NCBI GenBank assembly: GCA_000004985.1
Contig: GG738900.1
DNA length: 64,000 bases
Source of the DNA: Naegleria gruberi
Taxonomy: Eukaryota
Direction: 5' to 3' (one strand)
How positions within the stretch are numbered: the first letter of the stretch is position 1; each line of letters begins with the position of its first letter. The notes under the pieces were generated by a model that had not been told where the DNA came from, searched no databases, and worked only from the letters and a program-made list of their open reading frames with translations. A program made the position numbers and the translations under genes. Of this stretch, positions 1-64,000 are shown one piece after another.

Positions 1-186
1 ATAAATTTGGCGTATTCGGTGATATTTCATAAATTTCTGGCGTTCCAAAATTTACAGTTTTCGTCTTGGTATGCTCCCGAGCTGTTGTTGGTATTTCTAA
101 TGTTTGTTTAGTTTCGTTTTGTTTCGTTTCATCCAATATGATGATGTTTTCTTCGTCTGCATGTACGATTGCTGTACGTCGACGAG

Positions 187-474
187 TCATGGATGATTGC
201 TCCACATCTCGCCTTGTATTTGAAGATTCGTCCATATTATTTCAGTTTCTAATAGAGACGATTTTTTTAAAGTTTGTAATACACTTACATTTTCATTAGA
301 ATAGCATGCAAATGCTCCCAAAAGTGCATCCACAAGAACATTTTCTCTGACAGTAACGTTTTTTACCTCATGATAGGAACCTTTAATGTCAACTGTCAAG
401 CCATTTTCTTTCATTTTTGCCAAGTTGCAATGTAATTGGATATAATGCCGCACCATACAACAGGAAATGAACAA
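187..474 (-). CDS. Hypothetical protein fragment near the window edge. It has a possible internal ATG (MKENGLTVDIKGSYHEVKNVTVRENVLVDALLGAF...). No family recognised.
   Basis: 95-aa ORF on the minus strand with coding-like composition. A possible short GTAAGT intron lies inside it. There are no recognisable motifs. Confidence 0.2.
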   Translation of the reverse strand: MFISCCMVRHYIQLHCNLAKMKENGLTVDIKGSYHEVKNVTVRENVLVDALLGAFACYSNENVSVLQTLKKSSLLETEIIWTNLQIQGEMWSNHP

Positions 475-1130
475 ACATTAATAAAATTTACCTTACATTC
501 ATGAAAGTCACATTAGAAATCATTAGTTTACTTTAGTTTTGCAAGTAAAAGAAAAGTTTACAAAAAATTTTACAATTTATTAAAGTACATTCAAGGCAAT
601 AAACTCTTAAATAATTCGTTGCATTGGCCAAATACATAAACAACCCGGTTTTGACCTTTCGTCAGTGAAAAAACTCTTTCTTGACTATGAATCGTCCACT
701 TTCTAATTTTCATTCGAATAGCCTTCATTGGAAAGCAATCGAATTTGATGAGAAATGCATTTTACAATTTTCGCAGTATTTCAACTACAGTTTTTGAAAG
801 GTCCTGAAAAAAATACAAACTCTCAAAAAGAGAAAGATAATTCACCAAATAGAAATTTTTTTTTTATTTCTTTATTTGGTAACATTAGGTATGTGGATAA
901 TGAATTTATTCTAAACTTGTCGAATATTCATCAATTCTTTAATAATTTTTGAAATTCCATTTTCGAATCAAAAATGATTCATCAAATCAGAAAAGTATAT
1001 CGGGCGGAAAAGTAACACTGAACAACTGGTTGTAGTTACGGCTGCACTTGTAGACAACTCGAATATTCATCAATTTTACGCAAAATTATTTGCGTCCTTA
1101 TTAAAGCAAGCAAAAGCAAGGGAAGAAGAT

Positions 1131-2273
1131 TTGGATTTTGGCGGGAAAAATGTGGTTTGCTCACCTGTTTCTGTGGTTGTGGCCCTTTCGATGGTTTTGG
1201 TGGGTGCGAGTGGAAAAACATTTATAGAGATGGTGAGAGGCATGTTTGGAAGTGAATTGGAAGAGCAGGGATTGGATTACTTTGGAATCATTGAGAAAGA
1301 TGTCAAGCCAATGATGGAACAAATGATGAAGAGTTTCAATATTGAGAATGATGATGATTGTGGAACGACCCTTAGTATGGTGAATTCTATTTTCCTATCT
1401 GATCAATTTACGTTGTTAGAGAGCTATCACTCATTGGTCAATCAAACGTTTAATGCTAAAGTTGATTCGTGTGATTTTGTGAATAATCAAGAAGGAGAAA
1501 TTGCAAAGATTAATAAGTTTGTTTCAGATTTTACAAAGGGAATGATTCAAAACATTGTAGATTGTAATTTCATTCAGAAAACAACTCGAATTGTTTCACT
1601 GAATGGGATTTATTTTGCAGCTCAATGGAAAGATCAGTTTGATCCATCCGAAACTAAAAAGAAACCATTCTTCACTTGTGATGGCTCAGATTCCGTTTCA
1701 ATAGAAATGATGATCAAGAAGGATACAAGAGTTCTCTACGGTAATGATGATCCTGATGAGGATGAAAATCCTCAATATCACTGGATTAAACTTCCCTACA
1801 GAAGTGAACATTCAATGATAATCATCATGCCAATGGACAAAACTGAAGAAAATGATGTGTTTGACAAGTGGATTGTGGAAAAATTGGAAAGAATGTATTA
1901 CTTCTCAACTGAAAGTATTACCATGGACAGACTTTCACTTCCCAAAATGAAAATCAAGGAAAAGGTCAACCTGAACGATGTCTTTAAATCTGAACCATTC
2001 AATATGAAAAGCATGTTTTCAGAGAATGCCAACTTTGAAAGAATGATTCAAAATGATCATCTTCCAATCACTGATATTTTCCACGAATGTGTTATTGAAA
2101 TCAATGAAGAGGGAACCAAAGCGTCTGCCATCACTATCAAAGGAAGAGGAAAATCAGCTAAAAGCAAATTCTACTTTGATGTGAATCGACCTTTTGTAAT
2201 GCTCATTACAGAAAATTGCACTCAACAAGTTCTATTCATATCGAAAATTAACAATCTTTCCAGTAGTGAATAA
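1131..2273 (+). CDS. Serpin (serine protease inhibitor). The reading frame stays open upstream to about 978 without an in-frame ATG, so a 5' exon is probably missing.
   Basis: Serpin N-terminal core (NVVCSPVSVVVALSMVLVGASGKT), hinge EEGTKASAIT, and C-terminal FDVNRPFVMLI. The track start at 1131 is TTG, not ATG. Confidence 0.8.
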   Translation: MDFGGKNVVCSPVSVVVALSMVLVGASGKTFIEMVRGMFGSELEEQGLDYFGIIEKDVKPMMEQMMKSFNIENDDDCGTTLSMVNSIFLSDQFTLLESYHSLVNQTFNAKVDSCDFVNNQEGEIAKINKFVSDFTKGMIQNIVDCNFIQKTTRIVSLNGIYFAAQWKDQFDPSETKKKPFFTCDGSDSVSIEMMIKKDTRVLYGNDDPDEDENPQYHWIKLPYRSEHSMIIIMPMDKTEENDVFDKWIVEKLERMYYFSTESITMDRLSLPKMKIKEKVNLNDVFKSEPFNMKSMFSENANFERMIQNDHLPITDIFHECVIEINEEGTKASAITIKGRGKSAKSKFYFDVNRPFVMLITENCTQQVLFISKINNLSSSE

Positions 2274-2338
2274 TAACTAACACCAACAATTTTATTAATT
2301 GTTTCTTCAATTTTGTAACGATTACCAAGTTCCAAAAA

Positions 2339-3911
2339 ATGTTAACAAATCATCAGGCAAAAAGTTAGTTTTCTTCAATGTTGCGAATTTTTATAAGAAT
2401 AATAATAATTGCTTGTTTATGATCATTACCATCATCATGATGAACGAATACTGATACTAATAATAATAATAATAATAATTTAATTTTTATATTACTGAAT
2501 TGATTGATGAACAATTGATGAATAATTAATTATAGGGAAGGGAGAAAATAATTCCTTGTGCAACCGATCAAGATCGGGTCGTGAATTTGAAGGTTGTACA
2601 GTGAATCGTATCTTTGCAAGCTTTTCTCATACATTTTCCAGTACAAATCCAAAGTTTCAAGACAATTATACTCCTCTCGATCATAGTAAATATGAATTAT
2701 ACGAGTGGAAAATGTCGACCAATCAGCCACAAATTGTCATTAAGGAAGTTAGTACTGGAAAGGACTATATGACATTATTAACCATGGATGGTCGATTGTT
2801 GTTTATGGGACAAAATACATTTGCATTGGGTTCTGTATTGAGTGGAGAAAAGCTTCCTGATTATGTAACATGTCTGGAGGAGGCTTGTGTAAAGGTAGTC
2901 AGTGGGAGAGGTGATAATGGTGTAGGAGAAACCTTTTTAGAATTGGGTAAGAAGGAGACGAGGAATTTTCTTCATGTTGGAAGTGGAATGTACTTTATGG
3001 TAGTTCTTACGTCAGATTATAGATTGATTTCTTCTGGATCTAATGAGTGTGGACAGACAGGTGTTGGTCAAAATGCTAGTAGCATGGGAGGTTTTTCTGA
3101 ATGTGTTTTCAATAAGGATTTACAAGATTCAAAGAATGAAATATTGAGAGGAATTGTTAAAATTGCATGTGGATACCAACATTGTATGATATTGACTAGA
3201 GATGGAACAATGATTGGAACTGGGTGTTCCTACCAACGTCAATTAGGTCCAATTGAAAATGATATATCCTATGAATTTACAAAATTAGTATCTCCTGAAA
3301 CGACTACTCCAATAGTAGATATTCAATGTGGATACTTTAGTAGTTCATGTATTGACGCTAATGGAATGGTATATGTAGTTGGACAAGAGAGTTACACTCG
3401 ACTCGTCGCTGCAGAGAAATGGACCAAATTACAAACTTTTATTTATGATCCAGTTCAATACATGACAATGAGTTGTTCCAATTCATTCTTTCGAACAACA
3501 AGTGGATTAGTCTATCACAATTGGGGAAGTAATGATGACAATGAAAACAAACCATTTGAGAATTTGCAAAAATTAAGTGAGATACCTAATGTGGAATATA
3601 TATTTGGAAAGGAAAATTTCTTAGCTGTAACGGAATCTAAGGATATCTATCTCTCCACAAACTCTTCTTGTTCTGGAATTATTAAACCACCAACATCTGA
3701 TACTCGTTGGTTTGAATACAATGGCCTCAAACAACACATTCCTAAAAATGGAAGATATCAACTATTCATCGCCGATGCATTCAGCTTTTACATGTACTTT
3801 ATTCTATCCTCCAATAAGGAAGGTCACTTGAAGGATAATCTGAAAATTACACTCCAAAAAGGACAAACAGATTTTGAAAAGAATTATTTCATGGACATTA
3901 TCATCAAGTAG
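2339..3911 (+). CDS. RCC1-like repeat (beta-propeller) protein, paralogue A. Structure is join(2339..2363,2536..3911).
   Basis: RCC1-type repeats (IACGYQHCMILTRDG, GTGCSYQRQLG, SSGSNECGQTGVGQ). ATG at 2339, then a 25-nt first exon (MLTNHQAK), GTTAGT donor, AG acceptor at 2535 and a phase-1 junction. About 35% identity with the gene at 36230-37651 over the full length. Confidence 0.7.
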
Positions 3912-4116
3912 TAATCATACGAATTATTATACTTGTAAATATTAAACTTGTTAAAGATCATCCTTCACCATATATGATTACTACTACTTCAAAACCAAGT
4001 ACAGACCTCATGACCATATACCATCACATTTACAAATAAATTCAGTGAAAATCCTGCAACTGTAACTCTTTAAAAAAAAACGGCGCACTATTTTTTGTGA
4101 ATATTTTAAAAAAAAA

Positions 4117-4722
4117 ATGAAAAATTCCTTTACTGCCTCCGTCGTGATGACCATTTTCATGGTTGTTGTGTTGATGAGTTTATTGGCGCTTGATGTTGTT
4201 GAAGGTATTATGGAATCTCGTGTTCGTTTAATTGACTCCAACTCACAATTAAATCGTTTCCTCTTCCGTGGTAATACTCCAATTGAACATGGAAATTTTG
4301 CGATTGGAAAGTTGAGAGATTTAGTCAGAGAGGTTGGAAAGAATAATAATGTTCAAGTGCCTGATGAATTCTATTTGATTGATGTATCATTCTTGAATAT
4401 GTTTGAAGAAGATTTGAAGGATGAAACAGAATATTTCAAAGCTAATCCACATATTGGTGAATTGGTTCATTGGACTATTATTGGTAATCCAATCAATGGT
4501 ACTGATTTACCTGAATGGTTGAGAAAGGATCTTGCTATTTATGAAAAGAAATGGGATAGAGAAGATAAATTGATCGATAGAGTCGATCAGCTCTATAACT
4601 GGATTCACACTCAAGATAGCATTCATAATTTGAATCAAGATGCTCAATCTGCCAAAGCTTTGGTTTTCTACATCCATTGTGAGGCTGGAATGGATAGGTA
4701 TGTAGAGTTTCATATTATTTAA
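4117..4722 (+). CDS. Secreted PTP-superfamily phosphatase with an HCxxGxxR P-loop; possibly the PTP-like phytase family. A 3' exon probably lies at about 4786-4942 and ends at the TGA at 4940.
   Basis: N-terminal signal peptide (MKNSFTASVVMTIFMVVVLMSLLA). CX5R catalytic motif IHCEAGMDR at the end of the ORF, followed by a GTATGT donor. The downstream frame WTYMQTLEYDYHVENRPIEF...SRNK* looks coding. The exact splice was not resolved. Confidence 0.55.
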   Translation: MKNSFTASVVMTIFMVVVLMSLLALDVVEGIMESRVRLIDSNSQLNRFLFRGNTPIEHGNFAIGKLRDLVREVGKNNNVQVPDEFYLIDVSFLNMFEEDLKDETEYFKANPHIGELVHWTIIGNPINGTDLPEWLRKDLAIYEKKWDREDKLIDRVDQLYNWIHTQDSIHNLNQDAQSAKALVFYIHCEAGMDRYVEFHII

Positions 4723-4985
4723 AGTTGTTAACAAGTGGAATAGAACTGGTGAAGTTTCAGGTTCATATTATTTAAAGTATAACAAGTGGACATATATGCA
4801 GACTTTGGAATATGATTATCATGTCGAAAATAGACCAATTGAGTTCATGTCACAAAATGCATTGAACTGGTTCTGTTGGCATCAATTTTACACTCTTGGT
4901 TATCCAACTGATTGTAACTTGTCACCAAGCAGAAACAAATGAATTTAATTTTTTGTGTCAATTTTGTTTATTAATATGAGGAGGA

Positions 4986-5606
4986 TTATTCAAGACTTTG
5001 AATCAGATCATAATGTTGTTTCTTTTCATCGTAGGATAACCAAACTTCCTTATTCACATTTTTCACATGTTCTGGATTGACTTCAATCACTTCAGATTGA
5101 ATAATCTTCCCAGAGACAATCAAAATTCTAAAGGCAACATTCGGATACACTCTACTAGCTGCCACAACACTTGTAAAATCACCAAAAGTTCCACTCTTAC
5201 TCAAACTATTCAAATATTCATCAAAACTTTGTCCTTCCTCAACAAATAGAGCATGTTTCAACTCTAATCCATCAATTTTAGTTTCCAAATTATTTCGCAT
5301 CCAACCAACAATTTCCTCTCTCAATTTTTGATGATTCTTTCCATTATTAATTCCTTTCGAAAGACTATCATAGAGACAATTGCCATCCGATACGGAGGGA
5401 ATAATTTTGAAATGATCAGTTAGTAATTTTCCTCGGAGTGATGATGATGATGAAATATTGTTATCAGCAAAAGAAAATCTTGATGCAGAGAAATTACGCA
5501 AATAATTAATTTTTCTATTATTACTTGAAAAATTGGTGAATTGTTTTCTGCTTATAGATTTAATCATTTTTTTTTGATTTTTAAAAATTGTAATGGAATT
5601 GAGCAT
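4986..5606 (-). CDS. OTU-domain cysteine protease (deubiquitinase-like).
   Basis: True ATG at 5604-5606 (minus strand). OTU catalytic motif SDGNCLYDSL and a C-terminal His region (KKQHYDLI). N-terminus is Asn/Ser-rich. Confidence 0.75.
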   Translation of the reverse strand: MLNSITIFKNQKKMIKSISRKQFTNFSSNNRKINYLRNFSASRFSFADNNISSSSSLRGKLLTDHFKIIPSVSDGNCLYDSLSKGINNGKNHQKLREEIVGWMRNNLETKIDGLELKHALFVEEGQSFDEYLNSLSKSGTFGDFTSVVAASRVYPNVAFRILIVSGKIIQSEVIEVNPEHVKNVNKEVWLSYDEKKQHYDLIQSLE

Positions 5607-5646
5607 ATTTGGTAATTGTTAATAAATTGTTAATAATAAATTCATT

Positions 5647-7209
5647 TTACTGTATTCCAGCAAGTTGTTTCAATGTAGCATCATTGATTCCCTCCTTTCG
5701 AATATCTTCTCTGCATTTCATATCGGTGGCTGATAAGTTCCATAAGGATTTGGCTGCGAATGAGCTCACTTGCTTATCCTTTCCATTGGCAAATCGAATT
5801 AGTTGTGGAACAATTGCATGAGAGAGGAGAATCTTTTGATTTTCTGCATTCTTGGTCATGTTAAATAAGGCAGCATTATACGATTCCAAATTTGGTTGTG
5901 GAATTGGACATGGAGATTTGGAAAACCATTCAGCAATGAGTTTTACAAAACCACTCTCTCTAAATGCCTCAATATTTTCTCTCATATTGGTCAATTTGAC
6001 CAACAAACTTGTGGCCATATTGAAACAAGATGGTTTTTGAGAGGCAATGCTAATTTCATCTCTCAAAAAATTGGTCAAAATAATTAAACCTCCCTTAGAT
6101 TGTGAAAATTCGAGGCACATTTCTGGACTAGCATAGCATAGGGAAACTACTGAGGAGAGGACATGTTCGAGAGCTGTCTTGTTTTTTGAAGAGAACTTTT
6201 TGAAGGCCGACACCAAATTGGACATGATGAATGTGTGTTCGTGGAGTTGAGCGGAAATTTCTGGATTTTGGACAATGTTTCCAACTGCTCCTGCAGCACT
6301 TTGAGCAATTGAATCAACTGCATGAGTGAGGAAATTGCTTACCACTTTCAATGCCCTAACAAGTTGAATTTCAGAACATTGTCCCTTCTTTTCACATACA
6401 AATGAGAGTGACATTAGACAGTTAGCAAGTCATTCATTATTTTCACTGTTTGGATTCTCTAAAACGGAAACCATCTTTTCCACAAATCCTTCCTTTACCA
6501 ATAATTTCTGAATGGAACCACTCTCATCATCACTGACAATTAAATTGTAAACACAAAAGACAGTTTTCGATCTGATTTGTTCCAATTGTGTTAAATCTAT
6601 TTGTTTCACTAAAATCCTGAGAAGTGATTGATCATTGGCTGAGTTTTGTAATTTCTGAGCCATGTATTTTCCAGTGGTTGCACTTGTAGAGCTAGTTGTG
6701 GTGGAATTTGAACTTGCTTTTACAATTTTTGTAATAAATGTTGGTTCCAAACTCAGGAATGAAATCAGTGATAACACATTTCGTTTCATTTCTTCTGTAA
6801 ATTTGGCATCTTTCAATATTTCTGAAAAAACTTTGATTGAATTTTCCTGATTGACCATTTCTTTTCGTATTGAGGCATCATTATCCTCACATAAATTAAC
6901 CAATGCACCAATTCCATACTCTATAATCGCCAACTCACTTGAATGATTCTCCAAAACCTTGAAAATCATTGAAATTCCACTCTTAATTTCATTTCTACAT
7001 TTATCCAACGTTGCCAAATTCAGTAAAATTCCCAAAACATTCTTTACAATTCTCTTATCATTCTGTTGATCATTTAATAATGAAATTATTATCGGAATCC
7101 CTCCCAATCTATGAATTTCAAACAAATTGGCATCTTCACTTGTCATGTTAAAAACATCTCCAATGGCGGACAATTTAACTAACGAATTTCCTGTTTTGAT
7201 CTTGTTCAA
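5647..7209 (-). CDS. Armadillo (ARM)-repeat protein. The two ORFs 6430..7209 and 5647..6414 are in the same frame and are separated only by an in-frame TGA at 6430-6432. A probable 5' micro-exon (MSNMSR) lies at about 7290-7307.
   Basis: ARM/HEAT-like repeats on both sides (GGIPIIISLLND..., LVNLCEDNDASIRKEMV, QLIRFANGKDKQVSSFAAKSLWNLS). No canonical intron removes the TGA. Confidence 0.6.
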
Positions 7210-7494
7210 TAATTGACCTAAATCTTGTGGTTGGGAAGGAGTAGCTTGTGCTGTGAAAAGTTGGTGTTGTGATCTAATAAAACCGCACAGAAAAAGTACC
7301 TACTCATGTTTGACATTTTTTTTTAATATTTATTTTGAATAGTGACATGACAACCATTACAAATCATCACATTATTGACTTCCTTTTAGAGACATTATGC
7401 AGTAGTATTTACAGTTTTTCACCTTCACAATTCTTCATCATTTTCAACTTCCTTACAAAATTTTAAATATTGAATTTAATCTTTACAAAAAAAA

Positions 7495-8682
7495 ATGTCT
7501 CAACATCAAGATGATGAATTTACAGAACAAGATACCGTTCCGGATTGCTCTTTAGAATCCCTCTCCATTGTCTTTAATTATGATCAATTAATAAAAGATC
7601 GGAGTAAGATGCACAAAATAACCAGAAAATCAAACTCTAAATTTAATAATAATAATAATCGTGATGATCATGATGATCGTGATGATAACAATTCGAGTAA
7701 TGGAGAGAATCATTCTGATGAAACGTACTATGTTGGTGCTTCCAATAATTTTGTTCGTGTTTTTACGTTGAATGGAAGAAAATACTGGATAGCCCAAGCC
7801 TTGTGTTATCATAGAGCACCCGATATGAAGATTCACTTCTCTGTAAAGAGGAAGGATGTCCCGAAGGCTTTTAATGTGATTGGAAAGTACTTTTTCGAGA
7901 GTGGTATGAAATTTGGAATGAAATCTATAATGATTGATGAAGAGACTGAGGTGAAGAGCAAGAATTCTGGAAAGTTGGATTTGAATTGGAATACGGAGGG
8001 TGGAAGAGAAGGTAATGATCGATCATTTACATTGGAATGGCCTGATTCAATGAGAGGTAGAGAGATTACAGTGTATATTTACAGATATTTTCACATGGAT
8101 CAAATGAAATCGGTTTGCGAGTATGATTGTAATGATCATGAATGGATGAAGGAATATTCAATTTTTGACAAGGGAGGAAAGTATGATTGTGATCAATTTA
8201 CAGAACTCGATTCGAAACCCTTCCAACAATTTGAATTGGTGCCAGAGATGGAAGAACCTTTGAGAATGTTTAGGAAATGGATTAGACACGTTGAATACTT
8301 GTTGGAGAAGGAGAATATTGAACCAAATGGATGCGCAGATGGTGATTTACCACTCGGTGGAAAGTATGCTTCATTCAGAAATGAAACATTCATTCCAATA
8401 ATGAATGCACACGTAGAAGAGCCAATTTTGCATAATTCTACACAACAGAAGGAAGCTGTAACATCTAATAACGATTCGAAAAGTGTTAATGACATGTTCT
8501 TTTATCCTCCCAATTTCACAGGATGGAATGCAGCCAACAATCCACAAGCCATTACAATGTATAACAATCTCCATCTAACAAGAAATGCATCTTGGGATCA
8601 TTTCCTGGATCATCTTCCATTAATTTCCATTGTACTAGCACCAATAATTATTGGTCTATTATTCGCCAACCAGACTCCATAA
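7495..8682 (+). CDS. Hypothetical protein of 395 aa with a single C-terminal transmembrane segment (tail-anchored topology). Family not recognised.
   Basis: ATG at 7495 in an A-rich context. Asn/Asp-rich N-terminus and a C-terminal hydrophobic helix LPLISIVLAPIIIGLLF followed by ANQTP. Confidence 0.5.
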   Translation: MSQHQDDEFTEQDTVPDCSLESLSIVFNYDQLIKDRSKMHKITRKSNSKFNNNNNRDDHDDRDDNNSSNGENHSDETYYVGASNNFVRVFTLNGRKYWIAQALCYHRAPDMKIHFSVKRKDVPKAFNVIGKYFFESGMKFGMKSIMIDEETEVKSKNSGKLDLNWNTEGGREGNDRSFTLEWPDSMRGREITVYIYRYFHMDQMKSVCEYDCNDHEWMKEYSIFDKGGKYDCDQFTELDSKPFQQFELVPEMEEPLRMFRKWIRHVEYLLEKENIEPNGCADGDLPLGGKYASFRNETFIPIMNAHVEEPILHNSTQQKEAVTSNNDSKSVNDMFFYPPNFTGWNAANNPQAITMYNNLHLTRNASWDHFLDHLPLISIVLAPIIIGLLFANQTP

Positions 8683-8941
8683 ATATATTGGATCTCAATC
8701 TCTAATTTTTTGAGAAGATATTTTTAAGGGGTATTAATCAGTTTTTTCATATTATAATAATAGTAGGACGATATTTAAATGTATTAGATATTGATTGTAA
8801 TATTTCGATCAATTTTCCAATTGTTTAGCCATTAATCTTCCAACTAAAGACATTTTGAAATTTGGTCACCCAATTTGGAAGGAATCTTTGTGAGAATTTA
8901 CTTGGGTTGACCTGTCAGTGGCATTAGATAAATCAAAAAAA

Positions 8942-9870
8942 ATGGTCTTCTCATCCAAGATATCCATCACTGGTTTAGGCGCTCCATCACTCACAGAAAT
9001 ACCAATCAACCGATGGACGACAGAGAATGTAAAACAATGGCTTTCGGAAGAAGGTCTCGATAAGAAAGTGGTAAAAGGTAAATTAATAATTTTTAACTAT
9101 TCGAAACAATTTATTCTAATTTTAACTATTCGAAAGTATTTAAAAAGAAGAATGTTACAGGTGCCATGCTCATCGATCAAAGTCAAAGTGATTTGTCGAC
9201 ACTTGGCGTGCCTGACAAGTATTGTGAAGCAGTTTATCATAAAATCCAACAAGTTAAACATCGACAAGTAAAATCAGGAATTTTACTTCCACCAGAAAGT
9301 GGCATGACCATTGTACAGAAACCAACATCTTCAGAATCAAACTTTGGAGATCGATTGACCATTTCAGGAGCAAGTACTGAAATAATTATCACACCATCAT
9401 CGTCAGCTCAAGAAGTTTATGATGATGAAGGAGTAGCCAAGACACCTCCTAGAAAGACAACCACCACCAGTAGTGCCATTAATATTAATAGACAAGGGAT
9501 GGCAGGAGGAGATGAACAATTGGTGGATAATACATATTTTAAGAAGAGTACATTTGATGAAATTCATTCATTTTTGCAAGAACATGATAGAGCAAGGGAG
9601 ATGGAACCACTTACACCTGAAAAGAAAAAACCGATTGATGTGGTGTTTGATGAGACCAAGTTTAAAAAGGAATATTTGATTAGTGACTCGGATTTAAAGC
9701 AATTGACGTTTGGCAAGGACCAAACAGTTCAAGAAATGGAGAATGAACAAAAATTTATTCTGGATTTGGAAACTGGATTGTTAGTGTTGAAAGCTAGTAA
9801 GAAGGAAAGATGTAAAGATATTCCATTGTGGACGAATGAGTTTTCTGAAAAGCAAACCGAAAGTATGTAG
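8942..9870 (+). CDS. SAM (sterile alpha motif) domain protein. Structure is join(8942..9077,9161..9870).
   Basis: ATG at 8942. SAM-like sequence WTTENVKQWLSEEGLDKKVVKG joined across a GTAAAT..TTACAG intron (phase 1) to AMLIDQSQSDLSTLGVPDKYCEAVYHKIQ. Rest of the protein is Ser/Thr-rich with a charged C-terminus. Confidence 0.6.
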
Positions 9871-11007
9871 TTTATTGAATTTTATTCGAAACTTGCAAGT
9901 GTTTGCATTCTGCCATAAAAAGTTGGAATTTTTAATCCCAAGAATTGGAGAGGATAAAGTGACAACCATTGTTCAAGATTTGATATTCCCTGAAAGATTC
10001 AGATACAAGTACCTGAATCCTCTTAAAATGCAAAAAGCAAAGAGAGGATCAATCTTTGGAGAAGATCCATGCACTCTGAAAGTGAAATTGGTGATTGCAG
10101 AAATTAGTGATGGAACTGTTCATGCAAGAGTGAGAAAATTTGGTGGTGCTCATGCAGATCCAGCTCGTCAATATGGAGTTGTAAGTCTTTCTAATTTGTT
10201 TTTATTTGAAAAATGATTAATGTTTAATTGTAATTTATCATCGAAACTATTCCAATATAATAGTATTCAAGTGGATTAATGTTTGGACCTTGGTATATTG
10301 CATGGGATGAGAATTCAATTGCCACTGTGAGAAATGCTCTTCCAAAGGCAGCCATCTCTCTCAATCTTACTACTATAAAGGGAAAGCATAATGTTGGACA
10401 TTTGCTTGGAAAATTGTGTTCTATCACTTCTCACTACAATTACTCCAAGACTTTTGATTTTAAGTCATGTAATTCTCAGACATTTGTTGAGAGTGTCATT
10501 TCATATTTGGAATTGAAGAATGAATATGAAGAATCCATACCTAAGGGACCAGTCAGAAATTTACTTGGAGTTATTAGAAAGAAGGGAGTTGCTGGAATGC
10601 ACTATTCTGTTGAACATGATGAGAAGATGCTTTTAGTTTCAACAGATTGCAATACTGATTTGAAAATGGAAGTTTTATCCAAGACGAGTATAACATTCTC
10701 TTCACATTCAGATTTGGATGAATTTGTATTGTGTGTTAATCATGCCAATCCAGAATATTTCAAAACTGAACCAGGCTTACAAAATTTACAATTACTTTGT
10801 TTATTTGATCAATCATTCTCTGGCTCAAATGTTCACAATAGAGACAAGCCTTTTGCTTATAAGACACCTTTTGGAGAGGAAGTAAAATGTCCTTTCAGAG
10901 CTTTCGGTTTCTGCAAGCACCAATACGAAACCTTTCAACCAAAGAAGGGAATTGACTATGATTTCTACTCATTGGAGTGGCCACAACCTGTTTTCAAAAA
11001 GAAATAA
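9836..11007 (+). CDS. Hypothetical protein with at least two exons, join(9836..10190,10264..11007). It may be a frame-shifted or spliced continuation of the SAM gene, because its ATG overlaps the SAM gene stop by 33 nt.
   Basis: GTAAGT donor at 10191 and ATAG acceptor at 10263, phase 0, joining ...ARQYGV to YSSGLMFGPWYIAWDEN... Composition is coding-like. No known domain recognised. Confidence 0.4.
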
Positions 11008-11019
11008 ATCATCATTTTC

Positions 11020-12522
11020 TTATTTTTCATACAGTGGAATGTTTTGGTGTTTGCTGAAATGGCCTGTTGGCTTGAATATCTTAGTTTCATGTGTTTTGCC
11101 TTCCAATTTCAATTTAGATGCTTTGGCTCTTTGAATTTCCTCAATTTCGTGTTTACAATCAAAGGCCTTATCCTTATTGTCATGTAAGATATTGTAAGTA
11201 ACCTCGTGCCAAACTCTTCTTGATTCGTATTCTTTTTGTTCATGGAGTGGCTTTACTACAAGCTCATTAGAGAATGGCAATGATTTGCAAAATGCTGCCT
11301 CAAAGAATGGCAAGTCTGATTTGAAAATCAATGGCAATAAAGTGGAAGGATACAGGTCAGAGCTGTTACCTTTGGTAATATTAATCTTTCCACAAATATT
11401 TCCTTTGAGATTGAGCAATGTTTTGCCCTTTCTATCAGTCAAGCTTCCCGACACATCATTTCCACTTCCAAAATTCAATTTGACAGTAAGGCCTGACTTT
11501 TTACACTTCACCTTGAGATACTCTCCATTTGTAATGGTAGAAGAACCCCAGAACAGACCATTGGCATACACATGAGGCAATGTAAAGTCGTATTCTTCAG
11601 TTTCTCCATTTTTCAAATCGACTTGAAGTAAATGCTTTCCAGCAATATTCAAATCAACATAATTCATCTTGAGTTTGGCCAGAATTTGGAAAGTTGATTT
11701 CATGGACCAACCACACTTTTCATTTTCCATCAAGAAGGCACTAATTGGAGGATGGTGCGAAACTTGTTCTGCTGTAACCTTGGTCTTGCATTCTTTGAGC
11801 ATTTCTTGCATTCTTTCTTGGTCTTGTGAAGTTTGATTGGAGAGCCAATTTTCCAACCACATGGCTGTTTTCTTTTCTCCTGATTTTTCCTCTTGTTGTT
11901 GTTCATTGACTGAAGAATGCCACTCTGCATGAAACTCCTCTCCAAGAATTGGATTGTATGGTTTTAAACCTTCAAAGCTATCTCCAAAAGTATTTGAACA
12001 CGAAATGAGTGAAAAGAGTAAGCAACATAACATTCTATCTAGCTCACTATCCATTTCCCTCAACACCTTCAAAGCCAGTGTTGGTTCTGTATAGTAGGTA
12101 TACAATTCAAGTGTTGAAATTGGTCTCATAATGAAAATAGGTGAACACATTCTCAAAAGGTCAACCTGAGGTTGTAACTGTTTGATAAATTGCCACAGAA
12201 TTGACGAAGACGACGAATCATTACTCTTCATCTTGTGAATCATTCCCCGATGAGAAAAGTCAGGGTGATGATAAATGTCATCTTGTCGTCCCTCAAAGGA
12301 ACCATCATCATCAGACGATGATACCATCGAAGATCTATCATCACCATTCGATTCTACCAATGATGAACAGGCACTTGTTCCATTATTGGTGTGTATACTA
12401 TTAGTATTGTTGTTATTGTTGATTATCTTTTGGAGTTCCTCTTCATTAACACTACTACTATTGTTGTTGTTATTAATACTCTTATCGTCTTCCAACATTG
12501 TATTTGAAGCCATCATCATCAC
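11020..12522 (-). CDS. Oxysterol-binding protein (OSBP/ORP) family member, single exon.
   Basis: OSBP fingerprint EQVSHHPPISAF. ATG MMMMASNT at 12520-12522. Asn-rich N-terminus. Confidence 0.85.
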   Translation of the reverse strand: MMMMASNTMLEDDKSINNNNNSSSVNEEELQKIINNNNNTNSIHTNNGTSACSSLVESNGDDRSSMVSSSDDDGSFEGRQDDIYHHPDFSHRGMIHKMKSNDSSSSSILWQFIKQLQPQVDLLRMCSPIFIMRPISTLELYTYYTEPTLALKVLREMDSELDRMLCCLLFSLISCSNTFGDSFEGLKPYNPILGEEFHAEWHSSVNEQQQEEKSGEKKTAMWLENWLSNQTSQDQERMQEMLKECKTKVTAEQVSHHPPISAFLMENEKCGWSMKSTFQILAKLKMNYVDLNIAGKHLLQVDLKNGETEEYDFTLPHVYANGLFWGSSTITNGEYLKVKCKKSGLTVKLNFGSGNDVSGSLTDRKGKTLLNLKGNICGKINITKGNSSDLYPSTLLPLIFKSDLPFFEAAFCKSLPFSNELVVKPLHEQKEYESRRVWHEVTYNILHDNKDKAFDCKHEIEEIQRAKASKLKLEGKTHETKIFKPTGHFSKHQNIPLYEK

Positions 12523-12944
12523 GAAGAAGTTAAATTATTATTATTTGGGTAATATAAATTCTTCAAGTTGGAATACTGTCTGTTTTTTTCTGATTATGTA
12601 ATCACCAAGGATTTCCAACCTCAACTACTTGAGAACCACAACAAGATACCATCACAAGAATCACCTCATGACTTGAGATTTTAATGTGGACATTCGCAGT
12701 TGTCTCTCCTTGTTTTCATGTTCAAGTTGTGTAATGGATTTTTTTTAAGCTTTAAAATTTACTGGTTTTTGGGCGCCAATCGCAACAAGCGCATGAATTT
12801 ATAGTTGAGCTAAGTTGAATTTCTTTGAGATCAATTGAAAATTTGAATACAACAAAACCAAAGTGAAAGGCTTGATCTATTTGAAAAACCAAATTAAGCT
12901 TTTTTTGTTTTTCAATGAATTTCAAATTTTAAATTGCAAAATTC

Positions 12945-13025
12945 TCTATCAATTACCACAAGAAATTCTTCAGTAATTACAAACAAAAAAATGCTCAATC
13001 AATTACCACAAGAAATTCTTCTCAA
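12945..13025 (+). repeat. Direct repeat of about 22 bp (CAATTACCACAAGAAATTCTTC) at the 5' end of the F-box gene. The upstream copy is out of frame.
   Basis: Copies at about 12947-12968 and 13002-13023, identical over about 22 nt. The second copy encodes QLPQEIL of the F-box. Confidence 0.6.
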
Positions 13026-14054
13026 GATTTTGGAGTACGAATATGAGCAAGTTCCTTCCCGAATATTTTTGAAAACATCAAATCACAAAATAATCAAATT
13101 CCGATGGATAGGAGGAAATTATTTAATAATGTTAATTTATTTAATAATTTGGAATTTACTTGTAAATATATTAGGAATGTTGTAAATATTGATCAAGAAT
13201 TTTGGAAGGAATTAGTCATGCATTTGATTGTAAATTATTTTGTGTTTGGATCAGAGTTGGATTTGATTAGGATGGAAATTCAAAAATTGATTCCGAACAA
13301 ATCAATTTCTTTCAAGAGACTATTTGCTATATTGAACATGTATAGGAAACAGATGAGAACCAAGTTTTTAAAAAGGAGCAAACAAAGTAAGAATCGAGAT
13401 GTGGTCAAAACTAGGAAAATTCTATTGCTTGGTATTGGTGGTGTTGGAAAATCGACAATTTGTTTTACCTATTCACAGAGAACAACAGATCAAACACTAT
13501 TTGATCCTACAATAGAAGATGCATTTAGGAGAACTATTTCATTGAATGGAAAGCAAGTAACTATGGAGTTAATTGATGCCATGTTTGGATGTGATGATTT
13601 TTCATTTTCAACACTGATTAAAAAACAGGCAATAATAGATGCTGATGGAATAATGCTTGTCTGCTCTGTGAATGATAGGAACAGTTTTGAATATTGTGAA
13701 ACGGAATTGGATTTTATTCTTTCAGCAAAGAATTTTCTTAATATACCAATCGCGTTTGTGATAAACAAGATTGACTTGGTGAATAATAACTCAAACAGAC
13801 GAGAGGTGGCATTTAATGAATCTAAAGCCCTTTTAGAATCTAAAGGTTTTGTAAATTATTCCATCTTTGAATCAAGTGCTTTGAAATTTGTAAATATTGA
13901 TGAAGCTTTTGAGGATTTGGCAAGAAAATGTGATAGAATTACTGAAGTCGATACACTTGCTCTGGTTAGGAAGATCATCAAGAAAGATTCCAAGGTACTG
14001 ATTGAAGATTTTGAAGGTTCTGAAAGCTCTCAAAACTCTTGCAACCTAATGTAA
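12991..14054 (+). CDS. F-box domain fused to a Ras-family small GTPase domain with a degenerate G3 motif. One short 5' intron or frameshift lies at about 13037-13115.
   Basis: F-box is split between two frames: MLNQLPQEILLKILE in one and LFNNVNLFNNLEFTCKYIRNVVNIDQEFWKEL in the other. GTPase motifs present: G1 LLLGIGGVGKST, G4 INKID, G5 ESSALK. The position of DTAGQE is occupied by IDAMFGCDDF, so the catalytic Gln is absent. Confidence 0.6.
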
Positions 14055-14116
14055 ACATTATTTTCATTTATTTAGAATAAGAATGAAATACAAGGGTGTA
14101 CCCCAATGGTAGAGTA

Positions 14117-15313
14117 TTAGAATAAGAATGAAATTAAAACAAGCAAGCAAACAATTAGGAAAGAAGCTTGCTTAATATTGGAGGAACCACTTGTTTTAAC
14201 AGCTCTTCCACTGCATTGAGTTGCTTTTTGATTGACAACAGTCAATTCATTTCCATTTCTTGTCAAGATGAAAGGATTGTTAAAGATTATTGCACTCAAA
14301 GTGGTGTCAGAATTAATGTTTGAAACTTGAGCAGACATGCTTGTTGAAGAGCCACATTGACCATTCACTGGACCAGTCAAAAAGACAGTATTAGTGTTGG
14401 ACTTGGTGACAGAAACACTTCCTGTCAAACAACAACATGAATTGACATCGCATGTGTCTTGAACTTTCCATGTGCCAACCCAAGCAGATGTATAATCCAC
14501 TGGGTTAGATCCAGTTTGAACATCAACACCACGACTTTGTGAATAGGTATTTCCACCAGTAGTGTAGGTTGCTTTCAATTTAGCTGAAACTGAGGATGAA
14601 ACTGTGATAGAATTTGAGAATGTAGCAACACCATTAGAAGTTGTTGCAGTTGTTGAACCTCCCAGTGTACCACTTCCTTCCCAACTCAAAGAAATACTTT
14701 CTCCAGAAGTAGAAACTGTGTTTCCACTGGTGTCAAGTAATCTGACTGTTGTGGTGAAGGTTTGACCGCTGTTAACAGTTGTTGGAGCAGAAAGATCCAA
14801 ACCAACAACAGTACCTGTAGGAGTAGTACAACCATAAGAAACACTATACTTCAATGGACAACTCATGATTGCGTTGGTGCACTCAACAAAAAATTTGGCA
14901 TTTTGTTGATCTAATCTGTATGTACCAGCATAAACGCAAGTAACAGAGCTTGCTGAAGAAGGACCATTGTAGTAACTGAAAGGAAGACCTTGTTTATATT
15001 TTTCAAAATCAGCTTCAGAAACAGTGTAGTATTTGAAGGAGCTTCCATCAGTTGACTGAACATTAACGCTATAGGAAGATACAACTTGGCCGGTAGGACA
15101 GGTTAGAGAGAAACTAGTATAGGCATGGGCAGCAACACTTTGAGGACAAGTGCCACCCCCACATGTACATGCAATACATGAGCAGCTTTGTCTTGGGCTT
15201 CTGAACAAGTTTTGTTCCACAGCCTTGAGAGAAAGTTGAGAAGAAACTTGTTGAGCACAAGCCATTAATACAAAAAGCATAATAGCAGCTAGAATAGATT
15301 TGGTGTGAAACAT
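14117..15313 (-). CDS. Secreted, predicted GPI-anchored Ser/Thr/Gly-rich surface protein, paralogue A.
   Basis: Signal peptide MFHTKSILAAIMLFVLMACAQQ. Hydrophobic C-terminal tail ASFLIVCLLVLISFLF. Cys-rich C-terminal domain DYTSAWVGTWKVQDTCDVNSCCCLTGS... that is nearly identical to gene B. Repeats of TSG/GGS type. Confidence 0.7.
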   Translation of the reverse strand: MFHTKSILAAIMLFVLMACAQQVSSQLSLKAVEQNLFRSPRQSCSCIACTCGGGTCPQSVAAHAYTSFSLTCPTGQVVSSYSVNVQSTDGSSFKYYTVSEADFEKYKQGLPFSYYNGPSSASSVTCVYAGTYRLDQQNAKFFVECTNAIMSCPLKYSVSYGCTTPTGTVVGLDLSAPTTVNSGQTFTTTVRLLDTSGNTVSTSGESISLSWEGSGTLGGSTTATTSNGVATFSNSITVSSSVSAKLKATYTTGGNTYSQSRGVDVQTGSNPVDYTSAWVGTWKVQDTCDVNSCCCLTGSVSVTKSNTNTVFLTGPVNGQCGSSTSMSAQVSNINSDTTLSAIIFNNPFILTRNGNELTVVNQKATQCSGRAVKTSGSSNIKQASFLIVCLLVLISFLF

Positions 15314-15382
15314 TTTTTTGTCAATGAGAGTCACTGTTCAGTTTTACTAGCTGTCACTTAATACCTTTTGGGAATTCATAAC

Positions 15383-15404
15383 TTACAATGACAGGACCAA
15401 TCAA
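15383..15404 (-). promoter_or_regulatory. Conserved upstream element TTACAATGACAGGACCAATCAA (contains CCAAT), 70-91 nt upstream of the paralogue A ATG.
   Basis: The identical 22-mer sits at the same spacing upstream of paralogue B (16457-16478). Confidence 0.5.
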
Positions 15405-15616
15405 ATTCAACTGACGTACCATTTACAATGAAACGCAGAGTCCAAAAAGAAGAGAAAGTGTCAATCCATTGTAAAAGCGTCCTACTCTAGAATTTCCAAA
15501 TGTGTAGTTAACCAAGTTATGTACCAAAAGAATTTAGCCACATTATTGTGAGATGCATTATTTTCAAGATTCAATAGTTTTGTGAATAACTTGTCAAGCT
15601 TTTATTGTTAAACATG

Positions 15617-16387
15617 TTAAACGAAGAGGAGAGAAATCACAACAAGCAAACAAATCAAGAAGGAAGACTTTGTGGTGAGAGAAGTATCACTTGTTTTAAC
15701 AGCTCTTCCACTGCATTGAGTTGCTCTTTGATTGACAACAGTCAATTCATTTCCATTTCTTGTCAAGACGAAAGGATTGTTAAAGATTATTGCACTCAAA
15801 GTAGTGTCAGAATTAATGTTTGAAACTTGAGCAGACATGCTTGTTGAAGAGCCGCATTGACCCTTCACTGGACCAGTCAAAAAGACAGCATTGGTATTTG
15901 ACTTGGTGACAGAAACACTTCCTGTCAAACAACAACATGAATTGACATCACATGTGTCTTGAACTTTCCATGTGCCAACCCAAGCAGATGTATAATCACC
16001 TGATGGATTATTAGAACCAATTTGGACATCAACACTGAGAGATTGTGAATAGGTTGATCCACCAGAAGTATAGGTTGCTTTCAACATGCCAGAAGTAGCA
16101 GCTGAAACTGTGATGGAAACTGAGAAGGCAGCAACACCATTAGAGAATGAAGCAACCGTTGAGCCACCCAAAGTACCACTTCCTTCCCAACTCAAAACAA
16201 CAGAACCAGAAGCTGCCATGGTGTTTCCACTAGAATCTAACATTTTGGCACTTGCAGAGAAAGTTTGGCCACTAGTAACAGTGTTTGGAACTGTCAAGCT
16301 CAAAAAAGCCAATGTGGCAGCTTGGCAGGTGCCAACAAAAGCGAGCAATGCGAGTATGACAACAAGGAATTGTTTAGTATTGAACAT
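15617..16387 (-). CDS. Secreted, predicted GPI-anchored Ser/Thr/Gly-rich surface protein, paralogue B (tandem duplicate of 14117-15313).
   Basis: Signal peptide MFNTKQFLVVILALLAFVGTCQA and hydrophobic C-terminus. The 3' ~330 nt are about 97% identical at DNA level to 14161-14470. Confidence 0.7.
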   Translation of the reverse strand: MFNTKQFLVVILALLAFVGTCQAATLAFLSLTVPNTVTSGQTFSASAKMLDSSGNTMAASGSVVLSWEGSGTLGGSTVASFSNGVAAFSVSITVSAATSGMLKATYTSGGSTYSQSLSVDVQIGSNNPSGDYTSAWVGTWKVQDTCDVNSCCCLTGSVSVTKSNTNAVFLTGPVKGQCGSSTSMSAQVSNINSDTTLSAIIFNNPFVLTRNGNELTVVNQRATQCSGRAVKTSDTSLTTKSSFLICLLVVISLLFV

Positions 16388-16456
16388 TTTTTTGAATGAT
16401 AATTAGAATTAGTTACATTCGTCAATGACGTTTCATACACGAAGGGAATTCAAAAG

Positions 16457-16478
16457 TTACAATGACAGGACCAATCAA
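16457..16478 (-). promoter_or_regulatory. Conserved upstream element TTACAATGACAGGACCAATCAA, 70-91 nt upstream of the paralogue B ATG.
   Basis: Identical to 15383-15404. The surrounding 5' UTR (AACATTTTTTTG) is also shared. Confidence 0.5.
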
Positions 16479-17386
16479 GTGCTACCATTTGTGTATTTTA
16501 CAATAGAAGAGGTAGAAAGGTATCCTCCTAGCCAGCTGAAGGTAGTCACCAGTTTTTAATTGTTTCGACCTAACGATTTTGTTTACTGTAATCATTTTCT
16601 GATGTTATATTATATTCAAGTTAACCATAAACAATGAAGTTAACTAATTCCGAAAGAAACTAGATCATACGACTCATCTGCAAATATTCAATTTTTCGTT
16701 ATTAAGGGAGGTTTTATTGTTGAGCCTTTCGCCTCCCTTATTGCTTAAATCTTTCCTTTTATGAATTGTAAACGGAGAGGATTAATAATATGGCAATAGA
16801 TTGTGCTCATGGGTCTTCGTAAAAACAACCCTCCACTACAACTATTATCTAAACACTACCAATGCAAATCAGTCAAATCAATCTCAGTGAGATACCCTTT
16901 TTGCAAGTTTATATTAAAAAACAAGAAAAGCGAAGCAATATGAATATTATATCTGTTCTAAATTTGTTTGTTGTGTTCATTGTGTTTGACTACCTGTCCA
17001 TCATGCTCAACATGAACCTCTGCATCTGAGAGCGTTTCTTGATGATTTACAAACAGAGTATAATAAATTAACTTTCTGTTGATTGTTGTAGAAAGATCCC
17101 AACCATGACCACTGTTTGGAATTCTTCCATCTAACAAAGAATTGGTGGCAACAACAACTAACGGAGCTACCCTTTCTGGATTTGGTTGTGGAACAAACTT
17201 ATTGCGTTAACTCTACATAATATTAGTATTTACATGTAGACAAGTTATAATTATGTTTTTGTAATAAGTACTGAACCACTTTTCCAGCCAATATCGTACA
17301 CAAGTTTCACTAGACTTGTTTGGCAACAATATCGGAATAAACCTGTCCTCTCTCCAACGAATATGTCACTAGTCATTTGAAAAAAA

Positions 17387-20300
17387 ATGACACAATCACC
17401 TTCATCAAATCAGGGTGGTAATGACAAGAGCAAAAACTTTCCCAGCCGTATCAAAAGCTTTTTCATCAAGTCATCTTCTCCAACTAGTCCCAACAATTCC
17501 TTACAACCGAGAATTTCATCACCCAACTCTCCAAATCTTCCCAAAACTGCAAGTTCCAACACTCTTCCTATTCATATTCATAATAATAACAATAATATCG
17601 AGAACTCTCCATCATTCACCAGAAAGAGTAGTGCTAGCAATGAAATATCATCAGTATTATCTTCCTCTCCACTTGTTAATTCCCCATCATTAAATTCATC
17701 GTCGAATATCAATAATATTCGGCATAGTAACAATCAATTTTTGATGGTTTCTCCATCATTGAATAATAATAATAATATTTCTCCACCTAATAATAATAAT
17801 AATTCTAATAATTATTATTCAACAACAACGGGAACAACAACTTCAAACACTACATCATCTAACGAGGCAATTTCCCCAAATACCAATAATGGTGGTAGTG
17901 CTGCTGCTACTAGTGGAGGAGGACAACAACAAAACGACAACAACAACAACAATATTCAGCAGCATCAACTCGAGCCAATTGTTTTTGATTCGCCAAACTC
18001 ACCTCCAAATCACAGTAAAAACAACGGGTCGTTTTTGGCGGGAGAATTTGATAAGAAAAAAAATCATCATGAGCCTACAGTTTCATCCTCATCCAATTAT
18101 ACGACCACTTCGACATCAAATTCTATCGGAAGTGGTGGAGGTGGTAGTAGAAGAATGGATAGTACAGTATCGGATATTGTTGTTGGAGGACATATTTTGT
18201 CAAGTTCAGTGATGAATAGTGATTTGATGCAATATGATTTGAATTTTAATGAGGGAGGATCAAGAAAAACATTTGATTTTCATAACATGACAGCAAATTC
18301 GACACTGGGTAGCCTTCCTCCTGGAGGATTTTTACATGGTGCTTCGAATAGTCAAACTAATTTTGGAAGTGTAAGAGATTCTAATGCAATACTTTCGGAG
18401 AGTATGTTGGATAGACATCTATTGGATGTCCATCATCAAGATGGTATGTTCATCAATTATCTTACTTGATAATAATTGATTAACTCATTTATATTCTAAT
18501 AGATTCTATTTCTCAATCATCAATGGACTCAGCGAGGTCAACTCCTCATGTTAATATTGCCCGTTTGGGTCATCATCAAAAAGATACACATTCACAATTT
18601 AATGACATCACAGTTTCGGATGAAGGAACAACAGCTGAGGATACCTTGTCTGTTAATGGAGTTCCAATGAATGTAGATGAAATATTTCATGTTTATTCTG
18701 TAGAAAATAATCCAACCATATCCATGACAGGTTATGCTGACACTTACATGTCATCTTTTTCTAACATTAAAAATTCAACGAGTGAAGATAAGAATTTATT
18801 TGGATTACAATGTTTACCAAATATTTTCCAACCACTTTACTACAAAGATAATGATAATTCAGCCTATGGATTTTCAGAAATCAAGAAAGTTCCTCTATTG
18901 TCTCAACTGTCAGAACAGGAAGTTTCAGACTTGCCTGTACATGCACGCAAGACAATCAAAAACAAATATGAATCACCATTCCTTGTACTTTTATCAAATT
19001 CTAAGAAACAACATCATCTCTCTAGGAGCACTCTCAAAAAATTCTCTGTCAGTCAAACTAAAAAGCAATTAATTGAGGATACTAAATGGAGAATGTTTGA
19101 AGATGCCATGCTTTCAAAGGAAGTTAGATTTCACAATGATCCTAACACTTCATCCAGTAATCCAGTTTCGGATTACATTTTACCATCTGGAAAGAACGAC
19201 AAAACCAGAAACAGGTCAGACTCTGGAGGCTTACTGACATTGAAAACACTTTCGGATTTTGGTGGGAAACCTTCAACCAGTCCATCAACCAGTCCGACCG
19301 TTGGAAGTCCTCTAACACTCGAATCCATGTTTAAAAGAAAACAATCAGATTATGCAAGCTCACCAAATACTGATGATACATCTAGCCTTTCTTCAATGAA
19401 AGGGTACGATTCCAGTTCTGAGGAGGAAGAAAGCTTTCAAATTGCCAATTTTTCTCCTAGAATAATTCAAGAAATACCACATGGTTTCTTGGCTACTAGA
19501 TTGGACCTACTTAAAGATTATATGAAAGAATCATGTGAGGAAAACACTAATGTTTCACTGAAGAAGAATGTTGCTGAATACAAAGTTTGGAAGAAGGAAC
19601 ATTCTCTCCTCGAATTTTTATCTGACGATTTGATGAATACACACGAACTGAAAACAAAACTGTTTCCATTCATGTATGCACCAAACGAAAATCTGAAGGA
19701 TGGATCATCTGACATTTTACTTCAAAACTTTTATGTCAACAAGCAAGACGTTGATAATAGAGCCAAACTAATTATTGATATAGAAAAATTCAAGCTGGAT
19801 TTTGTTGAAGAGCACTTGAATGGAGTACCATTGGAGAATTTTTATGCCAGTTTAACCTTGTACTCTGTCAAGCTAACAGAATCTCAAAATCCATCCATCT
19901 CTGCAGTTAAAAGATATAGCGAAACATTTTCCTTCAATCTTTCGTCTTCATCCAATAATAGTAAGAGAGCTCTCTTCTACTTGTCAAGCCAAAATTTGCC
20001 TAACAGCACAGCACCAAACACTGAAAAGGTGTTTGTCTTGGTGAGAATATTTAGAAACTTTAAGGGAACTTATGCGGAACACTTTAACGAGCTCTATATC
20101 AAAGGAAAAAATACGCCAAAGAGTTCCTCTGATAAACCATTCAATGTCAATGACTCTAAAGATTACAAGGCAATCAAGGCTGTTAAACCAGCATTCTTTG
20201 AGTCTCTTAAGGATGTTTACTCTGCTTTTGCATGGTCTATTGTAGAACTCAATCCAATGCTCAACAGTCTTCCTGCTCTCCAATTCCCTAGTTTGTACAT

Positions 20301-23300
20301 GAATGGTGAAGGACTTTCAAACGATTTTTATGTGAAGAATATTTATTGTATACCAGACAAACTGGTTGGAAACGTTTCAGATGACAAGCTTTTCGAAGTT
20401 TATTTTGCCAATGGATTGAATCTCATCCCTAACGTTGCCGAAGTATCTGCAGGAGAAAGTGGAATTTCTGGAGGTCTTTCAACAAGCGAAAAAACCCTTG
20501 TTGTCAACAGTGGTAAGGATATCATCAAACAGCTGTCGAAGACAATGCTTAGAAGTATTCCTAGCAAGCTTACCTTCAAACTAATGCTGTTGCCTCCATC
20601 AAAATCTAATCAAACTCTTAGAGCTTCCCTATTTGAAAATGAAAAGCAATATCAATATGTACAGAGAAAATACTTACCGGAAAATAATATGTTAGTCATT
20701 CAAAAGGAATCTGTCACCGATCAAGTTGAAAAGAAAAAGAAGAATAGAGATGATAGCAAGGAGACCTTGCAGGCTGATTTACCTGTTACTGAAATGGAAC
20801 AGTTCTATTCTTCCAATACCATGCCAGAATCTACTACAAGACAAACAAATTTGAGAAATGAGCTTTACATTTATCCACAAAGTGCCAACTTTTCCAAATT
20901 TGCAGTCAAAAATAAGAATATTCAAATAACAGTGTCTTACAATGATACAGACCAAAACTTCTCACTCAATAATATGGAACAAAGAAACAAAGGACTTTTC
21001 TACAAACCTTTCACTAGTAATAATTCAAGTGACCGTATTAATGAGGGTGAATGTGTTAGTGTAGCTTTGAAGAACGAGAAACCAGAATTTAGTGATGAAA
21101 TCAAATGTATTATTCCGTGCCGTTATCCAACTGAGGATGAAGATTGTAGACAACACTTAGTTTTCAAGTTTTACAATGTTTCACACAAAGAGACAATTCA
21201 AAAGAAAGCTAGTGATGTAGAACTTTCTCAATCTAGAACTCTTATTGGTGTATCATTTTTGAAAGTATACAAGAAGGTAACAACAACAATTGATAAGAGA
21301 AAAATCATCCTCAAAGATCTAATTAATGGAGATTTTGAGTTGCCAGTTTATCCAGTTCTTAACATTCCAAACGCAAACTATTTGAGATTATGCGACCAAA
21401 TTATGGATCCTTCTCTAGTACATATCAAACCATCGGCTACTTTTAAAGTTAAAATTATTCCATATAGCTTTATTTTACCAAATATTGCTCTCACTTTCCC
21501 ATACTCAACCTCCAACATTATCAATTTGTTCCTTCTCAAGTTTTTCAGATTGGTTAACAATACAGTTTCTGTCACTCCAACATTTGAAGAAATTGCAGAT
21601 GTTTACAAGACTTTGATTCAAACTTACGAGTATGAAAAACAAGTTGTATCCAACACCATTTGGTTTGAAATGCATGCTTTATATTTACCAATGATATTGA
21701 ACACTTGTTTTGACTGGATTATTGACACCTTTGGTAAAGACAAGAATTACACAACAGAATTATGGAAAATTATCCTCTTCTTCATTGAAAAGTATAACCA
21801 ACATTCGGCATCTTCTTCAACTGTTCTCAAAATCTACCAAAAATATCATTTCAGATTCTCCAAGAGTGGGGATGATGTTATTTTCAAGTTGATCTCATCA
21901 TTTATTGACTCAATCAAAATTGAGAATTCCAAACTGAGTCCTAAAGGAAACGTATTTGAGGAACTCTTCTTGAGAAACAACCAAACAATATTTGGGTTAT
22001 TTTTGAAGAGTATTGTTTGTTCAATGAGTTATAATACTGTGGAACCATTCCAAGTCGATAATGAGTTTGATAATCTTCATATTATGACTAAGTCAAGTTT
22101 GAACGCCATAGAACAATTTACTGTAATGGTTTTGGAAATGGTGGAAAGAGTTTCATTCAAGAATGAAAAGCATACAATCCTCAAATCATTCTTGAAGAGT
22201 TTTGCTGCTTTTTATTCCCATCTAATTGCTATTTATTCGATAAAGGCAGAAAAGCGGTTTGAACTTGCAGGACTCATCTCCAAACAAGAAATTATCCAAT
22301 ACCTCCTTAAATTTATAGAGTCGATGGGTTATTTACCTTCTCTATACAAGTTGAAGAATAATGATAACGACTCTAAGAAATCCAAGGAAATCTCTACACT
22401 GGTATCAGAATCACAATTATTGATGATTAGTGAACTTTTACTTCATTTCCCTTCATTTGAACTTTCTCTACCTCCACCAATTTCTCTCCTTGATAGTATC
22501 ATTGCTCAAAGTCAAAATGCAGAAGCACCAATATCAAACTTTAGAGATATTCATCACTTTGTTTTCTCTTCATTTGCCGAATATTTCGTAAGAACAATTT
22601 ACTTGGCTGAAGAGAAAGAAGTTAGACTTAAGGCAATTTTACTATTCAAAGAATATGTAGAAAAGATCAGTAGAGAAAGTAGTACTGTTCAATTATCAGA
22701 AGAAAGTCAACCTGATGAACAAAAGGCCGAAGTTCGATCTAGAATATTCACTTCCCAATTACTTCTTGAATTCTTTGCCAAACATATGATTGAGATTTTC
22801 CCAGAGTGGAAGAGAAACGCAGAGTCTAATCAAAAGAAAATTACAACTGCTATTGAGGAGTTGAGAAGAAAAATATCACAAGTGGAAAGAGATATTCTTG
22901 CAGCCCAAGACAGTCTTAACCAGGCAAAGCAAAATAAGACAAAGAAGTCAACGGAACCAGAAAAGAAGTTGAACCACTTGGATGTTCAATTAACAACTTT
23001 GAAACAGTTATTGCTTACAAAAGAAAAGCAATTATTGGAGGAATTTGAAACAACCAAAACTGAAAAACGTATGCTTCTTTCTGTGTTTGTCCAAATAACA
23101 ACAAATTGTGATGAGAACTCGCTTAGATCTCTATGGAAGATTAAACCAGCTTCAGAAGATTCTAACATGTATCACGATGACGGTCTTCATTTCAGTTCTA
23201 AACTCTTGATGATATTCCAAATGTGTGTACAGAGTTTTGAGTATGGCGGCTATTCTCCTTTATATCACTACTTTGATAGACTCTACCAAAAGCTTCCACA

Positions 23301-26300
23301 GAATCAAACTGTGAAACACTCCACACCTCTCAATGAAAAATTCTCTCCAGCTAAATCAAACCCTTCAATTTCTAGGTCAGCAAGTGACAGGAAGAAAGGT
23401 GACGATAAACCACTCACCAAAATGAGTTTAGATGGACCTATGGATGTTGATTCTCCAGTGAGATCTTCTCCTAGCCAAGGAGCAAACAGTGGAATTTCTA
23501 AATCTGATTATATTGAGAAAAAGATAACCATTGAGAGATTGATTTCCAACGAGACAAGTTCAACCATTTTTCAACTCTTCTTAAAATTCATGGAAGACAA
23601 TGCCGAGTTTATTCAAAATATTGTTCGTCCAGGAGCATACATTGATCCAAAACATTTACCACCGATTTTGGAAAATATTGTCAGAACACTTTTGAATTTA
23701 TTGAGATCAAACCTAAGCGAATGCTTGACAATATCCGTATTGTTGTATTTGAGACATGTTTTATCTCAACATCCTTTCACTGCCATATTCTATAATCCAC
23801 AATCAGAATATGGTTTGCTATTCTCTGAAGAACTACTTCGTTTGAGTCACTCCAAGCTTGGTTCGATTAGAAAACACGCTGCTGCCTGTTTCTACTTGTG
23901 GATTCGTTTTTGCTTTGAAGAAAACAAAGGTATGACTGTTCCACAAATAATGGTAACTCTCTCCCTTTCAAGAAGATTGCAAAGTTATACCAAAATTACC
24001 CACAACTTTTTATCAGACAATACTATAGGTGATGAATCGTTTGATGATTCTGAAGGTATTAATGCTCTGGCTCACATTGAAGAATGTATTAAATTGTTGC
24101 CTTACTTTGCCATCAAGGATGAGGCAGCTCCAGGTTCAAAATTCTTCAAAATTAGAAACAAGTACGGAGCTCAAAAGGGTGATGTTACGGATAGAGAAGT
24201 CCAAGCCGAAGATAATAATGGAAAACAGAAAGGAGAAAGATTCCACACTGCTATGGTGTTCTTTAAAAAGATTGAAAACAAGGCAGATCAAAAGAAATTT
24301 GGACAGAAAGTTCTCGAAGTGTTAGACCAATTCCACGATTTATTGTCTGATCTTTCTAAAAAGTTACTCAGTCTTGTTCAAGATACCATGTCAATTAGGG
24401 CCACAATGATCAAGCGAAAGCAAAGTGAAACTAGCACTGTAACTTATGATCCATTCAAAACTGAAGAATTATTGTATAGAATATCTGACAATTATTCAAA
24501 ACTTCCTGAACTCAGACTTGCATGGCTGGAACAACTTGCCTCCTATCACAAAGGATTGGCCCAATATGAGGAGTCTGCACATTGCTATTTGAGAATTCTC
24601 TCTCTAGTATTCGATTATTTGGATCATCAAGCTACAAAGAAATTCACTCCCAACAGTATCAAAACGGAAACGTCTGTATTGGAAATTCTTCCACTCTCTC
24701 AATTCTACAGCATTTCTCCAATGTTGATAGAATTCAAGGTGAATCAAACAGGCATTCAAACTCAATCACTTTTAGGAGGAGGAAATTCCAAGTATGATTA
24801 CATGTCCGATCAGTCCATTGTGAATTACATACTCAAAACTATTGACTCTTTAGAGTTGGCTGAATGTTTCGAACACTGTATCATGTTATACAAGCTACTG
24901 ATTCCTATTTTCGAATCTAAATATGCTAACTTTACACAATTGCATATTATTTACGACAGATTGACACAACTCTATAAGAAATGCTCCTCCTTCCAATCAA
25001 CATCTAATAGCAAAGTTCCAACCTCTCCTAGTGATAATGAAACTACTAATGCCCTATCCCTCTCCAATATCTCTTCACTCTCAGCTTCAAAGACAACAGA
25101 AAACGAAACCGACAGTAGAGTATATAGCTTTTATTATCGTGTCAAATTTGTTGGAAGAGCATTTGGTGAATTGGATGGCAAAGTTTACATTTACAAAATG
25201 CCAAAACTATTCAAACTTTTTAAGATGAAGAACAAAATGTTGGAAATTTATGGAAAGGATGTAGAAGTTGTTTCTAAAGATGAAGCTGGAGTAGTTACCG
25301 CTGATGATGAGCTTTCAACTGGTTCTGAATCAAATAAGAAGGTCATTCAAATTAACCATGTCAAGCCATTCCTTCCAACTGTAGATCAAATGAAAATTTT
25401 AAGAAAGAAATTTGATGATCTCAATAGATTGAGTAATATTAGTACAAGTGTTAATAGTGCTCCTAGTACGAGAGGATCCGATAGAAATTACAAGACTATT
25501 CTCAAAAAGAGTCCAATGACCTCCAGTACTAGCAAATTACCAACAATGAGCAGTGATAGTCTCAGTCCTAGAAATCGTTCTAATTCAAACTCTCAACCTC
25601 CTCTTCCAACTCTCAGATCAAATATCAAATTCAAGAGTGACGAGAATTTGTCAGTTTACAATATGGAAGGAGTTGCTTCACCACTATCACCAAGAGATGG
25701 CATCCTATCGCCAAGTTCTCCTTCTAAAGTTTCCATTCCAAAACTTAATCTATCCAAGAATAAGAAGGAAAATTCAGGTAACCAAAGTGAATCCAACCAA
25801 AATGCCTTCCAAGATATGGAACGATTTTTATATGATAAGATTTTATCACTCAACTACTTTATTACCAGAGACTCTGAATTCCAAAGAAATATGAACCTCA
25901 ACCATTTCTTTTATGAATATTCTGTTGCTGCCAAAGGAGCAGACATTACTCAAACTTACAAGAAGAAGATTTTAATCACCACTGAAGAGTACTTCCCTAA
26001 TGTCATGACTCGTTTGGAAGTAGCTGAGGAAAAGGAATTTACACTCTCTCCAATTGAAAATTCAATTGAAATGATTGATACACAAGTTAAAAAATTAGAG
26101 ACTGCCATGAATTCAGTATTATCAACAGCTCTGGGTGACGTGGCGAATTATAGCGTTCTTGGAAATATGTTCAATCACTCTGTCCACACATCTAGTCACA
26201 GCAATAATACTGGAACACCTGGCTACAACAAACGTCACTCCATCAAAGGTGGTTCCAATTTGGTGATCAATTTGAACATGACCAATTCTCTAGGTACTGT

Positions 26301-27084
26301 TCCATACTTTAACGATCTGAACATTAATCCTCACACTGTCTCCACTCTACAAATGATCTTGCAAGGAAGCGTTCAAGCAAGGGTTGGTGAAGGACCTAAA
26401 AAAGTTGTGGAAATCTTTTTAAATAGAGAATTCAGAGAAAGATGGAAAGTTCAACAAGGAAACTCTGACCTTATCACCAAGCTTAATGAGAGATGTTTCA
26501 GATTTTTGTTATTGTGTGATAGAGGAGTCAAGTTGCATTCTCTCATAATCCACTCTCAAACACCAACAGCTACCAACAATAAGGATAGAATTTTACATGC
26601 AGAATTGGAGAAGGGTTTCCATGAAGTCAAGTCATTATTCGAAGCCTACCTAGAAATTCCAACTGTGAGAACCTTTGTACCAGTTGTTAATGGATCTATT
26701 GTACCAGAGAGAGTAACCAACATGAAGAAGGGACAAGAAACTGTAGAAACATTTATTACTGTCACTGTTCAAGATGTTTTGAATTATCCAGATTTATTCT
26801 ACAAGCACAATAATATTTCTTACAATACTCTGCAAAATCTTAAACTTGGCAAACAACAATTAACCGACCCATTCAAACAAATTTCAACACCATCAGAATC
26901 GCCAAGAAATGCAGACCTCCTCAATGCAATCAGAAACAACAATAGACTTTCAATTCCATCAACTAAAATGAAGGAATATTTGGAACAATTAAGTATTCCC
27001 TCAGGAAGATCTCTCAACTTGGATTCTGATAACCATCTAGTTCACGACTTACTCCTTCGTCAGTCCTCAGCTGATCTTCAATAA
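17387..27084 (+). CDS. DOCK-family (dedicator of cytokinesis) Rac/Cdc42 GEF of about 3200 aa. Structure is join(17387..18443,18503..27084).
   Basis: Exon 1 is a low-complexity Asn/Ser-rich N-terminus. GTATGT donor at 18444, TAATAG acceptor at 18502, phase 1. DHR-2 signature SKLPELRLAWLEQLASYHKGLAQYEESAHCYLRILSLVFDYL at about nt 24470-24620. Size and architecture match DOCK/Zizimin proteins. Confidence 0.8.
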
Positions 27085-27326
27085 TAAAAACCATGTATGT
27101 CCATATATTAGTATTATTAGTGATAAACCCAATTCACACACACTAATGGCTCAAAGTTTCACTTTAGGTACCCACCAGCGTTACAAAAGGGAAACGTACT
27201 CCTCAAATTAGGTCATCAGAGAATCCATATCGATTGTTATCGTCATTAAAGAGAATATTTTTCCACACAACAGCCAACTACTCAATAGAATATCCATCAT
27301 CAAAACACACATCTCTCTTTAAAAAA

Positions 27327-29181
27327 ATGCACCGTACACAGATCGAGCAACAATACGGCATTAGCTTTCATGTTCCTGAGCGGTATCAGGATTTGAATGT
27401 TATTGGTAAAGGTAAGAAGAAGAAGATTGGTAGATTGTATTTATGCTAATAATATCCGATCATATGATGATTTTTAAAATTTTGTATTTTTGAATAATCA
27501 ACTGATTTTATGTAATCTATTGTACATTGTTGAAACTATTTGATAATGGATATATTTCTTCATCATGATTAATCAAATTAACATTTCATTAATAACAACA
27601 ACAACAAAATCTATTACGATCATCATCAAATTTTATATTCTCTCCACTTCTTGTATTACTAATACAATAATAATTTTAGGATCATATGGTATTGTTTGTG
27701 CTGCAAAGGATACATTAACCAATTCCAAAGTAGCCATCAAGAAAGTCATCCGATGTTTTGATCATCATGTTTTTGCTGTTAGATTATTAAGAGAAGTTAA
27801 AATTCTTGGCTTTTTAAATCATCCAAACGTTATTGATTTAAAGCATGTACAATTACCATTCCCCGATAGAGATAATTTTACAGAATTATACATGTATACA
27901 GATTTGATGGATACGGACTTGAAAACTATTATACAATCATCTCAAGAATTGACTAATGACCATATCCAATTCTTCATGTATCAAATACTTAAAGCTGTAC
28001 ATTATATACATAGTGGAAATGTTATTCACAGAGATTTGGTAAGTGTTTTTCTTATTATTTGAATATTAAATGTTTATGAATAATAATATATCTTTAATAA
28101 CATCATCATAACAATATCATTTGATTAATAACAACAACAACAACAACAGAAACCTAGTAATATACTTATTAATAGTGATTGTAATATTAAAATTTGTGAT
28201 TTAGGATTGGCTAGAGGATACAATGATGGAACAAATGCTAACGAGTCAGTACTTAAAGGATTATTAAAAGGACAAAAACAAATGAAGCCAAAACTTACTG
28301 AATACGTAGTGACACGTTGGTATAGAGCTCCAGAGTTACTTCTTCAATCGAATGCCTATGGTAAACAAGTGGACGTGTGGAGTGTTGGATGTATATTTGC
28401 AGAATTGTTAGGAAGAGAACCACTGTTTAGAGGAAGTTCACATTATGATCAACTTGTTAAAATTTTTGATGTTATTGGAACTCCAAAGGATAAGACAGAC
28501 TTTGAAGGAATTGAATTGACAGATTCTAGTTACAATATCCTTCAACAGATTAAAGTGAAACCTAAACGAGATTTTACCAGCATTTTCCCTAATGCTACAA
28601 ATGATGCTGTTGATTTACTAGAAAAATTACTTTGTTTTTCACCAAAGCAAAGAATTAGTGCTTCTGAAGCTCTAGAACATCCATATTTTGAAGATATCCA
28701 TACATTTAATGATTATGATTTTGCTTCATCATCATTTGACTATAGTTTTGAAGCTGATGCAACTAGTATTCCAGCAATAAGGCACATGCTCTATGACGAA
28801 ATTGCTAGAAAGTATGACCACTCAAATGATAGAGAAGATGTCATGACTAGATATGAATTACAGACCTCTATGAAACCTCCAGTTTCAACTGCTGTACAGC
28901 AAAATAATGTACAACAAACCACAAACAATTATCAACCTCAATCTCAACATTACAATCATCAACAACAACAATATGATGAGGATGACGAGAGTGATGAAGG
29001 GGACGATGAGGAAGTAGAAGATATGGACTTTGTGGGCGATAAAAAGTCAGAACAACAACATCAACAACAATACCACCATCAAATGCATCACAGAAATCTC
29101 AGTAATGCCGGTGATGATAGCATCCTCACCACCGATGAAGCATCAGATTATATGGAAGAATCAGATTCTGATTTTCTTTAA
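27327..29181 (+). CDS. ERK-type MAP kinase with TEY activation loop. Structure is join(27327..27411,27680..28038,28150..29181). Closest resemblance is to Dictyostelium ErkA.
   Basis: PERYQDLNVIGKG/SYGIVCAAKD (glycine loop across intron 1), VAIKK, HRDL/KPSNILI (across intron 2), DLGLARG, LTEYVVTRWYRAPE, Gln/acidic C-terminal tail. Donors GTAAGA and GTAAGT. The track start 27234 is TTG; the true ATG is at 27327. Confidence 0.85.
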
Positions 29182-29316
29182 TTAAATATTTCGAGTTTCT
29201 GAAATAATTTTGGAATTTAATCTAGTTCAGTTTTCTGTGGATCTATCTTTTTTGAAGCTGTGGCTCTCCTTCATTTGTAGTTCTAATATTGATTTCTGGC
29301 AAATAGGTCAAACAAA

Positions 29317-31433
29317 TCAATCAAAAACCAAACACCGTTTCAAATCAAATTTAGAACATGGCTTGGTTAAAATACCATCTATTATTCCAATTTCATCCAG
29401 TTCAGTAAGGGAGATTGTAACGTTTCCTGTTAAGAGGTATATTTGGAATGCCTGTCCATATTTTTGTCTCAATTCTTTAGCTGCTTCTAATCCATTCAAT
29501 TCTGGCATATTCTTTAAATAAGATTAGTTTACGAGTATTAGAATTTAAAAACTTACCATATCAGTAATTACAACTTTGTGAATATCTGGATTAAATTTCT
29601 CTACCAATTCCTTTCCATCGCAAACATAATCTGTTTCATACCCCAAACTGTTAATCATTTTGATGAGAACCTTTCGATTGATTGGATTATCCTCAGCAAT
29701 AATGATTTTTGCCTTCATTGTTGTTTGTTGCGGCTCTTCCTCCTTTTTCTCTGCTCGTTCATAATTGGACATCATGGAAAGATAATCCTTGTGAACATTC
29801 AAGTGCAGTTTCTCTTATCTTCTCCCTCAACTTTCTCTGACTGGGCAGGTACTTCATCATGAACCAATTTAAATGGTAAATCAACAGTGAATGTACTGCC
29901 TTTTCCAAGTTGTGATTCAACATTGATTGTACCTTCGAGTGACTTGATTAAATGAGAGACGGTTGTCAAACCAAGTCCTGTGCTGGGAACTTTGGATTGT
30001 GAATTATTTTGCAATTGGACAAATGGTTCAAAAATGGAAGGAATCAAATGTTGTGGAATTCCACAACCAAAATCTTGACAAACAAATCTAATATTTGCTT
30101 TTTCACCAGTCTCCTCCAACACTTCACATTTCAGTCTAACTTCACCATCTTGTTTTGATGCCTTTACTGCGTTGGTCATTAAATTGGACAATATTTGATG
30201 AAGCTTGGAAGAATCAGATCTTACAATCATTTGCTTAATTCTCTCATCAATATTGAAATTCAAATTAACCTTAAAATTAGATGCGTATCCTTGAATGATT
30301 CCTTTCATTGATTTTAGAGATTCGAACAAGTTAAAGGTTTTCAAATTTGAATCCTCCTTCTTTTGTTCCTTATTATTGTGCTCCAACTTTACAATTTGAA
30401 GAATATCTTCAATTAACAAGAGGAGAATCCCATTTGATGATACAATGGTATCAACCAAATCATTTTGCTTATCATTCAGTTCAGTCTCCTTCAATAATTC
30501 TAAACAACCTAAACTAGACATGATTGGACATCTAAACTCGTGTGAAACATGGGCCATGAATCTGGATCTGGCTTCGATTGCTGTCTCTAGCTGTTTCCTG
30601 GTTTCTTGTAATTTGTCCACTTTGTGTTTTAAAAAACCAGTCACATTGATCCAATAATAAGAAAACATCCAAATGCAAGCCAAAAGCACACAATGCTCTA
30701 TGAGAATATCCAATAGTTTTACGTTGTATCCATTTGCCATATATTCAAAATATCCAAGATAACCAATCGTTCCAATATAAAGACATGACATGTAATAGGT
30801 TGGCAACAGTCCCATAAATGTGGAATAATGATATAGCTTATTAGAGCCTGCAAACCACATAAATGTTACGGGAAGGAACAATATTTTGTGATGTGGAATA
30901 AGCAAATACCTAGTTGTGTAAAGTAGTATTGAAACCAATGCCCTTTTTCTTTCATTACCATCAAGCTTACGAAAGGCATCTCCATAGGACATGGCCAAAT
31001 CAATATTTCGTCTATTATTTATCATTTGAGCCAAGAAGAGAACAATATTAAGAACATTCTCCCCCCACGACATGGTCTCAAAACAGTACAATGTACCAAG
31101 CAAGTACAATCCCCCAATAACCATCATGACATTCATTCGATTAGCCACCAAGTACAACATTCCCCTCTCTAAATCATTATTGCAGTAAATGTCCAGTTTT
31201 GCCTCCATAGCCAAAACCTCATTGAGTGAGGAGCTCTTCTTCAAACGGAAAGACAATGAGGGTGAAGAAGATGTCTTGATAAATGATCGAGGTGGTGGAG
31301 GTAGGTTCCGTTGTTTCGGTGGTGATTCCTGTTGTTGATTTGGTGTATCGTTTTCTTCTTCTCCCGATGAGAGGCAAAGAGAGGACAGTCTCTTCTTTCC
31401 TTCATGTTGTTGTTGTTGAGGTTGGAAAGTCAT
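29317..31433 (-). CDS. Transmembrane hybrid histidine kinase with a C-terminal receiver domain. Structure is approximately join(29317..29511,29557..29787,29853..31433).
   Basis: About six N-terminal transmembrane helices. H-box AHVSHEFRCPIMS, N-box LMTNAVKAS, G1 DFGCGIP, G2 GLGLTTV. Receiver domain IIIAEDNPINRKV...VVITDM/NMPELNGLEAAKELR...LTG...TKP is split by a 45-nt GTAAGT intron and joined to the kinase by a ~65-nt GTACCT intron. Confidence 0.8.
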
Positions 31434-32059
31434 CTTTGTAAGGTGTTTTTTTTTGATGTGTTGTGATGCGGAACTTTCCTCTCAACAGACAATTCAACGT
31501 CCTTTTTGAGAATTGAATATTGACTTTTCGAGCATTAAGGAAAATTATGAAGTTGTAAGGGACCAAAATTCTAAGATCTCTCAACCTCAAGGATCGATAA
31601 GAATACAAGTATGGACAATTTATGTTTTAATAGAAGTTTATTCGGCAGAATTTTTTTGAGATAGGCTTACATAAATATCGTTGGGTCTTCTTAATCGAGT
31701 GCTGTTCCTCTTTTTGATCATCAGTGTTCATTGCAATAGAATTAAAAGATTTTTTCAATGAATAACTCTGAGGAGGAGAAGGAGGAGCTTAATAATTAAT
31801 GATGTGAAATTAAGGTTTGCAGGTTGCACCATGAGTTCACCTACAAGTGTAAGAAACTACAAAATGTTCCAACCACAACAATCTAACAATCTGTTATTAG
31901 AAACTCACAGTAAATTTGAAATTGTCAGTTATGGATATTTTAGTCACAATATTTCAAAACAAGCCATCTTAATCTTAGGATTTTATTAGATTACGATATT
32001 TCAGAAACGTCACGTCAAATGTCTTATCACGTTTTCTCATTGATCAACACAAGAAAAAA

Positions 32060-32915
32060 GTGACCATGCACACATTCGTTTCCTTCTTGGTTTTGTTTCT
32101 GTTGCTTGTTATTCATCAACATGTGCAAGCCAGTTATTTAGATCTAGTTGTTTCGTCTCCTTTACTTTCGAATATTAAATCAAATGACGAAATTGTTGGT
32201 GTGAAAACATTTCTCACACTCTTTGCCATCAAGAATGAAAAGAGCAAACTGGCGAATTATCTGACAGAACTTTCTAATAATTCTTCTTTCACATCTAATT
32301 TTGCTCATGATTCGAATAGAAAATTATTAATGGAATGGCTCAAGACAAATTACATTTCAATTGGTGTAATGTCAAACCAAGTAAATTATTTAACTTCCAC
32401 ATTTTCACAATTCAACGTTTCCATCTATGAAGGTACAACAGTTTCGAATAATTCTCCACTGACATCTAATCATATATTTTAAAATATTTCCATCTTTCGA
32501 TTCATGTCAGAAGCGAAATTACTTGGAGAAATACGATGCTGTCTTGTTAGATCCGTATGCATTTGCGTTCTTTGTGAGGTTTTACAGAGATTCGTCTAGT
32601 TTAGGTTCTTCAATGATGCAAAGTAAGAATTTTGAACCAATTCCATTGATTCCATACGAAGTGTACACTAGGAGAATGATGGAAGCAAATCCATCAGAAC
32701 CAATGCAGGAATTGTTTGGTTATCAAAAATTATTGACATGTGAAAATCAACCAGATGTGTCAGATGCTCAATATTTTAGATTGCTGACAGGATACTCTAA
32801 TTATTCATCCCTATATGTTGCAATTATTGAAAGAATTACTGGAAAATCATCATTATTAGCTAATTACACACTCATCAATTCGAATATTCCAGCAATACTT
32901 TCGTACTTTGGATAA
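32060..32915 (+). CDS. Secreted N-terminal region, probably the extracellular part of the downstream 7TM-RGS gene. It is two ORFs with a small intron at about 32440-32505. An in-frame TAA at 32916-32918 separates it from the downstream ORF.
   Basis: Signal peptide MTMHTFVSFLVLFLLLVIHQHVQA. The ORF 32523..32915 is in the same frame as 32979..33593, with only one stop and 60 nt between them. Confidence 0.4.
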
Positions 32916-32978
32916 TCCGAAACTAATGGATTTTCTTCATCTTCTCTGGAAACTGTTTTACTCTCATCATCATGCTAC

Positions 32979-34233
32979 ATGTGCAAAACTTCCACATGCG
33001 CAGGAGAAAACTTTGATCCAACCTTAGATTTTTGGATAATCCCTCAATTCGTCATTATTTTCGGCTACTTTATACTATTGTTCTCTTTTGGATTATTCAA
33101 AAAACCATCCATGAGAAGAAGAATTGCCCTTCCCTACTGCCCAATTCTCATTCTAACCATCATGGTCATGTTCACATCTCTCTCAAGAATTTGTGTTTGC
33201 ATATTTTACAATATTTCAACTTTTGTAATGATTTGGTGGGTCTTTATTTATTCAGCCACAGTGATTAGATTCTATTTCTTGAGAAATTTATATTCCCTGA
33301 TTACTAGATTCCCTACTCGTGAGAAATTGATGAAAATTCTGGCATCTGAAAAGAGTGGTTTCGTTCTGACAGTTGTCTTGACATTTTTATTGGCATTGAC
33401 ATTCAATTCGGCTGGAATTTACTTCTTTTTTTTAGAGAATAAGTCCACTATTGATATTTACAGAGCTGCATGGATTGTTGGTTTTATTATTTTGGGTGGA
33501 TTGTTAGGTTTTCGTTGCAGTTTTGTGGGATATGATAATCCATGGAAAAACTATTCGAAAGTTTGGACTGAAACGATTCTTCTTTTTCGATGATCCATTG
33601 TATGTTAGAGTAGACATGTTACTTTTACTCTTTCCCATTGTTATTTGCATTCTAGTTGCTGTTGGAACTGCCTCGCTCGACGTTCAACAAAAAGAATATC
33701 AAAATGTTGGTGGAATTTTCAACACAATTTTGTGTTTCGTATTTTTGACAATGAATGGAGGAGGTGTAGTGCTGATTGAAATATACAAAAGAATTAGGTA
33801 TGCAAAATCTCAAAAGACCAATTCAGCAGATGATTTGGAAAATATTTTGAAAAACGAAGATTTGTTCAATTTATTTAGAGAATATTCTGAAAAGGAGTTT
33901 AGTTTGGAGAATATTGAATTCTATTCAGTCATGTTGAAATTGAAAGTGCAGAAAGTGGTGAGTGAGAAAGAGTTGGATGAAATTGATGATACTTTCATTA
34001 AGAATTATTCGAAATATGAAGTGAACTTACCTTCAAGTTGTAAACGAGAATTTTACAAACTCAAAGAACAAGCACAAGAGAAAACACACCAAGTTGAATA
34101 CTCTGCCTTGTGGCAAGTTTTTGGAAATGATTTGGTGTTGAACATGATGGATACCTTCAGAAGATTGCAAGAAACTTCAAACTATAGTCAATGGGAATCC
34201 GTTTCTAAATATCAGAAACACATTCATCCTTAA
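32979..34233 (+). CDS. Seven-transmembrane protein with a C-terminal RGS (regulator of G-protein signalling) domain. This is the same architecture as plant AtRGS1. A frame switch at 33525-33590 is either a 37-nt intron or a 1-nt error in a T5 run.
   Basis: Seven hydrophobic helices, the first being WIIPQFVIIFGYFILLFSFGLF and the last IFNTILCFVFLTMNGGGVVLIEIY. RGS signature LFNLFREYSEKEFSLENIEFYSVMLKLK. Confidence 0.6.
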
Positions 34234-34308
34234 ATTAACTTGTATAAATTAATATTTAATTGTAATATTCGTTTGACTCATATATATATGTACAAAATTT
34301 CATATCCA

Positions 34309-34647
34309 CTAAGCTAAATAACTTGCTTCTGCTTCGTTTTCACACGGAGTACTTTCATTTGCAGATTCTTTACAGTCACAAGCAACTTGACAACCATTTT
34401 CATCTACCTTGTATCCGTGTGGACATGCTACAAGACAATTGTATACTCTACATGGTGCTGGATTGCAATCACAAGCTATTTGGCAACCGAATCGATCAAC
34501 CTTGTATCCATATCTACAAGGAATGAGGCAGTAAATATTTCTACACGAGCTTGTTCTATGATTTGGTGGTTTGATTGGAAAGGCAGATATCTGATGAAAC
34601 CAAACAGAAAGAATGCACAGTATGAGGAGGGTTTGAAAGATTTTCAT
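34309..34647 (-). CDS. Small secreted Cys-rich protein (112 aa) with two antistasin-like domains; a putative protease inhibitor.
   Basis: Signal peptide MKIFQTLLILCILSVWFHQISA. Two repeats of C-x3-C-x2-GYKVD-x2-GCQ[IV]ACDC, which matches the antistasin/hirustasin cysteine pattern. ATG at 34645-34647. Confidence 0.55.
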   Translation of the reverse strand: MKIFQTLLILCILSVWFHQISAFPIKPPNHRTSSCRNIYCLIPCRYGYKVDRFGCQIACDCNPAPCRVYNCLVACPHGYKVDENGCQVACDCKESANESTPCENEAEASYLA

Positions 34648-34760
34648 TTTGTTTAGTGCTGTGGAGAAACAGTTGAGTATTATTTGTTACAACAAGTGTA
34701 TTTCCTAGTTTGGTGCCTTTCTTGGAGTGTCAACAGTACATATTTAGAAATGGGATAGAA

Positions 34761-35735
34761 TTAGTGTTGGGGAGAAGAAATAACGTCAGAAAATCCTCGT
34801 TGTTCCTTCATTTGCCTCATATGTTTAAAGAATTTGAGATTAGATTTCTTCATTATTATACATCTTTCCAAATCAAAGTTCTTAATCATTTGGTGCAGGT
34901 TGGTGAACTGCAATCTTTCAGCTGCCTGTTCAGAATTCAACATAATTCTCTGTCTGACAATTCCACTATATTCTGAAACCATTATTACATCATCACTGAA
35001 TAGACAATCAATCTTTTTACAAGCTCCACATTCCAATAGAATCCTTGCAATTTGACATTTTCCTTTCAAACAAGCAATGAATAATGGTGTTCGATTCTGT
35101 TAGAATTCAAGAGTTAAAAAGAATTAATAATATGAATGACAACTTACTCCTGGTGAACCAAATCCATCAACATTGCATCTCAATCTATACAATAACCAAT
35201 AAACTAAATCAACTTGTCCCTTTGCAACAGCAACATGTAAAGCAGAAACATTTCCATTTGGTGTATTCGTATTGATAAACTCTTTAATCTTGAGTGTCAT
35301 CCAATCTCTCATTGTCTGATAACAACTATTACTCTGAACTTCTAGCAAACATTTGTAATTATTGACAAGTAAATGTGGAAGTGGATGAAAATCACCATAC
35401 TGATTCTCTATCATGGTTTGTAAATGCTCTTGAATCCATTTAGAAACAGTCTGATAAGAAGCACATTGATCATTCTTTGGAAATTCAATCCAGTACAATC
35501 TATTGAGGTATTGCTCCAATAATTGAGTTAAACTTTTGAAAAGATTTGAATCGAATCTAATCATGGAAACTTCATCCATTGAATGTTGTTGTTGTTCTGC
35601 TTGCTGTTCCTTACTCTCAATTGCTTCTTCTTCCTCTTTCAAATCTTGAATAATGGAAATGAAATGTTTGTTGTATTCCCTCAGCAAACTTGATCGAGTT
35701 GTGATGGTATTTGGATGAATGAGTTGTAGGGCCAT
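34761..35735 (-). CDS. Ankyrin-repeat protein. Structure is join(34761..35096,35148..35735).
   Basis: ANK repeats GNVSALHVAVAKGQVDLVYWLL and NRTPLFIACLKGKCQIARILLECGA are joined by a 51-nt GTAAGT..AACAG intron (phase 0). ATG at 35733-35735. Confidence 0.65.
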
Positions 35736-36229
35736 TTCGTGTATTTGTTCTTCTTTTTCTTTTTTGAAAATTTATGTAACATCATCTTCCAATGAGAGAT
35801 TTTAAATTCAACCACCGAATATTCGTGATGATTTGTAATTAAATTAGAAAAAAAGGAAATTGGATATTGGAGAGTTATCTATTGAACATGTTTGCGTAGA
35901 GTGATTGATGATGGAGATTGGTTGTGTACGTATTAATTGTTGTTCTTTTGATGCTCGTGTGGTTTTTTCGCATTCCTTGGCTTTGGTTCATCCGAAGGAA
36001 ATGATGAAGGAATTTGCTTCCATTTTGTTGTTGTTTTATTTTTTTTTATGGTTGAAGTTAAATTGTTTAACGGTTTGTGGTGGCGGGAAAATTTTTGATG
36101 TTGCTTGATGTAGATTCGAACAATATTTCCAATAGGACACAAAAAGCAACCTTAGTGTTTCCTTTCCTAGACTTTCTAGATTGAATGTCGAATCACAAAG
36201 AAAAGTTAAACAGCAAGTAAATCAAAAAA

Positions 36230-37651
36230 ATGGGCCAAAGTGGATCAAGAAAAGGTTTGTGTTTATTATTAGAAACTAAACTGATCATTCAATCGAAAAA
36301 CAGCAACAAAATCAACCAACTCCGGTTATAGACCATCACGTTCTGCTCCTTCACTTCTAGGAAGACAAGAAGTACTTTTAACTTTTGATACAGAATTTCA
36401 TTCCTTCTCTCAAGATAGTTTAGAACAAGTTTCTCAACTTGATCCGAAAGATGCTGCCACTCGAATTTTTAGATTTAAACATTTAACAGACAAAATGACG
36501 ATAAAATCAGTGAGTTCCGGAAAGAGCTTTGCTGCTCTCCTTGCAAATGATGGAAGGTAAGTGACAAATTTACAAAAAACTTTGAATTTTCGAATAACAA
36601 AAGATTATTTGTTTGTGGAAAGTGTCCATTCCCAACCACTGGACCAGAAACAACCTCCATAACCGATACAACCGATGAAAACCTTACACGTATTTCAATT
36701 GAACTTTCTAATAAGCAAGTTGTGGATAAATTTTCGAATATTGCTTGTGGAATGTATTTCATGATGGCTATGAGTGATGATCGTTCAAATATCTTCTCTG
36801 CAGGGCAGAATGAATGTGGTCAGAGAGCAATTGGTCGAGGAGGTTCTCTCAATTTTAAAGAATGTATTTTTGAGACCACTGAAATCAAAACCAAATTACT
36901 GAGTGGATTGGAAAAGATTTCATGTGGATATCAACATGCTATTGCCTATTCGAAAGATGGAAATCTGTATGGAACTGGATGTTCCTTTCAAAATCAATTG
37001 GGAACAATAGATAGTGGAATTTGTTACGAGTTTAGGAAAATATCGAGACCAAAAACTGATAATCAAATAATTGATGTACAAGCTGGATTTTTCTTTAGTG
37101 TTTGTTTGGATTCTGAAGGAATGGTCTATGTGACAGGAATAAGAGCTCACTCAAATATGATTGATGCTCAAGAATGGACGAAAATGAATACCTTCATCAA
37201 TCATCCAGTTTCTTCCATGTGGATTTCATGTTCCAACGCTTTCTTCCTAACTCAAGATGGACAAGTCTATCACAATTTGAATCTAACCTCAGAGATGGCC
37301 AATGATGAAAATCTCATTACTCTTCCAATACCTTCAGTCAAATCTATTTATGGTAAAGAATCTTACATGGCAGTCGATCAGTGGAATACAATCCATGTGT
37401 CAGCTTCGAATGGTTCTCAAGGAGTTTCAAACACATCGAAAAATTGGTTTGAACACGAAGGTATGCGAAGACTCATCGGAAGCAAGGATGAATTGCAAAT
37501 TCTTGATGCCTTTACTTTTTGTATTTTCATCAAATCATCCAATGAGGGAGTATTGAAGAATAACTTGTGTACTATTCTCAAAAAACAATTCAATAGTGAT
37601 TTGCATGAAAAGTCGTACTTGTATGATATCCGATTTACATCCATGCATTAA
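36230..37651 (+). CDS. RCC1-like repeat protein, paralogue B, with a predicted N-myristoylation start. Structure is join(36230..36254,36304..36556,36604..37651).
   Basis: The 25-nt first exon MGQSGSRK has Gly2 and Ser6, the N-myristoylation consensus. The phase-1 intron is at the same position as in paralogue A. A second GTAAGT intron lies at 36557-36603. RCC1 motifs ISCGYQHAIAYSKDG and GTGCSFQNQLG. Confidence 0.7.
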
Positions 37652-37721
37652 ATTATCGATAATAATAATTAAAATTTCATCCTTTTTAAAATAATCAAAT
37701 AATATTATTATTTAAGGGGTA

Positions 37722-37736
37722 CCTCTGGTCGTTACG
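37722..37736 (+). repeat. Left terminal inverted repeat of the transposon, including TTAA.
   Basis: TTAAGGGGTACCTCT; its reverse complement is at 40339-40353. Confidence 0.7.
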
Positions 37737-37857
37737 ACTGTTAGGAAACGCCAAAACTTTTAAATTTTTAATGTTTCTAAAAATAAAAAAAAATATCACA
37801 ACTTCCTAGGTGAATCATCATCATCATGGGCATCATCAATAAATTATTAATTTTAAT

Positions 37858-39690
37858 TCATTTTCCACCATCATCTCCTTCTTGTTCTTGTGTTAGAGTG
37901 ACACAACATTTGCACATCGGATCTCCATTACATTCTGCACATACCTCAACAGTACAATAGGGACACTTTTCTAAGTGAGTAAAGTAACTTCCGCAATTAG
38001 AACAACATTTCGTCTTCCTTGAGGTGGGAATAATGGAACCAACATAATGTGTTTTCTTCTTCTTGATGGGTATTGTGGATTGGGTAGTGTGTTGGTTTTG
38101 TTTGTTGTTACAGTTAATACATCTGCAAGCTGTAGAACACACCATCTTACTCTTCTTGCAAGCACAAGTATTTGAATCACACCCCAAACTGCAATCACAC
38201 GATAGTCCATAAGTGGCCTCGCTCTGGGGCATAGTTTGAGATAATTCCTTGAATTTCCTCTTGTTGTTAGCTTTTTGCTTTTTGGCTTCTTCAGTATGAT
38301 GATGTTTCAATACTTTAGATCTTTTTTCATTCAACTTATTCATATTGCTCTTCCATATTTCTTCTTCTGGAATATCCAATAAATCAAATAACCTTATAAT
38401 CCAAGTTTTACCTGCATTCTTATCCAAAACTGCTTGTTGAACACGAGTTCGGAAATATCTTGTCCCTTTGATATTCTTTGAGACATATTTAATTCTCATT
38501 CTGTGAAATGATTCACACGGATTTGATGAGTAATGGTGAAAAATTGCTTTTCCTTTCAGAACCAAGTTGTTTAACTTTTCTTTTAAATACTTAATCACAA
38601 ATGAATGGCGTTTTTCAGATAGCCATAGCTTATTGGGAGTTTTATGGTTTGGATCTTTAAACGGGCATCCCTGTGAGCAACCATCATGTTTGTTGCATAA
38701 ATGATTTGGAATGTTCTTTAACCAAGATTGTAATTCATCAAGAGAAGTTGCTTTAGAAATAAATTTGCTAACATATGCATTAATTCTAGGAGCCAATCTC
38801 TTCAATAATGCTTTGTCACCACGACGAAACAAACCTGATGGTTTCATTAATGATTTGTAGAGGTTTTTTCTAATATGATTAATATCCAAATAGGATGTTA
38901 CATTCGGATATTGATCAACAATATGTTTCAATGTACTACTATCCTCATCATGAATGACACATGAGATATTAATGTTATTGCTCTTCATATCTGAACAAAA
39001 CTGTTTCACTGACTCTCCTTCCATTGTCTTTGAACTTCCATGAAACATCCCAGTTTTGCAATTAATAATATCACTTGAATCTCTACAAGAACGACACTTC
39101 TCAATCACTTTGTAATAAACAATTTTAGAAGTAGTGGCATCAATAACAACAAGAGCACCATTTGATGATTCTCGCTTATGTCCCCATCCAAAGTCTATCA
39201 TTATTATTAATCCATTTTGTGATTTCTTTGCAGCTTCTTGCAAATCATCAGCTACCTGCTTTACGGAGAGTATTTCTATGGCAATAGAAAATGTTTCTAG
39301 GATATTGTAGAATGCAGATAATGAAAATGGTTTGATATTATTCAATAAAAGAAGTTGGCTGTATGTATCATAATTATGTCCAAGTATTAAACATGATAAA
39401 ACAAATCGGAAGGCTGTAAAATTGGGCATATTAGAAACTCCACCACTGTCCCATTTGATTTCCTTATGACAATTACTACATGTTATTGTTGCAATTAGTT
39501 GTCCACCAATAGTATGATGTGATGAAATTGTCAGTGATGATTTTGAGCAATTTGAGCAAGCAGCGTTCTCCAAAAGTAAGCTCAGATTGTTTGTATTACA
39601 TAAAAAAGCTTTTTTAAATTTAATTTTTTTTTTAGATTTTGATGACTTACAACAATCATTTGGTTGGAATTTTGCACTACTTCTCAACAC
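37858..39690 (-). CDS. Transposase main exon (610 aa). It has an N-terminal zinc ribbon, an IS1595/ISXO2-like DDE core and a C-terminal Cys-rich CxC-type domain.
   Basis: DDE-core blocks IIMIDFGWGHKRESSNGALVVIDATTSKIVYYKV and GMFHGSSKTMEGES. N-terminal CSNCS...CSNCHKEIKW. C-terminal SCDCSLGCDSNTCACKKSKMVCSTACRCINC and CSNCGSYFTHLEKCPYCTVEVCAECNG. Confidence 0.6.
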   Translation of the reverse strand: MLRSSAKFQPNDCCKSSKSKKKIKFKKAFLCNTNNLSLLLENAACSNCSKSSLTISSHHTIGGQLIATITCSNCHKEIKWDSGGVSNMPNFTAFRFVLSCLILGHNYDTYSQLLLLNNIKPFSLSAFYNILETFSIAIEILSVKQVADDLQEAAKKSQNGLIIMIDFGWGHKRESSNGALVVIDATTSKIVYYKVIEKCRSCRDSSDIINCKTGMFHGSSKTMEGESVKQFCSDMKSNNINISCVIHDEDSSTLKHIVDQYPNVTSYLDINHIRKNLYKSLMKPSGLFRRGDKALLKRLAPRINAYVSKFISKATSLDELQSWLKNIPNHLCNKHDGCSQGCPFKDPNHKTPNKLWLSEKRHSFVIKYLKEKLNNLVLKGKAIFHHYSSNPCESFHRMRIKYVSKNIKGTRYFRTRVQQAVLDKNAGKTWIIRLFDLLDIPEEEIWKSNMNKLNEKRSKVLKHHHTEEAKKQKANNKRKFKELSQTMPQSEATYGLSCDCSLGCDSNTCACKKSKMVCSTACRCINCNNKQNQHTTQSTIPIKKKKTHYVGSIIPTSRKTKCCSNCGSYFTHLEKCPYCTVEVCAECNGDPMCKCCVTLTQEQEGDDGGK

Positions 39691-39787
39691 AGTTTCATTA
39701 TTAATTATCTAATTAATCCACATACCAACAGGATATCAATTACATACGTTACAACATATCTCATAAGTAATATGTATTTACAATTAT

Positions 39788-40300
39788 TTAACTTACATCT
39801 ATCTGTCTTGCGTTCATTCTCTTCATCATGTTTTGACTATTGACACAGAAGTTATTAGAAAAACGAAGGTTGAACGAGAAACAATTTTGATAGTACAAAG
39901 AAGCATCACTCTTACTAATTACCATTCTCTCGAAGTTTTGTTTATTGGAATGTCTTTCTAAACAGCAATCACAAAACTGAGACAGGTCTACTTTGCTCAT
40001 ATCATACTAACACACACATGAAAATATGATCATTAGCATTCAGTAATAGGACATTCATGAAGAGGGTTAGTACAAGGAATGTAAATACCTACACAACAAT
40101 GGCCAGTTATAAACTTATTACGGGATGACAAAACATTATAACAATCCAAGCACACTTGATCATTCTTCACTAATCGGTGAGATTTTAGAATATATTGAAA
40201 TTGCTCCACATCATGATGACTAATAGTTTTATATTGTTTTCCGAACCAAGAAGAACCACACAATGAGCACTGCTTCTGTGATGATGAGATCATGATATTT
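39788..40300 (-). CDS. Probable 5' exons of the transposase gene (two ORFs, 40033..40300 and 39788..40000). They encode a Cys/His zinc-finger-like N-terminus and start at MISSSQKQCSLCG.
   Basis: ATG at about 40298-40300 just inside the right TIR. C-x2-C ... C-x2-C spacing. GTATTT and GTAAG-like donors precede the main exon. The exact splicing was not resolved. Confidence 0.4.
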
Positions 40301-40338
40301 ATTTTTTTGAAAAATGTCAAGAAATTTGATTGGCGGGA

Positions 40339-40353
40339 AGAGGTACCCCTTAA
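40339..40353 (-). repeat. Right terminal inverted repeat of the transposon, including TTAA.
   Basis: AGAGGTACCCCTTAA is the reverse complement of the left TIR, 15/15 identical. Confidence 0.7.
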
Positions 40354-40510
40354 TCAACTCAATAGAAACCCAAACCGAATGAACATGTTACAAAACTAGT
40401 TCCGAGTGTTTTTAGAATCAAAATCATCACCGATCATGAAACTTTGTTTTAATTTTTTTAATCAAAAAAAATTAAAGTTTCTGATCATCAATTTGTAATT
40501 TAATTCTAGA

Positions 40511-41241
40511 ATGCGTAAATTCTTTTCTGGTTCTTATCCATCTCATCATTGGGTACAACAGGTTTATTCTGCAAATGATCCGAGATTGATTGCCATTGCC
40601 TTTTACAAACCACCATCTTCATCAAAGCCTTCATTATCGAGTGATTCTAATAGTAATCATCATCATCAGACAGTTTCAGAATATTATATTTATTTAAATC
40701 CAACAGATAAGAGAGGTTATCGATGTATTGTTCGATTGGTAAACTCCTCCGATATGGCTTCAACATTTAATAGAGAATATACGAGAAGTGAAAGAGTTGG
40801 GTTGGGTATTCTGCTTCAATTCATGTCTGATTGCTATTCCAAGGTAATGCCAATTAGTCAGATATCCATTGCTGGAAATAATTCTCATCAATTTAATGAA
40901 AGCTTAGGTGAAACAATTTTGGGTAGAGAGGAAGAACCTTCCTTTCTTCATGGACATGTGTATGGAAGAGGCAATCCTGAAGAATGTTATCTTGCCAATG
41001 TTAAATTGGATGGACCAGTTCCTGGTGTATTGTTTGACATGATGGGAAAATCAAAAGAAAAAGGTAATTATTAATATTTGGATAATAATTTATAATTTAT
41101 AATTTATTAGGAAATGAAGGATACGTATTGTGGAAAGAAGGAGATTTGGAAAAGGTAACAATTGAATTAAAAATGATTGTGGAAGAAATGAAAAAGGAAT
41201 ATCAGGAAGAATATGGATTGGAAATTATTACAAATCAATAG
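40511..41241 (+). CDS. Hypothetical protein, join(40511..41063,41111..41241). Family not recognised.
   Basis: ATG at 40511. A 47-nt GTAATT..TTATTAG intron (phase 1) joins ...KSKEKG to NEGYVLWKEGDLEKVT...ITNQ*. Composition is coding-like. Confidence 0.45.
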
Positions 41242-42688
41242 ATTCAGTTTCAATTAAATTATCTAACCATGGAATTGCAAAGCTTTGCAAGAAACCTCTA
41301 CAATGCTTGACATTTCTTGCTACATTCAAATACGAAAGATTACTTAGGAATGGACTCTCTGCAATATGTTTCAATCCTTCCTTACTAATTCCACTTGCTG
41401 TCAATTCAAGTCTTTTCAGATTTCTTATCAGATAACTCTTTGATATGTGCTCGGCTCCTTCATTCTCAATATAATTATTATTAAGATTGAGTACTTGGAG
41501 ATTGCTGATAATTTTGCTTGATACTAGAGTAGAAACACCCTTTCCAGTTATATCATTATTAGAAAGGTTCAAATTGGTCAATTGGGAAAATACAGCAGAT
41601 GTTGTAATGTGCCTGACTCCTTTATCACTTATTCCATTATTGGAAAGATCCAGCTCGGTAATTCTCAATGTAGATTTGGACAAACTCTGCAAACCACCAT
41701 CAAGTACCAGGTTTCTAGTAAGAATTAGAGACTTGACTTTTTGCAAGTTAGTGCTAGATGCTAGAAAAGACATGCCTTTTTCAGTAATCTGAGAACCTTT
41801 TACATTCAAGCTGGTCAAATTGTTGAGGATATTACTTTCTGCTAAATATTGCATTCCACCTTCACCAATATCTATCTTTTCAAGGGTGAGTTTTTTCAAT
41901 CCACACATGTTGGAACTGTTACACATTGTAGAGATACCAGCTAGCTTGATTCCACTTCCACTCAAGTCAAGATAGGTCAATTTGGTAATATAAATACTAT
42001 TGCAAAGAATTTGAATTCCTTCTAAAAGTAATGAATTATGAGCCAAATTTAAATCTCTCAAATTGGACATGTTTTGACTCTCTGAAAGATGTTTGATTCC
42101 TGCAATTTCCAAACCATTTCCTTCAAGATTTAAACGAGTTAAATTTTTCATGTAGATACTTTCAGAAATAATTCTACTTCCTTCATCTCCAATTGAATTT
42201 CCATACAGATCTAAATCTGTGAGTTGACTCATTACAGGACTTGTGGCAATCAAGGTAATTCTTTCTGCATCTATTTCAGACCATTGTAAAGAAAGTGTTT
42301 TCAATTTTGCCATCATTTCATGTGAAGCAACAAGTTTAACACCTTCAAGGCCAATCCTACAAAAATTCAAATCCAATCCTGTCAAATTTCTAAGAAATGG
42401 TGATCTAACCAATCTTTTCACTCGACCATTTCCATAATGCTTTTTGAAATGCCAAAATATTGGAACACTTTTCATAACAACTCTCATCCACTGTACGGAA
42501 ACAAGCATATATTTATGTAAAATATCTTGAAAAGGAAGGAATGTAAGAATTTCATGTAATTCATCGTCTGTGAAAGTTTGATTGCTTTGAGTAAATTCGC
42601 CTCTCAGTTCCAGTTGTCCAAAAAGCTTTTCCGATTCACCTTCAAATATGTGATTAGTGAGTGATACTAACTCATCTCTTTGACGCAT
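41228..42688 (-). CDS. F-box / leucine-rich-repeat protein of the RNI-like LRR type.
   Basis: First ATG at 42686-42688 (MRQRDELVS...). The track start is GTG and there is an in-frame TGA just upstream. F-box-like LHEILTFLPFQDILHKYMLVSVQWMRVV. About 14 tandem RNI-type LRRs (LTxLdLsxNxIgdeG...). Confidence 0.75.
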   Translation of the reverse strand: MRQRDELVSLTNHIFEGESEKLFGQLELRGEFTQSNQTFTDDELHEILTFLPFQDILHKYMLVSVQWMRVVMKSVPIFWHFKKHYGNGRVKRLVRSPFLRNLTGLDLNFCRIGLEGVKLVASHEMMAKLKTLSLQWSEIDAERITLIATSPVMSQLTDLDLYGNSIGDEGSRIISESIYMKNLTRLNLEGNGLEIAGIKHLSESQNMSNLRDLNLAHNSLLLEGIQILCNSIYITKLTYLDLSGSGIKLAGISTMCNSSNMCGLKKLTLEKIDIGEGGMQYLAESNILNNLTSLNVKGSQITEKGMSFLASSTNLQKVKSLILTRNLVLDGGLQSLSKSTLRITELDLSNNGISDKGVRHITTSAVFSQLTNLNLSNNDITGKGVSTLVSSKIISNLQVLNLNNNYIENEGAEHISKSYLIRNLKRLELTASGISKEGLKHIAESPFLSNLSYLNVARNVKHCRGFLQSFAIPWLDNLIETESIDL

Positions 42689-42777
42689 TTTTTTTGTTAA
42701 ATACTTCAAATCTAAAAGTAAATCTCCAACTGCCACAACGGATTTATTACAATATTGTATTTGTGGCACAAAAGGTG

Positions 42778-44073
42778 TTAAATCTTCTTTTCAGAGACGA
42801 GTGAAACCACTTCGAAAGTGTTATTTACCAAATCGACCGAATCTGCAGGAACGTAGGCAAAACTCATCTTGTCTGTATTATGTGAAACTGCATATTTTCC
42901 ATCTTTGGATAAGACAATCAATCCACCAAGTCCATTCACTTTTTCTTGTAAATATTCAATAACTCTTTGAGTTGCTAAATTAACTTGTTCGAGTGGTTCT
43001 TGTTTTTCCTGGAATGATTGGTGAGTGTAGACTGTTGCTGTGGTATTTTCCTTTCTTTGAGGAACGTTATTAAACTCGAGCCATCTAATCAACGTTCCTG
43101 TCATTTGAATGGTCATTATACTTTCTCCCCAACCAGTCGAGGAAGCTCCTGCAACAGAAGAATCAGCAAATGTGCCTGATCCAATGAGACCAGTATCTCC
43201 ACTTCTTCCAGGAACTATTTTGAAATATTAACAATCCAAATAAAAGTTAAATATTACCTTTTTTAGGAGTTCCACCAGTTGATGTGGCTGCACAAATATT
43301 TCCATTTCTATCTAACACAACTACTCCAACAGTTCCTCTCTTTGAAGGTGGTGGTTGAGTATCCTTAGCTTCAAAAACAGTTCTACTCGTAAATTCCTCA
43401 TTATTCCTAATTCTATCCAAAAATTCCAATTCTCTCTTTGTCAATAATTCTTCCACACTTTCAATTAGTAATTCCTTCCTTTCTTCATCTGTTTTCAAAT
43501 TTGATTTGGCAAATTCCAATGCATTCTCTCCAACCAACAAATTATGTTCAGTTCTATTCATGACCATTCTGGCAACACAAATTGGATTCCTCACTCCTTG
43601 AATTCCACAAACAGCTCCAGATTTCAAACTAGTTCCATTCATGATACTTGCATCCATTTCCACTTGTCCTTTCAAATTCAAAAAAGATCCCTTCCCGGCA
43701 TCAAATGTTTCATCATTTTCCAAAATTTTAATCTATTTCCTCATCCACATTTATCATCATCATTTGATCATCAATTAAATATAATAATATTTAAATATTC
43801 AAATATTTCATCATCGGAATGATATGCTCAAAAAGGATAAATAACAAAGATGAACACCTACAGCTCTCACAGCAGCTTCCTCAGCATCAATTTCACCCTT
43901 CAAAAGTGCTGGATAAACATTAGCAATGGCACTCCTCGTACCATCAATGTGATCTTGTTCCAAATCTTTAGGAATGGACCAAGCACCTCCATGAACAATC
44001 TGTTGTTATTAGAGGTTCAATAAATTATTGATCAACGTACCATGAGTGGCTTTACTGATGTTAGATTTTCCAT
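42778..44073 (-). CDS. Ntn-hydrolase asparaginase / isoaspartyl peptidase (plant-type asparaginase family). Structure is approximately join(42778..43214,43258..43731,43862..43999,44041..44073).
   Basis: MENLTSVKPLM / IVHGGAWSIP... / GTVGVVVLDRNGNICAATSTGG with Thr nucleophile / VPGRSGDTGLIGSGTFAD. Introns of 43-120 nt with GTAATA, GTAGGT and GTACGT donors. Confidence 0.75.
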
Positions 44074-44263
44074 TTTTTTTGAAAATTAATTTTTCTGTAT
44101 AGATAATTTAAATAGTTTACAAAAAACTACCAACATTTCAAATGTAAACATATTGTGTTGATAAAACTCAATTATTTCTATTTGGAAATTTTATTTATTA
44201 AAATTAGTAATTCAATTTCCCTAACAAGCTCGGAATTATTTTTAATTTCATTATTTTCAATGA

Positions 44264-46047
44264 TTAGTCAAAGAGGTGCTTTACGTGATCTCTTGGATGG
44301 AAGTACAATGGATATTTCTTAGTACTAATATAGAAGGTAATTTGGTCTGTTTCCATTTTAGGGAATTCAGCATGTTCCTTAGTTAACTTGAAATTTCTAA
44401 CAGCATTAATAATTGAAAAGTGGAACTCTGCATTAGCAATACGACTTCCAGGACATTTTCTGGCACCAACCTATAAATATCAATATAACAAATTAACAAA
44501 TATGGAAAGAATTAAATTAATCCAAAATTAGAAAATTAACAACTTACACCAAATGGAAGTGATGAAAACATTGACTTTGGAGCGAGTGGACTCTTCTTAT
44601 CATGTCTCTCTGGAATGAATTCCAAAGCATTTGGAACATATTCATCCTTCATACTTGGGAAATAATTCATGAAAATGACAACAGTTTCCTTTGGAAGATT
44701 GAATCCACCAATTTCCAAATCAGTATTCAATTGTCTACCGAATGTAATGTAGGCAAATGAGTTGAATCTCGTAACTTCTTCAACGAATTGTTTGGTTAGT
44801 TTGAGTTTCTTATATTGTTCTGGTGTGATTTCTAATCCATTTTCGGAAAGGATTTCATTTTCAGTTGGTTCACCGAAAATTTCCAAACATTCCTGATAAA
44901 TCTTTTCCTGGTATTCTGGATGATGAGCTAATCTATAAAGGATAAAATTGGAAATTCTTGACGTCAAGTCAACTCCACCTTGTAAGAAAGTTGACAATAC
45001 AGTAGTGACCTTATCCTGAGCATTCTCAATTCCTTCTGATCTTTGTGTAAGAATTTCCAAAAATCTTGGTTTAGAACCTTCTGGTAATGGTTGACCAAAT
45101 CGATCAACACAATATCTAGTATTAGCAATTACACTATCATACATATTCTCAATAATTCCATACTCCTTAGTTTTGAAATACTTGTAAATTGGAAGTTTGT
45201 AATCTAATCTTGAACACAAATCGAGAACTGTCATGGCTTGCTTTGAAAAATCATCAAGTTTGAATGGTAGACCTCTTTCTAATTCTTCAGTCATCTTGAC
45301 ACCAAAGAAAACTTTCATAATTGCATCGAAGGCATATCTGGAAGTTGCTTCCATACCATTATTCAGTCTATATTTGTTTTCACCAACTTTGGTAAAGTTC
45401 TTTCTCAATTGTCTAATATAATCACTATTCATTTCTGTCAATTGAGGAACAACAATACGATCAAGGAATTCAGGTTTCATTGCAAGATTGAAAATTTGAC
45501 GAATATCATTCCAATTTTCTTCAATTTTCATTTCTACTGGAACCAACTCTAATCCACGAGTTTGTTTGTAATATCTTGATGGACCCAAAATTGTTCTACG
45601 TTCTTCTACTCTTGCTACGTCAGCTATCAGACTAGGATCTGAAAGAATAACCAAATTGACTCCAAAAGCAGTCAACTTGACCATTTCTCCGTATTCTTTA
45701 CATAAATCAAGGAAGAATTCTTGAGTATTTGTGGCATTCTTCTTAATATCTAGATAATTACCAAGCAATGGTAAAGGTTTAGGTCCAGGAATTTCAGAGA
45801 AAGGTTTAACTTTTGGTTTCTCATCGGCGGTGGAAGCTGTTACACTTCCATATCCGTATGGACATTTGGCACCTCCTGAGGATGGGATTGTTGTTGCTAA
45901 GGATTCTTTTGTTGTGTCTTTATGATAGTATCTTCCAACACCTTTCATAGTTGAAGTGTTTGCTAATTGATGAGTAGTGGCAGATGACTTGAGAAGGAGA
46001 CCTGTATTGTTCCATCTTCTCTTTAGTGGAGCGGCAAGTAATGACAT
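44264..46047 (-). CDS. Cytochrome P450, join(44264..44460,44548..46047), with a basic, mitochondrial-presequence-like N-terminus.
   Basis: EIPGPKPLPLLGN proline-rich hinge. Heme-binding loop PFG/VGARKCPG is split by an 87-nt GTAAGT..TATAG intron. N-terminus MSLLAAPLKRRWNNTGLLLK is Arg/Lys-rich with no acidic residues. Confidence 0.85.
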
Positions 46048-48126
46048 TTTTTAGGTAATGAATTGGAATGTAAATTTGCAAAGAGCTGTTTATTTTTAAT
46101 GATTCTTCGCAATTGGTGCTCACTATTCGAAAGTGGGAATTAGCATTCAAAATAGGAAGTACGATAGGGTTTTTATTACAATTTCGTAAAAATTATTGCA
46201 TTAGAGGATGTCACCTACTATTCTGGTATCAAATTTAAATTGCCAAACTTGTTGCATTGTGCACTAAACCATTGGAAAATTCAAACTAAAGGATAAAATG
46301 TTGGCACTTTCGGTTAAAGTAAAGACCATGAAGTTGTAATTCACAGTAAGAAGGTGCCACCAAATGTTAATTCAAAATTACTGGAAAAATAAATTGTAAA
46401 CCAATTCAAAGCGAGAGTGAAGTATGCACTTGAACTGTAGATGAAAACTGTAGAGCGAAAAATTGTCATGATGAGGTTGAAGGTGAAGAGTAGTTACAGT
46501 TCATCATTTGAATTCTATTATTATTCTATGGGAAAGAATTGAGTTGTTCTTGCTTGGTTGTTATCATCCAAGAGTTTAAATTATATTTTGGAATTTTCTG
46601 TTGTTTGATTTGTTGTTGAGGCATGAATCAACTAGATATGATAACTTGGTCAAAATACACTGTACAATTTTCATTAATACAATATTTTGACATGTAGAAC
46701 AATCCTACATTAATAGTTTTCCAAATTATCCAGTGGAAAAAGCAGTACATCATCAAGATGAATTTAATTGAAAAAGTACTCTTTGGCATTCCCAAATATT
46801 CCACAATTATAAATAATAATATATTGTTTTGATGAGAATTGTCCATTACTGATGTTAGTGTTTGTTCCAATGATTAGGTTTCATCTTAGATTTTCCTGCC
46901 TACTGGTAAAAATGTTTCCGACTTGATGATGGTGCTCCAGTCAAATAACAATATTAATCTACTATGATAGAGTGATGATGTGAGGTCATTCCAAGAACCA
47001 TCACTTTTCCCCGAAGCATGTGTGTTGTTCCTATTTTTTGAATTTAATAATTTTTCAAAAAATTAAACAACATCAGTACTTGCGGAATGGTTGAAACAAA
47101 TAACATCAGGCTGTACATAATGGCCAAAAACAAATAATCCTTTGTGACTATTGCATCATCTCAACATGATCTTTTCTAGTAATTTATTAGTGGATTATTA
47201 TTAAAACGGAATTTATTTTTCAAAAGTTGTGGATCATCTTATCATATTCTTTCCATCAATATAATTAAATATAATGGTATTTGTGGAAATTAATATTTAG
47301 TAGTAAATTAATTTTAATTTTGATATTTAAAGTCAAACAGCATCTATGCATCGGAATTTACTTGATGAGTCGAAAAACCATCAGTTGGATTGTTGAAAAA
47401 GTATATACAAACCTAACATGTACTCCACCTTAATTACTATCATATTTATTATCAGATTTTCATCACGTTGTCAATTTACCAAGTTTCGACATTTTTCAGC
47501 AATAACAAATAATGCACAGAGGCTTGAATCATAATTTGTGAAAATCATGATGGATATCTAATAATTAAGAAATGGAAGAAGTAATCAAACTAGACTGAGT
47601 TGTTTCCTTAGGTGCTGAGAAAGATTCTGTTTTTCAAATATTTGAGGCACTTCCAGTCCATCTAACTGTTCCACATTCAAATCTTCATGCTAATCATAGC
47701 ACATATTTGAGTAATAAATTTTCTTGTTCTATTGAGATATTCTTGTTATCCCAATCATGCTTCAATTGTTCAATTTGTGATTTGGAGTTGGATGCTTCAA
47801 TTTCTGACTTTCTCTTCAAACCAGGCCTTCTGAATTTAACAACCTTAATTAAATGATAATGTTACTATGTTGAAGATTCAATATGGAAAATTACTTTACT
47901 GGGTCATTTCATTGGTGGGAATACCTTGATTTCAATCCACCTGTTATCTTTCTATTTATATCCAACTAATTGTAATTATTTATTGATTACAATAACATGT
48001 GAAATGCACATCTGTTCAGTCCCTGTTCATTTGATTGTAAAAATGATTTGAATTGGTTTCATTGGATATAAAACCTTTTCACAACTCTCAACAAAAGTGA
48101 ATAACTCAACCAAAAAAACAAATAAC

Positions 48127-49334
48127 ATGAAACCAACATCACAATTGGCGATTCTTTTAGTTTGTGCCCTCCTTGTTTCCTTATCTCATGCAGCTGATGA
48201 CTGTTTAGATAATAGCTATGCCATTCCAACAGCAAGCTTAATCACAGTAAATGGCATTCCTTCAACTGTGGATGAAGGTTTCTCCATCCTCTGGAACACT
48301 GGTCTTAAAATCAAATCACCATACTTTGTCAATATTTACTATGGATTGAACAATGGCAATTTCTTCTTGTTGAAGAATTGTAAATCCACTGCTAACAATG
48401 GTAATGCTTATTGTGGAACTAATAATTTCTTGGCCTACATTAGACACTCTTCAAATGGACACAATAAGAGAGTCATTCATCAAGTTTATTCAAATGGTAC
48501 TTTGGCCGAAAGGATTGGTTTGGAATCAGATGATTACAACACTGTTTCTAAAGGTTGGTATGTTAAGGCTGATAACTGGACTGATGTTTATCAATTCGCT
48601 TCAGGTGGTTCTGGTAGAACATTCTGCAAATCATTCAGTAATGGTGTTATTGCTGTTGACAGAGATGCTAGAGAACCATGTTCAGCATGTTTGGAAAATT
48701 CATACTCTGTACCAGCTTCTAGAGTTTTGCAATGCCTGAATTGAATCAATTTTCAGCAATTACAACTAAGGCTGGTTTGGTTGCTCCTATTCAAAAGATT
48801 TTGAGCTTGTTGAAACAAGTCAATGTTGGTTACGCCATTAACATGTACATCGGTTTTGATAATAATGATTTCTATGGAGTTTTGAACTGTGGAGTTGATG
48901 TCAACAAGAATATTGAAGTCTGTACTAAAGCTGGTTCTGCATATGTTGCCTTGATTAGAAATCAAGCTGTTCTCCAATCAACTGCTAGAAAGACCTTTGC
49001 TTTGACTGCTGATGGAGTCATGTCTGAAACTGCTTTAGATATTACCTCTGCAACCACTGAATATGCAACAACTGGTAGAGCATGGTATACCAATGGCAAT
49101 GGTTTCTCTGATTACTATCTCTTTGCTGCTCAAGGTGTCTATGGAAGAACTTATTCATTGAGTTTCATGGGTGGTGTTGCTGGTTCTGATACTTTGAATG
49201 AACCATGTAAGAGAGTTTCATGTGATAATATCATTACCCCTTCTACTTCTGTAAAGGTTGTTAATGGTGTTAATTCATTGAAATCAACTTTAATTGTTGC
49301 TTTGATTTTGGCCATTATTGTTTTGCTTTTTTAA
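48127..49334 (+). CDS. Secreted, predicted GPI-anchored protein made of two homologous ~190-aa Cys-containing repeats. Structure is join(48127..48723,48771..49334). Family not recognised.
   Basis: Signal peptide MKPTSQLAILLVCALLVSLSHA. Repeat starts CLDNSYAIPTAS and CLENSYSVPASR. Hydrophobic C-terminus STLIVALILAIIVLLF. A 47-nt GTTTTG..CTAAG intron (phase 0) is inferred from the repeat alignment. Confidence 0.5.
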
Positions 49335-49622
49335 ATATTTATATAAATTTCTATCTTCAAATTACCAAGTTATTTTCTCCTCATCAATGAGCATGTTGTG
49401 TCATACAAAATCGCTTTTTGGAAAAAACAAAACCTTGCAAACTGGTCAGATAAAAAACTAACAACCATTACTTTGGTACATGAATTCAAATCAAATTCTT
49501 TCAATTTCGAATAAGGGGCAAGCGTTATAGAGCCATCATAGAGCCTCCTCTTCTCATTTTGCTTATAGATGATGACAAATATTTTCTTTCCATATACCAG
49601 AGGTATACTGTCCTACACATAT

Positions 49623-51626
49623 TTATTGAATGAAACATTTTTTCTTTACATCATCAATTTCCAAATCAGCACCGCCACTCTTTGATTGTTTCTTCTTCAA
49701 TTTCTTCCTATATTTTTCCCTCTTTTTTTTATATTCCTCAACTTTTTTATAGTATGAATCTGGTGGCCATTTGTTTTCAGTAACATGTTTCAGATTTTCA
49801 CCTGTTAAAAGTTCCCATTCCCTTCTTGCTTTCATTGGACCATAATTTGTAGAGATGAAATGGAGACAAAAGTTGGGCAATTAATTGGCTTCATAAGTTT
49901 GAGCTAGTAATAGTAGACCTATAGTGTCAATGTCAGCATTTTCAATTCCTTGAGCAACTGATTTGTCAATATTTTTCGAGATGAAAATTTCACACAATGA
50001 GATTGCCATATTCGTTGGCCAAACTCAACAATCCAACAGCATTTCTTTCATTGATGGTAGAGTGAGCAGAGTATAGATATTCGAATAGGGCATGGAATTC
50101 ACTTATTCTATTCTCGTTCTCACCAATTTCACCACTCAAATCTACTTGCCTTGATGAGTGCTCTACGAAATTAGCTTCAAACATTGTTCTGAATACATCA
50201 CAATTAGCAGAGAGGAATAGCTTGTGTCCATGGAAATTCTTGGAAGAATCAGTTGTGGAAAAGACAATTTCGACATCGGAGTGAGTTTTCTTATCAAAGT
50301 ACTTTTTCTTAATTTCACTACCCAATAAATCATTAAGATATGTTTCAATGCTTTCATTGAACACATCTTCCTCTACTATCTGGTAATTACTGACTATATT
50401 GTTAGTGTATTCACATTCAAGGATGGTAGATGCAGTCTTGACCTTATTGAGAAATTGATCTTTTTTACACCTTTTCCGCATTGTTTCCGATCCTCCATAA
50501 TATTGAATTTCTAATAGGGATTTGAAAGCCCTATGATGAATAGTGTTGGAGAGTCTGAATTTCAATATATTTGGCTCATTCTCATCAATAGAGACAGATG
50601 AGAAACCACTCACTCTACCTCCATTAATTTTGGCACTCAACTTTTCAAATGCTTCATGTGAATAGCTATTCATTCCAGCATCTCTAGAAACCAATACTTC
50701 ATCGAATAATTTTCCAATAACTTTGGAGGGAACACAAGCCAACACCAATGAATGGGCCTTAATTTCCACATCAATGTCCTTCTTGGAATTGTAAATTACA
50801 AACTTGGTATCACAGCAAAAATCACTATCCAAAAGGTTTTTAAAACCCTTGCCATAATTTGAGCTTTCCACATAAATCCTAGGAGCTTTTCTAGCTGGAG
50901 GCACTATAGGAGGAGTTGGTTCAATATCTTCAGGGTTTCCAATCACTACCTTCTTTCTTCCTTTTTTTGAAGATTTGGACACGTAAATTGTTTCTGAAAT
51001 TGCCAATTTGAAGAGTTTATCAATATTGTACATGGCTCTAGAGCTTGTAATAATGCATAGTGAAGCAAGTGAATTCTGTAACTTTTGCTCAATCATTTCC
51101 TTAGTGACTATTGAGTCACAATCAGCATTTGAGACAAGGTCACTCTTACACCCAACCAAAATGATCTATTTGAATAGAAAGGGAATATTCAATGAATTCA
51201 TTGGCATGGAATGGTCAACTTACTGGAATATCAGGACAGTGATGAATCAATTCTGGAATCCATTTTGATTCGACATTCTCAAAGGAAATACGATCGACCA
51301 TTGAAAAACTTAATCATTACGTTAGAGGAAGAATTCAACCACCGAAAAACATACCAAACAAAGAAGACATCAGTTCTCAGATATGAAAGAGCTCTCAATC
51401 TATCATAATCTAGTCAATTGTCAAATTGTCACAATTTTTATAATTCCAACATACCAGTATCCCACAATCCAACATTATAATTTCTATTTCCATATATCAC
51501 ATTAACACTATCAAAAACTGTTGGAGCATAATCTTCGGGAAATGAATTTGTGGTGGAGGCAATCAAAAGACAACTCTTTCCGACTTTGCTATCACCAACA
51601 ACTACCAATTTCAAGCTGTTCTCCAT
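49623..51626 (-). CDS. RhoBTB-type protein with an atypical Rho GTPase domain, two BTB/POZ domains, a polybasic tail and a CAAX box (CFIQ). It has at least five exons; resolved exons are 51438..51626, about 51372-51406, about 51164-51246, and 49990 to about 51106, with a C-terminal exon inside 49623..49880. Comparable to Dictyostelium RacA.
   Basis: [21 protein letters not shown]...LWDTG / [10 protein letters not shown] / [35 protein letters not shown] / [13 protein letters not shown] domains at [11 protein letters not shown]...[13 protein letters not shown] and HSDVEIVF...[22 protein letters not shown]-terminus [23 protein letters not shown]...CFIQ*. The G3 motif lacks AGQE. Confidence 0.7.
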
Positions 51627-53619
51627 TATTTACAGGTTGATGTGTTTGTTATTTTTTTTGTGGTTTTTAAATCTCTTGATATCAAACATAAAAACGCGGT
51701 ATAAAGTTAAAAATAGATTCTTATAGATGTGAAAATAGCTCACAATCGAAAGGATGAACAAAGCTTATTACAAAAGTGGAAGTGAAAGTGGTATTTATCA
51801 TGAATTTTATCACAGAAATCACTCTTGAAACATGAATTGTACTAGAATGTTCGAATTGATCAATTTAAGGTGGCACTGTAGCTCGCAATAAAAGACGAAG
51901 TAAACTGTTAATGTTTGAGAAGCTCTCCCACGGAATGCTACCACTCTGGAGATACAATTCGAAGAGAGTATATCCTATCAGATGTATATATTACAATCCT
52001 GCATTACATTTCTTTACAAATCGCTAGATATTGAATAAATAATAAAATCCTCTGTTGATCGAACTTGTAATCAGAAATGTGACGGTAAAAAAATTAAAGT
52101 TTCAACCCTCTTGCACGCAACAGCAACAAAATAAAACCCAGAGAAGAACAACATATGTTCTAGAGATGTTGTTCTATTTGTTCCTGCATTACATTGTTGT
52201 GATGTTGTTATGCGCCAATATTAATCACACAGTAGCCATTCCAATTTTAATTCTTGGCAGTGAAGGTCCATTCCAATTTTCACCACTTGCCTTTTTTGAA
52301 AAATTAAAGGACTTGGAAATATTTCTTAACAATATTGGGTCAACATCAGGTATATCATGCCTGTGTTGATTCTTGGTGTAATTTCACATCTATTAACTCC
52401 AAGAATTTCACCACATCATCTCATCATCATTTAAATAATATTATTAATAGTAATTTTTGGAATTCAATCCTTCATCATGATTTGGCAATAATTTTATTAT
52501 TTGGAAAAATTCAAGTTGGTACATCATCATCGGAACAACTACCAACCATCATTGTTATTTATCATCATTATAATAGTAATATTTGTGGAAATAAATCTGA
52601 TAATAGTATTATTTTAGTGAAATATTTTCACTAAAATCATCATCACTGCCAGATTTATATGATAATTTGGAAAACTTTCAATCTAGTATTGTTCAGCATG
52701 GTCGATTCCATCAGGTAAAATCACTTCCGAACGTTTTCCTATTGTTTATCATGATGATAGGTACATGTATATTTTCAACATGTACATGGACCATATCTCA
52801 ACATGTACTTCACCAACTTGGAAAATGTCTTTCATCACTACTATTCAAATACATAATAAACAATATATTTATCAGATTTTCATCATTTTGTGTTTTTGCC
52901 AACTTCGGGTTATTCATGGTCCCAATCATGATTCATGCCAAAAGTACAGTCAATCTTCTTGAAACATTAATAAACTTTTATTAGTACAATATTGTAGATG
53001 TACCATATCAATTATTTCGTCTTGTTTCGTTGAAATCATGAAGGGTTTGGAAACGTGTTGTTTTGATTTGTTTCTTCTGTGGCTCCATGGTCTTTATGAT
53101 CTGATATTGGGTTATTAAGCGCCGTTTGGGTATTTTGTTGGTTTTTTTAGTAAAGTTTTAAAAAAAGTATATAGTTCTTATCTAGTTATCGAGTTGTGGT
53201 GTAAATGTGTTGTTTTCAAGCTATTCGAAAGTAGTAACGATTTCGATATTCCGTTACTTTGCGTCACTTTGCGGACGGACTTACATTCAATCAATTTGGT
53301 TGTCATTCATATTGATGCGTAGAATTTTTGAGAGTATTTTTGAATGTACGTTATTTTTATCTACGCATGAATGAAAAGTACAACAATGATCAAGAGGAAT
53401 TGAGTCATGAGTATGATACTTTCTCAGATTGTTCTACGCATCAAGAGTATTCGATTCAGGATTCTATTCATATATGATATTTGTAATACATATATTGAAT
53501 TGGATGAGATGGAGTGCCATCTTGTTTTAAAAGTTGAGTCGACATTAAGGTATTCAGTAAATTGATACCACATGACTAATTAGAGTGATTATATGTCATT
53601 ATATCAATTTCTTTGAAAA

Positions 53620-53744
53620 CAGACTTGCTTCTGGACCTTTCAGATTTCTAGCCACTTTGACAGATCACCAAGTACTATCTACTGGATGCATTTCTTGAAA
53701 TAAAAGTATTTAATTTGAATAAAGTCCACTTTATTTGAGATGGT
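53620..53744 (+). repeat. Subtelomeric junction element, copy 1 of about 125 bp, directly preceding the first (GGGTTT)n array.
   Basis: About 85% identical to 57790-57915 (TTCTGGACCYTTCAGATTTCYAGCCA...CTATCTACTGGATGYATTTCTTGAAAT...ACTTTATTTGAGATG). Confidence 0.6.
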
Positions 53745-54105
53745 GTTGGGTTTGGGTTTGGGTTTGGGTTTGGGTTTGGGTTTGGGTTTGGGTTTGGGTT
53801 TGGGTTTGGGTTTGGTTTTGGGTTTGGGTTTGGGTTTGGGTTTGGGTTTGGGTTTGGGTTTGGGTTTGGGTTTGGGTTTGGGTTTGGGTTTGGGTTTGGG
53901 TTTGGGTTTGGGTTTGGGTTTGGGTTTGGGTTTGGGTTTGGGTTTGGGTTTGGGTTTGGGTTTGGGTTTGGGTTTGGGTTTGGGTTGGGTTTGGGTTTGG
54001 GTTTGGGTTTGGGTTTGGGTTTGGGTTTGGGTTTGGGTTTGGGTTTGGGTTTGGGTTTGGGTTTGGGTTTGGGTTTGGGTTTGGGTTTGGGTTTGGGTTT
54101 GGGTT
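53745..54105 (+). repeat. (GGGTTT)n telomere-like hexamer array of about 60 units with a few GGTTTT/GGGTT variants. It abuts an N gap.
   Basis: Perfect tandem hexamers starting right after a unique junction (...TTTGAGATGGTGTT|GGGTTTGGG). The six-frame ORFs here ([12 protein letters not shown]) are artifacts. Confidence 0.8.
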
Positions 54106-57004
54106 NNNNNNNNNNNNNNNNNNNNNNNNNNNNNNNNNNNNNNNNNNNNNNNNNNNNNNNNNNNNNNNNNNNNNNNNNNNNNNNNNNNNNNNNNNNNNNN
54201 NNNNNNNNNNNNNNNNNNNNNNNNNNNNNNNNNNNNNNNNNNNNNNNNNNNNNNNNNNNNNNNNNNNNNNNNNNNNNNNNNNNNNNNNNNNNNNNNNNNN
54301 NNNNNNNNNNNNNNNNNNNNNNNNNNNNNNNNNNNNNNNNNNNNNNNNNNNNNNNNNNNNNNNNNNNNNNNNNNNNNNNNNNNNNNNNNNNNNNNNNNNN
54401 NNNNNNNNNNNNNNNNNNNNNNNNNNNNNNNNNNNNNNNNNNNNNNNNNNNNNNNNNNNNNNNNNNNNNNNNNNNNNNNNNNNNNNNNNNNNNNNNNNNN
54501 NNNNNNNNNNNNNNNNNNNNNNNNNNNNNNNNNNNNNNNNNNNNNNNNNNNNNNNNNNNNNNNNNNNNNNNNNNNNNNNNNNNNNNNNNNNNNNNNNNNN
54601 NNNNNNNNNNNNNNNNNNNNNNNNNNNNNNNNNNNNNNNNNNNNNNNNNNNNNNNNNNNNNNNNNNNNNNNNNNNNNNNNNNNNNNNNNNNNNNNNNNNN
54701 NNNNNNNNNNNNNNNNNNNNNNNNNNNNNNNNNNNNNNNNNNNNNNNNNNNNNNNNNNNNNNNNNNNNNNNNNNNNNNNNNNNNNNNNNNNNNNNNNNNN
54801 NNNNNNNNNNNNNNNNNNNNNNNNNNNNNNNNNNNNNNNNNNNNNNNNNNNNNNNNNNNNNNNNNNNNNNNNNNNNNNNNNNNNNNNNNNNNNNNNNNNN
54901 NNNNNNNNNNNNNNNNNNNNNNNNNNNNNNNNNNNNNNNNNNNNNNNNNNNNNNNNNNNNNNNNNNNNNNNNNNNNNNNNNNNNNNNNNNNNNNNNNNNN
55001 NNNNNNNNNNNNNNNNNNNNNNNNNNNNNNNNNNNNNNNNNNNNNNNNNNNNNNNNNNNNNNNNNNNNNNNNNNNNNNNNNNNNNNNNNNNNNNNNNNNN
55101 NNNNNNNNNNNNNNNNNNNNNNNNNNNNNNNNNNNNNNNNNNNNNNNNNNNNNNNNNNNNNNNNNNNNNNNNNNNNNNNNNNNNNNNNNNNNNNNNNNNN
55201 NNNNNNNNNNNNNNNNNNNNNNNNNNNNNNNNNNNNNNNNNNNNNNNNNNNNNNNNNNNNNNNNNNNNNNNNNNNNNNNNNNNNNNNNNNNNNNNNNNNN
55301 NNNNNNNNNNNNNNNNNNNNNNNNNNNNNNNNNNNNNNNNNNNNNNNNNNNNNNNNNNNNNNNNNNNNNNNNNNNNNNNNNNNNNNNNNNNNNNNNNNNN
55401 NNNNNNNNNNNNNNNNNNNNNNNNNNNNNNNNNNNNNNNNNNNNNNNNNNNNNNNNNNNNNNNNNNNNNNNNNNNNNNNNNNNNNNNNNNNNNNNNNNNN
55501 NNNNNNNNNNNNNNNNNNNNNNNNNNNNNNNNNNNNNNNNNNNNNNNNNNNNNNNNNNNNNNNNNNNNNNNNNNNNNNNNNNNNNNNNNNNNNNNNNNNN
55601 NNNNNNNNNNNNNNNNNNNNNNNNNNNNNNNNNNNNNNNNNNNNNNNNNNNNNNNNNNNNNNNNNNNNNNNNNNNNNNNNNNNNNNNNNNNNNNNNNNNN
55701 NNNNNNNNNNNNNNNNNNNNNNNNNNNNNNNNNNNNNNNNNNNNNNNNNNNNNNNNNNNNNNNNNNNNNNNNNNNNNNNNNNNNNNNNNNNNNNNNNNNN
55801 NNNNNNNNNNNNNNNNNNNNNNNNNNNNNNNNNNNNNNNNNNNNNNNNNNNNNNNNNNNNNNNNNNNNNNNNNNNNNNNNNNNNNNNNNNNNNNNNNNNN
55901 NNNNNNNNNNNNNNNNNNNNNNNNNNNNNNNNNNNNNNNNNNNNNNNNNNNNNNNNNNNNNNNNNNNNNNNNNNNNNNNNNNNNNNNNNNNNNNNNNNNN
56001 NNNNNNNNNNNNNNNNNNNNNNNNNNNNNNNNNNNNNNNNNNNNNNNNNNNNNNNNNNNNNNNNNNNNNNNNNNNNNNNNNNNNNNNNNNNNNNNNNNNN
56101 NNNNNNNNNNNNNNNNNNNNNNNNNNNNNNNNNNNNNNNNNNNNNNNNNNNNNNNNNNNNNNNNNNNNNNNNNNNNNNNNNNNNNNNNNNNNNNNNNNNN
56201 NNNNNNNNNNNNNNNNNNNNNNNNNNNNNNNNNNNNNNNNNNNNNNNNNNNNNNNNNNNNNNNNNNNNNNNNNNNNNNNNNNNNNNNNNNNNNNNNNNNN
56301 NNNNNNNNNNNNNNNNNNNNNNNNNNNNNNNNNNNNNNNNNNNNNNNNNNNNNNNNNNNNNNNNNNNNNNNNNNNNNNNNNNNNNNNNNNNNNNNNNNNN
56401 NNNNNNNNNNNNNNNNNNNNNNNNNNNNNNNNNNNNNNNNNNNNNNNNNNNNNNNNNNNNNNNNNNNNNNNNNNNNNNNNNNNNNNNNNNNNNNNNNNNN
56501 NNNNNNNNNNNNNNNNNNNNNNNNNNNNNNNNNNNNNNNNNNNNNNNNNNNNNNNNNNNNNNNNNNNNNNNNNNNNNNNNNNNNNNNNNNNNNNNNNNNN
56601 NNNNNNNNNNNNNNNNNNNNNNNNNNNNNNNNNNNNNNNNNNNNNNNNNNNNNNNNNNNNNNNNNNNNNNNNNNNNNNNNNNNNNNNNNNNNNNNNNNNN
56701 NNNNNNNNNNNNNNNNNNNNNNNNNNNNNNNNNNNNNNNNNNNNNNNNNNNNNNNNNNNNNNNNNNNNNNNNNNNNNNNNNNNNNNNNNNNNNNNNNNNN
56801 NNNNNNNNNNNNNNNNNNNNNNNNNNNNNNNNNNNNNNNNNNNNNNNNNNNNNNNNNNNNNNNNNNNNNNNNNNNNNNNNNNNNNNNNNNNNNNNNNNNN
56901 NNNNNNNNNNNNNNNNNNNNNNNNNNNNNNNNNNNNNNNNNNNNNNNNNNNNNNNNNNNNNNNNNNNNNNNNNNNNNNNNNNNNNNNNNNNNNNNNNNNN
57001 NNNN
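54106..57004. other. Assembly gap (N run, 2899 nt).
   Basis: Continuous N. The ORFs translated across it are artifacts. Confidence 0.95.
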
Positions 57005-57789
57005 TTTCATTGAGATGGAATGTTCACAAAGATATATTAAGTGTCGACATTGAACATTTACTGATTAATTTTATGATAATAGTTTGAAATGTTTCTAAAC
57101 CATTGTAGATGTATTTAATTGATGTATAGACTATGTGATATCAATTCTAGACTTATTGTACGTAAAATGAATGAGTTGGAGTATAATCTATGATACCATG
57201 TAAAAGTCTATAGTAAATTGATAGAGTTGACATCTCAACATCTACTTAACCAATATCTGTGGTCAGGTTCTCGGCGCATTTTTGTGATGCTCCCAAAAAA
57301 CATGGAATGCTCCCAAAGCTGATTTACCTGTAGGGGTAATTGGATGCGCCAATAACACCGATTTATTACTTAAGCAAATTCACTCAACTTCAACAAAGCA
57401 TATCTCAATAACAACACTGGATGTTAGAGAAACATACCGTATGGTCATTATTAATTATGTTAACAATCATAATATCAAGTTTGTTACGGATTTGGCTCTT
57501 TACTTATCGAGAAAAGTGATTTCAAAATTTTCATATGTTGTAGTAAGACGAGCATGTTTTCTTGGTTAATACAAATAACTGATATTCAATAAAACAGAAT
57601 CTTGTAGAAAACATCAATTAGAACATGAATAATAAATAATATTTTTATTTCACTAAGTATTAAATTTAATATTTCCTTTTTTGTAAGGAGCATTGTAAAA
57701 ATACGGGAAAAACATTTCCACAGATATTCATGAAATTGATACCATATGTTAATAAGAGTGTCTACATATCATGGTATTAATTTCAGTGA

Positions 57790-57915
57790 AAATGGAGTTG
57801 TTTCTGGACCCTTCAGATTTCCAGCCATTCCATTGAAATATCACCATGTGCTATCTACTGGATGTATTTCTTGAAATGAAAACATATAATTTATGAAAGT
57901 ACACTTTATTTGAGA
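57790..57915 (+). repeat. Subtelomeric junction element, copy 2; internal, not followed by telomere repeats.
   Basis: Aligns with 53620-53744 up to ...TTTGAGATG, then diverges (TGGAACACGATATT) where copy 1 enters GGGTTT repeats. Confidence 0.6.
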
Positions 57916-59703
57916 TGTGGAACACGATATTATCATTTATTATGAGATTGGTAATTTTCCTATAGTATCTTCCTTAATTATCTTAATTGACCAAATTAGG
58001 TCAAGGAGAGATTTCAAAACATAAAATAAATTATATTTTCGAGATGTAGTAATGATTTCCAATCGATTGATATGTATTTTATAGATTGAGGATGTGGTTC
58101 TCTATATTCAAGATTTCCTCCTGATCTTCCCAACTCAACCTTGATATTTCACCCTTTACCTCCCGAATGGCGGTTTTTCCACCCCTCAGTTTTAGCCTTC
58201 AGTCAGAATAAAAAACACNNNNNNNNNNNNNNNNNNNNNNNNNNNNNNNNNNNNNNNNNNNNNNNNNNCATCTACTACTAACAACAACTAGTGAATGACC
58301 ACTTGACGAGTTGAATGAACAATGTCAACCACTAATCCATCTACTACTACTAACAACAACTATTGAACAAGTTTCTAATCAACATGATTGTAATGTGAGA
58401 GGTTGGAATGTACTACTTACATTGACAATAATTCAATATAGTTATAGTATTCTACAATAGAGTTTGTCTATTTACAATAGAACTATTACAAAGCTTATGA
58501 AATCCTTACTTGTAATTCAATCTGCTAAGGTTCGATTGGGTTGATAAATGATACTAGTTACTCGGATTGAAAGTATTATTACAAACAATCATAATAGAGA
58601 TGAATCTCACTCATTCAATATTGAGTTAGAGTTTCCAATTGTTCCTACAATAGAGAGATTTTATACCAATAGAGAGAGGATTAAACATCATGATCAATAT
58701 TATAACATACCCAACATACACAGGCTTTAATCTCTTCAATGAATCCAACTAGGGTTTTTATAGGATTATTCATCAATACTACTACTACTACTACCTACTT
58801 ACCTTAAACAATAACCCACAATAATAATGGACAAGTGAAAGTGTAACATTAGCAAACTAATGAAATTGTAACAATATAACCTACATTGTGGATGAATCAT
58901 GTTAGTGTATATATTCATATTGTTTAAATTGATGGACTCAAGATATTAATCATGTTAGTAATACGATTCCTACTAATACTTACTATTGTAGAGTAGTTAC
59001 ATGAAGTAACCTATGATCATCTAACCTATTGATAATGATGGAAATACAGAGAGATACCAATCAATCATAAAGAGTTGAAATAATTACTTACTGAAGAGTT
59101 GTTCCTTTGATTATTCGAGTACAACAATGACTTCCGAAGGAGGAATGTGAAAGCCTTTGATGGTTGAACTTAGTGTAGTGGAGAAATAGGATGATTATTA
59201 ATTACTAACACAGCACTTACCTGAGATGAATCGATTCGTGAGAAGATCTATTCAGTTGTGATTTTACTTTGAATTGGCTGATCGTCATTAGGCTTGATAC
59301 AGTCCTTGAATATTTAAAAGCGAGTTGATGAATGAGTACAAAGAAGTATTACTACAACACTTACCAAAACTAATTCCTAAATGATTAATGGATTGGTAAG
59401 GAGGAAGAGCTTTTCTTAAATTATAAAATCATTGCAACAACTTACTTGATTTCTTTCACATGATAAATCCTCTTCCTACCTCTTCCCACTCACAATCAGG
59501 CTAGTTATCATTAATATCCAAATAAACTACTACTTACTAGAAGAGTTTCAAATAAAGCTTTAATAGGGTTTAAATTGAAATTAACAATCAATAAACTTAT
59601 TAAGCAACCACTTGTTGTATGATGAATTATTTCTTGATGAAAACTGTAAAGATGGGTAGATAATGGTAGAGGTATTTTTTATTAATATACAAGAGGAATT
59701 ATC

Positions 59704-62700
59704 NNNNNNNNNNNNNNNNNNNNNNNNNNNNNNNNNNNNNNNNNNNNNNNNNNNNNNNNNNNNNNNNNNNNNNNNNNNNNNNNNNNNNNNNNNNNNNNNN
59801 NNNNNNNNNNNNNNNNNNNNNNNNNNNNNNNNNNNNNNNNNNNNNNNNNNNNNNNNNNNNNNNNNNNNNNNNNNNNNNNNNNNNNNNNNNNNNNNNNNNN
59901 NNNNNNNNNNNNNNNNNNNNNNNNNNNNNNNNNNNNNNNNNNNNNNNNNNNNNNNNNNNNNNNNNNNNNNNNNNNNNNNNNNNNNNNNNNNNNNNNNNNN
60001 NNNNNNNNNNNNNNNNNNNNNNNNNNNNNNNNNNNNNNNNNNNNNNNNNNNNNNNNNNNNNNNNNNNNNNNNNNNNNNNNNNNNNNNNNNNNNNNNNNNN
60101 NNNNNNNNNNNNNNNNNNNNNNNNNNNNNNNNNNNNNNNNNNNNNNNNNNNNNNNNNNNNNNNNNNNNNNNNNNNNNNNNNNNNNNNNNNNNNNNNNNNN
60201 NNNNNNNNNNNNNNNNNNNNNNNNNNNNNNNNNNNNNNNNNNNNNNNNNNNNNNNNNNNNNNNNNNNNNNNNNNNNNNNNNNNNNNNNNNNNNNNNNNNN
60301 NNNNNNNNNNNNNNNNNNNNNNNNNNNNNNNNNNNNNNNNNNNNNNNNNNNNNNNNNNNNNNNNNNNNNNNNNNNNNNNNNNNNNNNNNNNNNNNNNNNN
60401 NNNNNNNNNNNNNNNNNNNNNNNNNNNNNNNNNNNNNNNNNNNNNNNNNNNNNNNNNNNNNNNNNNNNNNNNNNNNNNNNNNNNNNNNNNNNNNNNNNNN
60501 NNNNNNNNNNNNNNNNNNNNNNNNNNNNNNNNNNNNNNNNNNNNNNNNNNNNNNNNNNNNNNNNNNNNNNNNNNNNNNNNNNNNNNNNNNNNNNNNNNNN
60601 NNNNNNNNNNNNNNNNNNNNNNNNNNNNNNNNNNNNNNNNNNNNNNNNNNNNNNNNNNNNNNNNNNNNNNNNNNNNNNNNNNNNNNNNNNNNNNNNNNNN
60701 NNNNNNNNNNNNNNNNNNNNNNNNNNNNNNNNNNNNNNNNNNNNNNNNNNNNNNNNNNNNNNNNNNNNNNNNNNNNNNNNNNNNNNNNNNNNNNNNNNNN
60801 NNNNNNNNNNNNNNNNNNNNNNNNNNNNNNNNNNNNNNNNNNNNNNNNNNNNNNNNNNNNNNNNNNNNNNNNNNNNNNNNNNNNNNNNNNNNNNNNNNNN
60901 NNNNNNNNNNNNNNNNNNNNNNNNNNNNNNNNNNNNNNNNNNNNNNNNNNNNNNNNNNNNNNNNNNNNNNNNNNNNNNNNNNNNNNNNNNNNNNNNNNNN
61001 NNNNNNNNNNNNNNNNNNNNNNNNNNNNNNNNNNNNNNNNNNNNNNNNNNNNNNNNNNNNNNNNNNNNNNNNNNNNNNNNNNNNNNNNNNNNNNNNNNNN
61101 NNNNNNNNNNNNNNNNNNNNNNNNNNNNNNNNNNNNNNNNNNNNNNNNNNNNNNNNNNNNNNNNNNNNNNNNNNNNNNNNNNNNNNNNNNNNNNNNNNNN
61201 NNNNNNNNNNNNNNNNNNNNNNNNNNNNNNNNNNNNNNNNNNNNNNNNNNNNNNNNNNNNNNNNNNNNNNNNNNNNNNNNNNNNNNNNNNNNNNNNNNNN
61301 NNNNNNNNNNNNNNNNNNNNNNNNNNNNNNNNNNNNNNNNNNNNNNNNNNNNNNNNNNNNNNNNNNNNNNNNNNNNNNNNNNNNNNNNNNNNNNNNNNNN
61401 NNNNNNNNNNNNNNNNNNNNNNNNNNNNNNNNNNNNNNNNNNNNNNNNNNNNNNNNNNNNNNNNNNNNNNNNNNNNNNNNNNNNNNNNNNNNNNNNNNNN
61501 NNNNNNNNNNNNNNNNNNNNNNNNNNNNNNNNNNNNNNNNNNNNNNNNNNNNNNNNNNNNNNNNNNNNNNNNNNNNNNNNNNNNNNNNNNNNNNNNNNNN
61601 NNNNNNNNNNNNNNNNNNNNNNNNNNNNNNNNNNNNNNNNNNNNNNNNNNNNNNNNNNNNNNNNNNNNNNNNNNNNNNNNNNNNNNNNNNNNNNNNNNNN
61701 NNNNNNNNNNNNNNNNNNNNNNNNNNNNNNNNNNNNNNNNNNNNNNNNNNNNNNNNNNNNNNNNNNNNNNNNNNNNNNNNNNNNNNNNNNNNNNNNNNNN
61801 NNNNNNNNNNNNNNNNNNNNNNNNNNNNNNNNNNNNNNNNNNNNNNNNNNNNNNNNNNNNNNNNNNNNNNNNNNNNNNNNNNNNNNNNNNNNNNNNNNNN
61901 NNNNNNNNNNNNNNNNNNNNNNNNNNNNNNNNNNNNNNNNNNNNNNNNNNNNNNNNNNNNNNNNNNNNNNNNNNNNNNNNNNNNNNNNNNNNNNNNNNNN
62001 NNNNNNNNNNNNNNNNNNNNNNNNNNNNNNNNNNNNNNNNNNNNNNNNNNNNNNNNNNNNNNNNNNNNNNNNNNNNNNNNNNNNNNNNNNNNNNNNNNNN
62101 NNNNNNNNNNNNNNNNNNNNNNNNNNNNNNNNNNNNNNNNNNNNNNNNNNNNNNNNNNNNNNNNNNNNNNNNNNNNNNNNNNNNNNNNNNNNNNNNNNNN
62201 NNNNNNNNNNNNNNNNNNNNNNNNNNNNNNNNNNNNNNNNNNNNNNNNNNNNNNNNNNNNNNNNNNNNNNNNNNNNNNNNNNNNNNNNNNNNNNNNNNNN
62301 NNNNNNNNNNNNNNNNNNNNNNNNNNNNNNNNNNNNNNNNNNNNNNNNNNNNNNNNNNNNNNNNNNNNNNNNNNNNNNNNNNNNNNNNNNNNNNNNNNNN
62401 NNNNNNNNNNNNNNNNNNNNNNNNNNNNNNNNNNNNNNNNNNNNNNNNNNNNNNNNNNNNNNNNNNNNNNNNNNNNNNNNNNNNNNNNNNNNNNNNNNNN
62501 NNNNNNNNNNNNNNNNNNNNNNNNNNNNNNNNNNNNNNNNNNNNNNNNNNNNNNNNNNNNNNNNNNNNNNNNNNNNNNNNNNNNNNNNNNNNNNNNNNNN
62601 NNNNNNNNNNNNNNNNNNNNNNNNNNNNNNNNNNNNNNNNNNNNNNNNNNNNNNNNNNNNNNNNNNNNNNNNNNNNNNNNNNNNNNNNNNNNNNNNNNNN

Positions 62701-63095
62701 NNNNNNNNNNNNNNNNNNNNNNNNNNNNNNNNNNNNNNNNNNNNNNNNNNNNNNNNNNNNNNNNNNNNNNNNNNNNNNNNNNNNNNNNNNNNNNNNNNNN
62801 NNNNNNNNNNNNNNNNNNNNNNNNNNNNNNNNNNNNNNNNNNNNNNNNNNNNNNNNNNNNNNNNNNNNNNNNNNNNNNNNNNNNNNNNNNNNNNNNNNNN
62901 NNNNNNNNNNNNNNNNNNNNNNNNNNNNNNNNNNNNNNNNNNNNNNNNNNNNNNNNNNNNNNNNNNNNNNNNNNNNNNNNNNNNNNNNNNNNNNNNNNNN
63001 NNNNNNNNNNNNNNNNNNNNNNNNNNNNNNNNNNNNNNNNNNNNNNNNNNNNNNNNNNNNNNNNNNNNNNNNNNNNNNNNNNNNNNNNNNNNNNN
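59704..63095. other. Assembly gap (N run, 3392 nt). A further 50-nt gap lies at 58219-58268.
   Basis: Continuous N. Confidence 0.95.
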
Positions 63096-63574
63096 CTTTT
63101 ATATCTACAGACTTGAACTTTTGAAATTTGATATGAAAGTGATTATAGATGTTGTTAATGATGATATATATACTATATAATCTCATTAAAGGATTTGAAA
63201 TTATCATTCTTCCTATAGTTTCATTTTACAAATTTTAATCTGCCACTATTTACAAAGTTAATATTTTATAAATTGAAAAACTAAATATAACACGTTGTTC
63301 TACTCATCATTTCCAATCGAATGATATAAAATTTAATGATATTTGAATAAGTTTATAATTTTGGGCTAGGGTTTGAAGGTTGGGTTTAGAAGAGTGTTGG
63401 GTTTGGTACCTGTCATTATCTCTCTGGTTTGGGATCCGCACATGCTCAGATCTTATAGCTTATCAATGTGATGTATAATAGTCTGATCTACATGTGGTAA
63501 AAACACGAAGGTGTAATATTCTATATTTATTGAGATAATCAATAAAGTTTAGTATTTGTCAGAAAAACTTGCCT

Positions 63575-64000
63575 TGGGTTGGGTTTGGGTTTGGGTTTGG
63601 GTTTGGGTTTGGGTTTGGGTTTGGGTTTGGGTTTGGGTTTGGGTTTGGGTTTGGGTTTGGGTTTGGGTTTGGGTTTGGGTTTGGGTTTGGGTTTGGGTTT
63701 GGGTTTGGGTTTGGGTTTGGGTTTGGGTTTGGGTTTGGGTTTGGGTTTGGGTTTGGGTTTGGGTTTGGGTTTGGGTTTGGGTTTGGGTTTGGGTTTGGGT
63801 TTGGGTTTGGGTTTGGGTTTGGGTTTGGGTTTGGGTTTGGGTTTGGGTTTGGGTTTGGGTTTGGGTTTGGGTTTGGGTTTGGGTTTGGGTTTGGGTTTGG
63901 GTTTGGGTTTGGGTTTGGGTTTGGGTTTGGGTTTGGGTTTGGTTTGGGTTTGGGTTTGGGTTTGGGTTTGGGTTTGGGTTTGGGTTTGGGTTTGGGTTTG
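63575..64000 (+). repeat. (GGGTTT)n telomere-like array of about 70 units running to the window end, G-rich strand 5'->3' toward the end. A degenerate copy lies at 63362-63410.
   Basis: Perfect hexamer repeats with one GGTTT variant near 63940. Same orientation as the array at 53745. Confidence 0.8.

What the first reader, a model, noticed from the sequence alone, without database searches (positions are those of the whole stretch)
2339..37651. RCC1-like paralogue pair with a conserved 25-nt first exon; only one copy has an N-myristoylation start
Genes at 2339-3911 and 36230-37651 encode collinear RCC1-like proteins. Both begin with an exactly 25-nt first exon followed by a phase-1 intron at the identical position. 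Paralogue B starts MGQSGSRK (Gly2, Ser6, the N-myristoylation consensus) whereas paralogue A starts MLTNHQAK. Paralogue B also has an extra intron (36557-36603) that A lacks. This suggests an ancient duplication followed by divergence in membrane targeting. Paralogue B sits directly next to the transposon insertion.
Basis: partly seen in the sequence, partly recalled or inferred. Interest (0 to 1): 0.5.

Follow-up and report, generated by a model that had tools for sequence, protein, structure and literature searches.

The report
Naegleria RCC1-like paralogue pair
Two related, uncharacterised RCC1-like propeller genes of the amoeboflagellate Naegleria gruberi both appear to start with a tiny 25-base first exon, and only one carries a lipid-anchor (myristoylation) start; this is a real but ordinary case of gene duplication, and one of the two gene models is already in the reference annotation.

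Summary
The observation largely holds. The window is Naegleria gruberi, which is a heterolobosean and not an amoebozoan. The two genes encode collinear RCC1-like proteins (37% identity, E=5e-84). They pass the Pfam RCC1_2 cut-off, and the model of A's core has a seven-bladed RCC1/UVR8/RPGR-type fold.

Its N. fowleri orthologue also starts MGQ (Gly2, Ser6). It also has a micro first exon (28 nt) followed by a phase-1 intron, the only intron the two orthologues share.

For A, the reference model (XP_002672108.1, 399 aa) starts at Met68. Three lines support it:
- the frame is open for 62 codons upstream of Met68;
- codon usage there looks coding;
- only two ATGs can be spliced in frame.
It remains unproven without transcripts.

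The duplication predates the N. gruberi/N. fowleri split (86% bootstrap). Myristoylation of B is a motif-level prediction only. The neighbouring transposon is real: it has TTAA duplications and 11-nt inverted repeats, and another strain has the empty site. Overall this is a routine paralogue pair of low interest.

The parts
2339..2363 (+). Paralogue A, proposed exon 1 (25 nt, MLTNHQAK + 1 nt). Not in the reference annotation.
   Evidence: This is the first ATG after the serpin stop codon at 2273. The context is CAAAAAAATG, as in B, and the donor is GTTAGT. Only two ATGs (2339 and 2378) can be spliced in frame to exon 2.
2364..2535 (+). Paralogue A, proposed intron 1 (172 nt, GTTAGT...TTATAG, phase 1).
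   Evidence: Codon-usage log-odds are strongly negative in all three frames (-1.1 to -1.7). An in-frame stop lies at 2523-2525, just upstream of the acceptor.
2536..3911 (+). Paralogue A, exon 2. It holds a 58-codon unannotated extension (2538-2711) and the annotated CDS from Met68 (2712) to the stop codon TAG at 3909-3911 (NAEGRDRAFT_52488).
   Evidence: The sequence is 100% identical to P0003 / XP_002672108.1 from Met68 onward. The extension is open and scores 0.175 per codon in frame. That lies above the 99th percentile of out-of-frame pieces (0.085) and inside the coding range (5th percentile 0.10). Pfam RCC1_2 matches. The model has a propeller fold.
36230..36254 (+). Paralogue B, exon 1 (25 nt, MGQSGSRK + 1 nt), carrying the N-myristoylation consensus.
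   Evidence: The spliced product equals XP_002672116.1 exactly. MGQ and Ser6 are conserved in the N. fowleri orthologue. In the second strain, indels occur only upstream of this ATG.
36255..36303 (+). Paralogue B, intron 1 (49 nt, GTTTGT...AAACAG, phase 1).
   Evidence: The donor reads GTTAGT in strain contig L002. The N. fowleri orthologue has a phase-1 intron after 28 nt.
36304..36556 (+). Paralogue B, exon 2 (Ser-rich basic linker and start of the propeller).
   Evidence: There is no ATG in frame before codon 73. Differences from the second strain in this exon are two synonymous changes and one Ser-to-Thr change. Codon log-odds are 0.256.
36557..36603 (+). Paralogue B, intron 2 (47 nt, GTAAGT...AAAAG, phase 2). 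It is absent from A and from the N. fowleri orthologue.
   Evidence: TAA lies in frame at the donor. Removing the intron restores DGRLFVCGK, which aligns with A and P0002.
36604..37651 (+). Paralogue B, exon 3 (RCC1-like propeller and C-terminal tail; stop codon TAA at 37649-37651).
   Evidence: Over the whole B CDS, 7 of 10 differences from the second strain are synonymous third-position changes, and 5 of the 7 differences in this exon are.
37712..40353 (.). Neighbouring DNA transposon: TTAA | GGGGTACCTCT ... AGAGGTACCCC | TTAA, with a 610-aa ORF on the minus strand (37858-39690).
   Evidence: A perfect 15-nt inverted repeat including TTAA occurs only at these two sites (0.01 expected). Strain contig L002 has the uninterrupted site with a single TTAA.

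Best explanation
A and B are two old, dispersed paralogues of a small RCC1-like family. They lie 32 kb apart on one N. gruberi scaffold, and no neighbouring genes were duplicated with them. The family was detected only in vahlkampfiid heteroloboseans (Naegleria and Willaertia).

Each protein has three parts: an N-terminal extension of about 70 residues that is basic and Ser-rich, a seven-bladed RCC1-type beta-propeller, and a short conserved C-terminal tail.

Shown: the paralogy, the RCC1-like identity, B's gene model and the conservation of its N-terminus.

Inferred:
1. The 5'-most intron (phase 1, one base after a Lys codon, 25-28 nt from the ATG) arose before the A/B duplication. It is the one intron kept in all three Naegleria genes, while downstream introns were gained or lost independently.
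2. After removal of Met1, B is N-myristoylated on Gly2 during translation. Together with Arg7, Lys8 and Lys11 this would form a myristate-plus-basic membrane anchor. That anchor would hold the propeller, a protein-interaction or GTPase-regulating platform, at a membrane.
3. A keeps the basic linker but has Leu2, so it cannot be lipidated in this way and would be soluble or targeted elsewhere.
4. The reference model of A is truncated at its 5' end.
For: - Paralogy: E=5e-84.
- RCC1_2 repeats score above the Pfam cut-off.
- The AlphaFold model of A's core (pTM 0.69) matches UVR8, the RPGR RCC1-like domain, RCC2, RCC1 and HERC RCC1-like domains with Foldseek E-values of 1e-17 to 1e-14.
- B's model is identical to XP_002672116.1.
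- N. fowleri P0002 starts MGQRLSSS, with a 28-nt exon 1 and a phase-1 GTAGGT..ATAG intron. Its other two introns are not shared with N. gruberi B.
- Strain comparison: 7 of 10 CDS substitutions are synonymous, there are no indels in the CDS, and two indels lie just upstream of the ATG.
- A's extension: the frame is open for 62 codons before Met68 (p about 0.03 from base composition). Codon usage is coding-like, with a sharp switch from the intron-like sequence upstream. Only two spliceable ATGs exist. All homologues carry an N-terminal extension of at least 65 aa before blade 1.
- The split {NgB, NfB} has 86% bootstrap support.
- In the exhaustive profile search, the only full-length single-stretch hits were A, the B cluster, one metagenomic B-like fragment and Willaertia.
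- The motif G-{EDRKHPFYW}-x2-[STAGCN]-{P} can be read directly in both B-lineage sequences.
- Retention of 5' introns in intron-poor genomes is established (PMC3488318).
Against: - No transcript evidence was reachable for either micro-exon.
- A's exon 1 is absent from the JGI/RefSeq model.
- Only 65 nt separate the serpin stop codon from A's proposed ATG.
- The donors GTTAGT and GTTTGT have T at position +3, whereas the donors enriched in this window are GTAAGT and GTATGT.
- The N-terminal peptides of A and B do not align significantly, so homology of the intron position rests on phase and distance from the ATG.
- The Willaertia homologue has neither the intron nor Gly2.
- Myristoylation, the presence of the N-myristoyltransferase (NMT) gene in Naegleria, and localisation were not tested. 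No paper in the library mentions these genes.
- No A orthologue was seen in N. fowleri, but the word-based searches were demonstrably lossy, so its absence is uncertain.
Confidence: 0.7

Rival explanations
1. A really starts at Met68, as in the reference model. The open frame upstream is 5'-UTR or a decayed remnant of a former N-terminal extension. The match of '25 nt' between A and B would then come from the reader picking the only convenient ATG and GT.
For: RefSeq XP_002672108.1 begins at Met68. A start at Met68 does not truncate the propeller, because the first strand begins about 9 residues later. The N-terminal similarity to B is not significant. The open frame has a chance probability of only about 0.03. 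The intergenic distance to the serpin gene would be a comfortable 438 nt instead of 65 nt.
Against: Codon usage of 2538-2711 lies in the coding range and above the 99th percentile of out-of-frame sequence. It switches abruptly at the proposed acceptor. B, the N. fowleri orthologue and the Willaertia homologue all have an N-terminal extension of at least 65 aa. The BLASTP alignment between A and B already starts 28 residues upstream of Met68.
Confidence: 0.2
2. A has a spliced 5' exon, but a different one: ATG 2378 with a 37-nt exon (MLRIFIRIIIIA..., donor GTTTAT) joined to the same acceptor. This would give a hydrophobic N-terminus rather than MLTNHQAK.
For: It is the only other ATG/GT combination that joins the exon-2 frame without a stop codon.
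Against: The donor GTTTAT lacks G at position +5. The 37 nt lie in sequence with intron-like composition. The Ile-rich peptide is what AT-rich non-coding DNA translates to. ATG 2339 comes first and shares the CAAAAAAATG context and the Lys-codon + 1 nt | GTT junction with B.
Confidence: 0.05
3. The short first exons of A and B arose independently. Introns in intron-poor protists cluster at the extreme 5' end, so the match in length and phase is coincidence, not inheritance from the pre-duplication gene.
For: The 5' bias of retained introns is general (PMC3488318). The Willaertia homologue is intronless. Downstream introns clearly turn over quickly in this family. The N-terminal alignment is insignificant.
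Against: The phase is the same, and in A, B and N. fowleri B the junction falls one base after a Lys codon. Both N. gruberi copies share an unusual GTT donor (GTTAGT in A and in the second strain's B). One origin is more parsimonious than two or three.
Confidence: 0.15

Closest known systems
RCC1-like domain proteins (RCC1, RCC2, RPGR RCC1-like domain, HERC1/2 RCC1-like domains, UVR8, WBSCR16)
   Same: RCC1_2 repeats score above the Pfam cut-off. The predicted fold is a seven-bladed propeller. The best structural matches are 8GQE/4D9S (UVR8), 4JHN (RPGR), 5GWN (RCC2), 1A12 (RCC1) and 4L1M (HERC2).
   Different: Identity to every solved RCC1-like domain is only 14-20%. The whole-domain Pfam model WD40_RLD scores 102-110 bits, below its cut-off of 150. 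The proteins have a family-specific C-terminal tail (..DAFTF..EGxLKxNL..NYFxDI) and a Ser-rich basic N-terminal extension. No partner GTPase or ligand is known. Full-length relatives were found only in Naegleria and Willaertia.
Myristate-plus-basic N-terminal membrane anchors (Src, MARCKS type) of NMT substrates
   Same: B and its N. fowleri orthologue have Met-Gly2, an uncharged residue at position 3, Ser6 and nearby Arg/Lys residues (read directly from the sequences).
   Different: This is a motif-level prediction only. Lipidation was not tested and the NMT gene was not looked for in Naegleria.
Evolutionary changes of membrane-attachment mode, as described for the Rheb GTPase (PMC5869587)
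   Same: Homologous proteins differ in whether and how a terminal lipid-anchor motif is present.
   Different: That work concerns a GTPase, with C-terminal prenylation versus other modes across eukaryotes. Here the difference lies between two paralogues of an RCC1-like protein within one genus, and it is unproven.
TTAA-specific DNA transposons such as piggyBac (for the neighbouring element only)
   Same: It has a TTAA target-site duplication, short perfect terminal inverted repeats, a single large ORF and a polymorphic insertion with a clean empty site.
   Different: No Pfam transposase domain was detected, including the piggyBac DDE domain. The termini are 5'-GGGG rather than 5'-CCC. The ORF carries a CXC/LIN54-like Cys cluster.

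Membership tests
RCC1-like domain (RCC1 superfamily) | RCC1 repeats detected above the curated threshold | tested here: met
   RCC1_2 (PF13540) scores 60.3 bits for A and 81.8 bits for B against a cut-off of 22. RCC1 (PF00415) scores 25.9 bits for B against a cut-off of 21.7.
RCC1-like domain (RCC1 superfamily) | Whole-domain model WD40_RLD (PF25390) above its gathering score | tested here: not met
   The scores are 109.8 and 101.7 bits against a cut-off of 150. The E-values are 2e-31 and 7e-29, so the relationship is clear but the domain is divergent.
RCC1-like domain (RCC1 superfamily) | Seven-bladed beta-propeller fold | tested here: met
   The AlphaFold2 model of A's core has pTM 0.69 and mean pLDDT 62, with blades 3-6 scoring above 80. 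Foldseek hits to UVR8, RPGR, RCC2 and RCC1 have probability 1.00 and TM-scores of 0.5-0.65. The alignment behind the model is shallow (4 sequences), so blade 1 and the tail are poorly modelled.
RCC1-like domain (RCC1 superfamily) | Guanine-nucleotide exchange or a defined ligand-binding activity | not testable with these tools
   No biochemical data are available, and no paper mentions these loci.
Co-translational N-myristoylation substrates (NMT) | Gly at position 2 after the initiator Met | tested here: met
   B starts MGQSGSRK and N. fowleri P0002 starts MGQRLSSS. A (MLTNHQAK) and Willaertia (MHFDLY) do not meet this feature.
Co-translational N-myristoylation substrates (NMT) | Consensus G-{EDRKHPFYW}-x(2)-[STAGCN]-{P}, with Ser/Thr preferred at position 6 | tested here: met
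   Read directly: GQSGSR (B) and GQRLSS (N. fowleri) both fit, with Ser at position 6. The pattern is recalled from PROSITE PS00008. No dedicated predictor was available.
Co-translational N-myristoylation substrates (NMT) | The start codon used in vivo is the one that precedes Gly | tested here: inconclusive
   The model equals the RefSeq model, the start is conserved in N. fowleri, and indels in the second strain stop just upstream of the ATG. No transcript or peptide evidence was available.
Co-translational N-myristoylation substrates (NMT) | NMT present in the organism and the protein actually acylated | not tested
   NMT is near-universal in eukaryotes (general knowledge). The one literature hit did not concern a Naegleria NMT.
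Shared ancestral intron (A, B and N. fowleri B) | Same phase and homologous position in the protein alignment | tested here: inconclusive
   All three are in phase 1, and the junction falls one base after a Lys codon. The position is 25, 25 and 28 nt from the ATG. The surrounding peptide alignment is not significant.
piggyBac superfamily (neighbouring element) | TTAA duplication plus terminal inverted repeats plus a piggyBac DDE transposase | tested here: not met
   The TTAA duplication and the inverted repeats are present. No DDE_Tnp_1_7 domain or any other Pfam domain was detected at E<=0.1.

The most novel reading that the evidence does not exclude
The 25-28-nt first exon may be a conserved 'lipidation cassette' of a heterolobosean-specific family of RCC1-like proteins. 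The B lineage would be a membrane-tethered propeller anchored by myristate plus a basic patch, possibly switchable by phosphorylation of the Ser-rich linker. A would be its soluble counterpart, created by duplication and loss of Gly2. That would be subfunctionalisation by localisation, which could be tested in a genetically tractable amoeboflagellate.
Probability: 0.3. Interest if true: 0.3.

Novelty: new member of a known kind. Interest (0 to 1): 0.15.

Why it matters
The practical value is in annotation. The reference model of NAEGRDRAFT_52488 (A) is probably missing 67 N-terminal residues and a micro-exon. The B lineage can be flagged as a predicted N-myristoylated RCC1-like protein that is conserved between N. 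gruberi and the pathogen N. fowleri.

The case also illustrates intron turnover in an intron-poor protist. Only the 5'-most intron survives between the orthologues, while the internal ones differ.

None of this touches a long-standing open question. RCC1-like paralogues, micro first exons and gain or loss of lipid-anchor motifs are all familiar.

Tried and rejected
P0003 had no contig on record. No transcript-derived contigs could therefore be reached.
- Two metagenome scans for further family loci found nothing. One used the A/B/N. fowleri alignment and the other used the B-like fragment P0152.
- The third word-based homology search, run with a 5-sequence profile, returned only P0024 and P0003. 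It did not return its own member P0002. Absence of an N. fowleri A orthologue therefore cannot be concluded from these searches.
- Smith-Waterman alignment of the N-terminal extensions against shuffles gave p=0.48. I rejected the idea that homology of the intron position can be proven from the peptide alignment.
- No synteny was found. Apart from the gene itself, no ORF of the 64-kb window matches the +/-10 kb around the N. fowleri or Willaertia genes. No neighbours of A are paralogous to neighbours of B. I rejected a segmental duplication.
- I considered that the conserved C-terminal '..NYFxDI' might be the start of a BTB domain continued in a further exon, as in RCBTB-type proteins. I rejected this because A, B and N. 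fowleri all stop at the same place and Pfam shows no BTB domain.
- The de novo survey of donor sites in the window was noisy. It showed only that GTAAGT and GTATGT are enriched.
- Literature searches for the locus tags and accessions, for Naegleria NMT, and for myristoylated RCC1-like proteins gave nothing specific.

Full report
**What is there**

The window has 30.5% G+C and comes from Naegleria gruberi. Protein A is 100% identical over 399 aa to XP_002672108.1 / EFC39364.1 (NAEGRDRAFT_52488). The spliced protein B is letter-for-letter XP_002672116.1 / EFC39372.1 (NAEGRDRAFT_81331), on the same 312-kb scaffold.

**Checking the observation**

B is 36230-36254 + 36304-36556 + 36604-37651 (441 aa).
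- The two proteins align collinearly at 37% identity over 428 columns, E=5e-84.
- Both pass the Pfam RCC1_2 cut-off, at 60 and 82 bits against 22. They hit the whole-domain RCC1-like model at E about 1e-30 but score below its curated cut-off.
- An AlphaFold2 model of A's core (pTM 0.69) is a beta-propeller. Its best solved matches are UVR8, the RPGR RCC1-like domain, RCC2, RCC1 and the HERC RCC1-like domains, at only 14-20% identity.
- 'RCC1-like paralogue pair' is therefore confirmed.

**Gene model of B**

The 25-nt exon 1 and both introns are exactly those of the reference annotation.

The N. fowleri orthologue gives independent support. P0002 is 516 aa and 53% identical over 363 ungapped columns. 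It starts MGQRLSSSK. Its first exon is 28 nt, followed by a phase-1 GTAGGT...ATAG intron (L001 10029-10153).

A second N. gruberi-like strain also supports the model. Contig L002 is 98.6% identical over 4.2 kb.
- It differs from B's CDS by 10 substitutions, of which 7 are synonymous third-position changes. There are no indels in the CDS.
- An 11-nt and a 1-nt indel lie just upstream of the ATG.

Intron 2 (36557-36603) is obligatory, because TAA lies in frame at the donor. Removing it restores DGR|LFVCGK, which matches A and N. fowleri. Neither A nor the N. fowleri gene has this intron. The N. fowleri gene instead has two other internal introns. The 5'-most intron is therefore the only one conserved between the orthologues. 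This fits the known retention of 5' introns in intron-poor genomes (PMC3488318).

**Gene model of A**

Evidence for it:
- The exon-2 frame is open from 2526, 62 codons upstream of the first in-frame ATG. The chance probability from base composition is about 0.03.
- Codon-usage log-odds of 2538-2711 are 0.175 per codon in frame. Coding pieces have a mean of 0.33 and a 5th percentile of 0.10. Out-of-frame pieces have a 99th percentile of 0.085. The proposed intron scores -1.1 to -1.7 in all frames.
- Every homologue has an N-terminal extension of at least 65 aa before the first blade.
- Only two ATGs can be spliced in frame. ATG 2339 has the better donor (GTTAGT). This is the same hexamer that B's intron 1 has in the second strain. 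ATG 2339 also shares the CAAAAAAATG context with B.

Evidence against it:
- No transcript evidence could be reached.
- The serpin gene upstream ends only 65 nt before this ATG.
- Donors with T at position +3 are not the type enriched in this window, which is GTAAGT/GTATGT.
- The N-terminal peptides of A and B do not align significantly.

I put the extension at about 0.8. Given the extension, I put the exact 25-nt exon at about 0.8, so about 0.65 overall.

**'Identical position'**

In all three Naegleria genes the intron is in phase 1 and sits one base after a Lys codon. It lies 25 nt (A), 25 nt (B) and 28 nt (N. fowleri B) from the ATG. A single origin before the duplication is the parsimonious reading. 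It cannot be proven from the alignment. The Willaertia magna homologue (KAL9643543.1, 492 aa) is intronless and starts MHFDLY.

**Age of the duplication**

A neighbour-joining tree on 363 ungapped columns gives the split {N. gruberi B, N. fowleri} against {A, Willaertia} with 86% bootstrap. The identities are 53% against 41% and 33%. The duplication therefore predates the N. gruberi/N. fowleri split.

Whether it predates the split from Willaertia is open. It is also unclear whether N. fowleri keeps an A copy, because the word-based searches were lossy. Neither synteny nor duplication of neighbouring genes was seen.

The exhaustive profile search over 1.84 billion representatives found only four full-length-type clusters: A, the B cluster, a metagenomic B-like fragment and Willaertia. 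All other hits were generic multi-repeat RCC1 proteins.

**Mechanism**

Shown:
- B and its orthologue start Met-Gly-Gln with Ser6 and fit the classical NMT consensus.
- Arg and Lys residues follow (R7, K8 and K11 in B).
- A has Leu2.

Inferred:
- B is N-myristoylated and, with the basic patch, is tethered to a membrane. This would hold the propeller there as an interaction or GTPase-regulating platform.
- A, which keeps a basic Ser-rich linker but has no Gly2, is not tethered.

No lipidation, NMT or localisation data were available.

**Neighbouring transposon**

The element is confirmed. It reads TTAA|GGGGTACCTCT ... AGAGGTACCCC|TTAA at 37712-40353. Its left TTAA begins 60 nt after B's stop codon. 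The 15-nt inverted repeat occurs only at these two sites (0.01 expected). The second strain has the intact site with a single TTAA, so the insertion is polymorphic.

Its 610-aa ORF has no Pfam transposase hit. It has a weak CXC/LIN54-like match. Its superfamily is unresolved.

**Verdict**

One half of it (B) is already in RefSeq. The other half (A's micro-exon) is a plausible annotation correction. The targeting interpretation is a reasonable but untested motif-level inference. This is an ordinary paralogue pair in a lineage-restricted subfamily of RCC1-like proteins, and the interest is low.

Noticed in passing
window 37712-40353; L002 about 4195-4210: A polymorphic DNA transposon with a TTAA target-site duplication and 11-nt perfect inverted repeats (GGGGTACCTCT). 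Its 610-aa ORF on the minus strand (37858-39690) has a CXC/LIN54-like Cys cluster and no recognisable Pfam transposase domain. A second strain has the clean empty site. Short Cys-rich ORFs at 39788-40320 (minus strand) may be upstream exons.
   Followed up: partly
window 14120-15337 (-) and 15620-16402 (-): Tandem paralogous ORFs, 77% identical over 233 aa. Both begin with signal-peptide-like N-termini.
   Followed up: no
window 54106-57004, 58219-58268, 59704-63095: Runs of N (assembly gaps) occupy about 6.3 kb of the last 10 kb of the window.
   Followed up: no
window 978-2273 (+): A serpin gene (Pfam Serpin, E=8e-80) ends only 65 nt before A's proposed start codon. This implies a very short terminator and promoter interval, or overlapping UTRs.
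   Followed up: partly
window 36255-36260; L002 equivalent: The donor site of B's intron 1 is polymorphic between strains: GTTTGT in the window and GTTAGT in L002. The L002 form is identical to A's proposed donor.
   Followed up: yes
L001 845-3142 and 5903-7777: In N. fowleri, two further genes for proteins with RCC1-like domains lie within 10 kb upstream of the B orthologue. One is a TPR + RCC1-like protein of 741 aa and the other is 591 aa. They are not close relatives of A or B: tblastn gives E=1e-5 at best.
   Followed up: partly
window 18484-27081 (+): A very long uninterrupted ORF (2866 codons) lies between A and B. It was not characterised, and it does not match the MOR2-PAG1 gene that neighbours the Willaertia homologue.
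   Followed up: no
window 36185-36220: A short upstream ORF (MSNHKEKLNSK*) lies 45 nt before B's ATG. The second strain has a 1-nt deletion inside it, so it is probably not coding.
   Followed up: partly

What the first reader, a model, noticed from the sequence alone, without database searches (positions are those of the whole stretch)
12945..14054. F-box fused to a Ras-like GTPase with a degenerate switch II, plus a fossil duplicate of the F-box start
The N-terminus encodes an F-box (LPQEILLKIL...TCKYIRNVVNIDQEFWKEL). It is followed by a Ras-family G domain with intact G1, G4 and G5, but the DTAGQE G3/switch-II motif is replaced by IDAMFGCDDF, so there is no catalytic Gln and the protein may be GTPase-deficient. 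F-box plus small-GTPase fusions are unusual and imply SCF recruitment by a nucleotide-dependent switch. The F-box is split across two reading frames by either a ~78-nt non-canonical (GTACGA) intron or a frameshift. A 22-bp direct repeat of the sequence encoding QLPQEIL sits out of frame just upstream.
Basis: partly seen in the sequence, partly recalled or inferred. Interest (0 to 1): 0.6.

Follow-up and report, generated by a model that had tools for sequence, protein, structure and literature searches.

The report
Naegleria F-box–Ras GTPase gene
This is a real Naegleria gruberi gene for a lipid-anchored Ras-type switch protein with an F-box at its front; such F-box–GTPase fusions are already documented in this amoeba, so the only new points are a missed first exon and the F-box call on a Ras-class member.

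Summary
The sequence observations hold. ATG 12991 opens a 44-nt exon encoding MLNQLPQEILLKIL. A 77-nt (or 80-nt) GT..AG segment joins it in frame to the 316-codon ORF 13104-14054. G1, Thr35, G4 and G5 are intact; G3 is DAMFGC, so there is no Gln61. The 22-nt repeat is exact and sits within a 47-nt, 83% repeat.

The window is Naegleria gruberi, not a dictyostelid. The exon-2 ORF is printed verbatim in Herman et al. 2021 (PMC8296547, Table S8) as a newly modelled 'Ras' on ACER01000547.1, without exon 1 and without an F-box label. That paper already reports the F-box as the commonest extra domain on Naegleria Rab, Rho, Ran and Galpha GTPases, but not Ras.

The gene belongs to a Naegleria/Willaertia family with the layout F-box, linker, Ras, C-terminal helix, CaaX. 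Only 1 of 23 members keeps Gln61. Its N-terminal module matches the recognised Naegleria F-boxes (hhalign 96%).

Unresolved: intron or frameshift. The donor is off-consensus, no relative has an intron there, and no transcript data could be found. SCF recruitment is inferred. This is a new member of a known kind, of modest interest.

The parts
12925..12971 (+). Upstream copy of the direct repeat (dead copy of the gene start). It holds ATT instead of ATG, reads ...YQLPQEILQ* in its own frame, and has no ATG in that frame.
   Evidence: the repeat finder family D1, 47 nt, 83% identity, spacing 50 nt. Exact 22-mer at 12950. ORF list 12863-12976.
12975..13021 (+). Downstream copy of the direct repeat. 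It contains the start codon and the codons for MLNQLPQEIL.
12991..13034 (+). Proposed exon 1 (44 nt): MLNQLPQEILLKIL plus two bases of Glu15. This is F-box helix 1. The ATG lies behind an A-run (acaaaaaaATG), as at 5 of 14 other first-ATG ORF starts in the window.
   Evidence: The Pfam F-box-like hit is lost without it.
13035..13111 (+). Proposed intron, 77 nt, GTACGA...GGATAG (alternative acceptor AG at 13113-13114 gives 80 nt). Alternatively, a frameshifted remnant of the variable insert that relatives carry at this point in the F-box.
   Evidence: Only donor 13035 restores an open frame. The alternative acceptor scores higher for F-box-like, 31.1 vs 27.3 bits. The donor differs at +4 and +6 from the GTAAGT/GTATGT/GTTTGT donors seen in the window and in relatives. 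No relative has an intron here.
13112..14054 (+). Exon 2 through the TAA stop (14052-14054). From the internal ATG at 13104 it equals the 316-aa model published in Table S8 of PMC8296547.
12994..13220 (+). F-box-like domain (residues 2-51 of the spliced protein, spanning the intron): LPQEILLKILE, FTCKYIRNVV, EFWKEL.
   Evidence: Pfam PF12937 at 24.3-31.1 bits, profile positions 1-46 of 47. Family N-terminus vs recognised Naegleria F-boxes: hhalign 96%, E 4.6e-9. Coordinates.
13221..13415 (+). Helical linker specific to the family, including the conserved FKRLFAILNMYRKQ helix (13311-13352) and a basic stretch before strand beta1.
   Evidence: Family alignment. Helices at residues 33-45, 49-62 and 70-93 in the AlphaFold model of the 316-aa exon-2 ORF, at modest confidence.
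13416..13931 (+). Ras-family G domain (residues 117-288). G1 13431-13454; switch I DPTIED 13503-13520; degenerate G3 DAMFGC 13575-13592; G4 NKID 13764-13775; G5 ESSAL 13869-13883.
   Evidence: Pfam Ras 86.1 bits. PDB sequence search. Foldseek TM 0.87 to Rap1B. pLDDT 84-95. Coordinates.
13956..14015 (+). Conserved C-terminal helix of the family (LALVRKIIKKDSKVLIEDFE).
   Evidence: Aligned with LLxxIIxxDxxV(F/L) in Naegleria and Willaertia relatives. Modelled as a helix but at low confidence.
14040..14051 (+). CaaX prenylation box CNLM. X = Met predicts farnesylation.
   Evidence: Read from the sequence. The Cys is at least 90% conserved in the family and most members end CxxM. The farnesyl rule is established knowledge.

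Best explanation
The locus is a two-exon Naegleria gruberi gene. Exon 1 is 12991-13034, the intron is 13035-13111 or 13035-13114, and exon 2 runs to 14054. It encodes a 327/328-aa protein with five parts: an N-terminal F-box-like domain, a helical linker, a Ras-family G domain, a conserved C-terminal helix and a CaaX box.

It belongs to a multi-copy family found so far only in the heteroloboseans Naegleria and Willaertia, plus unnamed environmental contigs.

Shown here: the domain architecture, the family membership, the intact nucleotide-binding motifs (P-loop, Thr35, NKxD, SAx), and the loss of the catalytic Gln with a remodelled switch II.

Inferred mechanism:
- The protein is farnesylated and membrane-bound.
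- It binds guanine nucleotide but hydrolyses GTP slowly, or only with a non-standard GAP.
- Through its F-box it docks Skp1-Cul1, so the G domain acts as the substrate-binding or gating module of a membrane-localised SCF ubiquitin ligase. Alternatively, it targets itself and bound partners for turnover.

The upstream 47-nt repeat is a dead tandem copy of the gene start and has no coding role.
For: Gene model:
- Frame restoration works only from donor 13035.
- The F-box-like hit spans the junction end to end, at 27.3 or 31.1 bits, and vanishes without exon 1.
- The exon-1 ATG has the A-run context seen at other gene starts in the window; the ATG at 13104 does not.

Identity:
- The ORF is verbatim in Table S8 of PMC8296547 as N. 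gruberi 'Ras', ACER01000547.1, not flagged as a pseudogene.

Family:
- Full-length relatives of 315-366 aa occur in N. lovaniensis, N. gruberi and Willaertia magna.
- They share the same architecture in the alignment.

F-box:
- Pfam score at or above the cutoff.
- hhalign 96%, E 4.6e-9, against F-boxes of Naegleria Rab/Rac proteins labelled F-box by Herman et al..
- Four of the 12 weak PDB profile hits are F-box proteins aligned at their helix 1.

G domain:
- Pfam Ras 86 bits; M-Ras, R-Ras and Rap2 at E about 1e-17; Foldseek TM 0.87.
- Family-wide, K16 is kept in 22/23 members and the K and D of NKxD in 23/23, but Q61 in only 1/23.

Concept: the GTPase-dependent ubiquitination idea for Naegleria F-box-GTPases is already put forward in PMC8296547, supplementary file 4.
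Against: - No transcript evidence exists. None of the three candidate products is in the 15-billion-protein collection.
- The donor GTACGA departs at +4 and +6 from the four Naegleria/Willaertia donors examined.
- No relative examined has an intron at this site.
- The closest relative has a coding insert of about 23 aa there, so the unspliced length (about 68 aa from LP to FW) matches its 65 aa.
- Only 6 of 23 family members reach E <= 0.01 for F-box-like on their own.
- AlphaFold confidence for the N-terminus is low.
- Skp1 binding, GTP binding and prenylation are all untested.
- The polybasic stretch that precedes the CaaX box in most relatives is missing here.
Confidence: 0.5

Rival explanations
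1. There is no intron. The 77 nt are the remnant of the coding insert that relatives carry between F-box helices 1 and 2, now broken by a frameshift. The cause is either a real mutation (a decaying paralogue or pseudogene in a birth-and-death family) or an assembly error in a homopolymer run such as TTTTT at 13066-13070.
For: - The unspliced LP-to-FW distance (about 68 codons) matches the 65 aa of the closest relative P0002, which has a coding insert at exactly this place and no intron.
- None of at least 6 relatives has an intron here.
- The donor GTACGA is off-consensus.
- The second frame is already open from 13047, so a single indel would join the two frames.
- The closest relative is itself frame-disrupted at the P-loop.
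- Herman et al. report many disrupted paralogues among the F-box-bearing Rab-like clades.
- A frameshift-repaired read-through still scores 24.8 bits for F-box-like.
Against: - A 316-codon ORF remains intact downstream in a 31% GC genome.
- Splicing gives a better and contiguous F-box match (27.3 or 31.1 bits) with canonical spacing, whereas the repaired read-through splits it into two pieces.
- A GT..AG pair in exactly the right phase exists.
- The curators did not flag the gene as a pseudogene.
- Translation of the 77 nt shows no convincing similarity to the N. lovaniensis insert, and the DNA alignment is uninformative.
Confidence: 0.25
2. The published model is right. Translation starts at ATG 13104, giving a 316-aa CaaX Ras-like GTPase with a truncated, non-functional F-box. 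The exon-1 sequence and its upstream duplicate are both relics of a former start.
For: - This is the model curated by specialists.
- The start region has clearly been through duplication and decay.
- It needs no unusual splice site.
Against: - The 13104 model gives no F-box hit, yet the residues after it align with F-box helices 2 and 3 of relatives. A start there cuts a domain in half.
- An ATG-initiated ORF encoding exactly the missing helix 1 lies 70 nt upstream, with a typical A-run start context, while ATG 13104 lacks that context.
- Most listed relatives (20 of 22 in the family alignment) begin with the LPxEI helix.
Confidence: 0.1
3. The gene model is right, but the N-terminal module is only F-box-derived and no longer recruits Skp1/SCF. 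Together with the linker and the C-terminal helix, it forms a family-specific helical domain that regulates or localises an otherwise ordinary, if slow, membrane Ras.
For: - Most family members fall below Pfam thresholds (6 of 23 at E <= 0.01).
- Inserts of 10-40 aa interrupt the F-box in many members.
- The PDB profile search has no significant hit; the best E-value is 0.18.
- AlphaFold models the region with low confidence.
Against: - The Leu-Pro of helix 1 and the terminal Trp are at least 90% conserved.
- Profile-profile homology to accepted Naegleria F-boxes is strong.
- The window protein itself has canonical spacing and passes the Pfam cutoff.
Confidence: 0.15

Closest known systems
Naegleria F-box-GTPase fusions (Rab-like, Rho/Rac, Ran, Galpha) described by Herman et al. 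2021, BMC Biol 19:142 (PMC8296547, Additional files 4 and 10)
   Same: - Same organism and the same architecture: an F-box N-terminal to a Ras-superfamily G domain, in some subgroups with a C-terminal CaaX.
- The same lineage-specific expansion with disrupted paralogues.
- The same proposed role in GTPase-dependent ubiquitination.
- The N-terminal modules are homologous (hhalign 96%).
   Different: - The G domain here is Ras family proper: YDPTIED-type switch I, closest to M-Ras, R-Ras and Rap. That is a class for which the paper lists no F-box.
- No 'Ras' row in Table S8 carries the F-box label, and this gene's published model lacks exon 1.
RhoBTB proteins (atypical Rho GTPase domain fused to BTB domains; Cul3 substrate adaptors). 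From established knowledge, not tested here.
   Same: A small-GTPase domain with impaired hydrolysis, fused in one polypeptide to a cullin-RING-ligase adaptor domain. This is the best-studied precedent for a GTPase acting as part of an E3 substrate receptor.
   Different: - The adaptor is BTB (Cul3), not F-box (Skp1-Cul1).
- The GTPase is N-terminal rather than C-terminal.
- The G domain is Rho type, not Ras type.
- There is no CaaX in most RhoBTBs.
FBXL2/FBXL20 (F-box proteins ending in a CaaX box, forming membrane-anchored SCF ligases). From established knowledge.
   Same: An F-box protein carrying a C-terminal prenylation motif, which places an SCF substrate receptor on membranes.
   Different: The substrate-binding module is leucine-rich repeats, not a G domain. 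The lipid is geranylgeranyl (CVIL) rather than the predicted farnesyl (CNLM).
Ras-superfamily members lacking the catalytic Gln (Rap with Thr61, NKIRAS/kappaB-Ras, Rnd, RhoH). From established knowledge.
   Same: P-loop, Thr35 and NKxD are kept, but residue 61 is not Gln. This implies low intrinsic GTPase activity, constitutive GTP loading, or dependence on a GAP that supplies the catalytic residue.
   Different: Those proteins keep a canonical DxxG spacing. Here one residue is inserted between Asp57 and Gly60 and three more in switch II. None of them carries an F-box.

Membership tests
F-box / F-box-like domain (Pfam PF12937, PF00646) | Profile match at or above the curated gathering score | tested here: met
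   PF12937 scores 24.3 bits on the full protein (exactly at the cutoff), 27.3 on the N-terminal 100 aa, and 31.1 with the alternative acceptor. All cover profile positions 1-46 of 47. PF00646 scores only 13.8-15.3 bits, below its 20.5 cutoff. This is a marginal pass.
F-box / F-box-like domain (Pfam PF12937, PF00646) | Leu-Pro-x-Glu-Ile/Leu helix 1, the hydrophobic pattern of helices 2 and 3, and the terminal Trp | tested here: met
   LPQEILLKIL, FTCKYIRNVV and EFW are read directly from the sequence. Pro and Trp are at least 90% conserved across the family.
F-box / F-box-like domain (Pfam PF12937, PF00646) | Homology to accepted F-boxes at the profile level | tested here: met
   hhalign of the family N-terminus (A3) against F-boxes of Naegleria Rab/Rac proteins labelled F-box in Table S8 (A7): probability 96%, E 4.6e-9, 49 columns. 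The profile against PDB sequences was not significant on its own (best E 0.18), although 4 of 12 hits are F-box proteins.
F-box / F-box-like domain (Pfam PF12937, PF00646) | Three-helix F-box fold | tested here: inconclusive
   The AlphaFold model of relative P0015 shows helices at 9-18, 23-32 and 34-56, but pLDDT is 42-60. The window model lacks helix 1 and is also low-confidence there.
F-box / F-box-like domain (Pfam PF12937, PF00646) | Binds Skp1 and assembles into an SCF complex | not testable with these tools
   Needs pull-down, two-hybrid or complex prediction. The spliced sequence could not be submitted for structure prediction.
Ras family small GTPase (Pfam PF00071) | Profile match and fold | tested here: met
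   Pfam Ras 86.1 bits against a 21.6 cutoff. M-Ras, R-Ras and Rap2 at E about 1e-17. Foldseek to Rap1B: E 1e-14, TM 0.87 normalised to the target.
Ras family small GTPase (Pfam PF00071) | G1 P-loop GxxxxGK[ST], G2 Thr35 within (Y/F)DPTIED, G4 NKxD, G5 SAx | tested here: met
   GIGGVGKS, FDPTIED, NKID and SSAL.
Ras family small GTPase (Pfam PF00071) | G3 DxxGQ with the catalytic Gln61 | tested here: not met
   DAMFGC: Asp and Gly are retained but separated by one extra residue, and Gln61 is Cys. Switch II has a 3-residue insertion. Gln61 is absent in 22 of 23 family members.
Ras family small GTPase (Pfam PF00071) | C-terminal CaaX prenylation signal | tested here: met
   CNLM at 14040-14051. 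The Cys is at least 90% conserved in the family.
Ras family small GTPase (Pfam PF00071) | Binds and hydrolyses GTP | not testable with these tools
   Requires a biochemical assay.
Naegleria F-box-GTPase fusion proteins (Herman et al. 2021) | Encoded in a Naegleria genome, with the F-box in the same polypeptide as a Ras-superfamily G domain | tested here: met
   The ORF is identical to the Table S8 entry ACER01000547.1. For domains see the rows above.
Naegleria F-box-GTPase fusion proteins (Herman et al. 2021) | Recorded by the authors as carrying an F-box | tested here: not met
   The row has no additional domain. No 'Ras' row is labelled F-box, and the text names only Rab, Rho, Ran and Galpha.
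Spliceosomal intron (13035-13111) | GT..AG ends that restore an open frame | tested here: met
Spliceosomal intron (13035-13111) | Extended donor like other Naegleria/Willaertia introns (GTAAGT, GTATGT, GTTTGT) | tested here: not met
   GTACGA differs at +4 and +6. The comparison set is only four introns, so this is weak evidence.
Spliceosomal intron (13035-13111) | Position shared with homologous genes | tested here: not met
   No intron at this site in the N. lovaniensis relative P0002, in Willaertia P0010, or in the N. gruberi-like fragments P0157-P0159.
Spliceosomal intron (13035-13111) | Spliced transcripts | not testable with these tools
   No product of this gene is in the protein collection, and no RNA data were accessible.

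The most novel reading that the evidence does not exclude
An entire heterolobosean clade of true Ras-family GTPases, and not only the Rab, Rho, Ran and Galpha lineages already noted, consists of prenylated SCF substrate receptors. In these, a hydrolysis-impaired G domain takes the place of the usual WD40 or LRR module, so nucleotide state gates ubiquitination at membranes. In this particular gene, the formerly coding variable insert of the F-box would have been converted into a young, weak-donor intron.
Probability: 0.2. Interest if true: 0.55.

Novelty: new member of a known kind. Interest (0 to 1): 0.3.

Why it matters
In practical terms, the published gene model for this N. gruberi Ras (ACER01000547.1) probably lacks its first exon. 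With that exon the protein gains an F-box. The same N-terminal module runs through a sizeable Naegleria/Willaertia Ras-class family that the curated catalogue lists without any extra domain. This extends the already reported theme of GTPase-coupled ubiquitination in Naegleria to the Ras family proper.

It also defines a compact, recognisable architecture that could be tested directly: F-box, linker, Gln61-less Ras domain, C-terminal helix, CaaX. It does not reveal a new kind of system.

Tried and rejected
- **Dictyostelid origin:** rejected. GC is 30.5% and all relatives are heterolobosean. The ORF is identical to an N. gruberi entry.
- **Word-indexed homologue search with the spliced protein:** found one fungal Ras only. 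It missed relatives that exhaustive phmmer found at E 8e-30, so its negatives were disregarded.
- **Search with the N-terminal profile:** returned five unnamed environmental fragments, all paralogues and none an orthologue.
- **Paralogues in the window:** none.
- **Synteny with the N. lovaniensis relative:** none. That locus is flanked by SCAR-like and BCS1 genes, not OSBP, so positional orthology is unsupported.
- **N. fowleri orthologue:** none is assigned in Table S8.
- **Transcript-derived evidence:** exact look-ups of the 316-, 327- and 328-aa products found nothing.
- **DNA alignment of the 77-nt segment with the N. lovaniensis insert:** uninformative.
- **Structure prediction:** Models of the exon-2 ORF and of relative P0015 gave a confident G domain but a low-confidence N-terminus, so the F-box fold was neither supported nor refuted.
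- **Upstream repeat copy as an alternative first exon (CA|GTAATT donor):** rejected, because its frame has no ATG.
- **A corrected N. lovaniensis model using the GTTTGT donor:** rejected as a simple fix, because beta1 lies in a different frame from the upstream exon.
Full report
**1. What is in the sequence**

The region lies between an oxysterol-binding-protein gene on the minus strand (11020-12522; Pfam 144 bits) and a convergent Cys-rich ORF (14117-15334, minus strand). The long ORF 13104-14054 encodes 316 aa.

Seventy nucleotides upstream of it, in another frame, ATG 12991 opens MLNQLPQEILLKILE... Enumerating every GT..AG pair that fuses this frame to the long ORF without stops leaves only donor 13035, with acceptors at 13111 (77 nt), 13114 (80 nt) or 13174 (140 nt, which deletes part of the F-box).

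The exact 22-mer CAATTACCACAAGAAATTCTTC occurs at 12950 and 13000. It is the core of a 47-nt direct repeat (12925-12971 vs 12975-13021, 83% identity, spacing 50 nt). The upstream copy has ATT in place of ATG, has no ATG in its own frame, and stops right after ...QLPQEILQ.

**2. Domains**

The spliced 328-aa product scores as follows against Pfam:
- Ras: 86.1 bits (cutoff 21.6).
- F-box-like PF12937: 24.3 bits on the full protein, which is exactly the cutoff, and 27.3 bits on the N-terminal 100 aa.

Side-by-side scoring of the alternative gene models is informative:

| Model | F-box-like score |
|---|---|
| Spliced, acceptor 13111 | 27.3 bits |
| Spliced, acceptor 13114 | 31.1 bits |
| Published model starting at Met 13104 | no hit |
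| Frameshift-repaired read-through | 24.8 bits, split into two pieces |

The G domain is closest to M-Ras, R-Ras, Rap2, Rap1, Ral and Rheb (E about 1e-17). Its AlphaFold model (pLDDT 84-95 over the core) superposes on Rap1B with TM 0.87.

The G motifs are (coordinates):
- G1 GIGGVGKS, switch I FDPTIED, G4 NKID and G5 SSAL are all present.
- G3 reads DAMFGC. Asp57 and Gly60 are kept with one residue inserted between them, Gln61 is Cys, and three more residues are inserted in switch II.

By the established rule, X = Met directs farnesylation.

**3. Whose gene it is**

The exhaustive phmmer search found full-length relatives of 315-366 aa. The exact look-ups place them in Naegleria lovaniensis, N. 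gruberi and Willaertia magna, plus unnamed environmental contigs.

The 316-aa ORF is printed verbatim in Table S8 of Herman et al. 2021 (PMC8296547). There it is annotated 'Ras', ID ACER01000547.1, marked as a newly created gene model, with no pseudogene flag and no additional domain. The window is therefore N. gruberi NEG-M, not a dictyostelid. No N. fowleri orthologue is assigned.

**4. What is already known**

The supplementary text of that paper makes three relevant points:
- The F-box is the most frequent additional domain on Naegleria GTPases, found with Rab, Rho, Ran and Galpha domains.
- One F-box-bearing Rab-like subgroup has a CaaX motif, and members of these groups show disrupted coding sequences, which the authors read as 'birth-and-death evolution'.
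- This 'points to GTPase-dependent ubiquitination'.

Ras is not named among the F-box partners. None of the N. gruberi 'Ras' rows carries an F-box label; the only labels are ANK and BTB. Yet many of the corrected Ras sequences printed there start with LPxEIL.

**5. The family**

I aligned the window protein with 15 database relatives and 7 curated N. gruberi models. The alignment shows a common plan:
- an LPxEI(L/F)xxIL helix;
- a variable insert of 0-40 aa;
- a (C/S/T)K helix;
- NxFW;
- a linker helix (FKRxYxxxNxY);
- the G domain;
- a C-terminal helix (LLxxIIxxDxxV);
- usually a Lys-Lys stretch followed by CxxM.

Across the 23 members, the key positions are conserved as follows:

| Position | Members keeping it |
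|---|---|
| K16 | 22 |
| K and D of NKxD | 23 |
| Thr35 | 16 |
| Asp57 | 18 |
| Gly60 | 13 |
| Gln61 | 1 (Pro is the commonest replacement) |

So nucleotide binding is under constraint but canonical catalysis is not. The 'degenerate switch II' is a family trait.

Only 6 of 23 members reach E <= 0.01 for F-box-like individually, which explains why the curators did not label them. A profile of the N-terminal module finds nothing significant in PDB sequences (best E 0.18), though 4 of the 12 listed hits are F-box proteins aligned at their helix 1. The decisive test was profile against profile. This module, compared with the F-box segments of Naegleria Rab/Rac proteins that Herman et al. did label, gives 96% probability and E 4.6e-9 over 49 columns, from the LP motif to the terminal Trp.

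Structure prediction did not help for this region. The N-terminus of relative P0015 is helical (9-18, 23-32, 34-56) but has pLDDT 42-60.

**6. Intron or frameshift?**

This is the main open point.

For an intron:
- A GT..AG pair sits in exactly the required phase.
- Splicing yields canonical F-box spacing and the best Pfam scores.
- Exon 1 begins at an ATG behind an A-run (acaaaaaaATG), a context shared by 5 of 14 other first-ATG ORF starts in the window, including the P450 whose full product is independently on record. ATG 13104 lacks this context.
- The 316-codon downstream ORF is intact.

Against an intron:
- The donor GTACGA differs at +4 and +6 from the donors I could establish. These are GTAAGT in the window's kinase gene (intron 28039-28149, splitting HRDL|KPSN) and GTATGT and GTTTGT in Willaertia P0010.
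- None of the relatives whose DNA or uninterrupted ORF I could inspect has an intron at this site.
- The closest relative (N. lovaniensis P0002, 39% identity) has a coding insert of about 23 aa at exactly this position. The unspliced N. gruberi distance from LP to FW (about 68 codons) therefore matches its 65.
- The second frame is already open from 13047, so a single indel would also join the frames.
- That relative is itself frame-disrupted. Its beta1/P-loop segment KTVILGSG|GVGKS is in a different frame from the upstream exon, and the annotation bridges this with an implausible GTCCCA intron that deletes beta1.

No transcript-derived product of the window gene is in the protein collection. 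The DNA alignment of the two regions is uninformative.

My estimates are: real intron about 0.65 (0.5 with a working F-box plus 0.15 with an F-box that no longer binds Skp1), frameshift (mutation or assembly error) about 0.25, and internal start with exon 1 as a relic about 0.1.

**7. How it most likely works**

Shown: the architecture, the family, intact nucleotide-binding motifs, loss of Gln61 with a remodelled switch II, and the CaaX box.

Inferred from established knowledge of the component families:
- Farnesylation anchors the protein to a membrane. The polybasic patch that most relatives have is missing here, so anchoring may be weaker.
- The G domain binds GTP but has low intrinsic and conventional-GAP-stimulated hydrolysis, as in Rap (Thr61), NKIRAS, Rnd or RhoH.
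- The F-box docks Skp1-Cul1-Rbx1, making the G domain the substrate-binding or gating module of a membrane SCF ligase, or a handle for its own turnover.

RhoBTB (an atypical Rho domain plus a Cul3-binding BTB) and FBXL2 (a CaaX-anchored F-box protein) are the closest mechanistic precedents. Neither resemblance was tested here. An orthogonal rival is that the module is F-box-derived but no longer binds Skp1.

**8. Verdict**

F-box-GTPase fusions are a published hallmark of Naegleria, and this very gene is in the published catalogue.

What is new is modest:
- a probable missed first exon that restores the F-box;
- evidence that the F-box module extends to a Ras-class, CaaX-bearing, Gln61-less family shared by Naegleria and Willaertia.

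I file it as a new member of a known kind, interest 0.3.

Noticed in passing
L002:6001-7120 (N. lovaniensis PYSW02000017.1, protein XP_044549988.1 = P0002): The annotated intron 6402-6522 (donor GTCCCA) removes strand beta1 and the first half of the P-loop. The expected ...KTVILGSG|GVGKS is encoded, but in a different frame from the upstream exon. The gene therefore carries a frameshift or an assembly error, and the deposited model is wrong.
   Followed up: partly
P0156, P0159, P0160 (ENA/Logan fragments); L002:6522/6523: Several family members stop, or read into non-coding sequence, right after GGVG(K). The N. lovaniensis acceptor lies immediately before GVGKS. This suggests a recurrent intron inside the P-loop codons in this family. 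The window gene has none there.
   Followed up: partly
window 27565-29181 (+), intron 28039-28149: A protein-kinase gene is split by a 111-nt GTAAGT...ACAG intron inside the catalytic-loop motif HRDL|KPSN. I used it as the in-window control for Naegleria splice sites.
   Followed up: yes
window 44536-46047 (-); L001: The exact product of a cytochrome P450 ORF (503 aa) is also encoded on a 2,995-nt contig of an ENA metagenome assembly (ERZ929261, run ERR1078381). N. gruberi-like DNA is therefore present in that sample.
   Followed up: no
window 11020-12522 (-): An oxysterol-binding-protein gene (Pfam 144 bits) with an Asn/Ser-rich N-terminus is transcribed divergently from the F-box-Ras gene, across a 468-nt intergenic region.
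   Followed up: partly
window 14117-15334 (-): A convergent ORF of about 400 aa with a signal-peptide-like start and many Cys, Thr and Ser residues has no Pfam match, and its exact product is not in the collection. Its stop lies only 62 nt from the stop of the F-box-Ras gene.
   Followed up: partly
window 29799-31433 (-) and 18523-27084 (+): A histidine-kinase ORF (HisKA + HATPase_c) and an uninterrupted 2,853-aa ORF. The product of the large ORF is not on record in the collection, and it was not characterised.
   Followed up: no
window 54106-57004, 58219-58268, 59704-63095: Runs of N (scaffold gaps) take up about 6.3 kb of the last 10 kb of the window. The six-frame 'ORFs' listed across them are artefacts.
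   Followed up: yes
tool behaviour: The word-indexed homologue search returned one fungal Ras for the full protein, and it did not return even the members of the query alignment. Exhaustive phmmer found relatives at E 8e-30. Negative results from the indexed search should not be read as absence.
   Followed up: yes

What the first reader, a model, noticed from the sequence alone, without database searches (positions are those of the whole stretch)
32060..34233. AtRGS1-like 7TM-RGS gene with a signal-peptide N-terminal region, interrupted by an in-frame TAA and a frame switch in a T5 run
ORFs 32060-32482, 32523-32915, 32979-33593 and 33523-34233 together encode signal peptide, extracellular region, seven transmembrane helices and an RGS domain (FREYSEKEFSLENIEFY). 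A 7TM-RGS fusion is the architecture that defines plant RGS1-type proteins and is rare outside plants. Between the extracellular part and TM1 the two ORFs are in the same frame but separated by one TAA (32916-32918) with no canonical intron able to remove it. Between TM7 and the RGS domain the frame shifts by one nt inside TCTTCTTTTTCG. These are either draft-assembly homopolymer errors, very short non-canonical introns (37 nt, GTGGGA..AAAG), or early pseudogenisation.
Basis: partly seen in the sequence, partly recalled or inferred. Interest (0 to 1): 0.6.

Follow-up and report, generated by a model that had tools for sequence, protein, structure and literature searches.

The report
Broken Naegleria 7TM-RGS receptor gene
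This is a copy, carrying a premature stop and two frameshifts, of a receptor-type G-protein regulator that belongs to a large family already described in Naegleria amoebae; it is most likely a young pseudogene, so the finding is real but ordinary.

Summary
The window comes from Naegleria gruberi NEG-M. Bases 33616-34233 are 100% identical to the public model XP_002672115.1 (NAEGRDRAFT_72875, 205 aa). The four ORFs are real. Together they encode a signal peptide, an ectodomain of about 300 aa, seven transmembrane helices and an RGS domain (Pfam PF00615, 34.8 bits).

- The TAA is at 32913-32915, not 32916-32918.
- The downstream frameshift is at or next to the T4 run 33509-33512, at the end of TM5. 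It is not in the T5 run and not between TM7 and the RGS domain. A family HMM scores this repair 597.7 bits, against 562.3 for the T5 repair and 555.8 for the 37-nt intron.
- A third break (+1, within 32463-32479) separates ORF1 from ORF2.

No plausible intron removes the TAA or the TM5 frameshift.

The gene belongs to a family seen so far only in Naegleria, Willaertia and unnamed metagenomic contigs (142 cluster representatives). It matches the published Naegleria fowleri "7TM RGS" class of 28 genes, whose RGS domains accelerate GTP hydrolysis. Only the RGS box aligns with plant RGS1, so "AtRGS1-like" describes the architecture, not membership. 7TM-RGS proteins are not rare outside plants.

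Most likely this is a recently inactivated paralogue. Local assembly error cannot be excluded without reads.

The parts
32066..32131 (+). Start codon and predicted signal peptide (MHTFVSFLVLFLLLVIHQHVQA|SY)
   Evidence: First ATG of ORF1. Hydropathy peak 1.91 at residues 4-22. The V-x-A motif fits the (-3,-1) rule; this is read from the sequence, and no signal-peptide predictor was available. The family HMM aligns from residue 2.
32132..33020 (+). Extracellular domain of about 300 aa (5 N-x-S/T sequons), carrying lesions J1 and J2. In the paralogue it is predicted to adopt a fold like type-II periplasmic solute-binding proteins.
32463..32479 (+). Lesion J1: a +1 frame change between the ORF1 frame and the ORF2 frame. 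It is restored by deleting one base, for example one T of the run 32477-32480.
   Evidence: Bounded by the TGA at 32460-32462 in the downstream frame and the TAA at 32480-32482 in the upstream frame. The HMM covers ORF1's frame to 32461 and the next frame from about 32480. Intron alternatives score slightly lower (589-597 against 597.7 bits), delete a Cys present in 8 of the 9 sequences displayed (P0013 does not cover this region), and have exon-like GC of 29% against 18-19% in true introns.
32435..32470 (+). Second copy of a 36-nt imperfect in-frame direct repeat (first copy 32264-32299). It encodes an 11-aa insertion relative to all paralogues shown, immediately 5' of J1.
   Evidence: 78% identity, spacing 171 nt. 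Seen as an insertion in the family alignment.
32913..32915 (+). Lesion J2: in-frame TAA nonsense codon in the ectodomain
   Evidence: It aligns with the middle residue of an N-[L/I]-[T/S] sequon in paralogues, so TTA(Leu)>TAA by one transversion is the simplest origin (inference). No plausible intron removes it.
32973..32999 (+). Conserved Cys stalk C-x2-C-x4-C (CYMCKTSTC) just before TM1
   Evidence: Cys residues 303, 306 and 311. Two of the three equivalent positions in P0001 (C301; C269 and C274 in ectodomain numbering) are at least 90% conserved in the family, and the third is the consensus residue.
33021..33540 (+). TM1-TM5 (33021-33086, 33129-33191, 33195-33284, 33348-33428, 33441-33540)
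   Evidence: Hydropathy. Helix boundaries transferred from the AlphaFold model of P0001.
33509..33512 (+). Lesion J3: a +1 frame change at or next to a T4 run (GGTTTTCG) at the cytoplasmic end of TM5. Deleting one T gives ...GGLLGFVAVLWDMIIHGKTIRKFGLKRFFFFDDPLYVRVD...
   Evidence: The HMM changes frame here. tblastn hits of paralogues switch frame at 33494-33518. 597.7 bits against 555.8-563.9 for the alternatives.
33544..33603 (+). Third intracellular loop with the family's hallmark F-F-D-D-P-x-Y-x-R-x-D motif, which runs on into TM6 (to 33615)
   Evidence: D502 and R507 are invariant; P503 and D509 are at least 90% conserved. The motif is also present in distant metagenomic 7TM-RGS relatives.
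33604..33798 (+). TM6 (33604-33675) and TM7 (33691-33798)
33817..34230 (+). Cytoplasmic RGS domain, with the Galpha-contact motifs kept (EFSLEN, YEVNL, DTFRRL)
   Evidence: Pfam PF00615, 34.8 bits. phmmer matches human RGS10 and RGS4. The family profile matches RGS17 at 1.3e-8. Foldseek matches RGS8/16 with probability about 1.0 for the paralogue model.
34231..34233 (+). Natural stop codon (TAA)
33616..34233 (+). Extent of the public gene model NAEGRDRAFT_72875 / XP_002672115.1 (205 aa: TM6, TM7 and RGS only)
   Evidence: P0064 is 100% identical over 205 aa. Accessions and organism.

Best explanation
The locus is a Naegleria gruberi member of a receptor family seen so far only in Naegleria, Willaertia and unnamed metagenomic contigs. 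The family's architecture is a signal peptide, a solute-binding-protein-like ectodomain, a Cys stalk, a 7TM domain with a GPCR fold, and a cytoplasmic RGS domain.

Intact members are expected to sit in the plasma membrane and use the RGS domain to accelerate GTP hydrolysis on Galpha subunits, with the ectodomain and 7TM part tuning that activity in response to an external cue. That GAP activity has been shown for the isolated RGS domains of three N. fowleri 7TM-RGS proteins (a fourth gave uninterpretable traces). It is inferred here, not shown.

This particular copy carries three ORF-disrupting lesions within 1,050 nt: a +1 frameshift at 32463-32479, a TAA at 32913-32915, and a +1 frameshift at about 33509-33512. 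It therefore cannot make the full-length receptor.

Outside the lesions it keeps the family's conserved residues as well as intact paralogues do. It is therefore most likely a recently inactivated paralogue (a young unitary pseudogene, or a null allele) in a large, redundant gene family.
For: Organism and locus:
- A 100% match to XP_002672115.1 from N. gruberi.

Family:
- 142 cluster representatives at E<=1e-3. Every one whose source names an organism is Naegleria (gruberi, lovaniensis, fowleri) or Willaertia.

Architecture:
- Pfam RGS hit.
- Seven TM helices.
- AlphaFold model of the paralogue, pLDDT 79.6.

Lesions:
- Mapped with the family HMM and alternative-model scoring.
- No workable intron for J2 or J3.
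- True introns in the window have GTAAGT or GTAAAT donors, are 83-111 nt long and 18-19% GC.

Errors are not pervasive in this assembly:
- An 8.6-kb ORF and many ORFs of 1.2-1.8 kb in the same window are uninterrupted.

Recent decay:
- 53 of 57 columns conserved at 80% or more are retained, the same as intact members.
- RGS contact motifs are intact.

Function of the class:
- N. fowleri 7TM-RGS domains act as GAPs on Nf Galpha2, 3, 5 and 7 (PMC9283941).
Against: - No reads, quality values or independent assembly of this locus could be obtained. The lesions rest on one draft assembly.
- Both frameshifts can be repaired by removing one T from a T4 run. All three lesions lie within about 1 kb. 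This is also what a patch of poor sequence would look like.
- The otherwise perfect conservation fits an intact gene with sequencing errors as well as it fits a very young pseudogene.
- J1 could be an intron instead. The score difference is 8 bits or less.
- Expression was not tested.
Confidence: 0.62

Rival explanations
1. The gene is intact and functional in the organism. The stop and the frameshift(s) are base-calling or consensus errors in a locally poor stretch of the draft assembly.
For: - Both frame changes can be repaired by removing a single T from a T4 run.
- The three lesions cluster within 1,050 nt.
- Outside the lesions, conservation equals that of intact paralogues: 53 of 57 columns.
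- The window is a draft with large N gaps.
- A second gene in the window, an ARM-repeat gene, also has a lone in-frame stop, at 6430-6432.
Against: - The rest of the window shows long uninterrupted ORFs, including one of 2,853 codons. The general error rate is therefore far too low to give three hits in one gene by chance.
- The lesions span more than about one Sanger read length. That the assembly is Sanger shotgun at about 8x is from my own knowledge of the N. gruberi genome project, not a tool result.
- The public annotators also could not build a full model here; they kept only 205 aa.
Confidence: 0.25
2. Only the last ORF is a gene, as in the public annotation. A short protein of TM6, TM7 and the RGS domain (205 aa, starting at the ATG at 33616) would be made from the remnant, while the upstream ORFs are dead sequence.
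For: - Public model XP_002672115.1 is exactly this.
- The RGS domain has the best Pfam score of the six family sequences scanned, and intact contact motifs.
Against: - There is no separate promoter evidence.
- The ATG at 33616 lies inside TM6 of a collinear full-length gene.
- Short family members do appear in the search. Their architecture and completeness were not checked, so no natural 2-TM-RGS member can be cited in support.
- A signal-less two-helix fragment of a 7TM bundle is unlikely to fold or be targeted properly (inference).
Confidence: 0.08
3. The gene is functional as it stands. The interruptions would be bypassed by unconventional means: very short non-canonical introns, programmed +1 frameshifting, or stop-codon read-through.
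Against: - Both candidates lose 34-42 bits against the family HMM, because they delete conserved residues of TM5 or the third intracellular loop.
- True introns in this window are 83-111 nt with GTAAGT or GTAAAT donors and 18-19% GC.
- TAA, TAG and TGA all terminate long ORFs here.
- The intact paralogue P0001 has no interruption at any of the three sites.
- Three different recoding events in one gene have no precedent that I know of.
Confidence: 0.03

Closest known systems
Naegleria fowleri 7TM RGS protein family (28 genes; Bosch, Jeck & Siderovski, J Biol Chem 2022, PMC9283941)
   Same: - Same genus and same architecture: an extracellular N-terminus, 7TM, and a C-terminal RGS domain.
- A protein that its source names as an N. 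fowleri RGS-domain protein (P0037) is a significant homologue of the paralogue P0001, at 5.4e-40.
- The RGS domains of that family are demonstrated GAPs for Nf Galpha subunits.
   Different: - The ectodomains described for Nf 7TM RGS1-4 are EGF repeats, lectin domains and GPS motifs. This subfamily instead has a Pfam-less ectodomain of about 300 aa that is predicted to be solute-binding-protein-like.
- This copy is disrupted by three lesions.
- I did not establish which, if any, of the 28 N. fowleri genes is its orthologue.
Intact N. gruberi paralogues: XP_002678468.1 (P0013, 46% identity) and NAEGRDRAFT_45907 / XP_002682068.1 (P0144, 747 aa; 99% identical to P0001, which is 31% identical to this gene)
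   Same: Collinear over the ectodomain, Cys stalk, 7TM, FFDDP loop and RGS domain.
   Different: - The paralogues are uninterrupted. P0001's gene is one 2,238-nt ORF.
- The window copy has an extra 11-aa insertion plus the three lesions.
Plant RGS1 (AtRGS1 and orthologues)
   Same: - 7TM followed by a C-terminal RGS box.
- The expected logic is a receptor-GAP acting on Galpha.
- The RGS boxes are homologous: hhalign gives 77 columns, probability 83.5%, E=8e-6.
   Different: - No detectable similarity in the 7TM region.
- Plant RGS1 is about 450-480 aa with only a short N-terminus. This protein has a signal peptide and an ectodomain of about 300 aa.
- Plant RGS1 proteins did not surface when P0001 was searched: the members looked up were Naegleria, Willaertia or unnamed metagenomic proteins, and the seven 392-498-aa hits read directly carry this family's motifs. 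Most of the 142 hits were not looked up.
Class C GPCRs (mGlu, TAS1R, GPR158)
   Same: - The same order of modules: a bilobed binding-protein-type ectodomain, a Cys-containing stalk, then 7TM.
   Different: - No Pfam 7tm_3 or ANF_receptor hit at E<=1.
- The C-terminus is an RGS domain rather than a G-protein-activating tail.

Membership tests
RGS domain superfamily (Pfam PF00615) | Profile match above the curated gathering score | tested here: met
   34.8 bits against a cut-off of 23.9, E=2.4e-8 on ORF4. 33.2 bits on the repaired protein.
RGS domain superfamily (Pfam PF00615) | Galpha-contact residues: the S-x-E-N motif, and the Asn equivalent to RGS4 Asn128 in the E-V-N motif | tested here: met
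   EFSLEN aligns with EFSEEN of RGS10, and YEVNL with SQVNV. These columns are invariant or nearly so in the family: E606, N607, N650. The role of these residues comes from established RGS4-Gi-alpha1 structural work (my own knowledge).
RGS domain superfamily (Pfam PF00615) | GTPase-accelerating activity on a Galpha subunit | not testable with these tools
   Shown only for the isolated RGS domains of three N. fowleri relatives (PMC9283941).
Naegleria 7TM RGS family | Seven transmembrane helices N-terminal to the RGS domain | tested here: met
   [not shown]
Naegleria 7TM RGS family | Sequence homology to Naegleria 7TM-RGS proteins across 7TM plus RGS | tested here: met
   597.7 bits to the family HMM. 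Hits named by their sources as N. gruberi, N. lovaniensis, N. fowleri and Willaertia magna proteins.
Naegleria 7TM RGS family | An uninterrupted reading frame able to encode the whole receptor | tested here: not met
   TAA at 32913-32915, plus +1 frame changes at 32463-32479 and at about 33509-33512.
Plant RGS1 (AtRGS1-type) | 7TM domain homologous to that of plant RGS1 | tested here: not met
   hhalign of the family alignment (A1) against an 18-species plant RGS1 alignment (A2) aligns only the RGS box.
Plant RGS1 (AtRGS1-type) | Short extracellular N-terminus directly preceding TM1 (protein of about 460 aa) | tested here: not met
   About 320 residues (signal peptide plus ectodomain) precede TM1. 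The plant RGS1 proteins retrieved are mostly 450-480 aa.
Plant RGS1 (AtRGS1-type) | Sugar-induced phosphorylation and endocytosis through a C-terminal Ser cluster | not tested
   The protein ends 3 residues after the RGS-domain alignment. No C-terminal tail is present.
Class C GPCR | Pfam 7tm_3 and ANF_receptor (type-I Venus-flytrap) domains | tested here: not met
   No such hit at E<=1 for the repaired protein or for five paralogues.
Class C GPCR | Transmembrane-domain fold specifically closest to class C | tested here: inconclusive
   [not shown]
Pseudogene | Multiple independent ORF-disrupting lesions relative to intact paralogues | tested here: met
   At least two lesions, and most likely three. 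J1 could still be an intron.
Pseudogene | Lesions confirmed in independent reads, and no full-length transcript | not testable with these tools
   No other contig or protein for this locus was found in the collections.

The most novel reading that the evidence does not exclude
The subfamily this gene belongs to may be a receptor-GAP built like a class C GPCR. A ligand-binding ectodomain of the bacterial type-II solute-binding-protein fold and a Cys stalk would sit on a GPCR-fold 7TM that carries an RGS domain instead of a G-protein-activating tail.

Binding of a small solute (an anion, an amino acid or a nutrient) would then directly tune Galpha deactivation. That would be an independently assembled Naegleria counterpart of glucose-sensing AtRGS1.

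The window copy would be a recently lost member of this sensor repertoire in the sequenced strain.
Probability: 0.3. Interest if true: 0.45.

Novelty: new member of a known kind. Interest (0 to 1): 0.18.

Why it matters
It matters little for biology at large. It corrects a public gene model: NAEGRDRAFT_72875 is the C-terminal stump of a 721-codon 7TM-RGS gene. It adds one decayed member to a family already described in Naegleria.

Two points are modestly useful. First, the family HMM localises frame changes far better than looking for homopolymer runs between overlapping ORFs. Second, this subfamily's ectodomain looks like a solute-binding protein. If that holds, it suggests what kind of ligand these receptor-GAPs sense, which the N. 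fowleri work left open.

Tried and rejected
1. Frameshift repair in the T5 run. BLASTP seemed to support it at first ('ILLFDDP' against 'FLLFDDP'). I rejected it after the family HMM showed that the other frame ('DMIIHGKTIRKFGLKRFFFFDDP') matches the consensus 'DlilnrkkikekGlrkfLfFDDP' over the preceding 25 residues.

2. Introns at J3 (13, 25, 31, 37 and 40 nt). They are too short compared with real introns. The two that were scored, 37 and 40 nt, lose 34-42 bits.

3. Introns at J1 (70, 94 and 130 nt, including a GTAAAT donor). These are not excluded, but they are disfavoured. They remove a Cys present in 8 of the 9 sequences displayed. Their GC is 29-31% against 18-19% in true introns. Both frames stay open through the segment.

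4. Introns at J2. Only four in-frame GT-AG pairs exist. All are at least 285 nt and delete the Cys stalk. None of the AT-AC pairs has a U12-type donor.

5. An alternative genetic code. Rejected, because TAA, TAG and TGA all end long ORFs, and this gene itself ends in TAA.

6. Independent sequence for the locus. Five attempts all came back empty: exact-product look-ups of four ORF products, and a protein search with the ORF2 region.

7. The first protein search, with the whole repaired protein, returned only one hit. It missed the 100%-identical public fragment. Its 'one homologue' result was therefore discarded in favour of the exhaustive phmmer search.

8. The AlphaFold database fold library was unavailable, so the model could not be compared directly with an AtRGS1 model. 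hhalign against real plant RGS1 sequences was used instead. These sequences were retrieved with a query written from memory; that query served only as bait.
Full report
**What is in the sequence**

The window is 33% GC and gene-dense. It has N-filled gaps at 54106-57004, 58219-58268 and 59704-63095.

ORF4 carries a Pfam RGS domain above the gathering score, at 34.8 bits and E=2.4e-8. None of the other three ORFs has a credible Pfam match.

The neighbours are ordinary eukaryotic genes. They include a histidine kinase, an antistasin-like secreted protein, a serpin, RCC1-repeat, ARM-repeat and LRR proteins, and a kinase split by a canonical intron.

**Organism and public annotation**

Bases 33616-34233 translate to a protein 100% identical to P0064. 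P0064 is EFC39371.1 / XP_002672115.1 / NAEGRDRAFT_72875 / UniProt D2VV33, a 205-aa 'predicted protein' of Naegleria gruberi on a 312-kb scaffold. The window is therefore N. gruberi NEG-M. The public model keeps only TM6, TM7 and the RGS domain.

**The family**

The word-indexed protein search found one homologue, P0001: 745 aa, 31% identity, 95% coverage. Its gene is a single uninterrupted 2,238-nt ORF on a Logan contig. P0001 is 99% identical to N. gruberi NAEGRDRAFT_45907.

An exhaustive phmmer search with P0001 found 142 cluster representatives at E<=1e-3, of which 47 reach E<=1e-30. Many are 700-800 aa and match along their whole length. Of the 25 representatives looked up, every one whose source names an organism is from N. 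gruberi, N. lovaniensis, N. fowleri or Willaertia magna. The rest, including nine of the ten weaker hits checked, are unnamed ENA, Logan or JGI contigs.

The closest relative of the window gene is the N. gruberi paralogue XP_002678468.1, at 46% identity. Only the target locus in the window matches the family.

**Where the breaks really are**

I built an HMM from 36 family members and ran it against the three forward frames.

- ORF1's frame matches profile positions 2-116 and ends at nt 32461.
- The next frame matches confidently from just before the conserved Cys (about 32480), runs straight through the TAA, and ends at about 33530.
- ORF4's frame matches with high confidence from about 33508.

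In ORF4's frame, 'VAVLWDMIIHGKTIRKFGLKRFFFFDDPLYVRVD' aligns with the consensus 'iiiDlilnrkkikekGlrkfLfFDDPfyiRiD'. tblastn hits of paralogues change frame at 33494-33518.

I then scored complete alternative models against the HMM.

| Model for the downstream break | Score (bits) |
|---|---|
| Delete one T of the T4 run 33509-33512 | 597.7 |
| 40-nt GT-AG intron | 563.9 |

The downstream frameshift therefore lies at the cytoplasmic end of TM5. TM6 and TM7 are in the last ORF. Both frames happen to read '...FDDP' after the run.

The TAA is at 32913-32915. It aligns with the middle residue of an N-[L/I]-[T/S] sequon in the paralogues. A single TTA>TAA transversion is therefore the simplest origin; this is inference. 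Only four in-frame GT-AG pairs could excise it. All are at least 285 nt, have poor donors, and would delete the conserved Cys stalk.

It is a +1 change that must fall between the TGA at 32460-32462 and the TAA at 32480-32482. Here the HMM is not decisive: the frameshift repair scores 597.7 bits and the GT-AG introns 589-597. Three things favour a frameshift.

- Every possible intron removes a Cys present in 8 of the 9 sequences displayed (P0013 does not cover this region).
- The candidate introns are 29-31% GC. Three clear introns in the window are 18-19% GC, 83-111 nt long, and have GTAAGT or GTAAAT donors.
- Both frames stay open through the segment. Under an intron model, from base composition, that has a probability of roughly 0.08 x 0.30.

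Just 5' of this break the gene carries an 11-aa insertion relative to all paralogues shown. It is the second copy of a 36-nt imperfect in-frame repeat.

**What the protein is**

With the three sites repaired, the product is 721 aa. It comprises:

- a signal peptide;
- an ectodomain of about 300 aa with five N-glycosylation sequons;
- a C-x2-C-x4-C stalk;
- seven TM helices;
- a third intracellular loop with the family's invariant FFDDP-x-Y-x-R-x-D motif;
- an RGS domain that ends three residues before the stop.

The RGS domain keeps the EFSLEN and EVN motifs, which align with RGS10 and RGS4.

**How it should work**

Bosch, Jeck and Siderovski (PMC9283941) described 28 7TM-RGS genes in N. fowleri. 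They produced the isolated RGS domains of four of them. Three could be assayed, and these accelerate GTP hydrolysis on particular Nf Galpha subunits, including self-activating ones. A protein named by its source as an N. fowleri RGS-domain protein is a significant homologue of P0001.

By inference, intact members of this family are plasma-membrane receptor-GAPs whose ectodomain senses a cue. This has not been shown for any member of this subfamily.

**Status of this copy**

The copy cannot make the receptor as assembled. Outside the lesions it retains 53 of 57 highly conserved family columns, the same as intact members. Any decay is therefore recent.

The evidence against pervasive sequencing error is that the same window holds an uninterrupted 2,853-codon ORF and many ORFs of 400-600 codons. 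In favour of local error, both frame changes can be repaired by removing a single T from a T4 run, and all three lesions lie within 1,050 nt.

I could not obtain reads or an independent assembly. Four exact-product look-ups and one protein search were all empty.

My estimates are:

| Explanation | Probability |
|---|---|
| Real lesions (pseudogene or null allele) | about 0.6 |
| Assembly error in an intact gene | about 0.25 |
| Truncated product, or recoding | the remainder |

I retrieved plant RGS1 sequences using a bait query written from memory. The proteins returned are real database entries named RGS1. I aligned 18 of them and compared that profile with the Naegleria family profile. Only 77 columns of the RGS box align, at probability 83.5% and E=8e-6. 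Nothing aligns in the 7TM region.

Plant RGS1 also lacks the large ectodomain. 'AtRGS1-like' is therefore an analogy of architecture and probably of logic, not of membership.

The statement that 7TM-RGS fusions are rare outside plants is contradicted by the literature. Many bikonts, chytrids, filastereans and ichthyosporeans have them (PMC3971589). So do Trichomonas (PMC3865004) and Naegleria (PMC9283941).

**Verdict**

This is a real but ordinary feature: a disrupted, under-annotated member of a known Naegleria receptor-GAP family. Interest is low. The one aspect worth a specialist's second look is the solute-binding-protein-like ectodomain of this subfamily.

Noticed in passing
window 6430-6432 (minus strand), within 5647-7299: A lone in-frame TGA splits what reads as one continuous 550-aa ARM-repeat protein ('...SVLENPNSENNE*LANCLMSLSFVCEKKG...'). 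I saw no GT-AG intron that could remove it. It is a second nonsense-interrupted gene in the same 64 kb, and it bears on how common such lesions or errors are in this assembly.
   Followed up: partly
window 32264-32299 and 32435-32470: A 36-nt imperfect (78%) in-frame direct repeat inside the ectodomain-coding region (SNNSSFTSN / SNNSPLTSN). The second copy is an 11-aa insertion absent from all paralogues shown, and it lies directly 5' of the first frameshift.
   Followed up: partly
whole window, e.g. 9097, 9126, 9882 (introns), 33551, 36946, 46123, 53221: The decamer CTATTCGAAA (up to 1 mismatch) occurs 27 times against 5.1 expected from shuffles. Several copies lie inside true introns. Its meaning is unknown.
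   Followed up: no
[not shown]
   Followed up: partly
window 28039-28149: A canonical 111-nt intron (GTAAGT...ACAG, 19% GC) splits a protein kinase gene (ORFs 27565-28062 and 28207-29181). It was useful as the local standard for what real introns look like.
   Followed up: yes
window 18523-27084: One uninterrupted 2,853-codon ORF. I did not characterise it and used it only as evidence that the assembly is not generally riddled with frameshifts.
   Followed up: no
window 52046-52984, next to the gap at 54106: A chain of short overlapping ORFs in alternating frames, just before the first large N gap. It could be low-quality sequence or a decayed gene.
   Followed up: no
[not shown]
   Followed up: no
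method: The word-indexed protein search with the full repaired protein missed both the 100%-identical public fragment and a 46%-identical paralogue. The exhaustive phmmer search found both. A count of one homologue from the indexed search would have been misleading.
   Followed up: yes

What the first reader, a model, noticed from the sequence alone, without database searches (positions are those of the whole stretch)
37722..40353. Apparently intact Kolobok/IS1595-like DNA transposon with TTAA ends and a KpnI-containing 15-bp TIR
A 2.63-kb element is bounded by perfect 15-bp inverted repeats, TTAAGGGGTACCTCT at 37722-37736 and AGAGGTACCCCTTAA at 40339-40353. It encodes an uninterrupted 610-aa transposase with an N-terminal zinc ribbon, an IS1595/ISXO2-like DDE core (IIMIDFGWGHK, VVIDATT) and a C-terminal CxC cysteine cluster, plus upstream Zn-finger exons. 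TTAA at both termini is the hallmark target-site duplication of Kolobok elements (piggyBac also gives TTAA, but its transposase is unrelated). The intact ORF and perfect TIRs suggest a recent, possibly active copy. Such elements are not among the classically described dictyostelid transposons (DIRS, TRE, Tdd, DDT), as far as I recall.
Basis: partly seen in the sequence, partly recalled or inferred. Interest (0 to 1): 0.7.

Follow-up and report, generated by a model that had tools for sequence, protein, structure and literature searches.

The report
Intact Kolobok DNA transposon in Naegleria
This is a structurally complete cut-and-paste DNA transposon of the already-known Kolobok superfamily in the amoeboflagellate Naegleria gruberi; it is an ordinary mobile element, not IS1595-like and not from a slime mould, and its only notable feature is that this copy looks undamaged.

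Summary
The element is real, but the left repeat arm is at 37712-37726, not 37722-37736, so it spans 37712-40353 (2,642 bp). The window is Naegleria gruberi, not a dictyostelid. The element reads TTAA|GGGGTACCTCT...AGAGGTACCCC|TTAA. It carries one minus-strand gene, which I model as three exons (753 aa); the 610-aa ORF is the last exon.

Kolobok is supported.
- A profile of 15 published Kolobok cores scores the protein at 97.5 bits (E 6e-26; shuffles -5.5 bits or lower). The best single matches are the Repbase families Kolobok_1/2_NaeGru, at only 26-30% identity.
- It has the D309-D391-E536 triad, a DINH (C/DxxH) motif and both Kolobok zinc fingers.
- Only TTAA is duplicated at the flanks, and the termini are 5'-GG..CC-3'.
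- Four relatives' elements have the same end architecture. One 71%-identical element shares the identical terminus in an unrelated flank.

No second copy was found in the window or among annotated proteins, so mobility is untested. Verdict: a new member of a known kind, of low to moderate interest.

The parts
37712..37715 (.). TTAA flanking the element end that lies 3' of the gene; inferred to be one copy of the target-site duplication
   Evidence: Only a 4-nt TTAA is shared between the two flanks; lengths 2-11 were tested. Kolobok makes TTAA duplications (PMC9587614).
37716..37726 (.). 11-nt terminal inverted repeat GGGGTACCTCT (element terminus 5'-GG)
   Evidence: Perfect complement of 40339-40349. 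The same terminus, ACCAGAGGTACCCC|TTAA, occurs in the 71%-identical relative L012.
37727..37857 (-). Subterminal non-coding region downstream of the stop codon (3' UTR and a likely transposase-binding region)
   Evidence: Conserved with L012 up to the TTAA, for example CATTAAAAATTTAAAAGTTTT. The binding role is inferred.
37858..39708 (-).
   Evidence: ORF; splice model. The annotated N. gruberi protein P0001 (523 aa) is 100% identical to its C-terminal 523 residues.
39469..39558 (-). Zinc ribbon, C-x2-C...C-x2-C (ORF residues 45-74)
   Evidence: Three beta strands in the AlphaFold model, pLDDT 62-90. The region aligns with P0004.
38512..39195 (-). DDE catalytic core: D309, D391, E536 (full-length numbering), with SSKTME, DINH (C/DxxH) and two internal zinc fingers (C342/C345/C354/H360 and H473/H478/C481/C485)
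38110..38199 (-). Nine-cysteine CXC cluster (tesmin/LIN-54-like spacing), probably a DNA-binding domain
   Evidence: All nine Cys are invariant in five subfamily members. The match to LIN-54 is weak (E 0.0085 single sequence, 0.13 profile).
37903..38007 (-). C-terminal cysteine-rich tail (CCSNCGSYFTHLEKCPYCTVEVCAECNGDPMCKCC)
   Evidence: Shared with P0002. Low model confidence. Function unknown.
39709..39796 (-). Intron 2 (88 nt, GTAAGT..TTAG)
   Evidence: Frame-preserving, and an in-frame stop lies immediately upstream of the acceptor.
39797..40006 (-). Exon 2 (70 codons, Cys-rich)
   Evidence: No homologue was found for this exon, so it is the least certain part of the model.
40007..40092 (-). 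Intron 1 (86 nt, GTAGGT..GTTAG)
40093..40293 (-). Exon 1 (67 codons from ATG 40293), C-x2-C-x35-C-x2-C zinc-finger-like module
   Evidence: Residues 9-60 match an ORF upstream of the P0003 gene in L002 (34% over 53 aa, E 1e-5 in a small database). No Pfam THAP hit.
40294..40338 (-). 5' subterminal region (45 nt; presumed promoter and 5' UTR)
   Evidence: Position only; role inferred.
40339..40349 (.). 11-nt terminal inverted repeat AGAGGTACCCC (terminus CC-3')
40350..40353 (.). TTAA flanking the other end; inferred second copy of the target-site duplication

Best explanation
This is an autonomous cut-and-paste DNA transposon of the Kolobok superfamily, resident in the Naegleria gruberi genome. 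It lies in the spacer between an RCC1-repeat gene and a HIT-like gene.

Shown:
- The element spans 37712-40353 and has 11-nt TIRs (5'-GGGGTACCTCT...AGAGGTACCCC-3') flanked on both sides by TTAA.
- Its single gene encodes a Kolobok-type DDE transposase whose conserved residues are essentially all intact.

Inferred mechanism:
- The zinc modules are the N-terminal C4 finger, the zinc ribbon, the CXC cluster and the C-terminal Cys tail. Together they bind the TIR and the conserved subterminal sequence.
- The RNase H-like core (D309/D391/E536, with two metal ions) cuts both ends.
- It then joins the 3'-OH ends to a TTAA target with a 4-nt stagger. Repair of that stagger duplicates TTAA.

The copy looks capable of activity, but whether it moves is not known.
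For: Organism: the ORF is 100% identical to a N. gruberi predicted protein on a 312-kb contig.

Family:
- The best single matches are Kolobok_1_NaeGru and Kolobok_2_NaeGru.
- The exhaustive HMMER search found 403 relatives. Forty of the top 54 hit PF20700.
- Eight of ten published Kolobok cores, including the founder Kolobok-1_XT, pass PF20700's threshold.
- Relatives include near matches to Kolobok_1_CGi (48%, E 9e-86), Kolobok_5_TrFo and KolobokE.

Residues: 22 of the 24 most conserved family columns are retained, including D, D, E, DxxH and both zinc fingers.

Ends:
- Only TTAA is duplicated at the flanks.
- Four relatives' elements show TTAA|GG..CC|TTAA: L001, L010, and two Pecten maximus copies more than 99% identical at unrelated sites.
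- L012 shares the identical terminus and then diverges completely after TTAA.
- The published Kolobok definition is a TTAA duplication, 5'-RR..YY-3' termini and a C/DxxH motif (PMC9587614).
Against: - No second copy was found in the 64-kb window or among predicted proteins. No empty site could be examined. So transposition, and the status of TTAA as a duplication rather than part of the repeat, rest on family behaviour for this particular copy.
- The protein itself falls below Pfam PF20700's reporting threshold. Membership rests on my profile of published cores and on relatives.
- The 15-nt repeat alone is not statistically unusual.
- As far as I know, no Kolobok transposase has been studied biochemically, so the mechanistic steps are by analogy.
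- Exon 2 has no detected homologue.
Confidence: 0.9

Rival explanations
1. It is an immobilised or domesticated single-copy Kolobok-derived gene. The host retains the transposase for some function and the element no longer moves.
For: Only one copy is detectable: none elsewhere in the window, and no second annotated protein with a similar core among 5.8 billion clusters. The ORF is intact and its GC content (0.33) equals the host's. Kolobok domestication is documented in Xenopus (title and abstract of PMC6004289).
Against: Both TIRs are perfect and still flanked by TTAA. Domesticated transposases usually lose their ends. The terminus and subterminal region are conserved with a 71%-identical element that sits in a different flank in another sample, which points to selection for transposition. 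Unannotated copies were not searchable.
Confidence: 0.1
2. It is an IS1595/Merlin/ISL2EU-type element.
For: No tool result supports it.
Against: There is no hit to DDE_Tnp_IS1595 or to NCBIfam IS1595 models at E<=10. None of 54 relatives hits it at E<=0.01, whereas 40 hit PF20700. Published classifications list Merlin and ISL2EU as separate superfamilies from Kolobok, and place Kolobok with hAT, P, MuDR and Dada through the C/DxxH motif, which is present here as DINH. The nearest fold is Mutator/IS256-type.
Confidence: 0.02
3. It is a Mutator-like element (MULE), as the Pfam name of PF20700 suggests.
For: Relatives hit Pfam 'Mutator-like transposase'. The best structural match is ISCth4, a bacterial Mutator/IS256-family transposase.
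Against: PF20700 also recognises published Kolobok cores, including the founder Kolobok-1_XT, so the Pfam name is a label for the same proteins. From my own knowledge, MULEs make duplications of about 8-11 bp; here only 4 nt (TTAA) match, in this element and in four relatives. The match to the Kolobok profile is full-length.
Confidence: 0.03
4. It is a piggyBac-type element, the other TTAA-specific superfamily.
For: TTAA flanks and a Cys-rich C-terminus, both of which piggyBac also has.
Confidence: 0.01

Closest known systems
Kolobok-1_NaeGru and Kolobok-2_NaeGru (Repbase Naegleria gruberi families; cores published in Data S5 of PMC9587614)
   Same: Same host species and same superfamily. They are the best single-sequence matches (phmmer 35.7 and 31.9 bits; blastp E 1e-15 and 2e-12). 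They share the D..SxxME..HDxDS..DxNH..H..C..NESxH motif series.
   Different: Only 26-30% identical over about 200 aa, so this is a separate family. The window's protein has a Cys/His insertion after the first D (C342-x2-C345...C354...H360) that both published NaeGru cores lack. I could not see their ends, N- or C-termini, or check whether Repbase holds further NaeGru families.
Unnamed protist/metagenome subfamily: P0002 (L012), P0003 (L002), P0004 (L001), P0005
   Same: The closest relatives (58%, 34%, 27% and 28% identity). They share the core, the CXC cluster and, for P0004, the zinc ribbon. L001 has a 12-nt TIR inside TTAA with GG..CC termini. L012 has the identical terminus ACCAGAGGTACCCC|TTAA.
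   Different: P0004 and P0005 carry an additional DEDDh (RNase_T) exonuclease domain downstream of the CXC cluster. The window's element has instead a short Cys-rich tail, shared with P0002. L001 also has a second 230-aa ORF on the opposite strand.
KolobokD lineage (DEDDh-exonuclease-bearing Kolobok of molluscs, arthropods and cnidarians; PMC9587614)
   Same: Same superfamily. The Pecten maximus relative P0062 (PF20700 plus RNase_T/Exu/PML_C) has TTAA|GG..CC|TTAA ends.
   Different: Much larger elements (about 9.5 kb) that carry an exonuclease domain. Only about 25% identical to the window's protein.
ISCth4 (IS256 / bacterial Mutator-family transposase; PDB 6XG8, 6XGW, 6XGX)
   Different: 11-13% sequence identity. 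It is a bacterial IS with no TTAA specificity that I know of. The resemblance is one of fold, not of family membership.
piggyBac
   Same: TTAA-specific integration and a Cys-rich C-terminal domain.

Membership tests
Kolobok superfamily | Transposase homologous to reported Kolobok families (the criterion used in PMC9587614) | tested here: met
Kolobok superfamily | DDD/E catalytic triad | tested here: met
   D309, D391 and E536 align to the triad columns and are invariant or nearly invariant in 54 relatives.
Kolobok superfamily | [quoted passage not shown] | tested here: met
   D412-I-N-H415 aligns with DPNH/DVWH of the published cores. H272 (ORF numbering) is invariant and D269 is at least 90% conserved.
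Kolobok superfamily | [quoted passage not shown] | tested here: met
   H473, H478, C481 and C485 in HLCNKHDGCSQGC. They are invariant in the subfamily alignment. Feature described in PMC9587614.
Kolobok superfamily | TTAA target-site duplication | tested here: inconclusive
   TTAA lies on both sides, and it is the only flank length from 2 to 11 nt that matches. Four relatives' elements have the same arrangement, including two Pecten copies at unrelated sites, and L012 diverges exactly after TTAA. TTAA is palindromic and no empty site was available, so duplication at this copy is inferred, not shown.
Kolobok superfamily | Termini 5'-RR ... YY-3' | tested here: met
   5'-GGGG...CCCC-3' inside the TTAAs. 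L001, L010 and the Pecten copies also have GG..CC termini.
IS1595 / Merlin / ISL2EU | Match to IS1595-type DDE transposase profiles | tested here: not met
   No hit in Pfam or NCBIfam at E<=10 for the protein. None of 54 relatives hits at E<=0.01.
piggyBac | piggyBac-type DDD transposase and piggyBac-type termini at TTAA | tested here: not met
MuDR / MULE | Long (about 8-11 bp) target-site duplication (from my own knowledge of the superfamily) | tested here: not met
   Flank comparison matches only at 4 nt. The same holds for L001, L010 and the Pecten copies.
MuDR / MULE | Phylogenetic placement within canonical MULE transposases | not tested
PF20700's name is 'Mutator-like', but it recognises published Kolobok cores.
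Active (autonomous, currently mobile) transposon | Multiple near-identical copies, insertion polymorphism, or demonstrated transposition | not testable with these tools
   The N. gruberi genome outside this window is not in any searchable DNA collection. Protein searches found no second annotated copy.

The most novel reading that the evidence does not exclude
This single, undamaged copy may be a currently active autonomous Kolobok element. It has perfect TIRs, an intact 753-aa transposase and a terminus conserved with a diverged relative. It may also represent a previously undescribed Kolobok lineage of Heterolobosea and other protists, defined by a CXC (Zn3Cys9-like) DNA-binding domain after the catalytic core and related to exonuclease-bearing forms. 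If it is active, it would be a compact (2.6 kb) candidate for the first experimentally tractable Kolobok transposition system, a TTAA-specific enzyme unrelated to piggyBac.
Probability: 0.25. Interest if true: 0.5.

Novelty: new member of a known kind. Interest (0 to 1): 0.27.

Why it matters
Mostly it is housekeeping. The result corrects the organism (Naegleria, not a dictyostelid), the coordinates and the family label (Kolobok yes, IS1595 no). It also shows that Pfam's 'Mutator-like transposase' PF20700 is in practice the Kolobok core, which helps anyone annotating such genes. The N. gruberi protein is currently only 'predicted protein', and its gene model appears to lack the N-terminal zinc-finger exons.

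The modest scientific value is in two points. As far as I know, no Kolobok transposase has been characterised biochemically, and a small, intact, TTAA-specific element with 11-nt TIRs would be a convenient starting point. The CXC-domain subfamily, with its exonuclease-bearing relatives, also adds a protist branch to the published picture of accessory domains in Kolobok.

Tried and rejected
- **Pfam and NCBIfam on the 610-aa ORF and the 753-aa spliced protein:** no family hit, including no IS1595, THAP, piggyBac or PF20700 hit. The family had to be established through relatives and published sequences.
- **Word-indexed protein search, run twice:** only the protein itself was found. The first run missed P0002, so it is not exhaustive for near relatives.
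- **The search for related loci with the 54-sequence alignment:** failed because no stretch was conserved enough. With a 4-sequence alignment it returned only 5 short metagenome loci, none with both ends.
- **TTAA-anchored TIR scan:** negative for L002-L007 and L011, which are fragments or elements whose ends lie off the contig.
- **Look-up of P0001's contig:** failed, not on record, so I could not obtain the scaffold accession or extra flanks.
- **tRNA-like flank in L012:** not confirmed by ARAGORN or Rfam, because the piece is too short.
- **CXC domain:** the profile search against PDB gave only a marginal LIN-54 hit (E 0.13), so I treat it as pattern-level evidence.
- **Subterminal repeats:** shared words between the two ends are low-complexity apart from CGCCAA. 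Not convincing.
- **Chance inverted repeat:** considered and rejected as an explanation for the whole feature. I kept the caveat that the repeat alone is unremarkable.
Full report
**1. Observation.**
- The region was read directly. The left arm is at 37712-37726, not 37722-37736. The right arm, 40339-40353, is as stated.
- The feature therefore spans 37712-40353 (2,642 bp). TTAA is its own reverse complement, so the repeat proper is 11 nt: TTAA|GGGGTACCTCT ... AGAGGTACCCC|TTAA. The KpnI site is simply part of that repeat.
- The 610-aa ORF (37858-39690, minus strand) and the quoted motifs are present.
- The repeat alone is weak evidence. The first 54 kb of the window contain 8 perfect 15-mer inverted pairs 1-6 kb apart. 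First-order Markov simulations give a mean of 1.6, and 32 of 40 simulations have at least one. The case rests on what the repeat brackets and on comparison with relatives.

**2. Source organism.** The ORF is 100% identical over 523 residues to a 'predicted protein' of Naegleria gruberi on a 312-kb contig. The window is about 33% G+C throughout and has assembly gaps after 54.1 kb.

**3. Gene model.**
- On the minus strand, an ATG at 40293 opens a 67-codon exon.
- Introns of 86 and 88 nt with GT..AG ends join it in frame to a 70-codon exon and then to the long ORF. In-frame stops inside both introns make read-through impossible.
- The product is 753 aa.
- Exon 1 carries a C-x2-C-x35-C-x2-C module. 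Its residues 9-60 match a small ORF upstream of the closest full-length relative's gene (34% over 53 aa), which supports that exon.
- Exon 2 has no detected homologue and is the weakest part of the model.
- The public annotation (523 aa) starts inside exon 3 and lacks all of this.

**4. What the protein is.**
- Curated libraries are silent on the protein itself. Pfam gives nothing even at E<=10, and NCBIfam gives only noise. There is no hit to IS1595, THAP or piggyBac models.
- An exhaustive HMMER search of 1.84 billion representatives found 403 relatives.
- Forty of the top 54 match Pfam PF20700, 'Mutator-like transposase'. None matches IS1595.
- To interpret that label I used the published Kolobok alignment (Data S5 of PMC9587614). 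It includes the Repbase families Kolobok_1_NaeGru and Kolobok_2_NaeGru.
- The best single matches are the two NaeGru families.
- Conversely, 8 of 10 published Kolobok cores, including the founder Kolobok-1_XT, pass PF20700's gathering threshold. Several of my retrieved relatives are close homologues of published Kolobok families, for example 48% identity and E 9e-86 to Kolobok_1_CGi. PF20700 and Repbase's Kolobok therefore describe the same proteins.

**5. Diagnostic residues (full-length numbering).**

| Feature | Residues |
|---|---|
| First catalytic D | D309 (IIMID) |
| SxxME motif | SSKTME |
| Second catalytic D | D391 (VIHDEDSS) |
| C/DxxH signature | D412-INH415 |
| Zinc finger before the last catalytic residue | H473/H478/C481/C485 |
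| Catalytic E | E536 (NPCESFH) |
| Second finger after the first D | C342/C345/C354/H360 |

- All of these are invariant or nearly invariant among 54 relatives. The window's copy keeps 22 of the 24 most conserved columns.
- PMC9587614 gives both zinc fingers and the C/DxxH motif as Kolobok features.

**6. Fold.**
- An AlphaFold model built on the 54-sequence alignment is confident through the core (pLDDT above 90 for 355 residues).
- This fits the published grouping of Kolobok with hAT, P, MuDR and Dada. It does not fit an IS1595 affinity.

**7. Ends and target site.**
- Only a 4-nt TTAA is common to the two flanks; lengths 2-11 were tested.
- Relatives give independent support:
  - L001 (encoding P0004) reads TTAA|GGAGCAATTTTA...TAAAATTGCTCC|TTAA.
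  - L010 (encoding P0022) has a perfect TTAA|GGGTGTAGTCC repeat around its gene.
  - Two Pecten maximus copies on different chromosomes are more than 99% identical over about 9.5 kb. Both are bounded by TTAA|GGACGTTG...CAACCCCC|TTAA with unrelated flanks.
- L012 is the most telling case. It encodes P0002 (58% aa and 71% nt identity, from an unrelated sequencing run). It shares the conserved subterminal block and the identical terminus ...ACCAGAGGTACCCC|TTAA, and it then diverges completely.
- The terminus is thus conserved while the genomic context differs, as expected of a mobile element's transposase-recognition end.
- All of this matches the literature definition of Kolobok: a TTAA duplication and 5'-RR..YY-3' termini.
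- No empty site could be examined, so duplication at this particular insertion is inferred.

**8. Context and copy number.**
- The element lies between the stop codon of an RCC1-repeat ORF (37651) and the start of a HIT-like ORF (40511). It interrupts neither.
- No other copy of the DNA, the TIR or the protein occurs in the window.
- A 47-codon ORF at 52953-53093 weakly resembles the first catalytic motif (17 bits).
- Two word-indexed searches of 5.8 billion protein clusters found only the protein itself.
- The rest of the N. gruberi genome was not searchable as DNA, so copy number and activity are open.

**9. Mechanism (inferred).** Zinc modules bind the 11-nt TIR and the subterminal block. 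These are the N-terminal C4 finger, the zinc ribbon at ORF residues 45-74, the nine-Cys CXC cluster and the Cys-rich tail. The DDE core excises the element and integrates it at TTAA with a 4-nt stagger. The CXC assignment is at pattern level only: all nine cysteines are invariant in five members, and the LIN-54 match is marginal (E 0.0085 single sequence, 0.13 profile).

**10. Comparison and novelty.**
- Kolobok is already recorded in Naegleria. This copy is only 26-30% identical to the two published NaeGru cores, and it has an extra Cys/His insertion that they lack. It is therefore a distinct family, though I could not check Repbase for further NaeGru entries.
- Its nearest relatives form a protist/metagenome subfamily with the CXC domain. 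Some of them also carry a DEDDh exonuclease, like the animal 'KolobokD' lineage.

**11. Verdict.** This is a new member of a known kind. The IS1595 label, the organism and one coordinate are wrong. Interest is low to moderate, and comes mainly from the element being a compact, intact candidate for a first functional study of a Kolobok transposase.

Noticed in passing
window 52953-53093 (-): A 47-codon ORF (RPWSHRRNKSKQHVSKPFMISTKQDEIIDMVHLQ...) matches the family profile over the first catalytic-motif region (17.3 bits, E 3e-5 among 494 window ORFs). No other piece was found nearby. It may be a decayed fragment of a second Kolobok-type element, about 1 kb before an assembly gap.
   Followed up: partly
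window 54106-57004, 58219-58268, 59704-63095: Runs of N (6,341 in total). The last 10 kb of the window is mostly assembly gap, so features there cannot be assessed.
   Followed up: no
window 14591/18077, 32486/36950, 36197/38569, 46715/52662, 47048/52292: Other perfect 15-16-mer inverted-repeat pairs 1-6 kb apart. There are somewhat more than Markov simulations give (8 observed 15-mers against a mean of 1.6 and a maximum of 5). I did not check whether any of them bounds another element.
   Followed up: no
L012 933-979: The flank just outside the related element's TTAA reads, on the reverse strand, like the 3' part of a tRNA gene (T-arm GGTTCGAGCCC plus an acceptor strand). ARAGORN and Rfam do not call it, because the contig ends inside it. 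If real, that copy sits about 20 nt from a tRNA gene.
   Followed up: partly
L001 3477-4169 (-): The related element of P0004 carries a second 230-aa ORF on the opposite strand, inside the TIRs, with no Pfam hit. It may be an accessory protein. The window's element has no counterpart.
   Followed up: no
window 37858-39429 (public annotation, P0001): The public N. gruberi gene model (523 aa, 'predicted protein', no Pfam domain) starts at an internal Met. It omits the zinc ribbon and the two upstream exons proposed here.
   Followed up: partly
P0075 (EukProt, Pharyngomonas kirbyi transcript): A complete transcript-derived ORF from another heterolobosean is the best match in my hit set to Kolobok_2_NaeGru (26% identity, E 2e-19). 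Kolobok transposases therefore seem to be expressed in a second lineage of Heterolobosea.
   Followed up: no

Follow-up and report, generated by a model that had tools for sequence, protein, structure and literature searches.

An intron-retaining RacA-like RhoBTB copy in Naegleria gruberi NEG-M that lacks AGQE and an in-frame CAAX box is probably decaying into a pseudogene

The founding RhoBTB protein from outside the metazoans is RacA of Dictyostelium discoideum, which is built, like the gene described here, from a Rho domain, a proline-rich linker, two BTB domains, and a C-terminal region. Every G box of RacA is intact, and the protein has no CAAX motif (PMC8305917). The Naegleria clade differs in this respect, since its members end in CAAX; a dictyostelid homolog (P0019) that aligned end to end, at 37 to 39% identity, ends in FGKKLFGK. 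The same architecture was found in metazoan racA-like proteins from molluscs, annelids, amphioxus, echinoderms, and a sponge, which are 35 to 39% identical over 92 to 98% of the length and come from intact genes with DTAGQE and farnesylation-type CAAX boxes (CVVM, CSIM, CKVQ, and others). A CAAX box in which X is Gln or Met indicates farnesylation. Among 50 full-length homologs, 43 contain DTAGQE and 40 end in CAAX, a motif that is thus common in the RacA-like clade, metazoan members included. A canonical GTPase domain paired with CAAX is what the clade commonly shows. The Naegleria CAAX is therefore nothing unusual, and the loss of CAAX in Dictyostelium RacA and in RhoBTB1/2 looks derived. 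RhoBTB1/2-type proteins were represented among the hits only by Musca RhoBTB2 proteins, which were distant, with an E value of 1.4e-22 and 23% identity, compared with E values below 1e-90 for the RacA-like proteins.

In human RhoBTB3, a conserved C-terminal CAAX goes together with a degenerate GTPase domain, most of which is missing (PMC8305917). The protein functions as an ATPase associated with the Golgi and as an adaptor for CUL3, and its targeting to the Golgi does not require the CAAX (PMC3812982). A preliminary description of the Naegleria gene had read it as encoding a GTPase-dead Rho that prenylation would still bring to the membrane and had considered this a distinctive configuration. 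The novelty does not hold, given that RhoBTB3 already shows the pairing and that 40 of the 50 homologs carry CAAX, and the configuration itself, as described below, is absent from the gene. Judged from its RacA-like and RhoBTB1/2-type matches, the locus appears to be a RacA-like copy that broke recently rather than a relative of RhoBTB3. Within N. gruberi, the supplement of Herman et al. 2021 gives naturally degenerate G3 boxes for two other RhoBTBs; XP_002678166.1 and XP_002670302.1 are divergent N. gruberi RhoBTBs in the same material.

The DNA analyzed, here called the window, is the whole stretch of 64,000 nucleotides from N. gruberi NEG-M. It belongs to a gapped draft scaffold and contains 6,341 N, and 8 of its 10 open reading frames (ORFs) match N. 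gruberi NEG-M proteins exactly. The RhoBTB-type gene lies on the minus strand at 51626-49623 and corresponds to XP_002672175.1/D2VV44. It was described beforehand as a multi-exon gene, and four exons were indeed found, running from the ATG at 51626-51624 to an old TAA at 49625-49623 and separated by three introns with GTATGT or GTAAGT donors and AG acceptors. Exon 1 (51626-51455) encodes the P-loop GDSKVGKS and a switch I without Asn39-Tyr40 (Rac1 numbering), reaches GLWDT, and ends on the first base of a split Asp codon; two gaps were seen when it was aligned with Rac1. Intron 1 (51454-51410; 45 nt, GTATGT...CTAG) is followed by exon 2 (51409-51355), which starts within the split Asp codon and ends in a split Cys codon. 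Intron 2 (51354-51309) has 46 nt, GTATGT...TAAG, and exon 3 (51308-51224) encodes 28 residues. Intron 3 (51223-51166) has 58 nt, GTAAGT...ATAG. Exon 4 as annotated (51165-49990) holds the rest of the Rho domain with a CKSD G4 box, the proline-rich linker, a split BTB1, and most of BTB2, and closes with a premature TGA at 49992-49990. The predicted product of 495 amino acids, ending in GNLIV, is an exact match to the annotated XP_002672175.1.

Homology of this product to the RhoBTB family extends over its full length. The Rho domain gave a Pfam Ras match of 2.9e-29 (residues 6 to 162), and its best solved-structure matches were Rac1/2/3 and Cdc42, with Rac1 first at 1.8e-42. Of the two BTB domains that had been proposed, BTB2 is clear (Pfam BTB 7.4e-17, residues 392 to 491, with Pfam positions 95 to 110 missing). 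BTB1 gave a weak partial Pfam match of 18.9 bits, below the cutoff of 20.5, though it can be aligned in full with relatives, and the paralog of the gene shows two BTB stretches. Because the Rho domain, the PPxxPPAxKAP linker, and the BTB region, BTB1 included, all align with RacA-like homologs, the RhoBTB identity put forward earlier stands, and by sequence the gene is a member of the RhoBTB/RacA-like family. It has the N-terminal Rho/Rac domain and, after a proline-rich linker, the tandem BTB domains with a split BTB1. Three other features of intact relatives are gone. The BACK-like C-terminal region is no longer contiguous with BTB2 in one frame, being separated by an 11-nt deletion, a TGA, and a TAA. 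The G1 to G5 boxes of a canonical RacA-like GTPase are not intact, with AGQE deleted, a GDSKVGKS P-loop, Asn39-Tyr40 missing, and CKSD as G4. Finally, no in-frame C-terminal CAAX of the kind seen in prenylated Rho proteins is left in the window copy.

Two close sequences served to polarize these changes. The first is a paralog (copy B, P0069) in NEG-M itself, XP_002670692.1/D2VZ88, a 633-aa protein encoded on another scaffold, of 236 kb, and placed in the same 90% cluster. It is about 90% identical to the window copy (copy A) in amino acid sequence, with the same architecture, the same KKKCFIQ C-terminal sequence, and an exon structure that is consistent wherever its protein model can be compared. 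It has a GDGAVGKS P-loop, a DNYSANV switch I, DTAGQE, an uninterrupted 633-aa ORF, and an in-frame CAAX, all of which the window copy has lost. The second is L001, a contig (k127_63002) of the ENA metagenome ERZ929261, which carries an allele of the same locus in a sister strain. It is about 97% identical in DNA and collinear through the downstream gene, with a different upstream flank (a kinase fragment in L001), and it shares the A-type markers, including GDSKVGKS and the two-residue switch I deletion. Unlike the window copy, it has AGQE, the 11 nt, and the CAA codon intact and an open 625-aa ORF ending in CFIQ. Intron 1 is kept there as a 49-nt intron, intron 3 is identical, and intron 2 is very divergent, as part of a high-divergence patch. 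We considered whether L001 might be an assembly chimera of the paralogs and rejected this, because A-type residues stand within 15 to 25 codons of each intact site, below the assembler k of 127. Searching JGI metagenome contigs for other Naegleria RhoBTB loci gave nothing close, the output being swamped by generic Rac genes that match WDTAGQED.

The AGQE residues, Ala59 to Glu62 of Rac1, are absent from the window copy, as had been noticed. Compared with L001, which reads tgggatactGCTGGTCAAGAAGgtatgt at this site, the 12 nt that encode Ala-Gly-Gln-Glu, GCTGGTCAAGAA, are deleted in frame at the end of exon 1, between 51456 and 51455. The junction is seen in the L001 allele, in the list of pairwise differences, and as a gap against Rac1; a shared G leaves its position uncertain by 1 nt. 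The catalytic Gln is thus missing at the exon boundary. The G3 box had been given as LWDTG/DYDRLR, with a glycine that does not exist, since the G is the first base of the split Asp codon; the true reading is LWDT|DYDRLR. It had also been suggested that an alternative acceptor could restore AGQE. However, the string GCNGGNCARGAR does not occur anywhere in the gene with one mismatch allowed, and the few alternative GT/AG sites beside intron 1, checked by eye, each lead straight into a stop. With no AGQE-encoding DNA and only stops beyond the neighboring sites, no alternative donor or acceptor can bring the residues back, and the loss is a genuine DNA deletion rather than a splice artifact. Exon 2 carries three further changes. 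Where the L001 allele, the paralog, and N. lovaniensis have Pro69, Pro73, and Gly74, the window copy has Ala, Leu, and Arg. The N. fowleri gene model is without this segment; distant homologs keep both prolines and have Gln at position 74.

At the C terminus, the window copy lacks 11 nt (AAGTCTGGATT) at 50005/50004 that are present in the intact relatives, which disrupts EYG-KSGLI-SLCEIF and shifts the frame, so that the TGA at 49992-49990 stops translation after 495 residues, within BTB2 or immediately beyond it. The former C-terminal coding region (50003-49626), now out of frame, still spells a BACK-like RhoBTB C-terminal domain, a Lys/Arg-rich stretch (49754-49638; 17 of 39 residues K/R), and CFIQ (49637-49626) as sequence only. 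Its first 59 codons are identical to the paralog at 54 positions and to L001 at 57. Within the old frame lies a TAA at 49883-49881, where L001 has CAA and where L001, the paralog, and every homolog aligned have Gln; the adjoining codon has changed from Ala to Pro (49877). This CAA>TAA mutation, an in-frame TAA aligned with the Gln of relatives, could suggest a genetic code of the ciliate or diplomonad type; we rejected that possibility, as the host is N. gruberi and the window holds standard-code ORFs of up to 2,853 aa. The basic tail and CFIQ, in frame in the paralog and in L001, therefore exist in the DNA as reported and lie outside the reading frame of the gene, downstream of two stops. The preliminary description had rightly marked the C-terminal join as its weak point. 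By its sequence, then, the window copy is not a prenylated GTPase-dead RhoBTB.

A long intron near 49993-49825 could in principle join the upstream frame to CFIQ and yield a farnesylated RhoBTB of about 560 aa without AGQE, and we enumerated 48 single GT..AG combinations that would again give an ORF with CFIQ at its end; the shortest of these introns has 169 nt. All were rejected. The candidates, at 169 to 400 nt, are 3 to 8 times as long as the real introns of the gene; their donors are GTGAAA, GTTTGG, and GTTGAG instead of GTATGT or GTAAGT; and they remove at least 56 codons from a coding stretch that is identical to the paralog at 54 of 59 positions and conserved from Naegleria to molluscs. 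In this region, both the intact allele and the paralog read through without an intron, and the official gene model has none there. Such splicing is hardly credible.

The reading that we consider probable is one of duplication and decay, in which the locus arose as an unprocessed copy of a RacA-like RhoBTB gene of N. gruberi, with its introns kept, and is turning into a pseudogene in NEG-M. It has a close intact paralog, three retained introns, and disabling lesions in the form of a frameshift, a nonsense codon, and the loss of catalytic residues, none of which is found in L001, the paralog, or the outgroups. The working gene would be the paralog XP_002670692.1, with its canonical Rac-like GTPase domain, tandem BTB domains, C-terminal domain, and polybasic CFIQ tail. 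Copy A would already have diverged faster than the paralog, acquiring GDSKVGKS, losing Asn39-Tyr40, and changing conserved linker residues. In NEG-M it would then have suffered the 12-nt deletion of Ala59-Gly60-Gln61-Glu62 along with three substitutions in an otherwise conserved stretch, the frameshifting 11-nt deletion, which limits the product to 495 residues, and the CAA>TAA nonsense mutation in the old frame. With these three lesions, any product would be without the residues for GTP switching and hydrolysis, the C-terminal domain, the polybasic region, and the CAAX box, and without CAAX it could not be a prenylated RhoBTB. The window copy has thus presumably lost its function, and the C-terminal lesions are probably recent. 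Pseudogene status is already known as an independent curated call: Table S8 of Herman et al. 2021 lists XP_002672175.1 as RhoBTB, putative pseudogene "yes", BTB. On this reading, the case is one of ordinary gene decay.

The lesions are known from a single Sanger-era draft of NEG-M, and it is worth asking whether they are errors of that draft, or mark one dead haplotype beside an intact NEG-M allele that was collapsed out of the assembly, so that a working A-type RhoBTB with AGQE and CAAX exists in the strain. The scaffold is gapped, with its many N; an adjoining gene has a 4-nt frameshifting deletion relative to L001, so the region may be locally poor; and an intact A-type allele does occur in nature. 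Against this, deletions of 12, 11, and 4 nt outside homopolymers, together with a transition, are atypical of sequencing error, and the clustering of substitutions around the 12-nt deletion indicates real divergence and not random error. Neighboring genes are intact, one encoding a protein identical to that of the sister strain; the length and integrity of the window ORFs, up to 2,853 aa, show that the assembly is not generally indel-prone; and the 90% cluster contains no intact A-type protein from NEG-M. We regard this explanation as very unlikely.

An unlikely alternative to decay is that the locus is expressed as the 495-aa protein, a switch-defective Rho domain with BTB domains but without the C-terminal domain or CAAX, that keeps some function, possibly as a BTB adaptor for Cullin-3 that acts independently of GTP, or as a dominant negative that dimerizes with the paralog through BTB. 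The ORF is open from the ATG to the TGA across three well-formed introns, and codons 106 to 340 show no nonsynonymous change relative to the sister strain. RhoBTBs with nonfunctional GTPase domains also exist, among them RhoBTB3 (PMC8305917) and the two N. gruberi proteins mentioned above. Yet the protein would lose the end of BTB2 (Pfam positions 95 to 110) and the entire region C-terminal to it, conserved across all aligned homologs that extend over it, and it has three further substitutions at highly conserved Rho residues. Because the sister strain is free of the lesions, the truncated form has no demonstrated conservation, and the 2021 curation lists the gene as a putative pseudogene.

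The rates of change give a mixed picture of selective constraint on copy A. All 14 polarizable amino acid differences between the window copy and L001 fall on the window copy (14:0, p=1e-4). At Naegleria-conserved sites, the A lineage is faster than the B lineage (19:5, p=0.007; with L001 as the A copy, 13:4, p=0.049). Control genes compared between the two strains gave pS of 0.019 to 0.027 and pN of 0 to 0.0044, the adjoining P450 protein being 100% identical, while the RhoBTB copy gave a pN of 0.011 overall and 0.077 in exons 2-3. The overall pN/pS against L001 was 0.29, not about 1, with the signal concentrated in patches where pS rises to 0.18. Codons 106 to 340 had zero amino acid changes, and most of the ORF thus seems to have been under constraint until very recently. 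The final 191 codons had no synonymous differences, yet they contain the frameshift, the nonsense codon, and one missense change. In place of simple decay, copy A may have been a functional, neofunctionalized atypical RhoBTB in wild N. gruberi that was only recently lost in NEG-M, or NEG-M may express the 495-aa protein as a BTB adaptor or decoy; we hold this combined reading to be unlikely. It would take the P-loop changes Gly12>Ser/Ala13>Lys, the loss of Asn39-Tyr40 from the effector loop, the retained CAAX, and the intact sister-strain copy as its features, with switch II periodically overwritten or repaired by conversion from the canonical paralog.

Gene conversion is relevant to the preferred reading of decay as well. 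The exon 2-3 and codon 341-430 patches of L001 equal the paralog at every amino acid, and the pS of 0.18 across exons 2-3 can be reached only with some gene-conversion exchange. The patchy divergence of the two strains, with L001 patches at 51456-51271 and 50572-50328, suggests gene conversion between the RhoBTB paralogs, to which we would attribute the strain difference in the switch II patch, and the 14:0 polarity could partly reflect conversion of L001 by the paralog instead of decay in NEG-M.

What follows is mainly annotation hygiene, with little reach beyond it. Counts and alignments of Naegleria Rho GTPases should handle XP_002672175.1/D2VV44 as a pseudogene or truncated allele, and no natural "GTPase-dead" design should be read from its missing AGQE. 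Two by-products may be of use: the patchy two-strain divergence that hints at conversion between RhoBTB paralogs, and the observation that a canonical GTPase with a farnesylation-type CAAX is common across RacA-like RhoBTBs in Naegleria, many invertebrates, and other protists.

The RhoBTB gene studied here (51626-49623, minus strand) is a spliced eukaryotic gene whose three introns, at 51454-51410 (45 nt), 51354-51309 (46 nt), and 51223-51166 (58 nt), all on the minus strand, have GTATGT or GTAAGT donors and AG ends. The 495-amino-acid (aa) splice model is identical to a protein annotated as "rho family small GTPase" (EFC39431.1, XP_002672175.1, D2VV44), and exact-sequence lookup matched 8 of 10 window ORFs to Naegleria gruberi NEG-M proteins on a 312-kb scaffold. 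With 6,341 N spread over three gaps, the window is a draft scaffold; an assembly error, or an intact allele that went unassembled, is a minor alternative to the account given below. In the spliced product, Pfam places a Ras/Rho domain at residues 6 to 162 (PF00071, 2.9e-29) and a BTB domain at residues 392 to 491 (7.4e-17), and the closest solved structures to this product are Rac1/2/3 and Cdc42 (1.8e-42). The preliminary description had counted two BTB domains. The one at 392 to 491 is clear, while the first is matched by Pfam only weakly and in part (18.9 bits versus a cutoff of 20.5), yet it aligns fully with RhoBTB homologues.

At the exon junction in switch II, a split Asp codon (G|AT) links ...GLWDT with DYDRLR..., and AGQE is absent. 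In alignment with Rac1, the gap is exactly Ala59-Gly60-Gln61-Glu62, and a second gap removes two residues, Asn39-Tyr40, from switch I. A sister-strain metagenome contig, L001 (ENA ERZ929261), is ~97% identical to window positions 51638-47768 and collinear through the downstream gene; it reads tgggatactGCTGGTCAAGAAGgtatgt where the window has tgggatactg|gtatgt. The missing AGQE reported earlier is thus borne out, and the loss is in the DNA, not an artefact of the gene model. The suggestion that another acceptor could restore AGQE did not hold up: the few other GT/AG sites beside intron 1, inspected by eye, all led directly to a stop codon, and no GCNGGNCARGAR string occurs in the gene with one mismatch allowed. 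The same exon reads RALSYLRTD in the window versus RPLSYPGTD in L001, the paralogue, and N. lovaniensis, and distant homologues retain both prolines, with Gln replacing Gly.

The Lys/Arg-rich stretch at 49754-49638 (17 of 39 residues K/R) and the CFIQ codons at 49637-49626 lie outside the reading frame of the gene, which terminates at a TGA at 49992-49990. Relative to L001, 11 nt (AAGTCTGGATT) are absent at 50005/50004, shifting the frame and disrupting ...EYG-KSGLI-SLCEIF..., and in the old frame a CAA (Gln) codon has become TAA at 49883-49881, with the adjoining Ala codon changed to Pro. The spliced L001 allele is an open 625-aa ORF ending in CFIQ. The observation of a Rho domain without AGQE in a gene ending in CFIQ was half right: AGQE is gone, but the CAAX tail no longer belongs to the gene, since the TGA, the deletion, and the TAA all precede it. 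A reassigned stop codon was excluded because standard-code ORFs reach 2,853 aa. A long intron might rescue the tail, as any of 48 single GT..AG introns would bring the two frames back together. However, these candidates span 169 to 400 nt from GTGAAA, GTTTGG, or GTTGAG donors and would delete at least 56 codons from a stretch that still matches the paralogue at 54/59 positions and whose conservation extends from Naegleria to molluscs, and no intron is present there in the intact allele, the paralogue, or the official model. We regard such an intron as a minor alternative, as we do expression of a truncated 495-aa protein corresponding to that model.

A second NEG-M protein in the same 90% cluster, XP_002670692.1 (D2VZ88; 633 aa), encoded on another scaffold, retains DTAGQE, has two BTB stretches, ends in ...KKKCFIQ, and shares ~90% identity with the window copy. 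Identity of either N. gruberi copy to its orthologues in N. fowleri and N. lovaniensis is only ~55 to 59%, so the duplication postdates the split of N. gruberi from both. We rejected L001 as a chimera with this paralogue because residues typical of the window copy (GDSKVGKS and the two-residue switch I deletion) occur in L001 within 15 to 25 codons of every intact site. Most likely, the locus is an unprocessed copy, now decaying in NEG-M, of the canonical RacA-like RhoBTB gene. Its putative-pseudogene status has already been published. A manual curation of Ras-superfamily genes in N. fowleri and N. gruberi (Herman et al. 2021, BMC Biol 19:142, PMC8296547) reports that Naegleria has proteins of the RhoBTB type (Additional file 4) and includes four N. 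gruberi RhoBTB genes in Table S8: XP_002670692.1 with orthologues beyond Heterolobosea, XP_002678166.1 and XP_002670302.1 as divergent, and XP_002672175.1 as "putative pseudogene: yes."

Wherever an amino acid difference between the window copy and L001 could be polarised, the window copy holds the derived state (14:0, p=1e-4), and its lineage exceeds that of the paralogue in changes at sites conserved in other Naegleria sequences (13:4 with L001, 19:5 with NEG-M). Control genes from the same two strains gave pS values of 0.019 to 0.027 and pN values of 0 to 0.0044, and the adjacent P450 protein is identical in both. The RhoBTB copy overall gave a pS of 0.037 and a pN of 0.011, with patchy differences. 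Exons 2 and 3 showed a pS of 0.18 and a pN of 0.077, with intron 2 likewise highly divergent, and codons 341 to 430 showed 0.078 and 0.023; codons 106 to 340 showed 0.027 and 0, with no other changes in either of these two stretches. The last 191 codons had a pS of 0 and a pN of 0.004 (the nonsense codon and one missense change), plus the 11-nt deletion. The divergent patches lie at 51456-51271 and 50572-50328, and the genome baseline for pS is ~0.02. A roughly eightfold rise in pS is beyond the reach of relaxed selection; an exchange of these patches must have taken place between one allele and a diverged paralogue. L001 equals XP_002670692.1 at every amino acid in both patches, and the patchiness suggests non-allelic gene conversion between RhoBTB paralogues. 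Most simply, the L001 lineage would have been converted by XP_002670692.1, and on that reading the AGQE deletion may be older than the divergence of the two strains. The C-terminal lesions are probably recent, as their stretch has no synonymous differences.

DTAGQE is present in 43 of the 50 full-length homologues retrieved, and 40 have a CAAX-type end (CxxM or CxxQ), the latter including molluscs, annelids, amphioxus, echinoderms, and one sponge. By the established specificity of CAAX prenyltransferases, a Gln or Met at the last position indicates farnesylation. Among the homologues that depart from this pattern are the dictyostelid proteins, with DTAGQE retained but no CAAX, and Musca RhoBTB2, with DTFGD and no CAAX. 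Metazoan "racA-like" RhoBTB proteins with both canonical DTAGQE and CAAX were seen in bivalves, gastropods, annelids, amphioxus, a sea star, and a sponge. The sponge match (P0034, Oopsacas minuta; 597 aa, CLMM end) suggests that RhoBTB is present in sponges, contrary to a review (PMC8305917) according to which no RhoBTB had been identified in basal metazoans, sponges among them. The same review describes human RhoBTB3 as pairing a degenerate GTPase domain with a CAAX motif and Dictyostelium RacA as having intact G boxes and no CAAX. RhoBTB3 does not need its CAAX to reach the Golgi (Lu and Pfeffer 2013, PMC3812982).

The downstream neighbor (48127-49334, plus strand) carries two protein annotations in NEG-M, EFC39374 (205 aa) and EFC39375 (163 aa), with a single 403-aa counterpart on L001 (P0072). 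The window lacks 4 nt (CAGT) near 48730, which splits the gene, so a second frameshifted gene adjoins the probable RhoBTB pseudogene; pN/pS in the halves is still low (0.09 and 0.15). Upstream, inter-strain homology ends 13 nt before the RhoBTB ATG (L001 1-604 versus window 51639-53700). In L001 this position is occupied by part of a MAPK/CDK-like kinase, its N-terminal half, ending HRDLKP|GTAAAT, and the window has ~2 kb with no ORF above 105 aa, its sole kinase match being a 33%-identical paralogue at 27667-28038. This is a rearrangement in one strain at the expected position of the RhoBTB promoter. Long simple-sequence arrays, translating in six frames to two-residue repeats (PK, NP, TQ, and others), adjoin two of the three gaps and probably caused the assembly breaks there: one (53678-54105) ends where the 54106-57004 gap starts, and the other (63542-64000) runs to the window end from ~450 nt beyond the 59704-63095 gap. 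Elsewhere, 14117-15313 and 15617-16387 (both minus strand) are tandem Ser/Thr-rich paralogues, apparently secreted or membrane anchored, with long, nearly identical C-terminal halves; sister-strain contig L083 cross-matches both at ~85% identity. The 523-aa ORF at 37858-39429 (minus strand) has a Cys-rich C terminus and no obvious cellular role, and it looks transposase-like. The similar ORFs at 2712-3911 and 36752-37651 (both plus strand), presumably RCC1-type repeat proteins, appear to be paralogues dispersed within the 64 kb.
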